64,000 nt of DNA from Candidatus Hecatella orcuttiae (GCA_002011035.2 MTLY02000002.1:417130-481129); one strand, 5' to 3'. Positions 1 to 64,000 are shown, counted from the first letter of the stretch. Notes: generated by a model from the letters alone, not told the origin. Translations and numbers: made by a program.

Positions 1-339
1 ATACACCTGGTCCAGTATCTCCTCCAGCAGCGTGGAGACCCCTTCCTCCCTGACGGTGAGCGCGTCGAGAAACTTGAACTTCCCCTCCGCCTCCAGCTTC
101 TGGAAGTCGAAGCCGAAACTTCGCATGTGCGCGTAGAAGCTCTCCCGGCTCTCGGCGAAGCTGACGTAGAGGCCGTTCTCCCCGTGGTCCGCGGCGCCGG
201 AGTGGAGGAAGCGGGCTGAGAAGATGGTCTTTCCCGTCCCCGGGTTTCCCGCCAGGAGGATGAGGCTGCCTCGGGGGAAGCCGCCTCCGATGAGGAGGTC
301 GAGGCCGGGGATACCTGTCCCCACGCGTTTTAGGCTCAA
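1..339 (-). CDS. KaiC-like RecA-superfamily ATPase (N-terminal part; runs off the window)
   Basis: Manual minus-strand translation from TTG at 339: MSLKRVGTGIPGLDLLIGGGFPRGSLILLAGNPGTGKT...GENGLYVSFAES. Walker A and KaiC-family N-terminus present; SD-like GAGGGTG upstream. Absent from the ORF track because it has no stop in the window. Confidence 0.85.
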   Translation of the reverse strand, partial: MSLKRVGTGIPGLDLLIGGGFPRGSLILLAGNPGTGKTIFSARFLHSGAADHGENGLYVSFAESRESFYAHMRSFGFDFQKLEAEGKFKFLDALTVREEGVSTLLEEILDQVY

Positions 340-472
340 AAACTGGCACCCTCAGCAGTCTATTCTCACCAGCCTCTTATTATCTTTTATTTCAGCCTCC
401 GCGCGGCTTAGTTTCACCTTCCTCTCAAGGCTATCTAGCGGAAGGACGCTAGAACTCTGAGGGGTCCCTTCC

Positions 473-682
473 ATGCCTGTCCCCAAGGGCTACCCTGTGA
501 GGATCACCCGGTGGAGCAGCACCAGCCGGGTGAAGAGAGGCCGGAAGAAATACTGGAAGCTCGTCTTGAACTTCCCTCAGAAGATGGCCCCGGAGCTGGA
601 GGACCTCTTGGGCAGGCCGGCTGTGGCTTGGAGGGAAGGCAGCAGGGTCATCATCCAATTTCAGCTAGCTGGGAACCCCTGA
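473..682 (+). CDS. Small basic protein, possibly AbrB/MazE-like DNA-binding
   Basis: 69 aa; beta-beta-helix-beta-beta pattern (KLVLNFPQKMAPELEDLLGRPAVAWREGSRVIIQ); SD-like GAGGGG upstream. Confidence 0.4.
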   Translation: MPVPKGYPVRITRWSSTSRVKRGRKKYWKLVLNFPQKMAPELEDLLGRPAVAWREGSRVIIQFQLAGNP

Positions 683-1011
683 GGGAGAACACCCCGCCTC
701 CACGCCTCCTTCCACACGTCCATGTAAATCCCCCTCATATCCTCACACCCCTCCCGTTTTCCCAAGGGGGCTTCTCGCTAGCGGAGGCAAATTCCCCCAG
801 CCCCCGACTTCCCCACCCTTCACAGGGCTGTGTCGAAAACCCTAAAAGCCCACCCATGCCCTAGGGAGGTTGCTGAAAAGGGTCGGGTGCACCGGAAACC
901 CAGCCGCTGGAACCCGCAGGCCTTGGGGCCGGCGGGGCATGGGGCGGCCTTCCGCCTAAGCCAGCTTCCTTTCTCACCCGGCCTTCAGGGTTTTCTCCGA
1001 GGTGACGGCTT

Positions 1012-1203
1012 CTGGGAAGTCATCGGAACCTCTACCTCCGCCACCTCCGCCGGGAGGCGGAGAGGCTGTTCAAGGAAGCCTACCACGACCGGGAGAAGGC
1101 GGAGCTGGTGGCCCTAGCCGACTACCCGCTGCTGGACATCCGGAGGGGGGAGGTGCTGCGAAACCCCCACTACGTCAACCCCAGCCTGGAGCGCCTCCTC
1201 TGA
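1012..1203 (+). CDS. Small hypothetical protein with CTG start (63 aa)
   Basis: GAGGTGA SD at 999-1005, CTG at 1012; reads MGSHRNLYLRHLRREAERLFKEAYHDREKAELVALADYPLLDIRRGEVLRNPHYVNPSLERLL with C/G-ending codons like neighbouring genes. Confidence 0.6.
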   Translation: MGSHRNLYLRHLRREAERLFKEAYHDREKAELVALADYPLLDIRRGEVLRNPHYVNPSLERLL

Positions 1204-2012
1204 CAGCCCGGCCCAAAGGCCGGTGGGGTCTCCCCCACAGGCTTTTCCAAGGCCCCGCCTACCAGGGCGCCGCCGGGCCCGTGGCTGTGGAGGCGGACGA
1301 GGAGAAGATAGCCCTCCGTCTTCAAGCCTACCGGCTCTGGCCCCAGCGGACGGTGGTGGACCTCTACGCGGGGAAGGGCTTCCTCAGCTGGCTCTACGCC
1401 CGGGAAGGCTGTGAGCGGCTCATCTGCGTGGAGAAGAACCCTGAATATTTTGCGGTGTTGAAGCGGAACTTGGCGGAGTTCGGTGAGAGGGTGAAGCTGG
1501 TCCGGGCGGACAACCTCCGATGGCTGGAGCGAGGTGGGCTGTCCCCCGAGGAGCCGGTGACCTTCGTGGACTTCGACGCCTTCGGCATCCCCGCCCGGCT
1601 GCTGCAGCGGTTCTTCACCGTCCACCCCATTCGGAGGGCTTTGGTGATGGCGGTCACCGACGGGCTGCTGTTCAACTTCCGGCGGATGAGCAACGCTGAC
1701 CTCCGTAGGCTTTACCTGCAGGATTTTTATTTGGGCGGCGAAGCCGGGCGGCCGCTGAGCATCCAAGACCTGGGGGAGTACGCTTTCCAGATCCAGCGGA
1801 CGCTGCTGGACATCTTGGCCATGCGCCACGGAGCCCAAGCCTACCCTCTCTATTTCAAGGTGAACCGCCGCTGCACCGTCGCCTACTCCGCCTATTTGGT
1901 CCTGCCCAAATTCGTGGGCGCTGTGGACTTTAAGCGCTATGTAGGTTTGAGGAGGGTGAAGACGGGGAGTGCCGCAGTATCCTTCGAGGGAAGTCTTGGA
2001 CAGGCTGGCTAG
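1200..2012 (+). CDS. SAM-dependent methyltransferase-fold protein
   Basis: Motif I VVDLYAGKG, acidic ICVEKN, motif IV-like FVDFDAFG. Start placed at CTG 1200 (CTGA overlap with the upstream stop); the Pro-rich 1002-1199 extension in the ORF track looks spurious. Confidence 0.65.
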   Translation: MTARPKGRWGLPHRLFQGPAYQGAAGPVAVEADEEKIALRLQAYRLWPQRTVVDLYAGKGFLSWLYAREGCERLICVEKNPEYFAVLKRNLAEFGERVKLVRADNLRWLERGGLSPEEPVTFVDFDAFGIPARLLQRFFTVHPIRRALVMAVTDGLLFNFRRMSNADLRRLYLQDFYLGGEAGRPLSIQDLGEYAFQIQRTLLDILAMRHGAQAYPLYFKVNRRCTVAYSAYLVLPKFVGAVDFKRYVGLRRVKTGSAAVSFEGSLGQAG

Positions 2013-2367
2013 GCTTCAGCCGGACCACTACGTGGAGGTCACGTGGAGCGACGCCTGCGAGATGCGGGACGCGACTCCGGAGGACATCGAACGCGACTAC
2101 CACACCACCATCCTGTGCTCAGGCCGGGTGTACGGGGTCCGAGGCGACTACCTCATCCTCGTCAGCGAGGAAACCTTCTACGGCTACCGGTTCCTCAGCA
2201 TCCCCATCGGCGTCATCCAGAAGCTGCGCATCCTCACCCGGAAGCCGCGGAAGAGGCCCCTCCGCATCCTCAAGGCCGGAGTCGCCTACAAGGTGGTCTA
2301 CGTCTATGTCAAGCCCGGGGAAAAGTCTCAGGTTGACGTTAAAGGACTTCGCCTTGTACGAGCATGA
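1969..2367 (+). CDS. Hypothetical viral protein (beta-rich, VxWxDA motif)
   Basis: 132-aa ORF overlapping both neighbours; VEVTWSDA...CSGRV...YLILV...SIPIGVI pattern resembles small phage proteins. Confidence 0.55.
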   Translation: MPQYPSREVLDRLARLQPDHYVEVTWSDACEMRDATPEDIERDYHTTILCSGRVYGVRGDYLILVSEETFYGYRFLSIPIGVIQKLRILTRKPRKRPLRILKAGVAYKVVYVYVKPGEKSQVDVKGLRLVRA

Positions 2368-2905
2368 CTGGAGGGGCATCATCGCCCTCACCCTCGTCGC
2401 AGGGTACATCCTCCTCCTCTGGGCTCAGGTTCCCGGCATCGAAGTCCTCTCCGTGGCCGTCGGCCTGGTGGTAGGCTGGTACTTCGGCCTCCAGCAGCAC
2501 CCCCAGCCCCGGCCGTGGGCGGAGCCGTCGGTTCCCCTCAAGCTCCGGCGGGCGACGGTGAAACATCCGGCGTTCAAATCCATCAAAACCCGACTGGTCG
2601 AAGCCCTCCGGCAGACGGGCTGCTACGACCCTGCCTTCGACGATATGGTGGTCGACGAGGTTGTTAAGTCCATCATCGACATCCGCACTGTTGACCGCTA
2701 TGTGGAAGGCGCCAAAGACCTCCGGGAGCTCGCTGAGGCCTTCAACGCCAAGGCGACTATAACCCGAATACTCTACCAAGCTGTGGAGCAACTGGCCGTA
2801 ACTCGGCGAGGCCGGCTGAAGAGAAAAGACATGGAAGGCTTCAAGGACACTCTCTTCACCCGTCTCAGGGAGCTGACATCCGCATCCGAGAACAATGCGC
2901 GATAG
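2306..2905 (+). CDS. Two-TM N-terminus joined to a helical domain, putative terminase small subunit
   Basis: Two hydrophobic segments (GIIALTLVAGYILLLWA; VLSVAVGLVVGWYFG). Helical C-domain ends EQLAVTRRGRLK, resembling the LGLTP..R end of P27-family TerS; located upstream of TerL. Alternative start TTG at 2333. Confidence 0.5.
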   Translation: MSSPGKSLRLTLKDFALYEHDWRGIIALTLVAGYILLLWAQVPGIEVLSVAVGLVVGWYFGLQQHPQPRPWAEPSVPLKLRRATVKHPAFKSIKTRLVEALRQTGCYDPAFDDMVVDEVVKSIIDIRTVDRYVEGAKDLRELAEAFNAKATITRILYQAVEQLAVTRRGRLKRKDMEGFKDTLFTRLRELTSASENNAR

Positions 2906-3132
2906 TGGCATATGGTGGCATGGTTTTGGGCGGAAAGACGAGGGTTAATTTAACGCTCGACAGCCTTCTGGTCAAAGCCATCGACCAGGTTCGCGGCCCC
3001 ATCAGCCGGAGCAGCTTTATTCAAGCGCTGATCGAGGAGGCTCTGAAGAGTGTTCCCCGTGAGCGTCGAAGAGGCTTGGCTAAGGGCGAGGAGAGATCCA
3101 AGCTTCTTCGCGGGGTGGCTGCTCAGGCTTAG
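2905..3132 (+). CDS. Ribbon-helix-helix (CopG-like) regulator
   Basis: KTRVNLTLDSLLVKAIDQVRGPISRSSFIQALIEEAL matches the RHH pattern. Confidence 0.75.
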   Translation: MAYGGMVLGGKTRVNLTLDSLLVKAIDQVRGPISRSSFIQALIEEALKSVPRERRRGLAKGEERSKLLRGVAAQA

Positions 3133-4372
3133 GCCCACAGCCTACCAGGCCAGGTTCCTCACCGACATGAGCAAGCGGCAGGTGTTGAAGTGGAGCCGGC
3201 AGAGCGGAAAGTCCACCTGCCTCGCCGTCAAAGCCTTGTGGTTCGCCATCTTCCACCCTCAAACCACCACCCTTATCATCTCTCCGTCTCTCAGGCAGTC
3301 GATAAACTTGAGGGATATTGTCGCCGGCCTCGTCGAAAGGCTGCCCCAAGATGCCAGGAAGAACTTGGTGGAGAAAACCTTGAGAACGACCCTCTACCTC
3401 TGGCGGGGCAGCCGCATCCTCGCACTGCCCGCAAACCCAAACACGCTCCGCGGCTTCACGGCTCACATGGTCCTCGTCGATGAGGCGGATTTCTTCCAAA
3501 ACCCTGAGGCCATCTTCTACGGCACCGTTTACCCCATGCTGACCACCACCGACGGCTGGCTGATAGTCAGCTCCACCCCATGGACCACCAAGGGCTTCTT
3601 CCACCGCATCTGCCAGCCCGGCAGCGGCTACACGCACCACTTCATCAACTGGCGCGACGCGGTGCAGGCGGGAGTGGCCCGGGAGGCGGTTATCCGCGAG
3701 GCCATGGAACGCAACCCGCCGGAGGTCTTCCGCAGGGAGTACGAGTGCGAGTTCGTGGAGGACGTCGACGTCTTCCTGCCCTCGGACCTCATCGCCCGCT
3801 GCATCGACTCGCAGCTGGAGTACACGCCCTTCGAGGCTGAAGCCCGGGGTGAGTTCTACGTGGGATGCGACTTCGGCAAGCACCAGGACTACTCGGTGGT
3901 GGCCGTGGTGGAGAAAAAGGACGACGTGATTTCCCTAGTCCACCTTCACAGGTTTCCACTGGAGACCCCCTACGCCTCGGTCATCGGCTACGTGAAAGCC
4001 CTGTGCGACCGGTGGCGCAGCGTCGCCGCGGTGCGCCCTGACATGACCGGGGTGGGCGACTTCATCGTGGAAGAAATGCAGCGGGCTGGAATCCCCAGCG
4101 TGGAAGGCGTCAAGTTCACCCGCGAAAGCAAAGAGGCCATAGCCGTGCCGGTGAAGCAGGCTATGATTTCAGGGCGTGTTCGCATCCCCTACGACCGGGA
4201 CCTCATCGCTGAGCTCAACGTGGAACGCTATGAGATGTCGAAAGACGGCCACTATGTTTTCAGCCACCCCGAGCGAAGCCACGACGACCGCTTCTGGGCC
4301 TTCTGCCTCGCCGCCCACGCCGCCCTCGGCAGGGGCGAAGGAGGAGCCATCATAGGGGGTGTCCGTCGATGA
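3050..4372 (+). CDS. Terminase large subunit
   Basis: Q motif TAYQ, Walker A SRQSGKST, Walker B VLVDEAD, motif III SSTP, RNase H-like nuclease GCDFGKHQDYS and HDDRFWA. Confidence 0.95.
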   Translation: MFPVSVEEAWLRARRDPSFFAGWLLRLRPTAYQARFLTDMSKRQVLKWSRQSGKSTCLAVKALWFAIFHPQTTTLIISPSLRQSINLRDIVAGLVERLPQDARKNLVEKTLRTTLYLWRGSRILALPANPNTLRGFTAHMVLVDEADFFQNPEAIFYGTVYPMLTTTDGWLIVSSTPWTTKGFFHRICQPGSGYTHHFINWRDAVQAGVAREAVIREAMERNPPEVFRREYECEFVEDVDVFLPSDLIARCIDSQLEYTPFEAEARGEFYVGCDFGKHQDYSVVAVVEKKDDVISLVHLHRFPLETPYASVIGYVKALCDRWRSVAAVRPDMTGVGDFIVEEMQRAGIPSVEGVKFTRESKEAIAVPVKQAMISGRVRIPYDRDLIAELNVERYEMSKDGHYVFSHPERSHDDRFWAFCLAAHAALGRGEGGAIIGGVRR

Positions 4373-5580
4373 CCCTGTGGGGAAAAATCAAAAACTGGTT
4401 CACCGCCAGCGAAGCCCAAGGCTTGGAGGAGAAAGCCCGAGGCCTCGTCGCCGGGGTCCCTTCCGTCTGGGGCCGAGGGCAGAAGGCACCCTTCAGCTTC
4501 CAAACCTGCTTCGAACGCTACGAGAACGTAGGCTTGGTCACCGCGGCTGTGGACGCTACAGCGGAGATGATCGCAGGCCCAGGCTACCACACCGAGGGCG
4601 TCGGTGAAGCCAAGCGTGTGGTGGACGACTTCGCGGAGGAGGTCAACCTCGACGGCCTGCTCATGGACGCGGTGCTGGACTGCGCCATCTGCGGCAACTC
4701 GTGGGTGGAGAAGGTGGTGGAGGACGGCCTCATCGTCGGCCTCAACTACCTCGACCCACTGAGCATGGAGCAGAGCATCATCCTCAAGAAGGCCCCCGGA
4801 GGCTTCGACCTCTACCACAACCAGGTGGAAGGCTACGTGCAGACCGTCCGAGGCAGGAAGACAGCCCAGTGGCCTGCGGACCGCATCATCCACTTCACCT
4901 GGAACCGGCCCCGCGGCAGCCTCTACGGCACAGGCATGGTGAAGCCTGTGGAAGCCTACCTGCAGACCATCCTCGAAGCCGAGCAGGACATGGGCAAGAT
5001 CATCAAACGCTACGCCGCCCCCAAGGTGGCTTGGATGCTGCAGGACGCGGGGAAGACGGTTTTCGACGAGGTGAAGCGGCAGCTCCGCACCGTGCAGCCG
5101 GACGAGGACTACGTCATCGCCACCACCGGGAAGACGAGAATCGACGCCCAAGTCATCCAGATTGACCCCCGCAGCCGCTTCGAGTACTTCTTCAACCACA
5201 TCACCAACGCCATCATGGCCGGGTTGGAGTGCCCCATCACCTTCCTCTTCCGCGGCGACGTGAGGGTCTCAGACGCCTCCGCCACGGCCATGCTTCAAGC
5301 CTTCGACCGGAAAATCCGCATGAAGCAGCGCCGGTTCAAACGCATCATCGAAGCCCAGCTTTTCCGCCCGCTGGTCCGGCAGCACGGCCACAGCGAAGTC
5401 CCCCGCCTGGTCTGGGGACCTGTGGAGGTGGAGACCTTGGAGGACAAGCTCAAGAAGTGGACGGAGCTGCTTTCCAGCCGCCTCAGCCTCAGGGATGAAA
5501 CCCGCCGCGCCCTCGAGGATGAAATGATGAAAGACCTAGGCCTTCAGTCTACCGCAGAAGAGAGGAGTGAAGATGCCTAA
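4369..5580 (+). CDS. Portal protein
   Basis: Follows TerL with ATGA overlap; GNSWVE, IIHFTW...LYGTG pattern; 403 aa. Confidence 0.9.
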   Translation: MTLWGKIKNWFTASEAQGLEEKARGLVAGVPSVWGRGQKAPFSFQTCFERYENVGLVTAAVDATAEMIAGPGYHTEGVGEAKRVVDDFAEEVNLDGLLMDAVLDCAICGNSWVEKVVEDGLIVGLNYLDPLSMEQSIILKKAPGGFDLYHNQVEGYVQTVRGRKTAQWPADRIIHFTWNRPRGSLYGTGMVKPVEAYLQTILEAEQDMGKIIKRYAAPKVAWMLQDAGKTVFDEVKRQLRTVQPDEDYVIATTGKTRIDAQVIQIDPRSRFEYFFNHITNAIMAGLECPITFLFRGDVRVSDASATAMLQAFDRKIRMKQRRFKRIIEAQLFRPLVRQHGHSEVPRLVWGPVEVETLEDKLKKWTELLSSRLSLRDETRRALEDEMMKDLGLQSTAEERSEDA

Positions 5581-6319
5581 GCATCCTGACTTCGAAAAAA
5601 TCCACCGCGACTTCCTAAGCCGCTACGGAGCCGAGGAGGGGGAAAGACGCTACTACGCCTGGCTCCGCAGCCGCAGCCTCGACGACACCCAGCCCTTGGG
5701 CTCCCAGCGCGCTAAGCTGGAGGAAGGCACCGCCTTCCAGTGGGCTAACACCCTCGACTGGGTGGGGCAGCCCAACCGCATCCGAGGCCTCGCCCTCACC
5801 CCCGGCTCCAGCCTCAACCGCAACCTCTACCCGGAGGAGGAGCTGGCCAAGGCAGCCAGAACGCTGGCGGGGAAACCCATCTACGTCAACCACCTCCACA
5901 CCGGGACAGCTGTCCCCGGGCAGGCTCAGCCGCAGGTAGGCCGGGTGCTGGACGCGGAGTACATCCCCGGCCGAGGCATCGAATACGTGGGCGCCGTCGA
6001 AGACCCCGCTGTTTGGAGGCTCATCCGAAGCGGCCTGATCACAAAGGTGAGCGTGGCGGGAAGATGCCGCTCCGCCCTCCCCGTCGACGGGGTGAAGCCG
6101 GAGGGGCTCATGTTCGAGGAGCTGAGCCTCCTCTGGGGGGAGGAACAGCCCGGTGTCCCCGGCGCCTACGTCCAAGTTTGGGAAAAGCTCAGCCCCAGGG
6201 GAAGGGCGAAGCCGCTGGGCCTAGGCCTCCGGGAAGGCCCTGAACCCGCGCAGCCGCCCACTCCAGACCTTTGGGGGGCTAGGCTGAGGGACGTGCTGCC
6301 TTCCAAGGCAAGGCGGTGA
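5567..6319 (+). CDS. Prohead (capsid maturation) protease
   Basis: IRGLAL..G.SLNRNLYPEEEL..AA..L.GKPIYVNH...VGRV...KVSV...FEELSLL...PGVP pattern; lies between portal and capsid genes. Confidence 0.8.
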   Translation: MKMPKHPDFEKIHRDFLSRYGAEEGERRYYAWLRSRSLDDTQPLGSQRAKLEEGTAFQWANTLDWVGQPNRIRGLALTPGSSLNRNLYPEEELAKAARTLAGKPIYVNHLHTGTAVPGQAQPQVGRVLDAEYIPGRGIEYVGAVEDPAVWRLIRSGLITKVSVAGRCRSALPVDGVKPEGLMFEELSLLWGEEQPGVPGAYVQVWEKLSPRGRAKPLGLGLREGPEPAQPPTPDLWGARLRDVLPSKARR

Positions 6320-6334
6320 AGCTGATTTTTCACG

Positions 6335-6418
6335 GTCACAGCCATGACGGCAGCCCAGCCGCGTCGGTTGGGCCTACGCCGGAGCTTGACGGCTGAGGGG
6401 GATACTCCCCTGCCTTAG
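6335..6418 (+). promoter_or_regulatory. Structured intercistronic RNA with a canonical kink-turn
   Basis: AGC-CAT-GA-CGGC (6340-6351) pairs with GCCG-GA-GCT (6378-6386); apical 9-bp hairpin GCCCAGCCG/CGGTTGGGC; basal GTCA/TGAC; second hairpin GGGGA-TAC-TCCCC. Confidence 0.6.
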
Positions 6419-6450
6419 TGTGGGAGAGCAAAAGTTTGGGAGAAAGAAAC

Positions 6451-6858
6451 ATGACCAGTCAAGGCGACGTGTACACCCTAGGCATCGTGCTAGACCTCAG
6501 AGCCGGAGGAGCCATCGCCAAAGGAGAACCTGTCAAAACCGGCGCCGCCGACGGCAAGGTTGTCGCAGCCTCCGACGGAGACGACCCCGTAGGCGTGGCC
6601 CTGAAGGCCGCCAGCGCCGACGGAGACCCCGTGCCCGTCATGGTTTCCGGAGCCGTCTACCTGACGGCCGCCGCGGCCATCAGCCGGGGGGAAGCCGTTC
6701 AGCCGGCGGGGTCCCAGAAGGTGAAAGCCCTCGCCGACCAGCCGGTGGACGAAGGAGGCACCGCCACCTACACTGTCTACTACCAGAAGAAGCTGGGCAT
6801 CGCCTTGGAAGCCGCTTCCGCGGACGGAGACGTCATCCTCGTCCAGCTGGCCCTCTAA
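6451..6858 (+). CDS. Capsid decoration/cement protein (DUF2190-like)
   Basis: Ala/Gly-rich AGGAIAKGEPV...VGVA...GDPVPVMVSG...AAAISRGEAV...LGIALEAA; next to the MCP gene; ATG at 6451. Confidence 0.8.
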   Translation: MTSQGDVYTLGIVLDLRAGGAIAKGEPVKTGAADGKVVAASDGDDPVGVALKAASADGDPVPVMVSGAVYLTAAAAISRGEAVQPAGSQKVKALADQPVDEGGTATYTVYYQKKLGIALEAASADGDVILVQLAL

Positions 6859-6872
6859 GGCGGTGAAGCGCC

Positions 6873-7862
6873 GTGCAGAAGATTCTAGAAACAGGAGTTA
6901 AGGTGGCTAAGGAAGACATGGCTGTTCGAAGGCTGGAGGAAAAACTTCAGACTCCCCTGCTTTCAGGGCGGACCCTCCACGAAGCCCAGCGGGTCCTCCA
7001 CCAGCGCACCGAAGCCATGCTTAAAGACCGACATCTCCGCGAGGTCCTCCTAAGCGACCAGTCGCAGGCCACGGCCAAGGTTCTGGACATCGTCTGGGAG
7101 GCGGCCAAGCCCCGGCTCATCGGCCGGGAGCTCTGCGCGGTCTTCGTCAAGGAAGACCCGTCCCTGAAGGTGCCCCGGCATAAGACCTTGGTCTCAGCCC
7201 GCTACCCGGTGGCGGAGGGCGCTGACATCCCTGTGAACGTGGGAGCTTTCGACTCGGTGACCCTGACCCCTGAAAAGTCCGGGGTAGCCGTGCCCATCAG
7301 CCGGGAGATGATCGAAGACGCCGCGTGGGATGTCGTGGAGTTCCAGCTCCGCGAAGCCGGCCGAGCCATGGCCGAGGTGGAAACAGAGCGGATCATCGCC
7401 CAGATGATCGCTGACGCAGGGAACTCCGCGGCTGCAGCCACAGCTGGGACGCTGGCCTACGACGACATCGTGGGCATGATCAACCTCATCCAAGCCGACA
7501 ACTTCCTCCAAGACTACATCCAAACCGGCCGAGGCTACTTGGTGGTGCACCCCGACCAGTACGCCGACCTCCTCAAGGACTCCAGCGTGAAGCAGGCTCA
7601 CTCTTGGGGCGGCATCGCCGTGGCGCCCACAGGCCGCTTGGAGACCATCTTAGGCCTCAACCTCCGGGTGACCACCAAGATCACCAGCGGCACCGCCCTG
7701 GTCGTCGACGCGGAGCACGCGGGAGCTCTGTTTATCCGAAGGGACATCACCGTGGAAAACTACGAAGACCCGATTAAGGACCTGGCCGGAGCCGTGCTGA
7801 CAGCCCGGTGGAAGTACGCGACGATGCAGGCGAACGCCATAGGCAAGATCACAGGAGCCTAA
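6873..7862 (+). CDS. Major capsid protein (HK97 fold)
   Basis: VAEGADIP, VTLTPEKSGVAVPISREMIEDAAWDVVE, LVVHPDQYADLLKD, TILGLNLRVT motifs; 329 aa; GGTGA SD. Confidence 0.92.
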   Translation: MQKILETGVKVAKEDMAVRRLEEKLQTPLLSGRTLHEAQRVLHQRTEAMLKDRHLREVLLSDQSQATAKVLDIVWEAAKPRLIGRELCAVFVKEDPSLKVPRHKTLVSARYPVAEGADIPVNVGAFDSVTLTPEKSGVAVPISREMIEDAAWDVVEFQLREAGRAMAEVETERIIAQMIADAGNSAAAATAGTLAYDDIVGMINLIQADNFLQDYIQTGRGYLVVHPDQYADLLKDSSVKQAHSWGGIAVAPTGRLETILGLNLRVTTKITSGTALVVDAEHAGALFIRRDITVENYEDPIKDLAGAVLTARWKYATMQANAIGKITGA

Positions 7863-7885
7863 GCCTAAACCACCCGTTTTCTTCC

Positions 7886-7926
7886 GGCGGTTCTTTTCCC
7901 GTGAAAAAGCAACCGCCCCTTTTTTT
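7886..7926 (+). terminator. Hairpin plus T-tract after the MCP gene
   Basis: GGCGGTT-CTTTTC ... GAAAAAG-CAACCGCC stem followed by T7. Confidence 0.6.
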
Positions 7927-7954
7927 ATCGCTTCCAAAAATCACGTGAGTTAGG

Positions 7955-8227
7955 TTGAAGGTTAAAACCGGCGTCTGCCCCCGGTGTGGAACCCGCTACT
8001 ACCAGCGAGGCGACCGCCTTTACATCTGCGACTGCATGCTCACCAAGCCCGACGGGTCCCTCATGGCCGCCTACGACCCCGCCGTCGACAGCCTCAGCTA
8101 CGGCTCTAGGGCTATGCAGAAAATCCGAAACCCTGAGGACCGGAGTCGGAGAAGTTGGAGGGTTCACTTCTGGGACGGCGGCGAGAAGAACGAAGAAAAC
8201 CGCCCGGTGGAGGTGAAGATGAAATGA
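7955..8227 (+). CDS. Small zinc-finger-like protein
   Basis: CPRCG...CDC motifs; 90 aa. Confidence 0.5.
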   Translation: MKVKTGVCPRCGTRYYQRGDRLYICDCMLTKPDGSLMAAYDPAVDSLSYGSRAMQKIRNPEDRSRRSWRVHFWDGGEKNEENRPVEVKMK

Positions 8228-8292
8228 CCTCCCCGAGGGAAAAAATCTTTAAGCACAACCCGCGGATATATTACCCAGCCGGGTGAAAAATT

Positions 8293-8361
8293 CTGGCTAA
8301 GAAAAAAGCTAAGAAAACCAAGGCTAAAGGCTCCGCTAAATCCAAAGGCAGAAAGTGCTAG
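8293..8361 (+). CDS. 22-aa lysine-rich micropeptide (CTG start)
   Basis: GGGTGA SD at 8281-8286; MAKKKAKKTKAKGSAKSKGRKC; upstream AAAAATCTTTAAG (BRE/TATA-like); T-tract at about 8390-8401. Confidence 0.5.
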   Translation: MAKKKAKKTKAKGSAKSKGRKC

Positions 8362-8424
8362 CCGGACCGCCTTCAACCTCCCTCCCCTATTTTTTTTCTT
8401 TCCCCGTCCACTCGAGGTGAACTC

Positions 8425-8742
8425 ATGGGCTATTCAACTCTGAACGCTGTCAAAGAGCGCTTGGGCATCGACCCAGCGGACACCACCCAGGACACGGTGC
8501 TGACCAACAAGATCGCCGCGGCGGACGCCATCATCGACAACGTCCTCCAAGCCTACACGGACGTACCTCTGGCTTCGCCGCCTCAGCTCATCCAAGACAT
8601 CAGCGCCGACCTAGCCGCAGCGCTCTACCGCGAAGACCGAGGCCCCCCGGAGGCCGGCGGCGCATTCCGCCAGCGGGCTGAGAAGGCTTTGGAAGCCTAC
8701 ATCACCCAAACCTACCGCCAAGTAGGATTCGAAAAAACTTAG
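8425..8742 (+). CDS. Head-tail adaptor/connector (gp6-like)
   Basis: YSTLNAVKERLGI...QDTVL...AADAIIDNVL pattern; GAGGTGA SD; position after MCP. Confidence 0.8.
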   Translation: MGYSTLNAVKERLGIDPADTTQDTVLTNKIAAADAIIDNVLQAYTDVPLASPPQLIQDISADLAAALYREDRGPPEAGGAFRQRAEKALEAYITQTYRQVGFEKT

Positions 8743-8759
8743 ACGGCTGAAGGCTGAAG

Positions 8760-9188
8760 ATGGCCACCGTCAAGGTTGATGCCTCCGCAGCCCGCCGCCT
8801 GCTGGAGGCCTTGAAAGAACACTCCGACAGGGTTCAGGCTGAGTTTCTCCGGCAAGGCGCCCGGCTGACGGTGGAGGAGATGAAGCGGAAGGCTCCCGTG
8901 CGAACAGGCGCCCTGAGGCGGTCGATAGGCGTCAGGGCGGTGGAGGGAGGTAGGGTTGCCGTCAGCCCCGCGGTGCCCTACTGGCACGCGGTGGAACGAG
9001 GAGCCAAGCCGCGGGTAATTCTCCCCAAGCGGGGGAAGGTTCTTGCCTTTGAAGTCGACGGCCGGCCGGTGTTCGCCCGCCGGGCCCGGTGGCCAGGGTT
9101 TCCGGGGCGTTTCTTCGTCAGGGCGACGGAGCAGGCTGTGAGACCCAAGCTCCGGCAGCTGCTACTCCAGTTGATGAAGAAGCGTTGA
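8760..9188 (+). CDS. HK97 gp10-like neck/tail-completion protein
   Basis: APVRTGALRRSI...YWHAVERGA...PG.PGRFFVRA signature. Confidence 0.85.
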   Translation: MATVKVDASAARRLLEALKEHSDRVQAEFLRQGARLTVEEMKRKAPVRTGALRRSIGVRAVEGGRVAVSPAVPYWHAVERGAKPRVILPKRGKVLAFEVDGRPVFARRARWPGFPGRFFVRATEQAVRPKLRQLLLQLMKKR

Positions 9189-9263
9189 CATCTTCCGCAT
9201 GGTCGGATGAAAATTTCCTTTCGAACATACTAAACAGTTCTTTTCCAGTGGACGGGAGACATC

Positions 9264-9684
9264 ATGTACAAGGAGATTGTGCAGAAAATCATCGACCTGC
9301 TGAAGGCGGACGCCGCCCTCTCGGAGCCGGCTAAGGTGAAAAAGTATTACTTCGGCATCCCCCCCGGAGGCGAAGGCCGGCTACCCGTGGGTCAGCGTCC
9401 GCTGGGCGGGGGGTCCCGTCGAAACCGAGACAGCCCGGAAGGAGCGGTACCAGATGGATTTTGAGATCAGGGTGGTGGACCAGTCCTACCGGGAGGACAC
9501 GGCGGAGAAGTCGGTGATGGACCTGGTGGAGGACATCGACCGGGTGCTGGACGCTAACCCCACGCTGGACGGGCTGGTGGACGACTGCCGCATCGTCAAC
9601 ATCGCCTCAGAGACCATGGCCTCAGGCTCCTACGCCCTAGTGGGCGCCCTCATCACCCTCACGGCTAGGAAAACACAGCTCTAA
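9264..9684 (+). pseudogene. Tail terminator-like protein split by a 1-nt frameshift in a C7 run
   Basis: ORFs 9264-9464 and 9454-9684 join into about 139 aa (...YYFGIPP-EAKAGYPWVSVRW...YQMDFEIRVVD...) if one C is removed from 9359-9365. Confidence 0.7.
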
Positions 9685-9703
9685 AAGGAGGTGAAACAGG
9701 CAA

Positions 9704-10630
9704 ATGGCTGAAAGATACATAGTAGTAGGCGAAGAAACCACCTTCGGCTCGCCGGTGACCCCTGACAAGTACATCGACATCCGCCGGGAGGCTGTGGTTT
9801 TCGACGTCGGCGTCATCCCCGTCGAAACCGTGTACAGCCGGGACACCCGCAAATACGTGTTCGGCAAGGCCCTAGCCCGAGGGCCCATCGACTTTGCCGT
9901 GGAGCCGGAGAACGTGGCCCACCTGTTCAAGTGGGCGCTGGGCAGTGTGACTACCAGCGGGGCAGGACCCTACACCCACGACTTCACCCCGGCGGACACC
10001 GTGAAAAGCTTCACCGCCATCATCAACCCGGAGCAGGAGACCTACGGCTTCTTCCGAAAACTCAGCGGCTGCCTGGTGGAGCGGCTGACCCTCGAATCCG
10101 CCCTCGACGTGCTCACCGGCTCCGTGGAAATCGTGGCAGCAAAGGAAGAAAAAGACACAGCCTTCACTCCGTCGGTTTCCCTCTCCCCGCTGGCGCCCTT
10201 CGTCTTCCACGAAGCCACCCTGACACTGGGCGGTGCCGACAAGTCCAGCGTCCTCAAAGCCTTCAGGCTGACGGTAGGCAACAACCTGCCCGTCGACGAC
10301 ATGTACGCCCACGGCGACAAGCATCTACGCCGCATCCTCGTGGGCCGGCGGGAGGTGGAGGTGCAGATGGAGCTGGCCTTCGAGGACTCCGCGGACTACG
10401 ACCGCCTGCTGGCGGGGACGGAGGTGGCGGCTTCCCTCAGCTTCGTCAAGACCGCGGGCAGCGCTGAGCTGCTCATCGACCTCCCCCGCATGGTCTACCA
10501 CAGCGACGTGGCGCCGCACATCGCGGGAAGGGACCCCTTCACCGTCGTGGCCCCCTGCCAAGTGCTCTACGACTCCGCCGCCGGCTATGAGGTGAAGATT
10601 CAGGTCAAAAACAACGTGGCCGGCTACTGA
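9704..10630 (+). CDS. Major tail tube protein
   Basis: VVGEETTFGSPVTP N-terminus, YTHDFTP, SGCLVERLTL, VGRREVEV; strong GGAGGTGA SD; 308 aa. No sheath gene, so a non-contractile tail. Confidence 0.85.
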   Translation: MAERYIVVGEETTFGSPVTPDKYIDIRREAVVFDVGVIPVETVYSRDTRKYVFGKALARGPIDFAVEPENVAHLFKWALGSVTTSGAGPYTHDFTPADTVKSFTAIINPEQETYGFFRKLSGCLVERLTLESALDVLTGSVEIVAAKEEKDTAFTPSVSLSPLAPFVFHEATLTLGGADKSSVLKAFRLTVGNNLPVDDMYAHGDKHLRRILVGRREVEVQMELAFEDSADYDRLLAGTEVAASLSFVKTAGSAELLIDLPRMVYHSDVAPHIAGRDPFTVVAPCQVLYDSAAGYEVKIQVKNNVAGY

Positions 10631-10657
10631 CCGCCAAGAGTTTTCAGGTGAACGGAC

Positions 10658-11252
10658 ATGTCTGCGGAGACGCCTGCAAGAAGGCTCAGTGTGAAGGAAT
10701 GGCGGGAAAGCCTAGTCCGCACGGTGGAGGCGCCCAGCGGGCTGACCTACCAAGTCCGCCTGCTGACCTCGCCCCTCCCCTTCCTGAGGCTTCTCCGAAA
10801 GCACGGCTTAGAAGGCGTGGGGGAAGCTCAGGCGGAAAGCTTGGATGTGGCTGAGAAGTCCGACGCCCTGCTGAGGGACCTCTTCGCCGAATACGTCCTA
10901 AACCCCAAGGTGGCGGAGGGCGGGGGAGCTGAAGGCGAAGAACGCTTGGCTTTCTCGGAGATGCTGGAGGAGGACAAGGCAGTCCTCTTCAACGCCATAG
11001 CCGAGAAGTTCCGTTTTCTTCGCAGCGAAGACAGCCAGCCCCCTCACCCCAGCCCTGCTGGGGGAAGCTCTCCTCCTCCTAGGCGGGCTGCTGGGGGAAG
11101 CCTACCACCGCCTCCCCAGCCGGGTTCTCGCCCTCCCAGCCGAGGAGCTGGCTCTCAACTGGACCTGCCTCCAAGAGGCTAAGAGGGCCTTGGCCCAAGC
11201 CTCCAGCCTCAGCGCTGAGATCCGTCGACGCCGGGGGGAGCTGGGCCTCTAG
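10658..11252 (+). CDS. Tail assembly chaperone pair (gpG/gpGT-like) with candidate +1 frameshift near 11015
   Basis: The 0 frame turns Pro-rich and low-complexity after AEKFRF (stop at 11182). The +1 frame from 11016 is open to 11252 and protein-like (FFAAKTAS...GEAYHRLPSRVLALPAEELALNW...). Confidence 0.65.
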
Positions 11253-11262
11253 CAGGTGGACG

Positions 11263-11508
11263 GTGGAGGATGTGAAGCTTCGAACCGGCTTGGGAGCCGT
11301 CTTATGGGCGGTGGGCGTGGGGCTCATGGCGGAGAAGCTGCTTCGCTACGGGGCTCTCTACACCTATCCTCCCCACCTCTTGGACCACGGCCTCTACGGC
11401 CTCATTTTGGTCGCCTTATCCCTGCTCCTGCTGTCCAAGCAGGAGAAGCCGGTCCGGGGTGGGGCTCTCCGAAGGCCGGAGGACGGAGTAACCGCGGCCG
11501 GAGGCTAG
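11263..11508 (+). CDS. Small two-TM membrane protein (holin-like?)
   Basis: Two hydrophobic helices and a basic C-terminus; AGGTG SD. Confidence 0.5.
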   Translation: MEDVKLRTGLGAVLWAVGVGLMAEKLLRYGALYTYPPHLLDHGLYGLILVALSLLLLSKQEKPVRGGALRRPEDGVTAAGG

Positions 11509-11565
11509 GTTTTCAAGTCTGGAAACCAGATGGCGTAGCTTCCGCACTTCCAGCAGCGGCTGCCG

Positions 11566-11868
11566 GTGACGACGAACAGGCGGCCGCCTTTGATTTCAAC
11601 CTTGGTGTCTCCTGGTATTTCCCTGACCTCCCCGCAGGAGGCGCATTTGACCTTCATGGCCTCCCCTAAAATGATTCGCGAAACTCAGCCCTTTAACTCT
11701 TTCAGCAACCCCGGTCCTTGGGTGGTGAAGACGGCCGCGGAGCAGATAGGTGACATTCTGAAAAACGCCAGGGACCTAGGCTACAGGCTGCTGGTCATCC
11801 AAACCCGCAGCCGGCTGTTCGCTGTCCCCCTCAAATCCATCCGAGAGGTTAGGCTGGTGAAAAAATGA
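11566..11868 (+). CDS. Hypothetical protein
   Basis: ORF coupled to the tape measure gene by an ATGA overlap; start uncertain. Confidence 0.45.
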   Translation: MTTNRRPPLISTLVSPGISLTSPQEAHLTFMASPKMIRETQPFNSFSNPGPWVVKTAAEQIGDILKNARDLGYRLLVIQTRSRLFAVPLKSIREVRLVKK

Positions 11869-13211
11869 GCGCAGAGCAAGCCCGCGTCGCCATCATCCTC
11901 GAAGCCCAGAACAAGGCCAAAGCCGTCCTAGCCGAAGCCCAACGGGACGTGCGCAGCTTCAGCCAGCAGGCACAGGCCTCAGCTCGAGGCGCCGGCCAAG
12001 CAGCCGACCGCATGGGCCAACGCATGGCCGCGGCCGCCCGCACCAGCCAAGTCAGCTTCAGCCAAGTCTCCATGGGCATGACCACGCTGGCCGCCAGCGC
12101 CATGAACCTCTACAACGCCTACGACCGCATCGGCACCGTGCAAGCCCGGGTGGCCGCCCTCCAAGCCAGCTACAAGGCGGCTCAGGACGCTGTGGCCGCC
12201 GCCCAGCTGAGGCTGAACAAGCTGGCTGAGGCGGGAAAAGAAGGCAGCGAGGAATACCGCATCGCCCAGGAGAAACTGGCCACCGCCCAGCAGCGCCTCG
12301 CCGCCTACGAGGTGAACAAAGCCTACATTCAGATGGCCATGTCGGTGCTGCCGGCGGTGATGGGCAGCATGCAGGCGCTGCAGGGCATGAAGGGCATGGG
12401 CGGCCTGGTCTCCGTCGCCCCCAAGGTGGTGGCGGCCATGCACAGCATCCGCACCGCCTCCTACGGAATGCTCGGCCCCTTAGGGCTGCTGATCGCCGCT
12501 GCTGCGACCCTCTACCTGGCGTGGACCCAGAACTGGGGTGGGATCCGCGAAAAGGTCGGCGCGGTGGTGGAGTGGTTCAGCAGCGTCTACACCCACTACA
12601 TTCAGCCGACGTTGGAGGCGATTGTGGGTGGTTTCCAGTGGCTGGCGGACAGGGTGACGTGGCTTTGGGACCGCACCCTCGGCCCCATCGTGGAAGGCGC
12701 CAAGAGGCTCTACGACGCCTTGGTTGGACGGTCCGTCTTCCCTGAGCTCATGCACCGTCTCGAAGCCGTCACCGCCAAGGGGCTGGGGGAAACCGTGGCC
12801 CTCTGGCATTTCGCCTCCCACCGCATCGCCGCCTACACCCAGGCCATCTTGGCCAAGATGACCGTGTCCCAGAAGGCAGCTAGGTTCTTCGCTGAAACCG
12901 CTGTGGCTCCGGCCTTGGCTCGGGGAGGCTTCGCCGGGGTCACATCCCGCGGCCAAATCCTAGCCGCCAGCATCCCTCGGGCTGAGTATCTCCGGGGCTT
13001 GGAGGAAAGCCTCCGCGTCAGCCGGGAGGTCTACGGCTACGGCCCTGAGCATCCTGCGGTGCGGCGCTATGAGGCCGCCATCGCCGAGGTCAGAGGCATC
13101 ACCATCATCATGAACAACCAAATTCAAAGCCCCGCCGACGAGGTCCGCCTTGCCAAGCGGGTGGGCGTGGCGGTGGTGGACGCTGCAACCCTCAGGAAGG
13201 GACCCCTCTAA
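11865..13211 (+). CDS. Tail tape measure protein (short, 448 aa)
   Basis: Ala/Gln-rich coiled coil, AWTQNWGGIREK motif, periodic aromatic residues, LVGRSVFPELM motif; follows the chaperone genes. Confidence 0.85.
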   Translation: MSAEQARVAIILEAQNKAKAVLAEAQRDVRSFSQQAQASARGAGQAADRMGQRMAAAARTSQVSFSQVSMGMTTLAASAMNLYNAYDRIGTVQARVAALQASYKAAQDAVAAAQLRLNKLAEAGKEGSEEYRIAQEKLATAQQRLAAYEVNKAYIQMAMSVLPAVMGSMQALQGMKGMGGLVSVAPKVVAAMHSIRTASYGMLGPLGLLIAAAATLYLAWTQNWGGIREKVGAVVEWFSSVYTHYIQPTLEAIVGGFQWLADRVTWLWDRTLGPIVEGAKRLYDALVGRSVFPELMHRLEAVTAKGLGETVALWHFASHRIAAYTQAILAKMTVSQKAARFFAETAVAPALARGGFAGVTSRGQILAASIPRAEYLRGLEESLRVSREVYGYGPEHPAVRRYEAAIAEVRGITIIMNNQIQSPADEVRLAKRVGVAVVDAATLRKGPL

Positions 13212-15044
13212 ATGGCCCGATTCACCGTCAAGATAGCCGGCGTGGACTACCCGTTCACAGCCCTGACCCTCCGCCAGTCGGTTGACCCCCCTGACGAGTT
13301 CACCGTGGAGCTGCCCAAGGTGGAGGCAGCGCCGGCCTTCGAAGACCCCGTGGACATCTACAGGGACGGGGTGAAAATCTTCAGCGGCCTCCTGGAACGC
13401 CGGCAGGCGGTGTTCGGGGAGGAAGGCGAGAGGCTGGTCCTAGGGTCTAGGGACCTCAGCCAGAAGCTGTTCCGCCACCTCACCGGCGCGCAGACGTGGA
13501 CTGAGACCAAAGTCCGCACCATCCTCCAAGACCTCATCGCCGGCACAGGCCTGACCGAGGGGGCGATCGCCGACCCCTTCCAAGTGTGGCACCGGTGGCT
13601 TCAGACCACGGACGCAGACTTCGGCGGCGACGTCCTGACGGATGTGGAGGTTGCTGGGACGGGGACGGCGGCTAAAGTCGTGCTAACCTACGCGGGTGCA
13701 ACCAAGACAGGAAACATCAAGTCGACGTTGATAGCGCCTGTAAACTGGCAAAGTTGGATTGAATTTAATGCTGCTGTGGATGAAAAAAACCAAACCATCA
13801 CCTTCGACATCTTGGATTCGGCGGACAACACGCTTGTAGGCGGCATCACACCAGCTCAGCTGCCCTACGACCTATCCGCCCTAGCAGAGTCATCCCTAAA
13901 GGTCAGATGCAACCTGACGGCAGCCCCTTGGGTTGATGGAACCGCCCTAGAAAGCAGCACGGGTGTCATTTACGCATCATATCCTCGGCGAGGCCAGAAG
14001 ATTACTGTGCCCAACAAAACCCTCCACACAATAATTTTCGCCATCCACAAGGAAGGCAGCCCCACCGGTACGGCGTATCTGAGGATAAGAAGAACCTCAG
14101 ACGATTCGATTATCTACGAGGAAAGCTTCGACGTTGCCTCTCTTCCTACCGATTCTGGGAATTGGCAGGTTTTCAAACTCACTAATCCTCCTACCGTCAA
14201 CGAAGAAGTTAGAATTATGGTTGAATATTATGGCGGCTCCACTGACAACTGGATCAGGATGAGACGTTACAGAAACTCCTACGGGGAAAACTGGGAAGGC
14301 GTCGAAACAAGCTACGATGGAACAGCCTACACGGACGACAGCACCGCCGACAGCAACATCGTCATCCACGACAAACCCAGCCCCGAACTCCTAGAATGGT
14401 CCGTCACCCACCACAGCGACTACACCGACTTCACCGTGGACTACGAATACCGGTTTGAAGCCGTCAACCGGCTGGCCGCCATGCTGGGAGCCGAATGGTG
14501 GGTGGACTCCGCGGGAGCCCTCCACTTCCAACCCCAAAGGGGCTCCGACCTTTCTGGGACGGTGCGCTACCAAGCGGAGCGGGATGTAACCGTCTCCCGG
14601 GTTACGGAAACCTTCCAGCTGGCCAACCGTATCACCGTCATCGGAGCCGGGGAAGCTGCCAGCCGGGTGGAGGAGACGGAGGAAGACCCGGCTAGCCAGG
14701 CAGCCTATGGGCTGCATGAAGCCGTCTACGTGGACAAGGAAATCGACACCGCGGACGCAGCTAGGACCACGGCTCAGAACCTCCTAGCCAAGTACAAGGA
14801 CCCCGTGGAGAAGATCGTCCTCCAAGTCCTCCCCGTCTACGACTTCCAAGTAGGCGACATCATCACCGTCACCGACCCCCACACCGGGCTGGAGGGCAGC
14901 TACCGGGTGAAGGTCAAGACCATCAGGTTCACAGCCGAAGAAGGGGAGCAGTGGGAGCTGGAGCTGGCCACCCGCCTCACCGACCTCCCCGACGAACTGC
15001 TCAAGACAGGCCAGCTGCAACGCTGGCTCAAGGGGTTAGCCTGA
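13212..15044 (+). CDS. Tail tip/baseplate hub protein with inserted beta-rich domain
   Basis: Hub motifs (VDIYRDGVKIFSG; LAAMLGAEWWVDSAGALHF; NRITVIG; SQAAYGLHE; FQVGDIITV) flank an AT-richer insert at about 13700-14400. Confidence 0.75.
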   Translation: MARFTVKIAGVDYPFTALTLRQSVDPPDEFTVELPKVEAAPAFEDPVDIYRDGVKIFSGLLERRQAVFGEEGERLVLGSRDLSQKLFRHLTGAQTWTETKVRTILQDLIAGTGLTEGAIADPFQVWHRWLQTTDADFGGDVLTDVEVAGTGTAAKVVLTYAGATKTGNIKSTLIAPVNWQSWIEFNAAVDEKNQTITFDILDSADNTLVGGITPAQLPYDLSALAESSLKVRCNLTAAPWVDGTALESSTGVIYASYPRRGQKITVPNKTLHTIIFAIHKEGSPTGTAYLRIRRTSDDSIIYEESFDVASLPTDSGNWQVFKLTNPPTVNEEVRIMVEYYGGSTDNWIRMRRYRNSYGENWEGVETSYDGTAYTDDSTADSNIVIHDKPSPELLEWSVTHHSDYTDFTVDYEYRFEAVNRLAAMLGAEWWVDSAGALHFQPQRGSDLSGTVRYQAERDVTVSRVTETFQLANRITVIGAGEAASRVEETEEDPASQAAYGLHEAVYVDKEIDTADAARTTAQNLLAKYKDPVEKIVLQVLPVYDFQVGDIITVTDPHTGLEGSYRVKVKTIRFTAEEGEQWELELATRLTDLPDELLKTGQLQRWLKGLA

Positions 15045-15045
15045 G

Positions 15046-15261
15046 TTGAAGCTCCGCAATCCCCGCAGCCGCCCCTACCAAGTCACCGTCCGAGGCCGAA
15101 GGTGGGTGATCCCGGCTAAGGCGGTGGTGGAGGTCCCCGACAGGCTGGCGGAGGCCATCCTCGCCACCCGGGCCTCCCGCTTTCTCCAGCAGGAGAACCC
15201 CCCTGTCTCCGACCTCCAAGAGGAGGTAAGGAGGATCAAGGCCTACCTGAGGTTGAGGTAG
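15046..15261 (+). CDS. Hypothetical protein
   Basis: 71-aa ORF filling the gap between the two tail-tip genes. Confidence 0.55.
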   Translation: MKLRNPRSRPYQVTVRGRRWVIPAKAVVEVPDRLAEAILATRASRFLQQENPPVSDLQEEVRRIKAYLRLR

Positions 15262-15262
15262 C

Positions 15263-16717
15263 ATGACGGCTCCCAAGGTCAAAATCGGCATGGACAGCAA
15301 CACCCTCGACCTGCTGGCCGCGGGCAACGTCCACCGCCTAACCCGCCATCCGCTGAAGACCTTCAGCCGCCGGAAGGTGGCCGGAGGCGAAGTGCACCTG
15401 CCCAGCCTAGGCCCCGCTGAAACCCTTCACATCCTCGAAGGCTGGCTGGACGGGTCGGAGGCGCAGGCCAACCTCCAGAAGCTGCTAAACCTCTACCACA
15501 GCCAAGAGCTCACCGCCTTGGAGACGGCGAAATACGAGGCCTTCGGCAAGCTTACGGACTTGGAGATTCCCTACCAAGGCGGAGAGACCGCCGTCCGCTA
15601 CCGCCTCGAACTCACCGAGCTGCCGGCTTGGGGCCGCACAGCGGTCAACCAGGGCACCGACGCCTACTTGGCTGACTTAGACTACGCGGCTCTGCGCAGC
15701 CAGCTGTTCAGCCCCCTCTGGGCCCGGCATGGATGGAGCTGGGACCGCGGCGGGAAGAAGTTCGCCTACGAATTCATCCTCGTCAACGCCCTCGAGGAAA
15801 CCTCACCTGCGGTTCTCTACGACGACGATGAGGCGTTTTGGTCGACGACGGGATGGGGCTCAGGCTCCAGCGCTGCCTCCCTGACCGAGGAGTCAACCGT
15901 TGTGAAGAAGGGAACTTCGTCAGCCAAAGTCTCCCAGACATCCGGCTCCTACGATGTGTTCGGAATCTACCACAGCTGGGCCGCAGGGCAGGACTGGTCT
16001 GGCTACGAGTTCGTCGCCCTCTGGCTTTACGGCTCCAACAGCGGCGGAAAGATGGCCCTAGACATTAGGGCGCCTGATGCCTCCAACAAATACTTCGCTT
16101 ACATCGACGACACTTGGACGGGGTGGAAGCGGCTGGTTTACCCGTTGAGAGCTATGCCGAAAGTCGGGTCGCCGGATTTGACAAACGTCAAAGCCGTCTA
16201 TCTCACCACCGACGAGGGCAACCCATGGGCTCCCTTCTACCTCGACCGCATGGTGCTGGACGTGGGCCAGTGGGTTGCGGTGGAGGTCTTCGTCCCTGAC
16301 ACGCTAAACACGGCCGATATTAATGTGCGCCTGTATTCATGGGATGGGTCCGGCTGGGTCGTCGGCCCCGGGGTGGAAGCCACAGACCTGAGCCCTTGGT
16401 CTGCCGGCGTAGACCTGTACTTCCTCGACGGCACAAAGGCGAGCGAAGCCTACGGAGGCAACTGGTACAACGACCAATTCGCCTACTACTCTCTAGGGGA
16501 GAGAGGCCAAACCCCCGGCAAATGGTCTTCACCGCCGCCAGACATCACCTACTCCCTCAACTACGGCTGCCTGAAACGCCTAGGCTTCGCCGTCAAAATG
16601 CCCCCCAGCACGCTGGCCCGCGACACCAGCGGCAGCCAAGCCGTCAACAAAACCCAGCTCAAGCTGGAAATCACCTACAACTCAGAGCACACCACCTACG
16701 TCGACGGAAGCCTCTAG
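15263..16717 (+). CDS. Distal-tail-like protein with carbohydrate-binding-module-like domain
   Basis: Dit-like N-terminus (LPSLGPAETLHILEG...YRLELTE); DWSGYEFVALWLYG...DDTWTGWKRLVYPL...DLTNVKAV...FYLDRM resembles galactose-binding/CBM11-like folds. Confidence 0.6.
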   Translation: MTAPKVKIGMDSNTLDLLAAGNVHRLTRHPLKTFSRRKVAGGEVHLPSLGPAETLHILEGWLDGSEAQANLQKLLNLYHSQELTALETAKYEAFGKLTDLEIPYQGGETAVRYRLELTELPAWGRTAVNQGTDAYLADLDYAALRSQLFSPLWARHGWSWDRGGKKFAYEFILVNALEETSPAVLYDDDEAFWSTTGWGSGSSAASLTEESTVVKKGTSSAKVSQTSGSYDVFGIYHSWAAGQDWSGYEFVALWLYGSNSGGKMALDIRAPDASNKYFAYIDDTWTGWKRLVYPLRAMPKVGSPDLTNVKAVYLTTDEGNPWAPFYLDRMVLDVGQWVAVEVFVPDTLNTADINVRLYSWDGSGWVVGPGVEATDLSPWSAGVDLYFLDGTKASEAYGGNWYNDQFAYYSLGERGQTPGKWSSPPPDITYSLNYGCLKRLGFAVKMPPSTLARDTSGSQAVNKTQLKLEITYNSEHTTYVDGSL

Positions 16718-16771
16718 CCCCTCCGGGGACAGCGGAAAGGTTAAATTTTCCACCTTTTCACCCTTAAGTTG

Positions 16772-16868
<97 letters not shown>

Positions 16869-16875
16869 CTAACTC

Positions 16876-18375
16876 TTAGCACATGATTAAAAACAGCCAC
16901 AGTGGAATGCGGACTGTGTTTCCTGAAAGTTCGAGTTTTTCCCGTGTGACAACTAGGCTGAAGGGTGGTCTGTGTTTTTGAGCGAAGTCCCTTAAACCTC
17001 TCAAGTCCTTTTCGCTTATTCTGTCCTTGTATTTCACTTCTATGGGGATTGGTCTTTGAAGTAGCTCTATTATGATGTCGGTTTCGTATCCTTGGCTTTT
17101 CCAGTAAAAAAGTTGCAGCTCTGAGGCAGGCTCAAGGTTGAACTTAAGCCGTTTACAATGGTCTGCCACCACACTTTCAACTACTTTTCCCAGTTCCGCG
17201 CTGTCTTTCAGAAGGTATTCACTAAAGGCTGCAACAGTAACATTTCGTATACCAGGGTCGTTGACGTAGACTTTCTTTTCCCTTCGTATTCTCTTCATTC
17301 GGCTGCGAGAGTAGTACTCGGATTCGGATATTAAAAAAGCAGTTTTGAGATAATAGAGATAGGCTTTCAAGGTTTGCCTCTTAAGCCCTAGGGTGTTGGC
17401 CAGTTCAGAATAGTTCATCCGGTGGGAGCTCTCCTTTGCTAAGACCGTGATAAGTTCTTCGAAGGCTACTGGGTCTCTGATATTGAACGTCCGAACTATA
17501 TCTCTGTATATTGTCAGGTGGAGATAATTCCTGAGGTTCTCCGCGGATTGGTACAAGTCCTCGGCTGCTACAACTTCAGGATATCCTCCTTTTACTAAAT
17601 AATCCTGTAAAGAGAGGATGAAGCGATCTATGTCTCTTGCTAAAATGTTAGCATTATCTTGAAGCGCGGAGTAAAAGATGTACGGGTTCTCTCTGCGAAT
17701 TCCGTCTTGAAGTGATTTTCTGACCTGCCAGTTGACATTATCGAGGCGCTTTTCAAAGCTCTTCTCTTTCACGCGAAACCTAACTGTCTCTAAGAATTTC
17801 ATGGGGAAAACTATTTGAGGAGCAATTCTTCCGACAAGCGATTCTGCGGTCCCCGTCAAAATGTTAACGCTTGAGGAGCCTGATATGAAAAATTTTACAT
17901 TATATCCTAGGTCAAACCAGCGTTTCAGGACGCTTTCCCAGTTTTGGAGGAACTGTATTTCATCCAAGAAAAAATAGACCGGTTTTTCTAAGCGGAAAAG
18001 GGATTCCTTAAGGATGTATTTTGAATACAGGTCAAAAATAGCTTTCAAGGATTCGATCGTGATCTTGAGATACAGGTCGTCCAAGGAAACATACATAACT
18101 CTTGACGGTCCAACCTTTGAAATAACGTGCTCGATTAACTGATACATTAAAGTGGTTTTTCCGATCCTTCTTGCTCCCACAATGGCTGTTATCTTTTGAT
18201 TTTCAACCGTTTTGAGAAGTTTATAATAGTCCCGCCTTTTAAATTCTGGAGCTTTGGTGGAAGGAACTTTCCCTGAATCCCACCAAGGATTATATATGTA
18301 CAGGACCCTTAACAATTCAATTTCATCGAGCTTACATGCCTCGCTGTTTCCGCTTCTAACCAAATCCCTCACCAA
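16876..18375 (-). CDS. AAA+ ATPase (AAA_14 / DUF4143 type) with wHTH and C-terminal PD-(D/E)xK-like motif
   Basis: GARRIGKTT, FFLDEIQ, ISGSS, GGYPE, KVYVNDPG, ETDII...IPIEVK; AT-rich relative to flanks. Confidence 0.9.
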   Translation of the reverse strand: MVRDLVRSGNSEACKLDEIELLRVLYIYNPWWDSGKVPSTKAPEFKRRDYYKLLKTVENQKITAIVGARRIGKTTLMYQLIEHVISKVGPSRVMYVSLDDLYLKITIESLKAIFDLYSKYILKESLFRLEKPVYFFLDEIQFLQNWESVLKRWFDLGYNVKFFISGSSSVNILTGTAESLVGRIAPQIVFPMKFLETVRFRVKEKSFEKRLDNVNWQVRKSLQDGIRRENPYIFYSALQDNANILARDIDRFILSLQDYLVKGGYPEVVAAEDLYQSAENLRNYLHLTIYRDIVRTFNIRDPVAFEELITVLAKESSHRMNYSELANTLGLKRQTLKAYLYYLKTAFLISESEYYSRSRMKRIRREKKVYVNDPGIRNVTVAAFSEYLLKDSAELGKVVESVVADHCKRLKFNLEPASELQLFYWKSQGYETDIIIELLQRPIPIEVKYKDRISEKDLRGLRDFAQKHRPPFSLVVTREKLELSGNTVRIPLWLFLIMC

Positions 18376-18403
18376 TAAATTGTACAGTATAATGGTCGAG
18401 ACT

Positions 18404-18441
18404 TATTGTAATTTGACCATTATAATGGTCAAATTACAATA
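18404..18441. repeat. Perfect 38-bp palindrome
   Basis: TATTGTAATTTGACCATTA|TAATGGTCAAATTACAATA, checked base by base. Confidence 0.95.
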
Positions 18442-18560
18442 TAAACATGATCTGTGTAATGGCCAAAACGAAATCATCCAGATTGCAATGATTCTCAGTA
18501 CTGTCTAGAAGGCTTGATAATTTAAATGGATGCCTGGGGAATCTATGTTTCTCCGGCAAG

Positions 18561-19400
18561 TTATAGGGGCATGTGGTCTTTTCGGTAGACCCAGACCACC
18601 AAGGGGATTGCCACCGCCAGGTAGGCGAGGTGGACGATTATTCTAGCCCATTCCGCGTTGGTGGTGTAGCCGAACATCACCGCCAGCACCGAGCCTAGGA
18701 TGCCCTTGTGGTGCAGCAGGCTGCCTTTCGCTATGTTCAGGGTGTAAGCGTGTTCCCCCAGCCAGCCTGCTTCGACGCCGGTTTGCTCGTAGAACTCCAG
18801 CAGTTCGTGAACCCCATAGCCAGCGAGGCCTCCGGCTAGGAGGATCAGGAGGATGCTGGTGAAGTAGAAGAACCTGTGCAGGTTGATCCTCATCCCGGCC
18901 ACGAAGATGCCGTAGGATAGGATGAGCGCTGTGGCTGTTCCGGCGGCGATCCCGGCGAAGGTGCCTAGGGCGTCCTTCAGCAAGAAAGGCGTCAGGAAGA
19001 GCACGGTTTCCAGGCCTTCCCTGAACACGACGATGAAGGCTATGGACACCAGGCCGAGGATGGCGCCTTTGGTGACAACAGCCTCGATACGCCTCTCCAT
19101 ATCCCTTTTGATGTACTTCCCTTTGGCGGCCATCCAGTAGACCATGGAGGACAGCACCACCACGGCGACGAAGGCGGCGGTGGCCTCGAAAAGCACCTGA
19201 ACGGTCTTGGGCAGCACCCCGTAGGCAAGCCAGATGGATGCCCCTAAGCCTAGGCTCAGGGCCACTGCCAAGTAGGCTCCGTACCAGATGTAGCGGGACA
19301 GCGGCCGCCTGCCAGTTCTGACCAAGTAGGACAGTATTATGGCTGTGATGAGCGCTGCCTCAAGGACCTCTCGAAAGGTTATCAAATACTGTCCAAGCAT
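18561..19400 (-). CDS. FTR1-family iron permease
   Basis: Two RExxE motifs (FREVLE, FREGLE); multiple TM helices. Confidence 0.92.
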   Translation of the reverse strand: MLGQYLITFREVLEAALITAIILSYLVRTGRRPLSRYIWYGAYLAVALSLGLGASIWLAYGVLPKTVQVLFEATAAFVAVVVLSSMVYWMAAKGKYIKRDMERRIEAVVTKGAILGLVSIAFIVVFREGLETVLFLTPFLLKDALGTFAGIAAGTATALILSYGIFVAGMRINLHRFFYFTSILLILLAGGLAGYGVHELLEFYEQTGVEAGWLGEHAYTLNIAKGSLLHHKGILGSVLAVMFGYTTNAEWARIIVHLAYLAVAIPLVVWVYRKDHMPL

Positions 19401-19466
19401 AGGCGTTCTCCCTTCGACGGTGTAGCCGGACCTGTGAACCCGCTGGCTGTTTTTGGTTAGGAATAG

Positions 19467-19505
19467 TTAGGCTCGCCTAATATATAAATATTTAGGTTAA
19501 CCTAA
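19467..19505 (-). promoter_or_regulatory. Two DtxR/IdeR-type boxes flanking the TATA box of the FTR1 gene
   Basis: TTAGGCTCGCCTAA (19467-19480) and TTAGGTTAACCTAA (19492-19505) around minus-strand TATTTATATA (19481-19490). Confidence 0.8.
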
Positions 19506-19521
19506 CTTCTCGGCAGGAAAA

Positions 19522-20301
19522 CTAACGGAAGAAACCCTGCCTACGTCTAAGCCTTTGCACGTCAGCCAAGTAGGGCCAACGTTTCCGAACTCTGTTCACG
19601 GAGGCTAGGTCTAGTTTCACCTTCAAGCATTCCTCCCCCCCGCCGGCTTGGGCTACGACCTGCCCTTGGGGGGAAACGATAAAGCTCCCCCCCTCCACCC
19701 TCCTCCCGTCGGAGTAGGCTGTGGCGGTGTTGTTGACGAAGGCGTAGAAGACGGTGTTCTCCGCCGCCCGAGCCGCAGCCACATGCCTCCAGAGTGCTAG
19801 CCTGTCCTCGGGGATGTTGGAAGGGTTGAGGAGCACCCTCGCCCCCCGAAGAGCTAGGCTTCTGGAAACCTCCGGGTACAAAGCGTCCACGCAGACCACA
19901 GCCCCCACACCGGTTCCCTTCACTTGAAAAACCGGAAGCCTCCGCCCCGGGGAGCAGAAGGCCCTCTCCCCCACCGCCTGGGAGGGAAAAAGCTTGTCCG
20001 AGAAGCCTAAAACCTCCCCCTCCCTACCTAGGAAAGGCGCTGTGGAATACACCTGGCCTCCCCGTCGGAGGAAGAAGGCTCCGGCTAGAAGGTGAAATCC
20101 GCCTGCCTTAGCAGCCTTTCCCAGCTGGGAAAGAAGGGAGGCAGCGTCCCGCGGGGAGAGGATGTCTCCTCCCAGCCAGACCTCCGGAAGGCAGACGAGG
20201 TCTACGCCTCTGATTCCTCGGAGAGTCCGCAGCATCTTCTCGAGGTTCTCCCGTTTCTCAGGAAGTCTGGCAAACTGGACGAGAGCTATCTTCAGTTTCA
20301 C
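19522..20301 (-). CDS. Carbon-nitrogen hydrolase (nitrilase family)
   Basis: KIALVQ, CLPE, K, VCVD catalytic triad pattern; start moved to GTG 20301. Confidence 0.88.
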   Translation of the reverse strand: MKLKIALVQFARLPEKRENLEKMLRTLRGIRGVDLVCLPEVWLGGDILSPRDAASLLSQLGKAAKAGGFHLLAGAFFLRRGGQVYSTAPFLGREGEVLGFSDKLFPSQAVGERAFCSPGRRLPVFQVKGTGVGAVVCVDALYPEVSRSLALRGARVLLNPSNIPEDRLALWRHVAAARAAENTVFYAFVNNTATAYSDGRRVEGGSFIVSPQGQVVAQAGGGEECLKVKLDLASVNRVRKRWPYLADVQRLRRRQGFFR

Positions 20302-20376
20302 CGCTTCCTTCCCCTGGTTGCCGGTAGTTTTAAGGCGGGGCTCCGCTAATCCTTTTACGTTTAAGGGGTTTAAACC

Positions 20377-20667
20377 TTGGAGCTCTCCCAGTTTCAGAGG
20401 ATGATGCACCGTATCTACTTTCACAGGGACCGTCGGAGGGGCCTCATGCCCACCTACATGTGGCTGCTGGAGGAAGTCTCAGAGCTGGGAAAAGCCTTGG
20501 TGGAGGGGGACAGAGAAGCGGTGGAGGCCGAGTTCGCCGACGTCGCCGCCTGGCTGAGCTCCCTGGCCAACGTGGCTCAGGTGGACTTGGAGAAGGCAGC
20601 CCTGAGCAAGTACAACGGCCGGTGTCCCCGGTGCGGGGCTGAGGTCTGCCGGTGTCCCTTCCGCTAA
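20377..20667 (+). CDS. MazG-like nucleotide pyrophosphohydrolase
   Basis: EEVSEL...EFADV motif; C-terminal CPRC...CRC. Confidence 0.88.
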   Translation: MELSQFQRMMHRIYFHRDRRRGLMPTYMWLLEEVSELGKALVEGDREAVEAEFADVAAWLSSLANVAQVDLEKAALSKYNGRCPRCGAEVCRCPFR

Positions 20668-20704
20668 GGGAAGCGCCGCGTTTCAGGGTGAAGGCGGAGG
20701 GGGT

Positions 20705-22270
20705 CTAAGTTTTTCTGTAGAGGATGAGGTCTCCTTGGCAGGTTTCTTGGACGGTGTACTCGGTTTTGACGGATTCTTTAAGCTTCACCCAGTACTCCCG
20801 GTTGAGGATGCAGCCGGGGTCAGGGGCTAGGACGTCCTTATAATAATTGTAGGCTCGAGCCCTGCAGCCTCCGCAGGTGTAGCGGAACCGGCATGAGCCG
20901 CAGTAGTCAGCCAGCCGGTCCTTGTCCCTCACCTTCCAGAGGAACTCGGAGTTTCTCCAAAGCTCTTCGAAATCATCCTCCAGAAGGTTCCCCACCTTCA
21001 CCTGCTCTTCGTGGGGGAAGAAGACGCAGGGATAGAGGTCTCCGTTGGGCTCCACGGAGAGGTAGAACCTCCCGCAGCCGCATCCCCCGATGAAGTCGGC
21101 GAGTCTCCTCAGCTGGCCTGAGAGCTTGGGGTTGTAGAAATGGGTGGGCACCACGTCGCTGTCTCCCCCTCCTCCCCCAGCCTGCTGGGCCATGCGGGCG
21201 AGGAGTTCGTCTTGGCTGAGGTCCCCCAGCTCCGTCTGCTGGGCTATGCGGGCGAAGTAGGGAGCCGTGGATAGAACGTCGATCCTCATGGTCTTCATCT
21301 TATTCCAGCAGAGGGTTAGGATTTCCTCCCGCTCCTCAGGGCTGAGGTCCGCCTCCACCATCTCCGCACCCCGCCCAGTGGGGACGAAGTTGTAGAGCAT
21401 GAACCAGTCGGCTCCCAGCTTGTCGGAAAACTCGATGAGAGCCGGGATCTCCTTGTAGTTCTGCCGGGTCAGGGTGGTGGCGATCTCCACGAAAAGCCCC
21501 TCCGCGACGCAGTTTTTTATGCCCTCCACGGTTTTCTCAAAAGCCCCGGGAACTCCCCGAAACTCGTCGTGGGTTTTGGGGTTGACTCCGTCGAGGCTTA
21601 TCTGGGCGAACTGGAGGCCGGCTTGCTTGTACTCCTTCAGCCTCTCCCGGGAGGAGAAGACCAAGCCGTTGGTGGCCATGGCCACGTACATGCCTCTCTC
21701 CGAAGCGCGTTTCACAAACTTGAGGATGTCGGGGTGAACGGTGGGCTCCCCCCCGGAAAAGGCTAGGATGAGCACTCCCGCGTCGCCTAGGATGTCTATT
21801 CCCCGGAGGATCTCCTCAGTGGAAAGTTCATCCTCTCCAGGGGCCCCTGCGTTTTCATAGCAGTGAACACAGCGCATGTTGCAGGCTCGGGTGATGTTCC
21901 AGACTATCTGGAAGGGGGCTCCCGGCACGTAGGGGTGGGTGACCCCGAACCAGCCGATGCCCTTGATGACGTTGACGAGGCCCCGCCGCCAGTAGGGGTC
22001 CTTAAACTTCTCCTTCAACCTCTCCTCGGTGACTCCGAAGGCCTTGGTGGCGGCCTTGAGGACGGGCATGAGGAGCTTCTTGGCCACCCGGCATCGGAAG
22101 CAGGCTTCGGAGCGCACTCCGGTGTAGAGCTCCAAGGCTATTTCCAGCCTGTTTCCCTCATCTCGGCTGCAACGCTTGGAGAGGGCTGAGAGAGTCCGTC
22201 TCATGATGGGGTTGTCGGCCACCAGCTTGAAGACTTGAACAGCGTCGGTGGTGGTAGCTGATTCTCCCAT
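20705..22270 (-). CDS. Radical SAM/SPASM domain protein
   Basis: CNMRCVHC, SGGEP, SPASM cysteines (CGCG...PC...CGSC...CGGCRARA...DPGC). Confidence 0.92.
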   Translation of the reverse strand: MGESATTTDAVQVFKLVADNPIMRRTLSALSKRCSRDEGNRLEIALELYTGVRSEACFRCRVAKKLLMPVLKAATKAFGVTEERLKEKFKDPYWRRGLVNVIKGIGWFGVTHPYVPGAPFQIVWNITRACNMRCVHCYENAGAPGEDELSTEEILRGIDILGDAGVLILAFSGGEPTVHPDILKFVKRASERGMYVAMATNGLVFSSRERLKEYKQAGLQFAQISLDGVNPKTHDEFRGVPGAFEKTVEGIKNCVAEGLFVEIATTLTRQNYKEIPALIEFSDKLGADWFMLYNFVPTGRGAEMVEADLSPEEREEILTLCWNKMKTMRIDVLSTAPYFARIAQQTELGDLSQDELLARMAQQAGGGGGDSDVVPTHFYNPKLSGQLRRLADFIGGCGCGRFYLSVEPNGDLYPCVFFPHEEQVKVGNLLEDDFEELWRNSEFLWKVRDKDRLADYCGSCRFRYTCGGCRARAYNYYKDVLAPDPGCILNREYWVKLKESVKTEYTVQETCQGDLILYRKT

Positions 22271-22369
22271 TTTCCTATCCTCCTACTCCGGAAAGAAAAA
22301 AATGTCTGAGGGTAATTCGGTATAATATTTTTTAAAGAAAAGCTTGTATTTAACGTTAACCTTCAACCG

Positions 22370-22642
22370 TTAACTCACGATGGACTGCTGACCTAGCCCT
22401 GTGGCAGTCCACACCGTCTTCCCCCTACCCGCCGGCACCCTCCGAACCAGCCTGTGCTCCTCCAAAAGTTTCAGGTGGTAGTTGAGGGCTGAGGAAGTGA
22501 GCTGGGTTTCCGAGCGGAGGTCCCTCAGGGGAAGCTGTCTTCTGTCCAAGGCGTAGAGGATGAGGGTTCGGGCTCTAACCCCCGCCTTTTTATTCCTCCA
22601 CCGGGGGAGGTACGCGTTGGGGTGGAAATGCTCCTCCGACAT
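22370..22642 (-). CDS. ArsR-like winged-helix protein
   Basis: LTSSALNYHLKLLEEHRLVRR. Confidence 0.75.
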   Translation of the reverse strand: MSEEHFHPNAYLPRWRNKKAGVRARTLILYALDRRQLPLRDLRSETQLTSSALNYHLKLLEEHRLVRRVPAGRGKTVWTATGLGQQSIVS

Positions 22643-22669
22643 GCTTCCACCGGCTTTCCCCGACGGCGG

Positions 22670-25600
22670 CTACATGAACTCCGTCAGCTCCAGGGTCTTT
22701 TTCCCCGCTTCACCTTCTCCCTCCGAGAAGACCGCTGCGATCTCCTCGGAAACCACTTCTATCCGCTGCCGGTAGTAGTCTTTGATCCCGTAGGTTTCAG
22801 CCAGCCACTCTGCTACTTTGAGGTATTTTTCCACGGAGCCCTTGTAGACGGTTAGGGATATTTCGCCTCCGCACTTGGAGCATCTACCCCTCAAAGGGAT
22901 GCGCCTGTGTTTTGCGTTGCATTTTTTACACCGGAAGGCTTGGGAGGCGAAGACCTTGAGGTTGCCGACGATGTCCCTCATGAAGTGAACGGCCAAAACT
23001 CTTTTGGCCACATCCTTCACGTCCACTCCCTCGATTTTCTCCATCAAGGCCATCTGCTGCCGTAGCTTCTCCTCCATGGTCCCCAGCTTCTTGTAGACGT
23101 TCTCCCCAACCCCCGAGTTGATGTCGGAGACCTCGTGGGAGAAGCCGTAGCCCTCATACTGGGCTGGGTTTCCCAGCCTGAACTGAACCATGTCTAGGAG
23201 GTTCATGACAAACCTGGGCGGCAGCTTCTCCCAGGTCCTCTGGAAGAATTCCAAGGGGTAAACATGGGAGAGGTCTAAGCTCCAAACCTGGTCGTCCACC
23301 TCCAAAGGGTTGACCAGAGGCGTCAGGAGGAGCGGCGCGTCCATGATGCCCCCTATCTGCGCGGGCAAGTAGTCTCGGGAAAAGTTGAGGAAGGCGTCCA
23401 ACGCCAGCATCACGCAGTCTTCGTCGCCGTCGCAGTCCCTCCGCTTGGCGGAAATCCAAAGGGGATGAGCGTAGCAAACGTTCAGCTTGGAGAAGCCGAC
23501 AATTCTGCCTAAGACCCCGGCTGAAGTGTGAGGTGAAAGCCCCACCACCAAGTGGCCTAGAAGGTCCCGTCTCTCTTGGGCGTTGTAAAACCTCGGAAGC
23601 CCGTAGAAGCGTTGGAGAAGCTCGTCCACAAACCCAGCTACCCGAACAAGGTAGTCGCCGCATTTCTCAGAGATTACAATGTCCTGAACCTTAAGCTCGC
23701 AAAGCTGGTCTGGGCCGGTGAGAGGGCGGCCTTCCCTGTCCACGGTGTAGCCCAGCCTCCGGAGGTCCTCCGCGGAAACCCCCACCTCCGAAGGGCGGAA
23801 GTGGGTGAGGGGAGCGTTGGTGAGATCATATCGGACGGTTCCATCCTTGAAGACGGTGAGGCCGTATTTCGCCCTCAGAAGCCCCTTCTCCAAGGGTTCA
23901 GGAATCCTAGTCTCGTTCATCAGCCCCTTAACTCCCTTCACCAGCTGGGGGAGAGACATCCCCAAGCGGGAGGACGCCTCCTTCAGCCAGCCCTCCAAGT
24001 CGATGTTCTGCCTCTCGTAGAAACGCCCCTCCACCCCGCAGGCTGCACACCTGTCGCCGGAGAGGGGCCTCCGGCATCGGGGGCAGAACCGGTGGAGGCT
24101 AGTCTTGGAGCCGCAGCTGGGGCAGAAGGGCAGGGGTGTGAGGCCGCCGCAGCCTCCGCATTTCCGCTTAACCAGCTCCACGTTCACCGCCTTCCCAGCT
24201 CCCTCCACGAGGTTCCGCTGAGCTCCCCCGCTGAGGCCTACGGGGAAGAGCACGTGCACAGGAGGCTTCATCTTTCTCTCCGCAGCCTTTTCAGGCCGCC
24301 CCATTCTGGCCCCTACGAAGCAGGAGTATTTGTCCCGAACCTCAAAACCCGCGGTGACGCTGACAGCTTGGAGAACCGTCAAGCCCTGTTCCAGCCGGGG
24401 GATTTCCCTGTTTAAGCCCAGGCACCAGGCTAGGGCGGCAGCGTCCCCGTCGGCCGCGATCAGCTTACCCTCCTCAACCCGGTGGGGTAGAAGCAGCCTC
24501 TCGAAGATCGTCTTAACCTGAGCGTCTAGGTCTAGGGTGATGGTCTCAGCCAGCTCTCCCCTCGTTTCGATTTCACCCTCAGCCAGGCGGCTTCTCAGCC
24601 GTAGGAACTCCTCCAAGCATATGTTCCGCCAGAAGTAGGTGTAGCGGGGGTGAAGGGGCACCCCCAGCTTGGAGGAAATTTTTATGGCCTCCGCCGCGCT
24701 GGGCTTGACAGCTAGGGGGCTGTCTGCTAAAGACTGGAGGCGGAGGTAGGGGATCCCTAGGTTTCCAGCGGTCTCCTCTCCCCTTTCTCCAAGGGCTTTT
24801 TTCAGCTCCCAAGCCCACCATTCCTCCACGAACCCTGAGGGTGCGAGAGGTTTTCCGTTCTCCAGAAACTCGGAAAAAGAAATAAGAAGGTCGCCTAGGA
24901 AGAGGATTTTGTCCACCTCCCCCTTCAAGGCTTGAGCCTTCTCCACGGTTTCCACCCTCACCACCGAGCCTGACTTCAGCCGGACCACAGGCGGCTCAAC
25001 GGTGTCCACAGCGCTTACAATCCCCCCTTTCTCAGGGAACTCCAAGCGCAGCTGGGTTCCCACAGCCATGAAGCCTCCCAGCACCGTCATAGTAGCCGGA
25101 TGCACCCCCACGCTGGTCAGGCCGGTGTTTCGGGCGCGGCCGTAGCGGAGCCTAAACCTGCTGCCGTACTTGGAGGTGGAGGGGAAGGAGAACACCGGCC
25201 GCCCGGCGATGATGTCGTGGAGGTAGGGGGACTCTGCTTCCTCCTCGCTTCGGCTGGCCGTGATCTTCCTCAGCCAGTCCCACCCTGTGAGGTTCAGCTC
25301 CCTGACCACCTTCCAAACCTTGGAAGCCCTGCCGACGATGCCGTCGTTGACCACCCGGAGGGCGCCTCCCCGCACCGCGTTGGTCTCTATCCCGGGGATG
25401 TTCCTGAAGTCCGCTACCTCCACCGGGTCTGTTCGGATGCCGGTGACCTCCACGGGAAGATGGTGGAGGACGTAGGTGAGGGTTTCGTCGTCCACGTGAA
25501 ACTGAAACCGGGAGACCTCCCGCTCGTAAAGCCGGAGCTCCTCGATGAACCGGGAGACCTCCTCGTCCCTAGCCCTGTAGGCTTCCAGCCCCAGCAGCCT

Positions 25601-26113
25601 CCGAACATAATCCCCCAGCACAGCCACCAGCCCCAGCTCCGTCCCCCCCGCCGACCTCATAGGGCCTGCGAAGTAGATGGCCAAATGCCTCAGCGCCCGG
25701 CCTGGGCCTCCGCTCCGCTGCTTCACGGCCACCCTGTCTATGCCTTGGATGGGCGCGGCGGTGACTCCCTCGGTGAGGATGGCGGTTCCCGTCTTAACCG
25801 CCTGCTCAGCCGCCTGCTCAGGGGGGAGGACGCCGAAGGCGCCGTAGACGATTTCCTCCGCGACCTTGAAGGCCATGGGCGCTCTGTCCAAGCGTCCCAG
25901 CTCCCTGATCTTCCTGCCAACCCCCGGGGGGCCTACCATGTATTCAACCCGGTCGGCTAGGTCTCGGGATACGCGGATTTCCTCCTCCACCGAGCCTTTA
26001 GGGTCGAAGCCCTTGGCCTTGGCGGCGTCGGCTGTTTCGAACAGGCCCTTGAGCTGAGCCTCCAGTCGGCTGAAGTACTCAGCGTAGGCTGGGCTTCGGT
26101 CTTGCGTGGGCAT
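22670..26113 (-). CDS. polC: DNA polymerase II (PolD) large subunit DP2
   Basis: GVTAAPIQGI, FRLRYGRAR, RMGRPEKA, KRRDCDGDED catalytic motif, zinc fingers; no intein seen. Confidence 0.97.
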   Translation of the reverse strand: MPTQDRSPAYAEYFSRLEAQLKGLFETADAAKAKGFDPKGSVEEEIRVSRDLADRVEYMVGPPGVGRKIRELGRLDRAPMAFKVAEEIVYGAFGVLPPEQAAEQAVKTGTAILTEGVTAAPIQGIDRVAVKQRSGGPGRALRHLAIYFAGPMRSAGGTELGLVAVLGDYVRRLLGLEAYRARDEEVSRFIEELRLYEREVSRFQFHVDDETLTYVLHHLPVEVTGIRTDPVEVADFRNIPGIETNAVRGGALRVVNDGIVGRASKVWKVVRELNLTGWDWLRKITASRSEEEAESPYLHDIIAGRPVFSFPSTSKYGSRFRLRYGRARNTGLTSVGVHPATMTVLGGFMAVGTQLRLEFPEKGGIVSAVDTVEPPVVRLKSGSVVRVETVEKAQALKGEVDKILFLGDLLISFSEFLENGKPLAPSGFVEEWWAWELKKALGERGEETAGNLGIPYLRLQSLADSPLAVKPSAAEAIKISSKLGVPLHPRYTYFWRNICLEEFLRLRSRLAEGEIETRGELAETITLDLDAQVKTIFERLLLPHRVEEGKLIAADGDAAALAWCLGLNREIPRLEQGLTVLQAVSVTAGFEVRDKYSCFVGARMGRPEKAAERKMKPPVHVLFPVGLSGGAQRNLVEGAGKAVNVELVKRKCGGCGGLTPLPFCPSCGSKTSLHRFCPRCRRPLSGDRCAACGVEGRFYERQNIDLEGWLKEASSRLGMSLPQLVKGVKGLMNETRIPEPLEKGLLRAKYGLTVFKDGTVRYDLTNAPLTHFRPSEVGVSAEDLRRLGYTVDREGRPLTGPDQLCELKVQDIVISEKCGDYLVRVAGFVDELLQRFYGLPRFYNAQERRDLLGHLVVGLSPHTSAGVLGRIVGFSKLNVCYAHPLWISAKRRDCDGDEDCVMLALDAFLNFSRDYLPAQIGGIMDAPLLLTPLVNPLEVDDQVWSLDLSHVYPLEFFQRTWEKLPPRFVMNLLDMVQFRLGNPAQYEGYGFSHEVSDINSGVGENVYKKLGTMEEKLRQQMALMEKIEGVDVKDVAKRVLAVHFMRDIVGNLKVFASQAFRCKKCNAKHRRIPLRGRCSKCGGEISLTVYKGSVEKYLKVAEWLAETYGIKDYYRQRIEVVSEEIAAVFSEGEGEAGKKTLELTEFM

Positions 26114-26123
26114 GGAGGTCCCT

Positions 26124-26366
26124 TCAGGCGATTTTTCTCGCGTAGAACATGTCGCTGAACTTGCAGTAAACGTCCACAGGCTGGCTTCCGGGAGGCGCGG
26201 GGACTTCCCCCGTCAAACCGCAGAGGCTGCAGCGGACTGAGGCGTTTCCTTCCCCTGGGCTTATGGTTACGTGGATGGAGCGTCCTCCGCACCGGGGGCA
26301 GATGAAAAACTTGGGAAGGGTTCGCTTGATTATCTTTACTACTTTCTTCCTCCGCCTTCTACCCAA
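26124..26366 (-). CDS. elf1: Transcription elongation factor Elf1
   Basis: MGRRRRK...LPKFFICPRCG...CSLCG...VDVYCKFSD; start moved to TTG 26366. Confidence 0.9.
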   Translation of the reverse strand: MGRRRRKKVVKIIKRTLPKFFICPRCGGRSIHVTISPGEGNASVRCSLCGLTGEVPAPPGSQPVDVYCKFSDMFYARKIA

Positions 26367-26505
26367 AACGATGCACCTAACCTTGCCATGTAGAATGTGG
26401 AGGTTATCTGAATTAAGCTTTAACCGGAGGCTTCCCCTGTTCACGGATCAGAACAGGCTGTTCTAAGGTGTAGGATTAAGGGCAAGCGGGCCGCTGTTAT
26501 TTTCC

Positions 26506-27336
26506 GTGAGAAAGGGAGAAGGAGGTGAAGTCTTGAGCCAGAAAACCAACCGGTTTACCCTCACCACCGTGGCGGTAGCAGCCCTCATTCTCTTGGCTGC
26601 CAACATATCCCTGATGATTCCCCTCTACGCTGAAAGAGCAGCAGCCCCCAAGGGGGAGTTCCCCGCAGCGCCTTGGCAGCCGACCCAACTGGCGGAGCAG
26701 CGGGAAAATATCATATCCCTAACAGGAACCGGAACCGTCAAGGCGGAGCCTGATTTGGCCGTGATCCAGCTGGGCGTCGAGACGCGGGCATCGTCGGCGG
26801 GGGAAGCCCAAAGGCTGAACGCAGAGCGGATGGCCGGGGTGATCGCCGCCCTCCAAGAGGTGGGAATAGGAGAGGAGGACATGTGGACTGCGGGTTTCAC
26901 CCTCACCCCTCTGACCAAGTATCCCGCGGGGGGAGGTGTTGCTGAAATCTTAGGCTACCTCTGTCGAAACAGTCTCACCGTCCAGTTAGACGACATGGAA
27001 GCTGTGGGGCGAATCCTCGACCTAGCCGTGGCCGCTGGAGCCAACCAGATCTCCTCGGTGTATTTCACCCTCTCCCAAGACCTGAGGAAAACACTCCAAG
27101 ACCAAGCGACCACCATGGCGGTAGAGGACGCGGAGGCTAAGGCGCAGCTCCTAGCCGAAGCCGCTGGAGTCCAGCTCATCAGCCCTACCAGTCTCTCCCT
27201 CAGCGTAGGCTACCAGCCTGAATACAGGGTTTTCATGGAAGCCGCGGTGCCGATGCCTACTCCGGCTCCCACGCCCATCCTGCCGGGGGAAGTGGAGGTT
27301 ACCGTAACCGTCTATGTGACCTACGCTTTCCAGTAG
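26506..27336 (+). CDS. SIMPL/DUF541 domain protein
   Basis: N-terminal TM; ISLTGTGTVKAEPDLA, AGANQI, AVEDAEAKAQLLA, ILPGEVEV. Confidence 0.88.
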   Translation: MRKGEGGEVLSQKTNRFTLTTVAVAALILLAANISLMIPLYAERAAAPKGEFPAAPWQPTQLAEQRENIISLTGTGTVKAEPDLAVIQLGVETRASSAGEAQRLNAERMAGVIAALQEVGIGEEDMWTAGFTLTPLTKYPAGGGVAEILGYLCRNSLTVQLDDMEAVGRILDLAVAAGANQISSVYFTLSQDLRKTLQDQATTMAVEDAEAKAQLLAEAAGVQLISPTSLSLSVGYQPEYRVFMEAAVPMPTPAPTPILPGEVEVTVTVYVTYAFQ

Positions 27337-27424
27337 CCGTTTAAGGCTTCGCGTGGGAAGCCTACCCCAAACTTTTTACATCCGCTCCGTCCAGAGTTAG
27401 GAAGAAGGCGGACTCAGAGGGTTT

Positions 27425-27874
27425 TTGATGTCCAAAGACGAGGAGGCTTTCTTGGAGGCGGTGCTTCGCGGCAAAACCCTGCGGGTTTACTGGTATCTCC
27501 TCAAACGCGGCGGAGACCATCCCATCGGAGTTCGGGAAGTTCAGAGGGCCTTGGGCTTCAGCAGCCCCAGCGTGGCCTTACACCACCTGGAGAAGCTGAG
27601 GGACCTGAAGCTGTTGGACAAGACCGGAGGCGAATATCTTGTGGCCCGGGAGGTCAAAGTAGGCTTCCTCAGGCTTTTCCTCAAACTGGGCCGGCTGGTC
27701 TTACCCCGGTACCTGTTCTACGCCGTCTTCCTCACCACCATGCTAGCCGCCTACGTGGCCCTCTACCCTCAAAGCCTCTCCGCCCACAACCTCGTGGCTC
27801 TGATCTTCGGCGCCGCCGCCTCCCTCATTCTCTGGTATGAAACCTACCGCGTCTTGAAGGAGGCACCGTGGTGA
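27425..27874 (+). CDS. wHTH regulator with C-terminal TM helices
   Basis: GVREVQRALGFSSPSVALHHLEKL followed by two hydrophobic helices. Confidence 0.8.
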   Translation: MMSKDEEAFLEAVLRGKTLRVYWYLLKRGGDHPIGVREVQRALGFSSPSVALHHLEKLRDLKLLDKTGGEYLVAREVKVGFLRLFLKLGRLVLPRYLFYAVFLTTMLAAYVALYPQSLSAHNLVALIFGAAASLILWYETYRVLKEAPW

Positions 27875-28191
27875 AGGAGGCTGCCGGTTTGAAGCTCAAC
27901 CTCAAGCTTTTATCCTCTGTTCTCCTAGCGGTAGCCCTAGGCTTTGGAGCCGTCGCAGTCCCCTGGGCGCTCCAACCCGGGGAAATAGTCTACAAAGAAC
28001 CCTTGAGGGAAGCCTTCGAAACCGTGCCCGAACCTGTGCCTGCCCCTCTCCCCGCCCCCGCAGCCCCAGCTCAGCCTCCTTCACCCACCCTGCCGCTTCC
28101 CACCGTCCTCCTCCTGCCGCTTCTAGGCTGCCTAACAGGCTTCGTCGCCGCGTTCGTGGCGAGGAAACGTCTGAAGCCTCACCCATCCTAG
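27868..28191 (+). CDS. Small membrane protein with Pro-rich linker
   Basis: N- and C-terminal hydrophobic segments; overlaps the upstream gene. Confidence 0.55.
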   Translation: MVKEAAGLKLNLKLLSSVLLAVALGFGAVAVPWALQPGEIVYKEPLREAFETVPEPVPAPLPAPAAPAQPPSPTLPLPTVLLLPLLGCLTGFVAAFVARKRLKPHPS

Positions 28192-28213
28192 CCGGGAAAC
28201 ACCAGCCCCCGTC

Positions 28214-29020
28214 CTAGACCATGAGGATGGGAATGTGGCTTCTCTTATGCTCGCTGGAGGCTTTGAGGCTGCAGACCCTCAGGACGGTTTTGAGGGGAAG
28301 CCCAAGCCTGCGAGCCACCAGCCGGGGGGACAGGCCTCGCTCCAGCCCGTAGAGAACCAGGTCCAGCGTCTGGTAGCGGATTCCCAGCTCCCCTTCATCC
28401 GTCTGCCCGGGCCAAAGCCCGGGGCTGGGGGTTTTCCGAAGGATCTGCGGGGGAATATCCAAGTACGCGGCCAGCTGGTAGACTTGGGTCTTGTAGAGGC
28501 CTCCGAGGGGGAGGACGTCGGAGGCTCCGTCTCCGTGCTTGGTGAAGTAGCCGGTTAAGATTTCGCTCCGGTTCCCGGTGCCCAACACCACGCCCTGAAG
28601 CCTGTTGGCGAAATAGTAGAGAACCAGCATCCGCATCCTAGCCTTCAAGTTGCCCTTGGCCAAGAGGCTGGAGGGATTGAAAACCGGCACCGTCTCGGAA
28701 ACAGCCTTCAGAGGGTCGGAGATGTCCACGAGGAAGTATCTTATCCCCAGTCTGCCGGCGAAGCGCCCCGCATCCTCCACATCCCTCAGGTTGACGGTTT
28801 CCTTCTCCGGCATGGAGACCCCCACCACCCGGTCTTTTCCCAAGGCTTCCACAGCCAGCTTGGCCACCACCGACGAGTCGACTCCGCCGCTCAGCCCTAC
28901 GACGGCGCAGGAGGCTTGAGCCTGCTCCACGAAACGCTTGAGGAGGGCGGTTAGCCTTTCCGCCGCGGCTTCAGGGTTTATCCTCAGAAGCTTCTCCGAA
29001 AGCTCGAATCCGTGAGCCAA
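28214..29020 (-). CDS. nadE: NH3-dependent NAD+ synthetase
   Basis: GLSGGVDS, GNLKARMRM, GYFTKHGDG, PSPGLWPGQTDE. Confidence 0.95.
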   Translation of the reverse strand: MAHGFELSEKLLRINPEAAAERLTALLKRFVEQAQASCAVVGLSGGVDSSVVAKLAVEALGKDRVVGVSMPEKETVNLRDVEDAGRFAGRLGIRYFLVDISDPLKAVSETVPVFNPSSLLAKGNLKARMRMLVLYYFANRLQGVVLGTGNRSEILTGYFTKHGDGASDVLPLGGLYKTQVYQLAAYLDIPPQILRKTPSPGLWPGQTDEGELGIRYQTLDLVLYGLERGLSPRLVARRLGLPLKTVLRVCSLKASSEHKRSHIPILMV

Positions 29021-29157
29021 AAGTATCCCTCCGGCTGCGGTGTATTTTCAACCTCTCAGGTTTTCTCGAACAAGATATTTAACCTCCTCTCACCGTAAAG
29101 GTTTACTGACCGGCTCGAGGGTCGGTTCCCGTTTCTCGGAAAGCGGGAGGCAGCGCT

Positions 29158-29769
29158 GTGAAAAAGAAAGGCGTGTTCATCGCTGTGGAGGGCATAGACG
29201 GGGCGGGCAAGACCACCCAGGCCTGCATGTTGGTGAAAAAGCTGAGGCAGATGGGCTATGAGGCAGCGTACACCACCGAACCCACCTACGGGCGGGTAGG
29301 CGACCTGCTTAGGCTTCACGTTTCCAAGCAGAAACCCCGCGCTCCCCTCTACGAGGCTTTGCTCTTCGCCGCGGACAGGTTTGAGCATGTGAAAAGGGAA
29401 ATCCAGCCTAAACTCCGAAGGGGGCTGGTGGTGGTTTCCGACAGGTACCTCTACTCCAGCCTAGCCTACCAGGGAGCCGCGGGAGTCAGCCTCCCCTGGC
29501 TTCGGGAGGTTAACTTCTTCGCCCCCAAGCCGGACCTAACTTTTTACATCGACATATCCCCTGCCAAAAGTTTAAAGCGGAAGGCGGGGAAGGTGGGCGC
29601 CTACGAGAGCCTGAGCTACCAGAAGAAGGTTCGAAAAATCTACTTGGACATGGCTGAGGAAGAAGGCTTCACCGTCTTGGAGGGGGAAAAGGGGGCGGAG
29701 GAGCTTCACAGGGACATGCTTTCCAAGGTCTTGAAGCTTCTGCCCAAACCCAGGAAGGGCGGAGGCTAG
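29158..29769 (+). CDS. tmk: Thymidylate kinase
   Basis: EGIDGAGKTT, LFAADR, SDRYLYSSLAYQ. Confidence 0.95.
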   Translation: MKKKGVFIAVEGIDGAGKTTQACMLVKKLRQMGYEAAYTTEPTYGRVGDLLRLHVSKQKPRAPLYEALLFAADRFEHVKREIQPKLRRGLVVVSDRYLYSSLAYQGAAGVSLPWLREVNFFAPKPDLTFYIDISPAKSLKRKAGKVGAYESLSYQKKVRKIYLDMAEEEGFTVLEGEKGAEELHRDMLSKVLKLLPKPRKGGG

Positions 29770-30290
29770 AGGCTCTTCAGTTCGATGAGCTTCAGGGGCT
29801 TCAGTCTCCTTTTTTCAGCCTCCTCGTTTATCTTGGCAACCAGCCGCTCTATCAGCTCGTCTAAGGGCAGCCTCCGGGTTCCCTTAAAATGGCTGACTTG
29901 GATTTCCAAGGAACCCCTCTCTTGGAAAAGGAAGCGGACGAAGTTGAAGTCTCCCCAGAGAGGCGCGCTCTTCCCCCCGCTTTTGTTATGCCGGTAGACG
30001 ATGTGGACGAAGAAATCCAAAACATCATTCTTTCCCTTACTGAGGTGGCGTTTGATCCTTTCAACTTCCTCCTCCCTGAGGAAGATGAAGCTGTTGCTCT
30101 CGGCAACTCCCACCTCGTAGGCGGTGGTCAAGCCTAGGGCGCTGCCCTCCGGGGGGAGGTTTTCCTTCTGGGAGTTAAGCCGCCCCATGGCTTCCACCAC
30201 CAAAACCTGAAGCTTCGCAGGGGAGAAGCCGTAGGAAAACTGGGCGTAGGCTTGGATCACGGAGGGAAAATTTTCAAAAACACCCAGCAT
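29766..30290 (-). CDS. Hypothetical protein
   Basis: 174-aa ORF with ATG, GGGAG SD and upstream TATA; no recognised motif. Confidence 0.65.
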   Translation of the reverse strand: MLGVFENFPSVIQAYAQFSYGFSPAKLQVLVVEAMGRLNSQKENLPPEGSALGLTTAYEVGVAESNSFIFLREEEVERIKRHLSKGKNDVLDFFVHIVYRHNKSGGKSAPLWGDFNFVRFLFQERGSLEIQVSHFKGTRRLPLDELIERLVAKINEEAEKRRLKPLKLIELKSL

Positions 30291-30378
30291 GGCTTCTCCC
30301 GAAGGAGATTTCTCTGGGCTGAAGTATATAAGCGAATTTGCACCCTTCTTTCAAAATGGCGGAACCCTGCGGTAGAGC

Positions 30379-32703
30379 ATGTTGCTTGAACATGTAACAC
30401 ATCCCCTCCTCCGGCCGAGGACGGTGGAGAGGAGATCCTACCAAGAAGCCATAGCAGCCACCTGTCTCCGAGGAAACACCCTCGTCATCCTCCCCACCGG
30501 CCTCGGCAAGACCACCATCGCAGCCTTAACCGCGGCGGAGAGGCTGCGGCTTCACCCCGAAGGCCGATGCCTCATCCTAGCTCCGACGAAGCCTCTGGCC
30601 CTCCAGCACTACCAAACCTTCAGGCGGGTTTTCAACCTAGAGGACTCTGCCTTCTGCCTGCTGACCGGGGAAAACCCTCCCCAGGAGAGAAGCACCACCA
30701 GCGGCCGCCTCATCTTCATGACCCCTCAGGTTTTGGAGAACGACCTCGTCGCGGGAAGAACCACCCTGCGGGATGTGGTTCTTTTGGTTTTGGATGAAGC
30801 CCACCGGGCGGTGGGCAACTACGCCTACGTGTTCATAGCCAAAAACTACGCTGAGGCAGCCCGGCATCCGCTAGTCCTAGGCCTAACCGCCTCCCCCGGC
30901 TCCTCGAGGGAAAGGATCAGGGAGGTTAAGGAAAACCTGGGCATCAGGTTTGTCGAAGCCAGAACCGACCGAAGCCCCGATGTGAAGCCCTACGTTATGC
31001 CCACCCAGGTGGAGTGGGTGAGAGTCCAGCTTACGCCTCCCCTGGAAAAAATCCGGGAAAAACTTCAGGTCTTCTTCAGGGAGAAGGTCAGCGCCTTGAA
31101 GGAAGCCGGCTTCCTCCCCACAGCCTCAAGGTTGCACCTGAAGTTCAGGGACATCTCCCAAGCGGAGGAAAAGCTCAGAAAAGAAATCGCCCGGCAGCCC
31201 AGTCCTCTCCCGGAGCTCCGCCGGCTTCTGGTGGACCTGCACAGTGCGAGGAAGGCCTCCCATGCCTTGGAGCTGCTGGAAACCCAAGGCCTAGCCGCGC
31301 TGGGAGAATACTTCCGCCTGCTGGAAACCCGGGCGAGGCGGGCGGGAGCCCCGGCTTCGGTGAGGCAGATGCTGCTGGACGGGCGGATTCAGGAAGCCCT
31401 AAGCCTGACCTTGGTCTACGGTGAAAAGGGCGTGGAGCACCCTAAGTTTGGAAGGCTCGTGGAAACGGTGGAGCGTTTCCTAGCCCAAGGAGCCCGCCGC
31501 GTCATCGTCTTCACCAACTACCGGGAGACCGCGGAGAGGCTGAGGGTGAGGCTGGGGGAAAAACCCGGGGTCCGGGTTGCGAAGCTCATCGGGCAGGCGA
31601 ACAGGCAGGGGGAGCGAGGCCTCAGCCAGCAGAAGCAGACTGGGGTCCTAGCAGCCTTCAGGGAGGGGGAATTCAACGTCCTCGTGGCCACCCAAGTGGC
31701 GGAGGAAGGCTTGGACATCTCGCAGGCGGACGCTGTGGTCTTCTACGACAACATACCCAGCGCCATCAGGTTCATCCAGCGGCTGGGGAGAACAGGGAGG
31801 AGAGCTCCGGGGAAAGCTGTGATCCTCCTCACCGAGGGAACGAGGGATGAAGCCTACCACTGGATTGCCAAGCATAAAGAAAAAGCCATGATGGAGGCGG
31901 TGAGGGAGCTGCAGATGCAGGGGAAGGAGAAGAGGGAAAATGGTAAACAGCAGGAGCTGGGAAAGTTCATGGCCGCCGCAGCCTCCAGGGAGGAGAAGGA
32001 AGAGGGGAAGCTTCAAGTCTACGTGGACACCCGGGAAGCCTCCTCCCCGGTGGTCAGGGAGCTGGCCTCCTTCGGCTTGAAGCTCAACCTGACCAGCTTG
32101 GAGGTAGGCGACTACGTCCTCTCCCAGGACACAGCGGTGGAGCGGAAGAGTGTTCGAGACTTCGCCGCCTCCATCGTCGACCGCCGGCTTTTCACCCAGG
32201 CGGAGAGGCTGGCCTCCGCCTACCGGAAGCCTCTCTTCATCGTGGAGGGCGAGGGCCTCTACCAGGCTTCAGGGGTTTCTCCCCCCGCGCTTCGGGGGGC
32301 TATCCTCAGCCTCATCTTCGACTTCCGAATTCCCGTGCTCTGGACCAAAACCCCCGGGGAAACCGCTCTGATGATTTATTCCCTAGCCAAAAGGGAGCAG
32401 GCGGAGAAGCCCGTTCACATCTCCCTCAGGGAGAAAAAGCCCCCCACCTTGGCGGAGCAGCAGGAATACATCATAGCCGGACTCCCCAGCGTGGAGGCCA
32501 CCTTGGCCAGGAAGCTTCTCGCAGCCTTCGGCTCGGTGGAGAAGGTCATCACAGCCGGGGAGGAGGAGCTGAAAAAAGTGAGGGGAATAGGCCCTAGGAT
32601 AGCGGAGAAGATAAGGGAAGTTGTCACAGCTAAGTATCCCCGAAGCTCGGAGGATGCGGAGGAGGAGAGAGGGAAAAACCAGGCTGAGGCTGCGGAAGAC
32701 TGA
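30379..32703 (+). CDS. hef: Hef helicase-ERCC4 nuclease
   Basis: PTGLGKT, DEAH, QRLGRTGR, then DTRE/GDY/VERK nuclease and HhH repeats. Confidence 0.93.
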   Translation: MLLEHVTHPLLRPRTVERRSYQEAIAATCLRGNTLVILPTGLGKTTIAALTAAERLRLHPEGRCLILAPTKPLALQHYQTFRRVFNLEDSAFCLLTGENPPQERSTTSGRLIFMTPQVLENDLVAGRTTLRDVVLLVLDEAHRAVGNYAYVFIAKNYAEAARHPLVLGLTASPGSSRERIREVKENLGIRFVEARTDRSPDVKPYVMPTQVEWVRVQLTPPLEKIREKLQVFFREKVSALKEAGFLPTASRLHLKFRDISQAEEKLRKEIARQPSPLPELRRLLVDLHSARKASHALELLETQGLAALGEYFRLLETRARRAGAPASVRQMLLDGRIQEALSLTLVYGEKGVEHPKFGRLVETVERFLAQGARRVIVFTNYRETAERLRVRLGEKPGVRVAKLIGQANRQGERGLSQQKQTGVLAAFREGEFNVLVATQVAEEGLDISQADAVVFYDNIPSAIRFIQRLGRTGRRAPGKAVILLTEGTRDEAYHWIAKHKEKAMMEAVRELQMQGKEKRENGKQQELGKFMAAAASREEKEEGKLQVYVDTREASSPVVRELASFGLKLNLTSLEVGDYVLSQDTAVERKSVRDFAASIVDRRLFTQAERLASAYRKPLFIVEGEGLYQASGVSPPALRGAILSLIFDFRIPVLWTKTPGETALMIYSLAKREQAEKPVHISLREKKPPTLAEQQEYIIAGLPSVEATLARKLLAAFGSVEKVITAGEEELKKVRGIGPRIAEKIREVVTAKYPRSSEDAEEERGKNQAEAAED

Positions 32704-33054
32704 TCAGCCCTGCTTTCTCACCCTCCTAACCCTCTCCAAGGCTTCCAAGAACGTAACGGCCAAACCCGCTAAGGTTTCCAAAGCCTCAGGCTTCTGCTCC
32801 CCCCTCAGCTTGGCTTCCAATTGTTGAAGTTTGAGGAGCAGAGTTTCCTCCAAGGTTGTCAGGGCTGGGGGGGCAGCCAGCTCCACTGCCTCTTCGTCGG
32901 ATTTCACCACAACGACTTTCCGCTGGCATTTTATGCAGTAGATTTCACCTGAGGCGGTTTTGAAGAGGGGAGAGCTGCAGCTGGGGCAGGCTTCGCCAAG
33001 CATGGTCGCCCCGGATTTCAAAATCTCCGCCATTTTTCTGATGTCTTCGCTCAT
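32704..33054 (-). CDS. UPF0148 / SSSCA1-like zinc-ribbon protein
   Basis: [17 protein letters not shown]...IYCIKC. Confidence 0.85.
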
Positions 33055-33181
33055 GGTTAACCGTCACCAACTATCTAGCCGGGTTTGGATAAAAAATATA
33101 TCGGAGGAAAGGTATAGAATACACTGTCGCCTTGAATCGGCTTCACTCCGAATTCAGCCGCAGCCCTCACGGTGGTGGAGG

Positions 33182-33463
33182 ATGGTTAAGCGTAAGCGGA
33201 AAATCGAAGAATACGAGCAAAGCCTCAGCCAAGCCACAGGCGTGCTTAAGGAAATCTCCGAAGACACCACCACCCCCAGAAACATCAGGAGAGCTGCCAA
33301 AAGTGCCATCGAAGCCCTCCATGACACTTCTCTCTCCCACGCCGTGAGGTCGGCTAATGCCATTTCGATTCTGGACGAAATCTCCCAGGACCCCAACATG
33401 CCCCCCTATACGCGGACCCGCATCTGGAACGTGGTAAGCATCCTCGAAACCATCAAAGACTGA
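33182..33463 (+). CDS. UPF0147 family protein
   Basis: [12 protein letters not shown]...[20 protein letters not shown]; ATG 33182 with GGTGG SD. Confidence 0.88.
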
Positions 33464-33478
33464 CCCCGCCCTCGTTTC

Positions 33479-34300
33479 TCACAGAGGAGCGCGGAGGGCT
33501 TTCTGGATCTCAGCCAAAAGCAAAGGGTTTCCCGCGGCGATGAAGGAAACCCGCTGCGTGGGGGTGTCAGCTGAAGCGTCTAAGATGCGACCCTGCTCAT
33601 CGACTATCAGCCCCCCCGCCTCCCGGAGGATGTGGTAGGCAGCCGCCAAGTCGGTGACCCGCAGCCTCCCCCGCACGTCCACGAAAGCGTCCAACCTCCC
33701 CGAGGCCACATAGCAGACTTCCAAGGCGTTGGCTCCGAAGTGGCGGCTGTGCTTGGCCCGGCGGGCAAGGGAGGAAATCTTCCTCATCTGAAGCCTAGGA
33801 ATGGGAGGGTTAAAGTTGATGCCCACCAAGGCCTTTTGGAGGGTGGAGACCTCTGAGGCCTTCAAGGGCTTACCGTCAAGGTAGCTTCCCTTCCCCCTAA
33901 CCGCCCAGTAGGTTTCCCCATGGTAGAGGTCCTGAACCAAGCTGGTGTGGACGGCTGAAAGCCGGGGGCGGTCGGCGGCGGCGAGGGAAACCGCGTAAAA
34001 AGGAATCCCCCTGAGGGCGTTGTTGGTTCCGTCCAAAGCGTCGACGATGAGGTATCCCTCCCCCGGCCCTCTCTCAGGGGCGACGAAGCCTTTTTCCTCG
34101 CTGACGACGGTGCAGGAAATCCCCCACTTTTTCAAGGTGGAAAAAACAGCGTCCTCGGACTCCGCGTCGATAAGCCGCGTTCGGTCGCCGCCTGCGCCCA
34201 CACCCAAAGGCTCCGCCCCCTCGGAGGTCCCGGCCAGCCGCAGGGTTCTCCGTCGAATCTGGGAAGCCATCTCCTTCAGCAGCTCTAGGTCCAAAACCAT
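33479..34300 (-). CDS. Inositol monophosphatase / FBPase family protein
   Basis: SEE, VDALDGTNN, TDLAAAYHILREAGG. Confidence 0.9.
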   Translation of the reverse strand: MVLDLELLKEMASQIRRRTLRLAGTSEGAEPLGVGAGGDRTRLIDAESEDAVFSTLKKWGISCTVVSEEKGFVAPERGPGEGYLIVDALDGTNNALRGIPFYAVSLAAADRPRLSAVHTSLVQDLYHGETYWAVRGKGSYLDGKPLKASEVSTLQKALVGINFNPPIPRLQMRKISSLARRAKHSRHFGANALEVCYVASGRLDAFVDVRGRLRVTDLAAAYHILREAGGLIVDEQGRILDASADTPTQRVSFIAAGNPLLLAEIQKALRAPL

Positions 34301-34370
34301 GCTCCGCGACCCTGCTTGAAAGCGCCTTCAAGGCTGGAGAGGGGCGACGCTTTTCAACTCTTCACTTAGA

Positions 34371-34705
34371 GGCGGTGGGTCCTGAAGGTTGACGTTCACA
34401 CCTCACGCCGGCCTGCAGTTTCCCCTCATGCCCGCGCCCCTCCAAGCGTTAAACGTCCAAGCTTAGGTTGCTCCCTCCCGGGCCTAGCCGGGTTCGCTTG
34501 GCAATGCCGCCAACCTGCCCCTACGAGCAGGCTGAGGGCATCCGCCAACCCTAGAGGACAGGCACTCACGGAGGCGCCTGCAGGTTGAACGTGGGGCTGA
34601 GGGCGTCTCCCTTCAGCTTTCGGCCCGCCGTGTAGGGGATTTGCGGTCAAACCTGCCGGAGCAGGTTTTCAGGGAACCCCTAGCTCCCCGCCTAGACCCA
34701 CCGCC
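34371..34705 (-). ncRNA. ffs: Signal recognition particle (7S) RNA
   Basis: Terminal helix GGCGGTGGGTC/GACCCACCGCC; Alu loop complementarity TAGGGG/CCCCTA; helix 8 GGCTAGGCCGGGAGGGAGCAACC. Confidence 0.88.
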
Positions 34706-34796
34706 AAAGAAAGAAGGGCGCCGATCTAAGTTAAATTTTTTCAACGCCTCCGCTGGAAGCCGATAGCTTTTTATCGAATTTTCAGCTTCCCCATGG

Positions 34797-36383
34797 GTGA
34801 TCAGAGCTCTGCAGGCGGCTGGCTTCTTGAAGGACGGTTTGACCTCTGTTCCCGAGGATAAGGTTCTTGTTCTGGATTTCGGAGGGCAGTACTCGCACCT
34901 CATCGCCCGGAGAATCCGGGAGTGCCGGGTTTACTCGGAGCTGATTTCCTACACGGTTTCGCCGCGGGAAGTTCAAACTCTCCAACCCAAGGGCCTCATT
35001 CTCTCCGGAGGGCCTACCAGCGTTTACGAGGAGGACGCTCCCCTCTGCGACCCTGAACTCTTCAAGCTGGGCATCCCCATCCTAGGCATCTGCTACGGCC
35101 TCCACGCCATGGTTCACCTCCTCGGAGGCAGCGTAGTCCGGGCGGCCCGAAAGGAGTATGGAAAGACGGAGCTTTTCATCGGCGACCGCTCCGACCTTTT
35201 CCAGGGATTGGAAAACCGGACGGTCTGCTGGATGAGCCACGGGGACATGGCGGAAACCCTCCCCGAAGGGTTTGAGGTCATCGGCCGCACGGCCAACACC
35301 CCGACGGCCGCCATTCGGAGGAGAGACAGGAAACTCTACGGAGTTCAGTTTCACCCTGAGGTAGCTCATACGCCGCGGGGGCTGGACATTCTGAAAAACT
35401 TCGTCTACCGGGTCTGCGGCTGCAGGCCTACGTGGACCATGGAGTCTTTCATCGAAAACGCTGTGAAGGAGATCAGAGAAACCGTGGGGAAAGACCGGGT
35501 TCTCTGCGCCCTCAGCGGAGGCGTGGACTCCTCCACGGTGGCGGTCTTGGCCCACAAAGCCCTAGGCGACCAGCTTACCTGCGTCTTCGTCGACCACGGG
35601 CTTCTCCGGAAAGGCGAAGCGGAGCAAGTCTTGGAGATGCTGGAAAAGTTCAAGATGAACATCATTCATGTCAGCGCCGCGGAAAGATTCCTGTCGAGGC
35701 TGAAGGGCGTGGATGACCCTGAGGAAAAGAGGCGGCTGGTCGGAGAAGAGTTCATCCGCGTCTTCGCCGAGGTGGAGCGGGAGAAGGGCCCCTTCCAGTG
35801 GCTGGTGCAGGGAACCCTCTACCCCGACGTCATCGAAAGCGCGGGGGTGAAAAGCCCCGCTGCCAAGATAAAGACCCACCACAACGTAGCCGGGCTGCCG
35901 TCGTGGATGAAGTTTAAGCTTCTAGAGCCCTTGCGGTGGCTTTACAAGGACGAGGTCAGAGAGGTCGCAGGCCTGCTGGGTATCCCCCGGGAGATCGTGA
36001 GAAGGCATCCTTTCCCAGGCCCAGGCCTCGCCGTCAGGGTCTTAGGCCCTGTGACCCCTGAGAAGCTGAGGATATGCCGGGAGGCCAGCTTCATCGTGGA
36101 GGAGGAGTTGAAGAAGGCCGGCTTGTACGACGCGGTCTGGCAGGCTTTCGCCGTGGTCGGCGAGGATAAAGCCGTGGGGGTGCTGGGGGATGAGCGGAAA
36201 TTCGGCTACATCGTCACCGTGAAGGTGGTGGAGTCGGTGGACGCCATGACCGCGGAGTGGAAGCGGCTTCCCTACGAGCTCTTGGAGCGAATAAGCAGTA
36301 GGATCACCAACGAGGTGGACGGTGTCACGTGGGTGACCTACGCCATCTCCAGCAAGCCGCCTTCCACCATCGAACCCTGCTGA
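34797..36383 (+). CDS. guaA: GMP synthase (fused GATase and ATP-PPase domains)
   Basis: DFGGQY, GICYG, QFHPEV, SGGVDS, RHPFPGPGL, KPPSTIE; true start may be slightly downstream. Confidence 0.96.
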   Translation: MIRALQAAGFLKDGLTSVPEDKVLVLDFGGQYSHLIARRIRECRVYSELISYTVSPREVQTLQPKGLILSGGPTSVYEEDAPLCDPELFKLGIPILGICYGLHAMVHLLGGSVVRAARKEYGKTELFIGDRSDLFQGLENRTVCWMSHGDMAETLPEGFEVIGRTANTPTAAIRRRDRKLYGVQFHPEVAHTPRGLDILKNFVYRVCGCRPTWTMESFIENAVKEIRETVGKDRVLCALSGGVDSSTVAVLAHKALGDQLTCVFVDHGLLRKGEAEQVLEMLEKFKMNIIHVSAAERFLSRLKGVDDPEEKRRLVGEEFIRVFAEVEREKGPFQWLVQGTLYPDVIESAGVKSPAAKIKTHHNVAGLPSWMKFKLLEPLRWLYKDEVREVAGLLGIPREIVRRHPFPGPGLAVRVLGPVTPEKLRICREASFIVEEELKKAGLYDAVWQAFAVVGEDKAVGVLGDERKFGYIVTVKVVESVDAMTAEWKRLPYELLERISSRITNEVDGVTWVTYAISSKPPSTIEPC

Positions 36384-36387
36384 GCCT

Positions 36388-36873
36388 TCAAGGCTTCTTC
36401 AACCTTTGAAATCTGGCTGCCACTTCTTCCACTTCTTCCGAGGTCAAATTTGCCGAGGCTGCCTTGAAGAGAACATGGTCCTCCCGGTAGATGTGGCTTC
36501 GGAGGAGGTCAATCAAATGTTGCGCTTTACCCCTCACCTCCGCAGCCTCCCCCCGGTTTAAGGCTTTTTCCAGCAGTTCCACGATCATTCTGATAGACTT
36601 GTGCTCCGCCATCATCACTTGCACAGGCCCGCCGGGAGGCCGCACCGGTCCACCCATGGAGGTGGCTGCCTTTTCAAAATACCTGCCCAACACCGGGAAC
36701 AGACCCTCCTCTTCCTTTCTAAAATGCGGGGCGGAGTAAGCTTGGATTTCGGAGAGAATCTCCCGCACGCTTCCCAGATCCAAGCTGGCTGCGGAGGCTT
36801 CGAGAGCCCTAAGCCTATCTAAAACGTATCTGTGCTCGCAGCTCAGCTCGCCTAATGGATTGGAAGACGGCAC
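36388..36873 (-). CDS. Hemerythrin-domain protein
   Basis: EH...HFRKEEEGLFP...EH...HIYREDHVLF. Confidence 0.85.
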   Translation of the reverse strand: MPSSNPLGELSCEHRYVLDRLRALEASAASLDLGSVREILSEIQAYSAPHFRKEEEGLFPVLGRYFEKAATSMGGPVRPPGGPVQVMMAEHKSIRMIVELLEKALNRGEAAEVRGKAQHLIDLLRSHIYREDHVLFKAASANLTSEEVEEVAARFQRLKKP

Positions 36874-36915
36874 AAGACACCGCCCCAGAGGCTGGTTGAA
36901 ACGGTAACAGGGGGC

Positions 36916-37191
36916 TTATTCGTAGACAACGCCTTCTCCCCCCCGAGGGTAACGCCACTTTATGGCCTCGGTTTGGCAGAGGTGATAGCAGGTGCCGCAT
37001 TCGAAGCATCGTTCCATTCCATGCATCCAACGGGCTGTTCCTTCGCTGAGAACCCAGGAGCCTGAAGGGCAAAGTTTAACGCAGAGGCCGCAGCCTGTGC
37101 ATTTTCCCTCCAAAACTTCCACGTGGACTTTGGTTTTAGGCTGCCTCCGCGTCAGCTTAGCCCAGCTTCTCTCCGTCGGTTGGTTTTCCAT
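36916..37191 (-). CDS. 4Fe-4S ferredoxin (FixX-like)
   Basis: CTGCGLCVKLCP and CFECGTCYHLC; WRYPRGGEGV. Confidence 0.85.
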   Translation of the reverse strand: MENQPTERSWAKLTRRQPKTKVHVEVLEGKCTGCGLCVKLCPSGSWVLSEGTARWMHGMERCFECGTCYHLCQTEAIKWRYPRGGEGVVYE

Positions 37192-37292
37192 GAGGAGGCC
37201 CCCCTTTCCGGCAGGCGTTTCTCTCCGCTGAGAGGGATGCAAAACCTTAAAACATTCAGGTTAAATAAAGATTAAAGAAAGAGAAGTAAAGG

Positions 37293-38276
37293 GTGCTTCC
37301 GCTGAGCGGCGACTACGTAGCTTCTTCAACCAGCTCGGTGCCGGAGGATTTCCTAACTTACCTTTCGGAGGCGAAGAGGCAGGTAGATGAGGAGCTCCGG
37401 CGGCTGATTTCATCCCTCCGAGAGCTGAAGCTCCACCCCCAGATGGCGTATGCCGCTCTCTCCCAAGGGAAAAGGCTTAGGCCCATCTTAGTGTTGATGA
37501 GCGGGGAGGCGGTGGGTGGACGCCGGGCTGAGCTGATGCCTCTGGCTCTGGCCTTCGAGCTAATCCACACGGCCACACTGGTTCACGACGACATCATCGA
37601 CGGAGACCTCCTCAGGCGGGGAGTTCCCACCCTTTACCAGCAGTGGAAGGACAAGGCCATCCTGGGAGGCGACGCCCTGTTCGTCCACGCCATCAACCTC
37701 GTGGCGGGCTTCGGCCCTGAGGTCATGAAGAACGTCTGCAGGGCGACGTTGGAGGTCTGCGACGGGGAGTTCATGGACGTCTCTCTCAACCTTCCCACAG
37801 CCACGGAGGAAGAGTATCTTCTGAAGATCAGGAAGAAGTCCGCATCCCTCTTCGGCACCGCTGCCCAATGCGGCTGCATGGCGGGCGGAGGGACGGATGT
37901 GGAAGTGAAAGCCCTAGCCACCTACGGGGAGTTCTTCGGCATGGCCTACCAGGTCAGCGACGACCTCCATGAGCTGGAGACGGAGAAGACGGTTCCCAGC
38001 GACCTCAAGAACAGGAGGGTCATTCTCCCCTACATTCACCTCTACAGGCATGGCAGCGCTGAGCTGCGAAACCTCCTAAAGGAAACCTTTGAACGTCGGA
38101 CAGCGTCCCTCAGCGACGCGGCTGAAATTTTCAAAGGCTTAGAGGAATTCGGCTCCCTCGCCTACTGTCGGAGGAAGATAAAGGAGTACGCTGAGGTGGC
38201 GGAGAAAAGCTTAGCTCCCCTCAGGAACAACCAATACAAGGACTACCTGCATCACCTGCTCCGCTACTTCACCTGA
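37293..38276 (+). CDS. Polyprenyl diphosphate synthase (GGPP synthase-like)
   Basis: GKRLRP, HDDIID...RRG, YQVSDD. Confidence 0.9.
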   Translation: MLPLSGDYVASSTSSVPEDFLTYLSEAKRQVDEELRRLISSLRELKLHPQMAYAALSQGKRLRPILVLMSGEAVGGRRAELMPLALAFELIHTATLVHDDIIDGDLLRRGVPTLYQQWKDKAILGGDALFVHAINLVAGFGPEVMKNVCRATLEVCDGEFMDVSLNLPTATEEEYLLKIRKKSASLFGTAAQCGCMAGGGTDVEVKALATYGEFFGMAYQVSDDLHELETEKTVPSDLKNRRVILPYIHLYRHGSAELRNLLKETFERRTASLSDAAEIFKGLEEFGSLAYCRRKIKEYAEVAEKSLAPLRNNQYKDYLHHLLRYFT

Positions 38277-38362
38277 AAACGTAGGCCAAAGTTTAAATTT
38301 CCCCTCTCCCTCATAAGCATCCTCACAGCTTCACCGACAGAGCCTTCGCGAGGATTCTGAGG

Positions 38363-38920
38363 TTGGAAGCCGAAAAGCCTAAGCTCATCGCCGTGGTGGG
38401 CGACAGCAAAGCTGGGAAGACCCACCTAGCTGGGTTTCTGATAGCCCACTTCACCCGCAAGGGCCTCCGGGTAGGTTCGATGAAGCACATCCACGACGCT
38501 CAGCTGACGTTGGACAAGCCTGGAAAGGACACCTGGAGACATGTGCAGGCAGGGGCGAAGGTCACCGTGGGCGTTGCCAGCCGGGAGTGGGTCCTCTTCA
38601 AGCGGGAAGATACCTCCCAGCTCAGCTGGGAAGAGCTGTTAGCTCCCCTGAGGAGGGAAAAGCTAGACCTCGTGGTGGTGGAAGGCTTCAGATACGCCCT
38701 CAAGGACAGGTCGGATGTTCCAAAACTTTTGGCTGCAAAAAACATGGAAGAACTTAAAAGGGCAGTGGAACAGCTGGCTCCGCCCCTTCTGGCTGCGGTG
38801 GGCAAGGTGGCGGAGGCCGCCTCCTCCTACCGGGGGCTTCCCGTCTTGGAGCTTCCCAAGGATGGAGAAAGGCTTCTCGCCTTGGTGGAGCGGTTTCTCT
38901 TCCCAAAGCCTCCCGGGTGA
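38363..38920 (+). CDS. mobB: Molybdopterin-guanine dinucleotide biosynthesis protein B
   Basis: GDSKAGKT, KHIH, DKPGKDTWRH...AGA, VVEGF. Confidence 0.88.
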   Translation: MEAEKPKLIAVVGDSKAGKTHLAGFLIAHFTRKGLRVGSMKHIHDAQLTLDKPGKDTWRHVQAGAKVTVGVASREWVLFKREDTSQLSWEELLAPLRREKLDLVVVEGFRYALKDRSDVPKLLAAKNMEELKRAVEQLAPPLLAAVGKVAEAASSYRGLPVLELPKDGERLLALVERFLFPKPPG

Positions 38921-38926
38921 GGGGGG

Positions 38927-39745
38927 TTAATCGGGGATTCCGAAGAAGGGGAGAACGTCCTCCCTCAGCTTCTTCTCCACCTCCCCCCTCTTCAACGGAG
39001 GTATCCACATTTCCCGTTGAGGTTTGATCAGTCTCACCACCTCGCCGGTGGAAATTTCCCCCTGCAGTTTGCGGGAAAGCTGAACCGCGGTGAGATATTT
39101 ATCAGGGTCGTAGGCTAGGAGGCGGCTGGGCTCCACGGCCAGCACCAGGTCCAACTTCCGCAGCCCCGGCCAAGGTAGGGCGATGTTGCCGTAGCTTTCG
39201 ATGACCACAACCTCATGGGCTTCGCCCACCCGTTTGTAGGCTAGGTCGGAGGCGAGGTTGTAGTATTCCATCAGGGAGTCTTGGCCTTCGCCGTCCCTGA
39301 CCCTGTAGACCTTGGAAGCTCGGCTGCGGAGTCCCTTCCAAAGCTCCTCCAGCCGGCTGTCGGATGCTGCGGAAATGTTTTCCACCAAAATGGTTTCGGT
39401 TTTCTCCCCGCAGAGTGTGATCCTGTCCAAGATGAAGGGGGGAAGCAGGGAGAGGGACCTCTGGAGGGTGGGCTCCCCCCATATTCTGTGCACAGGGTTC
39501 ACAACCTCCACCGGCAGAGAGGTGTGGGAGGCTTGATGGAGAAGCTTGGCGTCCTTCCCGTAGAGGGTTCCCCGGCTGAGGGCTTCCTCGAGGACGTCGA
39601 AGTCATACCAGAGATTGTTGCCGGCCCTGGGTTTGAACCCGCAGACATCCAAGCCCTTTCCCCGCAGGTAGTCCAGCAAGGCTAAGGTCAGAGTGGTCTT
39701 CCCCGCGTCCACCTCCTTAAGGCCTACGACCAAAATTCTCTCCAA
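38927..39745 (-). CDS. P-loop ATPase/GTPase (archaeal COG4028-like)
   Basis: VDAGKTT, FKPRAGNNLWYD, NPVHR, VIESY. Confidence 0.75.
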   Translation of the reverse strand: MERILVVGLKEVDAGKTTLTLALLDYLRGKGLDVCGFKPRAGNNLWYDFDVLEEALSRGTLYGKDAKLLHQASHTSLPVEVVNPVHRIWGEPTLQRSLSLLPPFILDRITLCGEKTETILVENISAASDSRLEELWKGLRSRASKVYRVRDGEGQDSLMEYYNLASDLAYKRVGEAHEVVVIESYGNIALPWPGLRKLDLVLAVEPSRLLAYDPDKYLTAVQLSRKLQGEISTGEVVRLIKPQREMWIPPLKRGEVEKKLREDVLPFFGIPD

Positions 39746-40103
39746 GGCTTCAATCCCCCGGCTAGGCTTCGGTTTTCTTCGAATCCTTCAAGCCGCCTTC
39801 GCCCACCTGCTCATGGTGAACTCTCCTGATCCGGGTTGAAAGCGGGTTTAATTTTTTCCTCCACGTAGCTCCAGAACTCCGCGGTTTTTCCTCGAAATTC
39901 GGAGGCAGCTTGGGTGAGGTGCAGAAACTCTCCCCTTGGGAGCATCCTAGGTATGAGGATGAGCGCTCTCCCCAACTTCGACACCTGGGGTGCGAGGTTG
40001 AGGCTTCGCTAGCAAGATGGCTGCGTCCTTATATCTGTTTTTCGAAGGCCTGATTCAAAATCTTTAATTTTAAGCCCCCTCAACATCCTATGCGGCAACC
40101 CTC

Positions 40104-40580
40104 ATGAAAAAGGCTGGAAGACAGATGACCATGCCGGTAGTCTTCGTCGAAGTCAGCGTCCTCTCCCACGCCACCGAGGACAAGGAGAAAGTCTTAGAAG
40201 CCTTCAAGCATGCCCTAACCGAGGAAGTCTACGGAGAAACTGAAATAGCCGAAGACAGGCTGGAGGGACACTACGGAAACCCCATCACCCTCCTCAAAGT
40301 CCGGGTTAACAGGAAGGCTCAGGTGAGAAAAATCCTCGAAAACGTCTTCTCCAAACTGGAAGACCCAGACCGCCGCCGGTTGCTCTCTCAGGCTGAAAAC
40401 CACATCGACGAAGGAGGCAGCTTCTACCTGAGACTTGACAAGCAAGCGGCCTATGTGGGGAAAATGAAGCTGGCCAACGCCGACCCCCTCCGCCTCCAAG
40501 TTAAGCTGTCCATACCCAGAAGGCAGAGGGAAAAACTCCTAGAAGCATGCCGAAATCTGATCCACGGGCAAGCCGATTAG
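40104..40580 (+). CDS. Predicted exosome-associated RNA-binding protein (COG1325-like)
   Basis: HATED.EKV, GHYGNPI, FYLRLDKQ; co-oriented with RNase P protein genes. Confidence 0.85.
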   Translation: MKKAGRQMTMPVVFVEVSVLSHATEDKEKVLEAFKHALTEEVYGETEIAEDRLEGHYGNPITLLKVRVNRKAQVRKILENVFSKLEDPDRRRLLSQAENHIDEGGSFYLRLDKQAAYVGKMKLANADPLRLQVKLSIPRRQREKLLEACRNLIHGQAD

Positions 40581-40590
40581 GCGGTGGGAT

Positions 40591-41328
40591 TTGGCGAAAT
40601 TCGTCGACCTCCACCTGTCCCCCTCCTGGGGAGACGCAAAGGAAGCCGGTAGACTGGTGGCGGAGACCGCCCGCTTGGGCTTCAGGGCTGTGGCTTTAGC
40701 CACCACCAGGGCTGAAGGCCCTCAAACACAGCGGTCTGTCTTCGAGGAAGACCTTTCAACCCGCGGCGTGGAAGCAGTCAGGAGGCTTAACCTACAGCCT
40801 TCCACCCCAGAGGAGCTTCTCAAAGACCTTAGAGTCCACCGGCGGAATTTCGAGGTGGTCTCCGTCACCTGCGAAACCGACTCCCTGGCGAGGTTGGCGG
40901 CTAGAGACTCCCGGGTTGACCTTCTACGTTTTCCCCTTTCCCCTCGGCTTCAGCTTTTCGGTGAGGTGGAGGCGGAGCTGGCCTCGGGCTCTAATGCCGC
41001 CTTGGAGGTTGACATGGCTTCCGTGGTGGGGGTGGAGGAATACGCTTTGCCCAGGGTCCTAAGGGAACTCCGTCGAAGGCTGAGGTTGGCTGAAAGGTTT
41101 AAAGTCCCTGTGGTGGTCTCCAGCGGGGCTGCTGACGTCTATGGGCTGAGGTCTCCCCGGGACATGGCAGCCTTCCTGAGGGTTCTGGGGCTGCCTCCCC
41201 AAGCCGCCCTTAAGGCGGTGTCCCGGAACCCAGCTGCCATCATTCAGAGGAACCGGGAGAAGCTTGACTCCTCCTTTGTGGGGGTAGGCGTCCGCTTGGT
41301 GAAAGAGGCTGAGGGGAAGGATGGATAA
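40591..41328 (+). CDS. rnp3: RNase P protein Rpp30
   Basis: FVDLH, RVDLL, VVSSGA...LRSPRD. Confidence 0.88.
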   Translation: MAKFVDLHLSPSWGDAKEAGRLVAETARLGFRAVALATTRAEGPQTQRSVFEEDLSTRGVEAVRRLNLQPSTPEELLKDLRVHRRNFEVVSVTCETDSLARLAARDSRVDLLRFPLSPRLQLFGEVEAELASGSNAALEVDMASVVGVEEYALPRVLRELRRRLRLAERFKVPVVVSSGAADVYGLRSPRDMAAFLRVLGLPPQAALKAVSRNPAAIIQRNREKLDSSFVGVGVRLVKEAEGKDG

Positions 41329-41677
41329 AAAGGCGAGAAAACGCTACCTGCTCTTCCAGGTTCTCTCAGACTCGGAGAAGTTGGAGAAAAAAAAGGTAGG
41401 GCAGGTTTTATTCCACAGGTTCCGGCTTCTTTTCGGAGCCTTCGGCCTAAGCCAATCCGACCTCTCCTTCCTCGCCTACGATGGGGAGAAGAAGCTGGGA
41501 GTCCTCCGATGCTCCCACGAGTATGTGGAACATGTCCGCGCAACCCTAGCCCTCACCGCGGAGGTTCAAGGCTCCAAAGCCCGCTTCCACGTGGTCCGGG
41601 TTTCAGGCACCCTCAAGACTTTGAAAGAAACCGCTCTTCTCTCTTTCGGGTCGCCGCTGAAACCTGAAGGGAAATAG
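41321..41677 (+). CDS. rnp2: RNase P protein Pop5/Rpp14
   Basis: KRYLLF, LFGAFG, GVLRC, VSGTLK. Confidence 0.88.
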   Translation: MDKKARKRYLLFQVLSDSEKLEKKKVGQVLFHRFRLLFGAFGLSQSDLSFLAYDGEKKLGVLRCSHEYVEHVRATLALTAEVQGSKARFHVVRVSGTLKTLKETALLSFGSPLKPEGK

Positions 41678-41707
41678 CTACGCCACCCTTTAGGGAGCCA
41701 AGCTGGC

Positions 41708-42037
41708 TTATCTTCGAAATCTAACCTTGTCGCTTTCCTTCTTCCAGTGGAAGGCGGCTGCATGGGCTTCCTCATCGGAGCAAAGCCTGTCGCCTTTGAT
41801 GTTTAGAATATGCAGTTTACCGTCTTCAACCTGGATGTTGAGAGGCCCGTGGCCTTTGAGGTAAGCCATGGTCACAGCGTCGTGGATGATGCTGCCGAGG
41901 ATCCTCTCCAGCTTGCCGAGGTCTTCTTCATCCCTAACCCTGCGCAGCATGGACTTCAGCTTCACCGAGTGGAAAGCTACTTCCTTGGCGTGAATGTCGA
42001 TGCACACATCGCAGATGGAAACCTTCAAAAAATTCAC
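41708..42037 (-). CDS. Hypothetical protein
   Basis: 109-aa ORF with plausible codon usage; no motif recognised. Confidence 0.5.
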   Translation of the reverse strand: MNFLKVSICDVCIDIHAKEVAFHSVKLKSMLRRVRDEEDLGKLERILGSIIHDAVTMAYLKGHGPLNIQVEDGKLHILNIKGDRLCSDEEAHAAAFHWKKESDKVRFRR

Positions 42038-42243
42038 CTAAATATGGTTTCAACCCGAGGTCACAAAAACATTTCTGTTTATTTTTTAAACCCTCTCCAT
42101 CCCCTTTTTCTCCACGGAAAAGTTCACTTCCCCATCCCGCAGCCTTCTGCCAACACGGTTTCCGGCTAAGCTCTGCAGCTCAAATTCTATCCAAACATTT
42201 TTATTGTGCAAGCTTCAGATGTCAGTCATAACGGGAAGAAGCA

Positions 42244-42651
42244 ATGTACTCCGAAGAGTTTGACGCCAGATGCCGAGACAGCGCCTGCGTCTGCGGAGGT
42301 TCAGGCTGCCTCATGTGGGTGGTGGACTACCACCGGTGGAGCCGGCAGCTGCTCTGCAACATAGGCGGCCTGATCTACATGGAAGTGGAAGGCGACTTGG
42401 AAGTCTACGACTACGTGGGGGACGTGCCGGGTTTGAAGGGGAACCCCGCCCGCCATACTCCGCCTGTGCCTTCCCCAGACGACTACTTCCGCTGCGCCGA
42501 CTGCAACAGGCTTACGTTGAAGACGGGAAAACACCACCTTTACTGCCCCGCCTGCTCCGACTTCCGAAGGCGGGAGCGGAAGCGAAAATGGATTCAGCAA
42601 CGCAGGAAATCTGCGAAGCAGGCGGAGACAGCAGGGCAGAAAACCGTGTGA
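42244..42651 (+). CDS. Cys-rich hypothetical protein (zinc-ribbon C-terminus)
   Basis: CADC...YCPAC and an N-terminal Cys cluster. Confidence 0.55.
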   Translation: MYSEEFDARCRDSACVCGGSGCLMWVVDYHRWSRQLLCNIGGLIYMEVEGDLEVYDYVGDVPGLKGNPARHTPPVPSPDDYFRCADCNRLTLKTGKHHLYCPACSDFRRRERKRKWIQQRRKSAKQAETAGQKTV

Positions 42652-42801
42652 GTCTGCTTCTACCCGGGAAAAGTCCTTCTTATCGCCATTATTATTAGTC
42701 TGGCAAAAAGGTCTACAGGGGTTTCTGGGGAAAACTTGTTAAGCTTCAGCGTCCCCTTAATTAAGGGCGGCAGCCTTAAAACCGAATGGGAATGACCCAG
42801 C

Positions 42802-43566
42802 TTGACTCGATGTTCAGTCTGCGGGAGGGAGGTGAACCTTCCCTTCCTCTGCAATTACTGCGGCGGCTTCTACTGTGCAGAGCATAGGCTGCCTGAATAC
42901 CACAGCTGCTCCGCCCTCGGCACCCTCCAAAGGCCTGTTATTGAGGGGAGAATAACCTCCATCCCCTTTGAGGCTCCTTCCTTTGAGCGGAGGAGGCTGA
43001 GGCCGTCGGCCAGCAGCCGGGAGTTGAGGGACTTGGGCATCGCCTTGGGGGTGCTGATGCTGGTGGGGCTTTCCTGGCAGAGGTTCATCTTCGCCCTGTC
43101 CCCGCTTATGCTTCTGGGAGTAGCCTTAGGGGTCGCCCCCGCCTTTCTCCTCCACGAGGTGATGCATAAGCTGACGGCTCAGAGGTTTGGAGCCTGGGCG
43201 GAGTTCAGGCTTGACCCTTTTGGCATGATGATCACGGTCATATCCATTTTTTCCCCTTTCTTCAAGGTCATTGCCCCGGGGGCGGTGATGATTTCAGGCT
43301 ACCACCTGACGAGGGAGGACATGGGGAAGATCGCCCTCGCAGGTCCCCTGACCAACATCACCCTAGCCATGGTTCTCCTCGCCTTGCCCTTCCACCACTG
43401 GATAATCAACCTGGCAGTAACCTTCAACCTCTTCATAGCCTTCTTCAACCTCCTCCCTTTCTCCATCCTCGACGGCCGGAAGATCATCAGCTGGAACAAG
43501 CTTGCATGGGCCGCCGCCTTCGCTCTGACCGTTTTCCTCTTCGCAGCCCGGGCCTTCGTCTTCTAA
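42802..43566 (+). CDS. AN1 zinc finger fused to M50 (site-2) metalloprotease
   Basis: CSVC...CNYCGGFYCAEHRLPEYHSC; HEVMH; AGPLTN; NLLPFSILDG. Confidence 0.9.
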   Translation: MTRCSVCGREVNLPFLCNYCGGFYCAEHRLPEYHSCSALGTLQRPVIEGRITSIPFEAPSFERRRLRPSASSRELRDLGIALGVLMLVGLSWQRFIFALSPLMLLGVALGVAPAFLLHEVMHKLTAQRFGAWAEFRLDPFGMMITVISIFSPFFKVIAPGAVMISGYHLTREDMGKIALAGPLTNITLAMVLLALPFHHWIINLAVTFNLFIAFFNLLPFSILDGRKIISWNKLAWAAAFALTVFLFAARAFVF

Positions 43567-43709
43567 CGGTAAGCCTTTAAATCCCCGGGAAGGGCGGGTG
43601 GTGTGCAGAAAACTTATAACTGAGGCCTCCAGTTTCTGGAGACAGAGAGCGGGTGGTTGACTCCCTCCGTTCCGCTGTGACAGAAACCCCAAAAGGGAGG
43701 AAAAACCGG

Positions 43710-44198
43710 ATGGAATCAAGAGACCTAACCTTAGCTGCCATTTTTGGCGCCCTCTACGCCGTGGGCGTCGTGGCCTTGGCGCCCATCAGCTTTCTCCCCT
43801 TCCAGGTTCGAATCGCCGATGCCCTTCTCCCCCTGACCATGCTCTTCGGCTACCCCGCCATCTTGGGCGTGACCCTCGGATGCGTGGTGGCCAACAGCTT
43901 CGGGGGGCTGGGACTGGTGGACATGACCCTCGGACCCTTGGCCAACTTCCTCGCCTGCTCCGTGGGCTACCGGCTGGGGAGAAAAAGCAAGCTCGCCGGC
44001 TCCGCAGCCATAACGGCCATCGTAACCCTGATAGTAGGCGCCTACTTGGGGGTTCTCTTCCACCTGCCTCTCACCGTAACCTGGACGGGGGTTCTCCTCG
44101 GCTCCATTGTAGCCGTCAACATGGTAGGGCTGCCTCTGACCTACGCCCTGGACCGGAGGAAAGCCTACCTTTTCAGGCAGCCTAGGAGAAAAGGGTAG
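43710..44198 (+). CDS. QueT-family transporter
   Basis: ALYAV...PISF.PFQVRIADAL...GVTLGCVVAN. Confidence 0.85.
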   Translation: MESRDLTLAAIFGALYAVGVVALAPISFLPFQVRIADALLPLTMLFGYPAILGVTLGCVVANSFGGLGLVDMTLGPLANFLACSVGYRLGRKSKLAGSAAITAIVTLIVGAYLGVLFHLPLTVTWTGVLLGSIVAVNMVGLPLTYALDRRKAYLFRQPRRKG

Positions 44199-44285
44199 AT
44201 TCACTGGGCTTCAACAGGCTGCGGTCAAATAGGTTCATAAACCCTCAGCCCTTATAGGATTAGGCAAAAGCGACGGGAAGCGCTC

Positions 44286-45641
44286 ATGACGGACAGAGAG
44301 TTCTTCCAGAGGTCTTTGAGGCTTATAGAAGCCAGCAGGGCGCATGAGAAATACCGGGAAAAAGAATGCATAAACCTGATAGCCAGCGAGGGGTTGAAGT
44401 CCCCCGCGGCCATGGAGATGCTTCACCTCTGCCGGGACTTGGAAGCTCGATACTGCGAAGGTGAAAACGACCTGGAGGGGCATGTGAAGGAAAGACACTA
44501 CCAGGGGCAGAGGTTCATAACCCAGATTGAAAACCTCACCGCCGACCTGGTGAAGGACATCTTCCGATGTAGCTGGGTTGAGATCAGGCCGCTTTCAGGG
44601 ACGCAGGCGAATCAGGTTACCTTCTTCGGGCTTTCATCCCTCACCAACAACAGCAAGATGGCCGCGGTGCCCCTCAGCGCGGGAGCGCATATCTCCCACG
44701 ACTATACAGGGCTGGCAGGCCAAGTGGTGGGGTTGGAGATCATCAACATGACCTACGACCATGAGGAGTTGAACATAGCCGTCGACGAGTCTGTCAGGAT
44801 AATCAAAGCAGCTAGGCCGGGAATAGTCACCTTGGGCGGAAGCCTCTTCCAGTTTCCCCCTCCCATGGAGGAGCTGGCTGAAGCGGCGAGGGAGGTAGGC
44901 GCCTTCGTCGTCTATGACGCTGCACATGTCCTAGGCCTCATAGCCGGGGGGCAGTTCCAGCAGCCCTTGAAGGAGGGAGCGGACTTTGTCACAGGGTCGA
45001 CGCATAAGACTTTCCCCGGGCCTCAAGGCGGCTTGGTCTTCGCCGACCTGAGAGAGCCGAGGCAGAGGGACGCGGCTAGGGAGATTCAGCACGCAGTTTT
45101 CCCCCTCTCCACGTCCAACACCCATCCCGGGAGGTTTCCCGCCTTGGCCATAGCGGCCTTGGAGCTGAAGCTCTACGGTGACCAGCTTGCCAAGCAGACG
45201 GTCAGAAACGCTCAAACAGCTGGGGAATGCCTCTTCGAAAACGGACTTAAGGTTTTGGGGGAAAAGCACGGTTTCACCCAGTCCCATCAGATAGCCGTGG
45301 ATGTTCAGGAATACGGCGGCGGGGCTAGGGTTGCCAAAAACCTGGAGAAGGCCAACATCATCATCAACAAGAACCTCCTCCCCTACGACAGCCAAAGCGA
45401 CCGGGCGAGGCCGTCGGGGATCCGGCTGGGCTTCCAGGAGGTAACCCGAAGAGGCTTCAGGGAAAGCGACGTGAAACACCTCTGCAGCCTAATCTTGGAC
45501 GTGGTTAAAGGCAGAAGAGACCCGCGTTTGGTGAGGAAAGAAGTGATGGAGCTCAGGCAAAGCTTCCAAGGCATCCGCTACGGTTTCAAAAGCCTTGAGG
45601 AAGTGGAAAACCGCCTCAGGAAAAAACTCGGCTTAGTTTAA
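44286..45641 (+). CDS. glyA: Serine hydroxymethyltransferase
   Basis: NLIASE, SGTQAN, YDAAHVLGL, STHKTFPGPQGG, NKNLLP, PSGIRLG. Confidence 0.95.
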   Translation: MTDREFFQRSLRLIEASRAHEKYREKECINLIASEGLKSPAAMEMLHLCRDLEARYCEGENDLEGHVKERHYQGQRFITQIENLTADLVKDIFRCSWVEIRPLSGTQANQVTFFGLSSLTNNSKMAAVPLSAGAHISHDYTGLAGQVVGLEIINMTYDHEELNIAVDESVRIIKAARPGIVTLGGSLFQFPPPMEELAEAAREVGAFVVYDAAHVLGLIAGGQFQQPLKEGADFVTGSTHKTFPGPQGGLVFADLREPRQRDAAREIQHAVFPLSTSNTHPGRFPALAIAALELKLYGDQLAKQTVRNAQTAGECLFENGLKVLGEKHGFTQSHQIAVDVQEYGGGARVAKNLEKANIIINKNLLPYDSQSDRARPSGIRLGFQEVTRRGFRESDVKHLCSLILDVVKGRRDPRLVRKEVMELRQSFQGIRYGFKSLEEVENRLRKKLGLV

Positions 45642-45725
45642 ACTCTCCAGAAACTTCTAGGGACCTAACGCTTATTAGCCTCAGGGAGTTTTTTCTTTTT
45701 CAACGTTTCAAAGGACGGGACGCTG

Positions 45726-46130
45726 TTGAGTGAAGATGAAGAATTGGAGAAAATCAAACAGGAGAAGATGCGAAAGATGCTGGGTGGAAGCAACCCTGAA
45801 GTCGTCGATAAACCTATACCCCTCACCGACTCCAATTTTCAGGAAACCCTCCGCCAGCATCGGTTACTCTTAGTAGACTTCTGGGCTCCTTGGTGCGGGC
45901 CCTGCAGGATGGTTGCCCCTGTCATCGAGGAGCTGGCCGGCCGATATGCCGGGTCCGCTGTCTTTGGAAAGCTGAACACTGATGAAAATCCCAAGACAGC
46001 CATGAAGTACGGAATATCCGCCATCCCCACCCTCATTGTTTTCAAAAACGGAGAAGAAGTCGACCGCATGGTCGGGGCTGCGCCCAAAGCTGAGATCGAG
46101 GCTCTTCTGCAGAAGCATCTTCAAACATAG
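45726..46130 (+). CDS. trxA: Thioredoxin
   Basis: DFWAPWCGPC. Confidence 0.95.
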   Translation: MSEDEELEKIKQEKMRKMLGGSNPEVVDKPIPLTDSNFQETLRQHRLLLVDFWAPWCGPCRMVAPVIEELAGRYAGSAVFGKLNTDENPKTAMKYGISAIPTLIVFKNGEEVDRMVGAAPKAEIEALLQKHLQT

Positions 46131-46225
46131 CCTCGGTTTCTCCGTGAAATCGCAGTCGTAAAAAAGCATATCAACTGGCTCCGCTATACCTCTGTGTGTA
46201 AGAGTTTTATGCGGAGGACTGTTGC

Positions 46226-46888
46226 GTGGGTTTGGTCCCTGAAAAGGAAAGAGTAAAGCTGACGGAGAAATTTGCCAGAGAGCTCACGGGAACCGTCACC
46301 TTGGTGCTCTTCACCCAAGAGTTCGAGTGCCCCCACTGCAAAGAAACCCGGCAGCTCGTCGAAGAGCTGAGTGAACTCTCGGAGAAGATCAACGTGGAAG
46401 TCTACGACTTCGCCGCCGACGAGGAGAAAGTCAAGGCTTTCAGCGTCGACAAAATCCCAGCCATAGCCGTTGTGGGGGAGAAGGACTACGGCATCCGATT
46501 CTACGGAATACCCTCCGGCTATGAGTTTTCAACCTTGGTGGAGGACATTGTGGACGTGTCCAACGGCTCCACGCGGCTCTCGGAGGAGGTTAAGAAAAAG
46601 CTCAGAGAAATCACCCAGCCTGTGCACATTCAAGTGTTCGTCACCCTCTCCTGCCCCTACTGCCCTCGCATGGTCCGGCTGGCTCACCAGGCGGCTGTGG
46701 AAGGCCCCAGCATCAGGGCGGACATGGTGGAGTCGATGGAGTTCCCCCATCTGGCCAACAAGTACGGTGTCATGAGTGTTCCCAAAACCGTCATCAACGA
46801 AACCGTGGAGTTTGTGGGAGCTGTTCCCGAGGAGCATTTCCTCCACTACGTCCTCAAGGCCTCCCAGCCTTCTGGCCTAGTGGTCTAG
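46226..46888 (+). CDS. Protein disulfide oxidoreductase (two thioredoxin folds)
   Basis: CPHC and CPYC; GIRFYGIPSGYEF. Confidence 0.92.
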   Translation: MGLVPEKERVKLTEKFARELTGTVTLVLFTQEFECPHCKETRQLVEELSELSEKINVEVYDFAADEEKVKAFSVDKIPAIAVVGEKDYGIRFYGIPSGYEFSTLVEDIVDVSNGSTRLSEEVKKKLREITQPVHIQVFVTLSCPYCPRMVRLAHQAAVEGPSIRADMVESMEFPHLANKYGVMSVPKTVINETVEFVGAVPEEHFLHYVLKASQPSGLVV

Positions 46889-47570
46889 GCTTCTTTCCGT
46901 GTTTGAAGGGCGGAAGCTGGCTGTTTAAATCTCGGTGGAAAAAGGGAGGCTTAAAAGCGTCGGTTTTTGTCTCTGCCAATAAAAGTAATGCTTATATGAG
47001 GCCCCCTTCTTAACCTATTTTGGAAGTTCGAAAGAACCGCCCGTGACCTTTAGCGGCGGCGTCGAACTGACGATGAAGGCTTTTGTCCGAGGATGAGGCA
47101 TCCCGACCTCCGGTCACGGGCACATTATGAGGACCTAAGCAAGCGGAGTCTTTAGGTCTGATGCGGGTTTACCGCTTACCGCCAATCTTAGTCGAAGGCC
47201 TTTAACCGTACTCTCCATCGTGAAATCCGGTTGATCCTGCCGGACCCCACTGCTATCGGGATGGGACTAAGCCATGCGAGTCAGCTTCCCTAAGCCATGG
47301 TAGGGAGGCGGCACACGGCTCAGTAAAACATGGCTAACCTGCCCCTAGGACGGAGATAACCCCGGGAAACTGGGGCTAATATCCGATGGGTGAGCTGGCC
47401 TGGAATGGTAGCTCACCGAAAGGGCGGTGGAACCATGCTTTCCACCGTTGCCTAGGGATGGGGCCATGTCCGATCAGGTAGTTGGTGAGGTAACGGCTCA
47501 CCAAGCCTATAACCGGTACGGGCCGTGAGAGCGGGAGCCCGGAGATGGACCCTGAGACAAGGGTCCAGGT

Positions 47571-47607
<37 letters not shown>

Positions 47608-47959
47608 GCGAAAGCGTGACGGGGCCATCCCGAGTGCCGCCTGCTGAAGGCGGCTTTTCCACGGTCTAAAAAGCCGTGGGAATAAGGGGAGGGCAAGCCT
47701 GGTGTCAGCCGCCGCGGTAATACCAGCTCCCCGAGTGGTGGGGACGATTATTGGGCCTAAAGCGCCCGTAGCCGGCCTGGTAAGTTTCCCGTTAAATCTG
47801 GCGATCCAATCGTCAGGCTGCGGGAAATACTGCCGGGCTAGGGAGCGGGAGAGGCCGGCGGTACTCTTGGGGTAGGGGTGAAATCCTATAATCCCAGGAG
47901 GACCACCAGTGGCGAAGGCGGCCGGCTAGAACGCGTCCGACGGTGAGGGGCGAAAGCTG

Positions 47960-47993
<34 letters not shown>

Positions 47994-48095
47994 CAGCTGT
48001 AAACGATGCGGGCTAAGTGTTGGAATGGCCTTAGAGCCATTCCAGTGCTGCAGGGAAGCCGTTAAGCCCGCCGCCTGGGGAGTACGGCCGCAAGG

Positions 48096-48137
<42 letters not shown>

Positions 48138-48228
48138 AAGCCTGCGGTTTAATTGGATTCAACGCCGGGAATCTTACCGGGGGCGACAGCAGGATGAAGG
48201 CCAGGCTAAAGACCTTGCCAGACGAGCT

Positions 48229-48260
<32 letters not shown>

Positions 48261-48269
48261 CCGTGAGGT

Positions 48270-48300
<31 letters not shown>

Positions 48301-48400
48301 CCGCCCCCAGTTGCCAGCGGGTCCCGTTGGGACGCCGGGCACACTGGGGGGACTGCCGGCGAGAAGCCGGAGGAAGGTGGGGGCCACGGCAGGTCAGTAT

Positions 48401-49064
48401 AGGGAGGTCAGCCTGGAGGTTATAGAGATGCCGGAGGGGAACAAAGAGATATTAGCCTATTTGGTAGGAATAATTAGTGGAAATGGTAGATTGGAAATTA
48501 ACAAGCCTCTCATCACTATGATTGATAAAAATAAACAGTTCATTGCTAACGTAGTTGCTCCCTACGTTAGTAGGGTTGTGGGTAAAAACCCTTCAATATT
48601 TTATGATGAAGATACGGAAACGTGGAAGATTGTAATCGAATCAACAGACTTCTGGAAATTGCTAAATAGTGAATATCTAGTTCCCCTAGGTGATAAAGCA
48701 GAAATATTAGTTGTTCCACGTAAAATTTCGCAAAGCTCGATAAAGGTTCAAAAAGCCTACATAAGAGGATGGCTAGATGTTAAGGGTCATCTAAGGGTAA
48801 TTAAAAAGAGTACCCGTAGCTATTTTAGACTTGAATTCGATACAAAAAGTAAACCAATTAGAGATTTTATTTCAAGACGACTTAATAAATGGAACATAAC
48901 TACAAAAAATTACACCAAAGAAAAAACTTATGGATTTAAAATAACAGATTACACGAGCTTAATTCGATACAAAAATATTATTGGATTTAAACATCCGGAG
49001 AAGAGGAAAAAGCTAAATATCCTCCTCCGGTATCTCTACTAAATCCAGGTTGCCTCTCGCTGAA
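48401..49064 (+). mobile_element. 664-nt archaeal BHB intron in 16S rRNA (about E. coli position 1205)
   Basis: Removal restores GGTCAGTAT|GCCCCGAAT; central helix CAGT/GCTG; bulges ATA and AAG; long terminal intron stem. Confidence 0.92.
48428..49042 (+). CDS. Intron-encoded double-motif LAGLIDADG homing endonuclease (degenerate)
   Basis: 204 aa; motifs LAYLVGIISGNG and AYIRGWLDVKG; GGAGGT SD; AT-rich. Confidence 0.85.
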   Translation: MPEGNKEILAYLVGIISGNGRLEINKPLITMIDKNKQFIANVVAPYVSRVVGKNPSIFYDEDTETWKIVIESTDFWKLLNSEYLVPLGDKAEILVVPRKISQSSIKVQKAYIRGWLDVKGHLRVIKKSTRSYFRLEFDTKSKPIRDFISRRLNKWNITTKNYTKEKTYGFKITDYTSLIRYKNIIGFKHPEKRKKLNILLRYLY

Positions 49065-49162
49065 GCCCCGAATCCCCCGGGCTACACGCGGGCTGCAATG
49101 GCGGGGACAATGGGTTTCAACCCCGAAAGGGGAAGGAAATCCCATAAACCCCGCCGCAGTTG

Positions 49163-49202
<40 letters not shown>

Positions 49203-49221
49203 CTAGTAATCGCGTGTCATC

Positions 49222-49279
<58 letters not shown>

Positions 49280-49334
49280 CCAGTCGGGGTGAGGTGCGGT
49301 CCCGAAAGGGGTCGTATCGAGCCTCGGCTGGGCA

Positions 49335-49393
<59 letters not shown>

Positions 49394-49850
49394 CGAAACC
49401 AAAAGGGGTGGGGTTGGCTCACTTCGTATAGGTTTGCTGGGCTTGTAGCATTCTGTTTTTCTAAATCTAATCATATATTCCAGGACATTTTAGATTCTAG
49501 TTAGTTTTTGGAATATAATTTGTTTTATTGATTATATGTCCGAATTTTTTGAAGAAACTATGAAATAAGAAAACAGATGAGAAAACAAAGATAAAGTGTA
49601 ATCATAATAAGATGATTTAATTATAAAACATATTTTTACAAAATTATAGCATATTATTTAGGTAGGAAGTTCATATTTACTTTATTTTATGTCCAAACGA
49701 CATATTTATAATCTCTTCAGACCGTAAATTTTATACGAACAATATCACCTTCTACTATTCTCGCAGATAAATGATATATGATACTCATATGCAACTCGCA
49801 AGCACCAAGCTTGCGAGTGAAGGACTTAAGTGAGAGAATATCTCACAATG

Positions 49851-53165
<3,315 letters not shown>

Positions 53166-53243
53166 TGGAACACCTAATTTTTAGAATTTTAGAGATATAT
53201 TGAGCGAAGATTAAATATAGTCGAAGGATTATTATATTATACA

Positions 53244-53649
53244 TGGAGCCGGGAGGGGCAGGACGGCCGCCGGTGCCCTGGTTTAACCGGGGTGCTGAGG
53301 AAGGTCCCCCCTCCTTCGAAGCTACGGCGTGGTGTAAACCACAAGCCGAGAGGCTTGCTCCGGGAACAGAAACGACACGTCCACATGTGCAGATGACGAT
53401 GAGGCGGTTGAGAATCACCGGTTTGGTGATTCGAGAAGGAACCTGGTGACAGGTTCCGAGTTAACCCGTTGAGGAGCCATGTGGGATCGGTGAAACGGCC
53501 CGACGCCGTGGAGCAAGCCCGAGTAGGCCGGGAGGTTTGCTTCGAGCCGGATGACCGGCGGGTTGGGTGCTTAGTTTAATGCCGTCTGGGCACTTCCGGT
53601 GACGGAGGTGCCGAAACAAAAGGGGGCCTACTCGCCCCACCCGGCTCCA
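53244..53649 (+). ncRNA. rnpB: RNase P RNA
   Basis: P1 TGGAGCCGG/CCGGCTCCA; GAGGAAGGTCCCCCC pairing with AACAAAAGGGGGCCT; ACAGAAAC, TGAAACGG, GGAGCAAG, GCTTAG elements. Confidence 0.92.
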
Positions 53650-53666
53650 ATTTTACTTTTATGTTG

Positions 53667-54644
53667 TTAAGGTTGTATTACGCAACATGTTTCGTGGTAC
53701 TTTAATGTGTATTTTTGTTTTTGGAGTTGTTTTTGTGTTAGACGTGTTGGTGTTGTTAGTTTGTTGATTCCAGCTTTTACTGCCAATAGTTCTGTTTCTG
53801 TTTTTTGTTTTCCTCCTGGTATCATACATCCGAGGGCTATTGGTGTTTTTGGGAATAGTATACGTGTTATGGCTGTTATTGTTGCTATTGTTTGAGGTGA
53901 TGGTGGTGATATATTTTGCATAGAAGTTTTTGGTGTTGGTTTTAGAGCAATAAGAACTATTGTGGAAGGTGTTATCGTTGATATTATTTTTAGTGCGTTT
54001 AGTTCGTGTTTTATTTTTCCATAGTGTAGTCCTATACATATGTGGGGGGATATTCCTTTTACACCTGCTTCTTCTAGGGTTTTAAGTGCTGTTTGATAGT
54101 CTTTAGGGGTTTTTTCTATTTGGTAAATTTCTTTTATTGTTGATGTGTCTCCAACGATGTCTATGGATGCGTAGTCTATTTCTGTTTTTGCTAGTTGTTT
54201 TGCTAGTTTTAGAGGTATTAATCCGGTGTGAACATTTATTATTAAGTTTGTTTCGTGTTTTACTCTTTTTAATACATCTATGAAGTTTTCGAGGAGTACG
54301 TATCCGTTTTTTGTGTTTCCGCCGCTTATTAAAACTCCTTTAGCTCCTTTCTCATATAATTTTAAACAGATTTCGAATAGTTTAGATGGTGTTGGTGCTG
54401 ATATCATATGTTTTAAATAGTGTTTTTCGCAATGTTTGCAGTTTAAAGCACACCAAGTACCTGTCACCGATATAGGTGGAAAATTTTTGCCAGGATAATA
54501 GCAGTGTATAGTTTTCTGGAAGTTTTTATATGTTATCTCCTCGGCTCTTCTTACAAGTTGCTCAAATACTTCTATTTTACCTAATTCCTTGAAAAGACTA
54601 TCTATGTTGCTGAAGTCGTTTAAATTGTATTGAAGGGGTTTCAT
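53667..54644 (-). CDS. lipS1: Radical SAM lipoyl synthase subunit LipS1-like
   Basis: CALNCKHC, LISGG, LGCM and terminal CC motif. Confidence 0.75.
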   Translation of the reverse strand: MKPLQYNLNDFSNIDSLFKELGKIEVFEQLVRRAEEITYKNFQKTIHCYYPGKNFPPISVTGTWCALNCKHCEKHYLKHMISAPTPSKLFEICLKLYEKGAKGVLISGGNTKNGYVLLENFIDVLKRVKHETNLIINVHTGLIPLKLAKQLAKTEIDYASIDIVGDTSTIKEIYQIEKTPKDYQTALKTLEEAGVKGISPHICIGLHYGKIKHELNALKIISTITPSTIVLIALKPTPKTSMQNISPPSPQTIATITAITRILFPKTPIALGCMIPGGKQKTETELLAVKAGINKLTTPTRLTQKQLQKQKYTLKYHETCCVIQP

Positions 54645-54676
54645 GTTTCAATCCCTTTAAGACTATTCGATCATTT

Positions 54677-55693
54677 TTATAGAAATTGTAGTTCCTTTCT
54701 AATTCTTTTTATTTCTTCCTTTGAAGGATTCCATGGAAAATTGTAGATTGGGCCTCTTGGAGATTCGTTGTAAAATGGTCTATTACAACCTGGGCAGCCA
54801 CTTGTTCTAAAAGGTTGTCCGCTTTCAATTATTTTATTTAATTCTTCTCGAGTTATCCCGAAATCTATTATTTTACCTTCTTCACTAAAGCCCATATTTT
54901 CTTTTCTTGTTATTTTGTTTTGAATAAGATATCTTGCAATTTGTATTCTTCTATATTTGTCTATTGGAGGTGAAGGATGTTTTTCCAGTTTTGTTCCCGT
55001 AATGGGTGTGAAAGCGAAAAGTCCAATGATAATTTTCAAGTCGGAAAACTCTTGTATAAAGTTAACAGCCTCCTTCTCGGTCTCGCCTAACCCAATAATG
55101 AGATGGGTTGATACCTTACCTTCTCCAAATATTTTAATTGCCCTTTTCAAGGCGTCCATATGTTTTTCCCAAGTATACGGTCCCCCTACCTGTTTACCTT
55201 TAATTTTGTCAAAAATTTCAGGCGTTGCAGCGTCAAAAGGTATACCTAATCGTTCTACCCCCAATTCTTTCAAAATTTTCATTTTGTTTTCGTCTATTGG
55301 GTGAACTGGTAGAGAAATAGGAATTTCAGGTGCTAATTTGTATATTTGGGTAATAATAGCTTGGAGATCTTCAAAAAGGCTGAGATAATTCAGGGTTTGA
55401 ATACATATTCTTTTTATTTCCTTTTTCACTTTTTTGTTCTTTAATGCTTTGCAAACTTGGTTGAAAGGATAAGTAGGCCACGAGATTCTCGATAACATTT
55501 TCAGGTTCGATTTACTTTCTCTTGCTTGGGGGCAAAATGCGCAGTTCGCTGTACATCGCCTCGATGTATAGGTCATAAAATATGCGGTTGTTGGGTAAGC
55601 TAGCAATTTAATGTGTGTTAAATTTAGTACTGCTGCTGTTCCAAGAGAAACCCTTATTTTAAACGAACTGTTAAACATTAATGCTTCCTCCAC
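54677..55693 (-). CDS. lipS2: Radical SAM lipoyl synthase subunit LipS2-like
   Basis: CTANCAFCPQ, LSRISWP, TSGCPGCNRPFYNE. Confidence 0.8.
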   Translation of the reverse strand: MEEALMFNSSFKIRVSLGTAAVLNLTHIKLLAYPTTAYFMTYTSRRCTANCAFCPQARESKSNLKMLSRISWPTYPFNQVCKALKNKKVKKEIKRICIQTLNYLSLFEDLQAIITQIYKLAPEIPISLPVHPIDENKMKILKELGVERLGIPFDAATPEIFDKIKGKQVGGPYTWEKHMDALKRAIKIFGEGKVSTHLIIGLGETEKEAVNFIQEFSDLKIIIGLFAFTPITGTKLEKHPSPPIDKYRRIQIARYLIQNKITRKENMGFSEEGKIIDFGITREELNKIIESGQPFRTSGCPGCNRPFYNESPRGPIYNFPWNPSKEEIKRIRKELQFL

Positions 55694-55776
55694 AGTTCTC
55701 AGTGTTCTATAAGACCTTTCATATCAAGACGTGTTGAAAGCAATGTTACAACTCGAAATTGGAATTTATGTAAATT

Positions 55777-56322
55777 TTAAATGTCTAATTTGTATTTTTC
55801 CTTCAATAATTTATTTTGCTTTTCCACAACTTCTTCAGGTGTTTTAGCATTTCGGTAAGCTTCAAGAAAATCTTCGTTTAATTCTAGGAAATGCAATCCC
55901 CACTTAAAAATCGAAAGTATATCTTTTGCTTGATTTTCAAAACCTATTATGTAAAGGGCTGCAGCTAAAGCTTCTGCTGTGCTCAACATTCCTATTTTGC
56001 CGTAATTTATAGGGTTTACTGCTACTAAAGCAGGTAAAATCCTTCCTCTTCCTCGAAGTAGGTTAGGAATTCCCTCCTCGATTTTTTTCCATGAACAGTC
56101 AATAGCTACAATACCATGTTTTACTGCTAACTCTCTATCTAGGGGAGAAAAGACTTGAGAAACTAGAGGATTAAGTATTAATGTCTTCTTCGGAATATAT
56201 CTTAAATTATAAACTACTTTAGCTTTGCCATGCCTATTTAATTTTAATGCTGTACACTTCTTGGGATCGCACTGTCTTTCATGATATACATACAATTTAA
56301 TGGTCTTTTTTGCTTTCTCCAT
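55777..56322 (-). CDS. tsr3: rRNA aminocarboxypropyltransferase Tsr3
   Basis: QCDPKKCTA, IDCSW, LVAVNPINYG, LSTAEA, FKWG..FLELN. Confidence 0.93.
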   Translation of the reverse strand: MEKAKKTIKLYVYHERQCDPKKCTALKLNRHGKAKVVYNLRYIPKKTLILNPLVSQVFSPLDRELAVKHGIVAIDCSWKKIEEGIPNLLRGRGRILPALVAVNPINYGKIGMLSTAEALAAALYIIGFENQAKDILSIFKWGLHFLELNEDFLEAYRNAKTPEEVVEKQNKLLKEKYKLDI

Positions 56323-56395
56323 TTTTCTCGATATAGTAAAGAAAGATTAATTTAAAATTGCATCGATTAAATTATGAAGATAAGGAGGGAAAGAT

Positions 56396-56644
56396 TTGCC
56401 GATAGCTTTTATCCTTATTAAAACTAAGGCTGGTTTAGAAGAAAAAGTTCTTAAGAAGGTTTTAGAAATCGAAGGGGTAAGAGAAGCCTATATTGTGCTA
56501 GGTGTATACGATATCATTGCTAAAGTATCTGTTGAACGTTTAGAAAAACTACAAGAAATTATTCGTCAAAAAGTGAGGGGAGAAATAGAAGAAATAGAAG
56601 AAACCATGACTATGCTTGTTATAGAAGGAGCTTCAAAAGATTAA
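56396..56644 (+). CDS. Lrp/AsnC ligand-binding-domain protein
   Basis: AFILI...V.EAYIVLGVYDIIAKV...TMTM. Confidence 0.85.
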   Translation: MPIAFILIKTKAGLEEKVLKKVLEIEGVREAYIVLGVYDIIAKVSVERLEKLQEIIRQKVRGEIEEIEETMTMLVIEGASKD

Positions 56645-56655
56645 CATGCTCATAT

Positions 56656-58218
56656 TCACTTTCTCAGTAGATATTTTCCAATAGCCAAACAATCCATTAA
56701 ACCTTCTTTAAAAGTTTTAATTGCATCTAAAGGGGAACATACAATAGGTTCTCCATGAATATTCATCGACGTATTCAAGATTGCGCCCATACCAGTTTCT
56801 TTCTCAATAATTTCTATAATGCGCCTATATTCTTGGCACTCGCCTCTTTTAATAGTTTGAGGTCTTGTTGTCCTATCCACATGAACCACAGCTGGGATCT
56901 CCTCCAACGCTTTTTCAGTAACTCTAAAAGCTATAGTCATAAAAGGAGCATAACATGCATCCACCAAGTACTCATTAACCCTCTCATATAAGATGGTTGG
57001 AGCAAAAGGCTGCCACCATGGACGTCTCTTCCTCTTGTTAAGCTCACCTACAAGCTTCTTTTCACTAGGCAATGATAGGACACTTCTATTTCCAAGAGCC
57101 CTCGGGCCAAATTCCATTCTGCCAGAAAATCTCCCAACAATATATCCTTTTAAAAGTAAATCTGCAATAGCTTCATTAATGTCATCATAATATTCCGCTT
57201 TATCTTCCATCCTATATTTTCTTAAAGCCTCCTTTATACCCTCATCATCGTATTCCGGACCAAGATAAACATGTTCAAGAGGTCTTGGCTTAGTATCCTT
57301 GCCATCTATAAGTCTCATCCTAGCCCAAACCTCGAGCGCTGCACCAACACATAATCCTCCATCACCCATATGAGGAAACACGTACAAATCTTTTGAAATT
57401 TCCTCTCTTATCCTCATGTTTAAATGTACATTTGCAGCTATTCCACCTGCGAAAACGATTTTCTTTACATCAACTTCCTCAAGCACCTTTTTTAAAAGGT
57501 TTAAAACTAACTCTTCAAGTCTTTTTTGAGCCGCAGCAGCTATATCAAATGAAGAAACCTCCTTTAACTTTTCTTTCATTAGCTTAACAGCCTCTGCCCC
57601 TACTGCACCTAATTTATTTCTAAAACTTAAACTTTTAACGTCTAAATCTATAAACTCACTTACAATGCCATAACATTTGGAAGGATCTCCATGAGCCGCC
57701 ATACATGCTACTTTAGCTTCATCAGCCATCGGTCTGAAACCAAGCAGCTCAGTAATATTAGCAAAGAAATCGCCTACGGAGTTATAGGCGTTAGATTGAT
57801 AAAGTGGGATAATTTCACCTCTCCTTCCTAGACTTACTGTAGCAGATAAGCCGTCACCCGCCGCGTCAATCGTCACTACAAGTGCATCACTCCAACCACA
57901 CGTTCTATAAGCGGAAGCAGCATGGGCTAAATGATGATCAACATATATTTGAGGAATACCTGGAAAAAGCTTTAAAAGATATTTTTCTAATTGAGAAGCT
58001 CTTGTAAACCTCCTAAAAACTCCGCCAATAGCAATATAATCTACATCACCAAAACTTAATCCAGTGCAACGGAGAAGCTCATTTATTGCGTTTTTAGGAA
58101 TCCCTCTTTGATGTTTAACACGTGTAAATCTCTCTTCACTAGCCGCTGCAATCACAACTCCATCTTTAACTATCGCAGCGCCAGCATCATGACCGTCACA
58201 AATACCTAAAATAATCAT
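56656..58218 (-). CDS. Carbamoyltransferase (NodU/CmcH family)
   Basis: GHDAGAA, EERFTRVK, HHLAHAASA, MGDGG, EFGPRALGNRS, RPQT, LNTSMN.HGEP. Confidence 0.92.
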   Translation of the reverse strand: MIILGICDGHDAGAAIVKDGVVIAAASEERFTRVKHQRGIPKNAINELLRCTGLSFGDVDYIAIGGVFRRFTRASQLEKYLLKLFPGIPQIYVDHHLAHAASAYRTCGWSDALVVTIDAAGDGLSATVSLGRRGEIIPLYQSNAYNSVGDFFANITELLGFRPMADEAKVACMAAHGDPSKCYGIVSEFIDLDVKSLSFRNKLGAVGAEAVKLMKEKLKEVSSFDIAAAAQKRLEELVLNLLKKVLEEVDVKKIVFAGGIAANVHLNMRIREEISKDLYVFPHMGDGGLCVGAALEVWARMRLIDGKDTKPRPLEHVYLGPEYDDEGIKEALRKYRMEDKAEYYDDINEAIADLLLKGYIVGRFSGRMEFGPRALGNRSVLSLPSEKKLVGELNKRKRRPWWQPFAPTILYERVNEYLVDACYAPFMTIAFRVTEKALEEIPAVVHVDRTTRPQTIKRGECQEYRRIIEIIEKETGMGAILNTSMNIHGEPIVCSPLDAIKTFKEGLMDCLAIGKYLLRK

Positions 58219-58343
58219 TTTAATACACCTAAATTAACATGAATAGGGTGACATATGAAAGTTTAAATTTTCACGCTCTCGAATAACATCAAATCGTTTT
58301 AATCCCTAAATAAATGAAACTCAGAAACTAGGTCGAATCAACA

Positions 58344-59672
58344 ATGACATTACTTCATATCGGAATCGATGATACGGACTCACTTATTGGCGGTTGTACC
58401 ACTTACATAGGTGCTAGGCTAGTTCATCGACTAGAAAAAGAAACAAAAGCCAAATTCATCGATTATCCAAACCTTATAAGATTAAACCCAAACATCCCAT
58501 ACAAAACAAGAGGAAACGGAGCTGTATGTCTAAGAATAAACATAGAAGAAAATATGATAGAAGATGTAGAAAACATTGTTATCGAAGAAGTAGAAGAAAA
58601 CTCCGACCTAAAATGCGAAGAAACACATCCCGGAATCGTTTTCTTCAAAGGAAACGTCCCACCTGAACTTAAAAAATTCGCAAAGAAAGCTGTAACTGAT
58701 GTCATAATGCTCGACGAAGCTCTAAAAATAGTAAACAAAACCGGTGCAAAAATAAAAACCTACAAAAAGGGAAGAGGCATCATAGGGGCCCTGGCAGCCA
58801 TCGGAAACACTTTAGAAAAAGACCACACATATGAACTGTTATCCTACAGGTCCCCAGAACATTGGGGAACCCCCAGAACCATAGATGAAGACTCAGTTTA
58901 TCTAATGGACAAGCTAACAAACCCAGAAACCTTCAACAACATAGACAAGGAAACCAAAAGAATATTAATTACTCCCCACGGACCCGACCCAGTACTATAT
59001 GGAATAAGAGGAGAAACCCCAGAAATAGTTAAACTAGCATCAAAAATCGTAGTATCATACGAGCCAATAGAAAGATGGGTAATATATAGAACAAACCAGG
59101 GAACAGATGAACACCTAACAAAACTAAGAAAAATAAAAGAAATAAAACTATATCAACCAGCAAAAACCCTCGTAAAAATAATAGAACCACCTAAAATCAT
59201 ACCAGGAGGACATGTAATAGTAAAAGCGGCAGACAACACAGCAACCATCGATCTCGCTGCATACGAACCAACAGGAAACTTCAGAAAAATCATCCAAAAA
59301 CTAATCCCAGGAGACACCATAATCGCGTACGGAGGAGTAAAACCCCAAGAAAACAAACCTCTAACATTAAACCTGGAAAAAATAGAAATACTAAACTTAG
59401 CACCAAAAATAATATACAAAAACCCCAAATGCTCGAAATGCGGTAAAAGAATGAAATCAGCAGGAAAAAACCAAGGATACCGCTGCAAAAAATGCAAAAC
59501 CCATGCAAAAAACATAGAAAAAGAAAAAATACAAATACCAAGAGAAATAAAGCCAGGAATATACCTACCGACACCAAGAGCACACAGACACCTTACTAAA
59601 CCCCTTCAAAGATACGGCAGGGAAAAGAAAAACAAACCAAAAAAACTCATAGAAAAATGGCATTACCCCTAA
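58344..59672 (+). CDS. tiaS: tRNA(Ile2) agmatinylcytidine synthetase
   Basis: GIDDTDS..GGCTT, RLNPNIPYKTRGNG, PHGPDPVLYGIRG, TNQGTD, AYEPT, zinc ribbon. Confidence 0.96.
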   Translation: MTLLHIGIDDTDSLIGGCTTYIGARLVHRLEKETKAKFIDYPNLIRLNPNIPYKTRGNGAVCLRINIEENMIEDVENIVIEEVEENSDLKCEETHPGIVFFKGNVPPELKKFAKKAVTDVIMLDEALKIVNKTGAKIKTYKKGRGIIGALAAIGNTLEKDHTYELLSYRSPEHWGTPRTIDEDSVYLMDKLTNPETFNNIDKETKRILITPHGPDPVLYGIRGETPEIVKLASKIVVSYEPIERWVIYRTNQGTDEHLTKLRKIKEIKLYQPAKTLVKIIEPPKIIPGGHVIVKAADNTATIDLAAYEPTGNFRKIIQKLIPGDTIIAYGGVKPQENKPLTLNLEKIEILNLAPKIIYKNPKCSKCGKRMKSAGKNQGYRCKKCKTHAKNIEKEKIQIPREIKPGIYLPTPRAHRHLTKPLQRYGREKKNKPKKLIEKWHYP

Positions 59673-59782
59673 CCAAAACACTACAAGACAATAAACCCGC
59701 CCAAAAACCAAAAAGCAAACAAAAACCAACGATAAATTTAAAAAACAAAAATATCACACACTAACATAGCGGGGCAAAACAC

Positions 59783-59923
59783 AGCGGGGACTACCCCAAT
59801 ACAAAATTGGGTAGCCGCAATGGGGTAGCCAGGAGATCCCGCGGGGCTCATAAGCCCGACAGATACATCCTCTCGGGTTAAGAAACCCCGAGATCGGAGG
59901 TTCAAATCCTCCCCCCGCTACCA
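59783..59923 (+). tRNA. Initiator tRNA-Met(CAT) with two introns (7/8: 59790-59820; 37/38: 59853-59884)
   Basis: Spliced product AGCGGGG-TGGGGTAGCCAGGAGATCCCGCGGGGCTCATA-ACCCCGAGATCGGAGGTTCAAATCCTCCCCCCGCTACCA; A1:U72; G-C-rich anticodon stem; CCA encoded; both introns have BHB-like junctions. Confidence 0.88.
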
Positions 59924-60001
59924 TATACCTTTACCTTTTTTGGTGGTTTTTTGTGGGTTTTCGTGGCGATTTTTTTGAGTTTTATTTGCTTAAATAATTC
60001 G

Positions 60002-60217
60002 TTAAGTTTTCTCATAATTAGAACCTCTCTTTATTTTGTCGGAATATCTTTCGATGATAAATTGGGCGAAATCTTTCTCGTGTTTTTGAAAGAACCAGTC
60101 TTTGAACAGTTTTCTAAATGAAATTGGTTCTTCAACTATTTTTGCAAAATATCTCTCCAGTTCAGATGTGAATATTACGAGTCCTCCTTGGAGATTGATT
60201 AGTTGGGCAAGGGTCAG
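60002..60217 (-). CDS. Possible 71-aa hypothetical protein (CTG start) or gene remnant
   Basis: GGTGA SD then CTG; open frame MTLAQLINLQGGLVIFTSELERYFAK...NYEKT. Confidence 0.35.
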   Translation of the reverse strand: MTLAQLINLQGGLVIFTSELERYFAKIVEEPISFRKLFKDWFFQKHEKDFAQFIIERYSDKIKRGSNYEKT

Positions 60218-60507
60218 TTTTTTGTCACCGATTTAAACGTGAAAAAACGTTTTAAAATTTTATCGGAAAAATTATACGTGGAGATAAAGAGAGTCGACGA
60301 AAGTATTTTAATTTTTAATCATTGATTTATCGATAAGATATATCTGGAAACGTTTCCAGATATCTTGAGGGGGTCTCAGCCTAGCTTAGACAAGTCATTT
60401 CATCATGTGAAGGTGATGAGTAAAGCTTTCTAAGCTGGTTATCATCGGCTCTGATGACATTTATTTTAACTTTAGTTTATAAGTTGAGTCCTAGATGGGT
60501 GTGATAA

Positions 60508-61692
60508 ATGAATACTAAGTTGACTAAGTTGGTAGGTGCGGCAATTATTGTGGTGCTACTTTCATTAACGGTCTATGGATGTTACGAATTATTGCTCAAC
60601 GAGTCGGAGAAACCGTGCACAGCAAAGGTGAAAATGCATATAATCCCGGTGGATGAGAAAGGAAAAGAGGTCCGGTGGAACTTCTGCACAGCAATACATA
60701 ATTTTACCGAGTACTGGGCTAAGCCGCATAGCGAAGTAGTATATCTAGGAACCAAAAGAACGGTGACATTGAATGTGCATAGAGAACTACTTATTGGAGG
60801 AAGATTGCTTATCCATGAATATGCCATCTTCCTGTATAATGGTACGCACTCGGGTGGAAAGCTGGTTCGTATAGAGCCTAGGGAGTACCGTATTGAACTT
60901 TCCATCAGAATACGTGTATATAGGGTATCTGAAAACTCACATTCACCTCTAAGAAAAGTCGTACCACCCCTACTTAACTCGTCGTCAGAACCAGTAAAAG
61001 GTTATTGCTATGAGGAACTCGAAGAAGTTGTATATACGTCAGAATTGATGCCTGCTTTACAACTTCATTCAATAGGAGGAATTTCCGTTAGCGTCCACTT
61101 TGAAATAGGCAACTACTTATTCTATTCTCAAAAGTATAGAGAAGCAGATCTACCGGGTGAGTGGGGTCCTTGGCAGACATCTGGCGATAAGGCCACAAAA
61201 TCTAACAATAAACTCACAACGGGATCAATTTCGGGTGGCAGTAAAAAGTGGATCTACGTAAACGTAGATTATAGATATGAGCGATGGTTTTACGGGGTGG
61301 ATTGGGTCCAATGGTGGAGGGAAATAGTGACGCCAGTGAGTTTTGGAGGATATGACTGGGGTGAGTCTATATCATGCACTTACTGTGAAGGAACTCCTAC
61401 AGGCTTTGTACAGAGCTATCCTAGGGGCACTGGAATGCCTATCGAAATGAGCCTAGGTCCAGGCATCAGCGAGATTGAGAGATCAGGTATAAGCGTATCC
61501 TTCGAGGTGTCTTATGGTGTGGTCTCCCTGACTGTAGAGTTATGGTATGAAATAGAGAGAGGTGAAGCTCTCTATCCTCCATCAATACTGGTTAATGTAG
61601 ATACATGGTACGCTGACACTTTATATGTCTTCGATGCCAGCACCGAGTGGAAGGTAGTGCATTTCACGTGGAGTGGCGGAGGTAGTGGTGGT
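60508..61692 (+). CDS. Secreted or membrane-anchored hypothetical protein (reads through into the next gene with no stop)
   Basis: N-terminal hydrophobic helix; beta-rich, Trp/Tyr-rich body; frame continues to 61983. Confidence 0.6.
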
Positions 61693-62494
61693 ATGGTTTT
61701 TAGGCGTGGTGTTTTTAGGGTTTCTGATTATTGGGTTAGGGAATGTATTTCTTGGTTTGTTAGGGATCTTGATCTTAATAGATTGGGTGATTTCTTTATT
61801 GTTGGTCTGGGTTGTGGTTATAGTCCTTTCCATAAGTATCTTGAAGATGTAGTTAGGGTTGAAGGTAAGGCTCGTGATATTGAGGTGTATACGGGTTACT
61901 ATGAAGGGGTTAAGGTATCTGCTATTGCGACTCCTGGTGGTATGGTTCATACGGAGCCTGTGGTGATTTTGGGAGGTTGCTAGAAATGTTAAAGCTATTG
62001 TGGGTGTTGGTTTTTGTGGGGTTTTGAGGGAAGATATTGGTATTGGTGATGTGGTGATACCTGTTGCGGCTGCAAGGGATGAAGATACAACTGATCATTA
62101 TGTGGATAAGAAGGTGCCTGCTGTAGCAGATTTTGAATTAATTTCGAAGTTAATTGAGGTGGCTAGAAGGTATAAATTGAAAGTTCATGTTGGATCTATA
62201 GTTACGACGTCATCACCGTTTAGTGAGGATGTAGAATGGGTTAGGAAATGGAGTAGTTATGGTGTATTGGCGGTTAAGTGTGAAACGTCGGTCCTATATC
62301 TTCTATCATACTTGAATAATATACCAGTGGCAGCAATACTTACTGTAAGTGATAATGTTGTGAAGAAAGAAATGTACTGGATGAAACCTGAAGTAGAGAA
62401 AGCAATGGTGGAAACTTATGATAAGGTAATTAAGGTAGCCTTAGATATTTTAACTGAAATAGTTTATAGCGAAAAACATGGTTTATACCGCTAA
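61693..62494 (+). pseudogene. Nucleoside phosphorylase (PNP/UDP family), frameshifted at about 61967-61983
   Basis: N-half VYTGYYEGVKVSAI..PGG in one frame; C-half AIVGVGFCG...IGDVVIP..A.RDE...VHVGSIVTT...LAVKCETS in the +1 frame. Confidence 0.7.
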
Positions 62495-62601
62495 TATCTT
62501 TAAAATACACAATTTAGTTTCAAATTTCCCTAATATGGTTCAAAACACCATAAAAATCTTAAAAATAAATTTGATTAGAAGAAGGATTGGAGAGGAAAAT
62601 G

Positions 62602-64000
62602 CTAGTTTTGTTCTTCGGTGGGGTGTATGATTTTTTGGTTGATGAGGATTTTTAGGGTTTTTAGGGTTTTTAGTGGGTTTATTTTTTCTTTTTTGGTTAC
62701 TTCTGTTAGTAGTTTTGCTATGGTGAATGATCCTTCTATTTCTGTGATTTCTTTCGCTACTTTTAATATTTTTCTTTTGATTCCTCTAATTCTTGGAGGG
62801 ATTTCTGTGACTTCGTATTTTGTGAAGATGTGTTTTGGGAAGCTTTCTTTTACTATGTTTTTGGCTTTGTCAAAAATTGATATTTCGAAGGTGTTGGTTT
62901 TAAGGTTTTTTTCGAATTTGTCTTCAAATTTGTCTAGGAAGTTTCTTAGGGATTCTTTTATTTCTGGGAGTAGTTTTCCGGGTGCTATGAGTATTGAGTA
63001 GGCGTATTTTCCTGAGTGGAATGTTAGTACTTTGGGTTCTGGGGTTTCGTAGTATATTTCTCCAATTTCTCCTTCTCCTGTGCCTCCGATTTCGGAGTAG
63101 AATCCTCTTACTGCTTGGACAAATCCTGCTACGATGTTTGGGTCTGTAGGTGTCTTTTTGAAGGAGTATTCGAATATGCAGCGTCCGCTTTCTTTGTCGA
63201 CGACTAGGAGAGATTCTAGGCTGTTGAGTTCTAATATGAGTTCGTATTCTCGTAGAAGTTTTTTGTTTTCTGTTTTTATTTTGTGTTTTCTTTTTGATAT
63301 GTATCCGAAGGTTCCTATAAAGATGATAGATGTGATTAATATTATTGTGGTAAGCCAGCGTGGAAGTAGGGATTTCGAAGTTGAAATAGAGGGTTTGATT
63401 GTGATGTTGTAGGTGGTGTGTGCGGAGGTTTTATCGGTCATTCCTTCGTAAACTACTGTTATTTGTATTTTGGACATTTCGTTATTTGTTGGTATGGTGT
63501 ATGAGAATTCTCCTTTCGTGTTTGTTACGGTTTCGTATTCAAATTGTTTCTTTGTTCCATTTTTGTAAGTCACTAAGACTATTATTTTGATGGTTGCCAT
63601 GCCTATTGGATCTTTGTTTTCTGTGGTTAGAGTTCCTGATATTAATATGGTGTTGCCAGCAGTTACTTCTTGTGGGACATTAACTGTAAGTATTGTGCGT
63701 GTTTTTGGTAGAATGTAAAGTGGAATTTCAAGTGTTTGTGGAAGATAGTATGGTGCCTCTATTACTACGTTTATTGAATAGTTGCCGGGTTGGAGTCCTG
63801 TTAGGTTTAAAGTGCAGCTATAGTTTTGATAGTTAAATGTTGCAAGCCATTTATGGTTGTTTACGGTTAATGTGATGCTGCAGTTTTCTAATGGAGTGTT
63901 TCGGAAAGAATCTATGATGTTAAAGTGTATTGTTATTGTTTCGTTTTCATATTGTTTAAGGACTTGGGGTTGATATGTTATTTTCATTTTTCCATAAATT
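62602..64000 (-). CDS. Large surface protein: Ig-like repeats, TM helix and cytoplasmic longin-like domain (5' end outside the window)
   Basis: Thr/Asn-rich beta repeats; TM WLTTIILITSIIFIGTFGYI; then LLVVDKESGRCIFEYSF...PNIVAGFVQAV..F..EI...SILIA...LRNFLDKFEDKF; frame open to the window edge. Confidence 0.8.
   Translation of the reverse strand, partial: IYGKMKITYQPQVLKQYENETITIHFNIIDSFRNTPLENCSITLTVNNHKWLATFNYQNYSCTLNLTGLQPGNYSINVVIEAPYYLPQTLEIPLYILPKTRTILTVNVPQEVTAGNTILISGTLTTENKDPIGMATIKIIVLVTYKNGTKKQFEYETVTNTKGEFSYTIPTNNEMSKIQITVVYEGMTDKTSAHTTYNITIKPSISTSKSLLPRWLTTIILITSIIFIGTFGYISKRKHKIKTENKKLLREYELILELNSLESLLVVDKESGRCIFEYSFKKTPTDPNIVAGFVQAVRGFYSEIGGTGEGEIGEIYYETPEPKVLTFHSGKYAYSILIAPGKLLPEIKESLRNFLDKFEDKFEKNLKTNTFEISIFDKAKNIVKESFPKHIFTKYEVTEIPPRIRGIKRKILKVAKEITEIEGSFTIAKLLTEVTKKEKINPLKTLKTLKILINQKIIHPTEEQN

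Follow-up and report, generated by a model that had tools for sequence, protein, structure and literature searches.

Genes of the head-tail cluster

The window analyzed here is a 64,000-nucleotide stretch of the Candidatus Hecatella orcuttiae genome (GCA_002011035.2, MTLY02000002.1:417130-481129; the genome is referred to as G000 and the 20 kb directly upstream of the window as L001). An intact siphovirus-type module of methyltransferase (MT), terminase, portal, capsid, tail and fibre genes occupies positions 1002-16717 on the plus strand. This element (~15.7-16.4 kb) lies in a Bathyarchaeia chromosome, flanked by a KaiC/GvpD-like gene on the left and tRNA-Ala(UGC) on the right. The features of the locus are as follows.

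1..349 (-), continuing into L001:18924-20000: 5' part of a KaiC/GvpD-like ATPase gene, left host flank (Pfam)
473..682 (+): 69-aa ORF, function unassigned; no Pfam or PHROG family
1002..2012 (+): SAM-dependent methyltransferase (MT), conserved left-end gene; Pfam Cons_hypoth95, E 2e-5
1969..2367 (+): 132-aa conserved small beta-barrel protein (g1969); homologs in relatives
2306..2905 (+): 199-aa conserved protein; 44-48% identity in G001, G005, G008 and G009
2905..3132 (+): 75-aa repressor-like small protein; phrog_4738, transcriptional repressor, E 1.2e-4
3050..4372 (+): large terminase (TerL); Terminase_6N E 3e-11, Terminase_6C E 4e-11, phrog_2 E 4e-48
4369..5580 (+): portal protein; Pfam E 3e-7 (below the Pfam cut-off), phrog_9232 E 6e-19
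5567..6319 (+): putative prohead protease or scaffold, from its position between portal and cement protein/MCP
6418..6858 (+): capsid cement (decoration) protein; Pfam Phage_cement_2, E 4e-13
6873..7862 (+): HK97-fold major capsid protein (MCP); Pfam Phage_capsid E 1e-11, Phage_capsid_4 E 1.6e-12
8425..8742 (+): head-tail connector (Pfam, PHROGs)
8760..9188 (+): HK97 gp10-like protein (Pfam, PHROGs)
9454..9684 (+): tail terminator (Pfam, PHROGs)
9704..10630 (+): tail tube protein; Pfam Phage_tube_2, E 7e-28
10658..11868 (+): putative tail assembly chaperone region, from its position between tube and tape measure
11865..13211 (+): tape measure protein (TMP), 448 aa; phrog_1272, E 2e-6
13212..15044 (+): distal tail/tail-tip protein; Pfam Prophage_tail, E 5e-11
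15263..16717 (+): tail fibre or receptor-binding protein; weak CBM_11-like domain, E 2e-5, below the Pfam cut-off
16772..16868 (+): tRNA-Ala(UGC) with a D-loop insertion, right boundary; Rfam tRNA, 56 bits

All genes from MT to the fibre read through without interruption, and their lengths were comparable to those of homologs. TerL, portal, HK97-fold MCP, tube and tape measure were all present, as in a siphovirus-type virion module of Caudoviricetes, and the scanned proteins gave no match to a sheath family. A preliminary description of this DNA had reported a single-strand cluster with the head-tail parts, a short tape measure, and a KaiC-like gene and tRNA-Ala as bounds. Each of these points was confirmed, the parts by Pfam and PHROGs, the tape measure by its length, and the bounds by the Pfam match on the left and the Rfam match on the right.

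MT, which probably starts near 1215, is a class I methyltransferase with weak Trm5/TYW2- and RsmD-like matches in a profile search of PDB (E 1e-7). The 473-682 ORF had no tblastn match in the loci of relatives and may not belong to the element, as homologs are absent from all related elements. The g1969 protein was 76% identical in G001, and several distant relatives, including IMG/VR records, have a weaker homolog (~30-33% identity) upstream of TerL. Its predicted structure (AlphaFold pLDDT 69) gave no Foldseek match against PDB at E <= 0.001. The 199-aa protein, the N-terminal part of which appears hydrophobic on reading, is encoded by an ORF that overlaps that of g1969 by 62 nt in a different frame; in G009, the two homologs are in-frame within one 301-aa ORF. 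Further, G009 possesses a second homolog of the repressor-like protein, which adjoins an integrase.

TerL matches were found in 26 of the 41 related genomes searched (G000 counted), and MCPs of 57-60% identity in six IMG/VR contigs. The 5567-6319 protein matched no Pfam family and was 60-62% conserved in G001, G005 and G009; it is a probable prohead protease or scaffold, named by position only. A 66-aa ORF also lies within 8425-9684 (+), together with the connector, gp10-like and tail terminator genes. Conservation of the chaperone region was limited to the N-terminal ~120-137 aa in G002, G005 and G009, and the fibre had a 38% identical counterpart in G002.

The upstream part of the left-flank gene matched KaiC ATPase (E 4e-18) and GvpD_bR2 (E 3e-12) of Pfam. 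A 61% identical ortholog is located elsewhere in G001 with no adjoining cluster. The right-boundary tRNA was assigned as Ala(UGC) because its anticodon loop is UUUGCAA; it is intron-bearing, with ~25 additional bases in the D-loop. The default run of ARAGORN missed this tRNA. The tRNA lies 55 bp from the element, and insertion beside a tRNA gene is a provirus trait.

The median GC3 was 0.79 in the cluster, 0.75 in its neighbourhood and 0.62 in the genome, and most cluster genes ranked in the 96th percentile of G000 or higher. Thus, the reported match of codon style to the flanks holds locally but not genome-wide.

Integration and replication functions

No integrase or replication gene was found in the cluster using Pfam and PHROGs, in agreement with the earlier report that integrase, helicase, primase and polymerase were lacking. 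It had been suggested that early genes might lie left of the window. However, 11 of 13 larger ORFs in the last ~14 kb of L001 matched cellular Pfam families (LysE, LamB/YcsF, aminotransferase, LarC, LarB-like, two radical SAM, VTT-like, NTPase, MEDS and KaiC/GvpD), three upstream ORFs there had no family, and no mobility genes were found. All four Phage_integrase matches of G000 were on other contigs. Further, we detected no att repeat, in that no 12-mer or longer word was common to the tRNA junction and either the element or the 40 kb upstream (best short-word match, 10 nt, E 0.15), consistent with the reported absence of a duplicated tRNA end.

In G001 and G002, no integrase or replication genes flanked the cluster on either side, and the one Phage_integrase match of G002 (100% complete) was on a different contig. 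No integrase or replication gene directly adjoined MT in G005, G006, G008 and G009. The MT-led layout without integrase was observed in 3/3 fully bounded copies and in four further left ends, in different genera.

Fuller relatives were found in IMG/VR. G049 (29.2 kb, 91% complete by CheckV) and G046 (30.6 kb, 82% complete) encode TerLs ~50-53% identical to that of the window (the best IMG/VR TerL, 53%). In both, an integrase gene lies close to one end, and another ~9-10 kb of genes precedes TerL; the products of these genes include a metallophosphoesterase, a methyltransferase-like protein and a ~550-aa protein that is conserved. The MT gene is absent from both. The structural module of G049 is ~16 kb, from TerL to the record end. 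Among the four IMG/VR records searched that have an MCP ~60% identical, two had an integrase. G055 (28.2 kb, 83% complete) is MT-led and showed no Phage_integrase match. Because the fuller relatives have an integrase and an early module, the lineage appears to derive from a temperate virus minus its early half.

The element could be an inert relic, a functionless provirus remnant that is intact only through the recency of the early-half deletion. Its length is about half that of the most complete relatives, its adjacency to a tRNA is consistent with past integrase-mediated insertion, and its GC3 is at the upper end of the genome range. However, GC3 is similar to that of the neighbourhood, and the integrase-less layout is repeated in different genera, which makes independent identical deletions unlikely.

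Distribution and inheritance in one Bathyarchaeia family

MT was found in 8/14 genomes of one Bathyarchaeia family, in six of its seven genera, and in 0/387 other genomes of the class. This frequent and family-restricted occurrence favours a true gene transfer agent (GTA), which would be host-controlled and host-selected, and would package chromosomal pieces smaller than the cluster and deliver them to relatives as RcGTA does. The lack of integrase and replication genes in all fully bounded copies favours the same reading, as does the layout from terminase to fibre, about 16.4 kb compared with ~15 kb for the RcGTA region as described in PMC13669383. In contrast, MT was not found in 6/14 family genomes, two of which are 97% and 90% complete.

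The chromosomal position also argues against a GTA. At least five contexts were found, with five different left flanks in seven genomes, and only G005, G009 and G006 had a left flank in common. The expectation of orthologous clusters at the same locus was thus borne out within one genus (G005 and G009) but not between genera, although synteny between G000 and G001 is poor anyway at such host divergence (median protein identity, 53%). The G002 copy lies 76 bp from a tRNA, which we read as Leu(CAG), and two cluster copies (G000 and G002) therefore adjoin tRNA genes. G005 possesses two MT copies. The differing contexts between genera, the duplicated MT of G005 and the two copies beside tRNAs point to continuing mobility. 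Further, TerL is absent in G006 and has a stop in G007, and in G009 the portal has a stop and the protease is split. These lesions, which would fit a relic better than a GTA, could be assembly errors in draft MAGs; G005 was intact over the recovered parts.

The congeneric species G005 and G009 were collinear at the same locus, with 81% nucleotide identity across the element and host flank. The dS of the element was 0.43-1.12, compared with 0.85 for host SPL and 0.71 for RpoB, and dN/dS was 0.07-0.28, well below 1 as had been predicted. MT identity and dN were in nearly 1:1 correspondence with those of host SPL in 10/10 pairs, the MT tree was largely congruent with the RpoB tree, and the co-divergence held across four genera. 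Same-locus inheritance with host-like dS and dN/dS about 0.1, co-divergence of MT with host genes, and an element GC that tracks the respective host (~35% to 62%) are all in favour of a GTA. Purifying selection over dS ~0.6, together with the intact genes of G005, also argues against the relic, which we consider unlikely. The selection itself is ambiguous, as past infectious cycles could be its source.

The predicted host-congruent phylogeny applied largely to MT but not to all genes of the element. The TerL of G002 fell into a separate clade with IMG/VR contigs (100/100 support), and AU tests on TerL gave p values of 0.032 and 0.083. Portals were of three types and MCPs of two, and the tail module of G001 was different; portal, MCP, protease and tail modules have been replaced between family members and did not co-diverge with the host, unlike what a GTA would predict. 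Identities between G000 and G001 were 0.76 for g1969, 0.73 for TerL and 0.78 for MCP, close to that of host RpoB (0.75), whereas these three diverged 2-3 times faster than RpoB between G005 and G009, suggesting that the head module was acquired or exchanged after the host split. The patchy distribution and virus-like phylogeny proposed as a refutation of the GTA were found in part.

The element was continuous with host DNA in Logan contigs of four cellular-metagenome runs (X1, X2, X4 and X5), which end inside the 3' part of tRNA-Ala. Its depth was flank-like in X1, X2 and X5 and ~1.45 times that of downstream contigs in X4. Neither a circular or skipping joint nor an empty site was seen in these contigs, which cannot show rare forms. 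Circularised or over-covered reads had been proposed as another sign against a GTA; the flank-like depth in 3/4 runs and the lack of an excised form in contigs are in favour of a GTA.

These data also bear on another reading, in which a complete minimal virus, or else a mobile element dependent on a helper, would travel from cell to cell in particles of its own and leave replication and integration to the host or helper. Recently shared head genes of the distant hosts G000 and G001, the two MT copies of G005, the two clusters beside tRNAs and the MT-led G055 are in its favour. However, no excised form was seen in the four runs, and no free form was found: no close relative had end repeats, all 15 IMG/VR records with reported ends were classed as 'linear' or 'provirus', and a metagenome scan yielded six loci, none a free genome. 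There was no constant helper, as none of the other 13 family genomes has a homolog of the integrase and early-protein island of G000 (contig C3), and 0/80 CRISPR spacers of G000 matched the element or the relatives' loci examined. We consider this explanation very unlikely.

Interpretation and comparison with known systems

The explanation that we prefer, with middling confidence, is a grounded provirus, namely the virion half of a temperate siphovirus-type virus, maintained as a family lineage with a vertical backbone and occasional module replacement. The element would represent the entire late half of such an archaeal virus, for virion formation and packaging, with the integrase and early half lost or never present and the element consequently fixed in the chromosome. 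This MT-led head-tail lineage would be confined to one Bathyarchaeia family, its left-end backbone inherited vertically under purifying selection and its head or tail modules occasionally replaced through recombination with related infectious viruses.

On expression, the portal, protease, cement and capsid proteins would form a procapsid, into which the terminase would load DNA. The tail then attached, made up of connectors, tube, tape measure, tip protein and fibre, would measure about 65 nm by the rule of thumb of ~0.15 nm per tape-measure residue. With no means of excision or replication, the element would necessarily package chromosomal DNA, if any. GTA-like or lateral-transduction-like behaviour could then follow incidentally, with or without host selection for it. 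A GTA-like role is a plausible hypothesis.

A true GTA is doubtful. The preliminary description had rated a host-domesticated packaging system and a decayed provirus as equally possible. The former is supported in part, by the integrase-less family clusters and by selection within one genus, but not by the varied contexts, module swaps, duplicate MT and decay. It is similarly improbable that one Bathyarchaeia family possesses a domesticated MT-led head-tail element that is a GTA with modules refreshed from infecting relatives. If the GTA reading is true, this would be the first archaeal GTA with genes defined by sequence, differing from RcGTA in that infecting relatives would keep renewing its head and tail modules. 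If it is only a grounded provirus, archaea, like bacteria, would retain virion modules long-term, and such residents would trade modules with the infectious gene pool.

In either case, the lineage is a family-wide, sequence-defined archaeal head-tail lineage without self-propagation genes, at least partly host-inherited under purifying selection. It provides a concrete gene set for particle-production and DNA-transfer assays in a host group that is uncultured yet abundant in sediment and subsurface. Our literature searches on archaeal and Bathyarchaeia GTAs and proviruses yielded no account of such an element, although supplementary tables of provirus surveys may list it.

'Fuxiviridae' and 'Kunpengviridae' (PMC10848311) and the BATPV proviruses (PMC11705971) share the host class and Caudoviricetes hallmark genes with the element. 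The account of Kunpengvirus includes an integrase, an MCM-like helicase and a family B polymerase (PMC10848311), and 38 proviruses were sought via two further genes and attL/attR beside MCP genes (PMC11705971). As far as these descriptions go, the element is set apart from both by its lack of integrase, MCM-like helicase, polymerase and att. G046 and G049 resemble it in TerL and, for G049, in the size of the structural module, but have an integrase and upstream genes and lack MT.

PBSX of Bacillus subtilis packages random host DNA. PBSX-type elements and the vertically inherited cryptic prophages of enterobacteria do not self-propagate and are under purifying selection, and their functions (killing, stress tolerance) have been shown experimentally. 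The element resembles them as a phage-derived cluster with these two properties, whereas they are bacterial, unrelated in sequence and of experimentally established function.

To our knowledge, GTAs are genetically well defined in bacteria only, and VTA of Methanococcus voltae is the only reported archaeal GTA; we know of no firm assignment of its genes. VTA is similar in that its host is archaeal and that its tailed particle has been proposed to transport host DNA, but its host belongs to a different phylum. RcGTA packages DNA randomly and is regulated by its host. Its small head holds about 4 kb of DNA, as stated in PMC13669383. Like RcGTA and other alphaproteobacterial GTAs, the element is a one-strand head-tail cluster of ~15-16 kb from terminase to tail fibre that lacks integrase and replication genes, is restricted to one lineage and, for the G005-G009 pair and for MT, is inherited vertically under purifying selection. 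Unlike RcGTA, it swaps modules, shifts position between genera, lies beside tRNAs in two copies and has two MTs in one genome. The likeness of this element, known here from its genes, to RcGTA is drawn from layout and distribution.

Gene content and surroundings of the head-tail cluster

The genome of Candidatus Hecatella orcuttiae (G000) is archaeal, with 1.75 Mb in 3 contigs and a GC content of about 52%. The window corresponds to C2:417130-481129. A run of genes without a break occupies 1002-16717 of the window on the + strand, and archaeal rRNA, SRP RNA and RNase P RNA genes are located farther along. Searches against Pfam, PHROGs and Rfam recovered both the virion gene set and the two borders, a KaiC-like gene and tRNA-Ala, that the preliminary description had claimed from the sequence.

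Genes of the element and its neighbours, from left to right
Left neighbour: KaiC/GvpD-like gene
First gene of the element, + strand: SAM methyltransferase, MT (Pfam/PHROGs)
1969-2367 and 2306-2905, + strand: conserved proteins g1969 and g2306
2905-3132, + strand: repressor-like small protein, g2905
Next, + strand: large terminase (TerL), portal, protease (assigned by position), cement protein and HK97-type major capsid protein (MCP), in that order (others by Pfam/PHROGs)
After MCP, + strand: connector, gp10-like protein and tail terminator (Pfam/PHROGs)
After the tail terminator, + strand: tube, chaperone region and tape measure of 448 aa
Right end of the element, + strand: distal tail protein, then fibre with a weak carbohydrate-binding-like domain (Pfam/PHROGs)
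16772-16868: tRNA-Ala(UGC) with a D-loop insertion, 55 bp past the fibre stop (Rfam)

We considered g1969 as a candidate small terminase. Its predicted fold is a small beta-barrel, and the model had no significant structural match in the PDB; the best, weak fold matches were to chains with small beta-barrels from large ribosomal subunits and from Sm-like proteins. Duan et al. reported a bL19 homolog for Kunpengvirus. In G000 and the related genome G001, the ORFs of g1969 and g2306 are in different frames and share 62 nt (window 1969-2905), and in the relative G009 their homologs form a single ORF of 301 aa in one frame (L017:7753-8658). As judged from these reading frames, the arrangement may reflect a programmed frameshift or a fusion.

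Measured in 2-kb windows, the cluster had 59-65% GC; all four of its 5-kb windows fell within roughly the highest 2% genome-wide. Median GC3 was 0.79 in cluster genes, 0.75 in the surrounding cellular genes (about -11 kb to +47 kb) and 0.62 in the genome. The likeness in codon style to flanking housekeeping genes noted earlier thus holds locally and fails genome-wide; because the flanking cellular genes are also high in GC3, it does not discriminate between readings.

The tRNA-Ala carries about 25 extra D-loop bases at a non-canonical intron position. ARAGORN in its default run found no tRNA in the whole window, where Rfam finds tRNA-Ala; on the whole genome it found 24 tRNAs without intron search and 43 with it. 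The SSU rRNA match (47224-49392) spans 2169 bases against a model of 1478 positions, which suggests that the 16S gene may contain about 690 bases of inserted or intron sequence, and the LSU rRNA match (49914-53103) spans 3190 bases against 2987 in the model. From 54000 to 64000, the contig end, GC is 34-41% against 52% for the genome. Contig C1 has a comparable island of low GC at about 415-440 kb.

Mobility functions and state in sequenced populations

No cluster protein matched integrase, helicase, primase or polymerase families. Among the Pfam-scanned ORFs in the part of the 20-kb upstream flank nearest the window (~14 kb) there was likewise no integrase or replication gene; all families found were cellular (LarC, LarB-like AIR carboxylase, radical SAM enzymes, NTPase, MEDS and KaiC/GvpD), and three ORFs sent to Pfam had no family. 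The idea that the missing genes lie just beyond the window edge was rejected, since the scanned ORFs are cellular or without family. A split integrase of the SSV type was also rejected because neither end has an unassigned ORF of sufficient length. The four Phage_integrase matches in the G000 genome are all off the window's contig.

The tRNA junction shared no word of at least 12 bases with the element or with 40 kb upstream, and the best short-word match was 10 bases (E 0.15); the absence of a duplicated tRNA end therefore stood when the search was extended upstream. Directly 3' of tRNA-Ala, a low-GC segment (16876-18441; 44-50%) contains an AAA_14/DUF4143 ATPase gene and may be what remains of a further insertion at this tRNA. 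It ends in a perfect 38-nt palindrome (18404-18441), the break point of assemblies in four runs, which was rejected as a second att site because its sequence does not duplicate the tRNA end. The two flanks of the G000 site did not occur together in any relative; in G001 the KaiC ortholog adjoins tRNA-Phe, by reading of the sequence.

In Logan contigs from four runs of three studies, two of which may have supplied the assembly, host DNA from upstream runs into the element without a break. No contig skipped the element or joined its ends, although contigs are blind to rare forms. The depth of the element was similar to that of the flanking contigs in three of the four runs and was about 1.45x that of the downstream contigs in the run X4. 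The circular or over-covered element that had been named as evidence against a domesticated system was accordingly not seen as a circular joint, and depth was flank-like in all runs except X4. A metagenome scan yielded six loci, none with a new context. Two CRISPR arrays of G000 (C3:237818-239306 and 699569-704008; 37-nt repeats) contain 20 and 60 spacers, and none of the 80 matched the genome outside the arrays or the related loci compared, a result that favours no reading.

A small circular genome, inferred from tail genes followed by TerL, was rejected because the linear gene order differs in more distant records; no terminal repeats were found in five full records. We also considered a split virus or helper, with an island on contig C3 (298.3-306 kb; C3:298363-305939, locus L206; GC 41-50%) as its constant partner. 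The island encodes an integrase (440 aa) and, in addition, a 509-aa protein with 28-39% identity to a conserved early protein of integrase-bearing IMG/VR relatives. It is not a constant partner, because no homolog was found in any of the 13 other family genomes. We regard an autonomous or helper-dependent virus as very unlikely.

Inheritance and exchange among relatives

TerL homologs were detected in 26 of the 41 related genomes searched, G000 included. The MT gene was much more restricted: of the 14 genomes in the window's family, 8 had it, spread over 6 of 7 genera, and none of 387 genomes from other families of the class did. A named-genome collection yielded seven loci, titled Candidatus Hecatellales, Bathyarchaeia or Bathyarchaeota archaeon. 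Wherever context was available, the element started with MT-g1969-g2306-TerL and had no adjoining integrase.

Neighbours of the element in the genomes compared
G000: left, KaiC/GvpD-like gene; element 16.4 kb; right, tRNA-Ala
G001: left, UDP-glucose dehydrogenase; element about 17-18 kb; right, DUF359 and Rpb7/RpoE-like RNA polymerase subunit
G002: left, tRNA (Leu by reading of the sequence); element about 19.5 kb; right, pilin and DUF362
G005, G009 and G006: left, SPL-like radical SAM gene (SPL); contigs stop within the element
G008: left, another cellular gene; contig stops within the element

G002 is 100% complete, and its single Phage_integrase match is on another contig than the element. 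The G009 contig starts, ~4.5 kb upstream of the element, with a tRNA that has an integrase and a further g2905 homolog beside it (L017:281-1342, 2398-2470); these may belong to another, integrase-bearing relative. A DUF362 4Fe-4S protein gene lies between TerL and portal in G009 (L017:11908-12963) and G005 (L019:8347-9303), and between the g1969 homolog and portal in G006, where TerL is missing (L207:3463-4416); by its position it looks like cargo inside the packaging module.

G005 and G009, of one genus, are collinear with 81% nucleotide identity over the element as well as the host gene next to it. With the portal excluded, dS was 0.43-1.12 in the element (0.85 in SPL and 0.71 in RpoB), and dN/dS was 0.07-0.28 in 11 element genes. 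Further, the identity and dN of MT corresponded nearly one to one with those of SPL in all ten pairs among G000, G001, G005, G009 and G006, and the MT tree largely matched the RpoB tree, except that a second MT copy of G005 grouped with G002. The recovered parts of the G005 element are all intact; in G009 portal contains a stop and the protease is split, G007 has a stop in TerL, and G006 has no TerL between MT and portal. Weighing these lesions against the low dN/dS, we consider an inert relic unlikely.

Signs of exchange were also found. The element genes include three portal types and two MCP types; the proteases of G008 and G002 share 73% identity, their MTs only 54%; and G001 has a connector-to-tape-measure block of a different kind. 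With an RpoB identity of 0.75, G000 and G001 are the hosts farthest apart in the comparison, yet they share g1969, TerL and MCP at 0.73-0.78; between G005 and G009 these three genes have diverged two- to threefold faster than RpoB. TerL of G002 belongs to another clade with IMG/VR contigs (support 100/100), and within the core clade TerL was in weak conflict with the host tree (AU p 0.032 and 0.083). Two element ends adjoin tRNA genes; by a hand estimate (43 tRNAs, roughly 1,600-1,900 genes), the chance of two such neighbours among about ten ends is ~0.02, and a base-pair model, which ignores that insertions fall between genes, gave 0.001. Of the marks of domestication proposed earlier, same-locus orthology and low dN/dS are seen in G005 and G009, and the differing left flanks, the TerL clade of G002 and the MCP types speak against it.

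Origin and comparison with known systems

IMG/VR contains many contigs with TerL 37-53% identical to that of the window and six with MCP 57-60% identical. The most complete TerL relatives, G049 (29.2 kb, 91%) and G046 (30.6 kb, 82%; CheckV), each encode an integrase close to one end, with some 9-10 kb of additional genes upstream of TerL, and an integrase was found in two of four MCP relatives searched. In G049 the structural module, from TerL to the record end, is about 16 kb, as long as the complete G000 element. Another record, G055 (28.2 kb, 83% complete), is MT-led and had no integrase match. On these gene orders, the MT-led lineage would most simply descend from a temperate virus of the G049/G046 kind, minus integration and the early half.

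We favour, at about an even chance, a grounded provirus lineage, in which a vertically inherited backbone would be kept under selection and virion modules would be refreshed through recombination with infectious relatives. The element is equipped with terminase, portal and a complete set of particle genes but has no means of excision or replication, so it would package chromosomal DNA if expressed. Such packaging, if it happens, would be either a selected function, that of a gene transfer agent (GTA), or a by-product. The first is consistent with the constrained dN/dS; set against the exchanged virion modules, a true GTA appears improbable.

The five papers found to contain both 'gene transfer agent' and 'Bathyarchaeota' had neither term in title or abstract, and published supplementary tables may list this provirus. 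The consulted part of PMC13669383 describes no Bathyarchaeia GTA. Prophages have been reported in subsurface archaeal bins, this element not among them (PMC5340873). According to the sections consulted, a provirus survey sought two further genes and att sites beside MCP genes (PMC11705971), and the tailed viruses of Bathyarchaeia in PMC10848311 carry integrase and replication genes.
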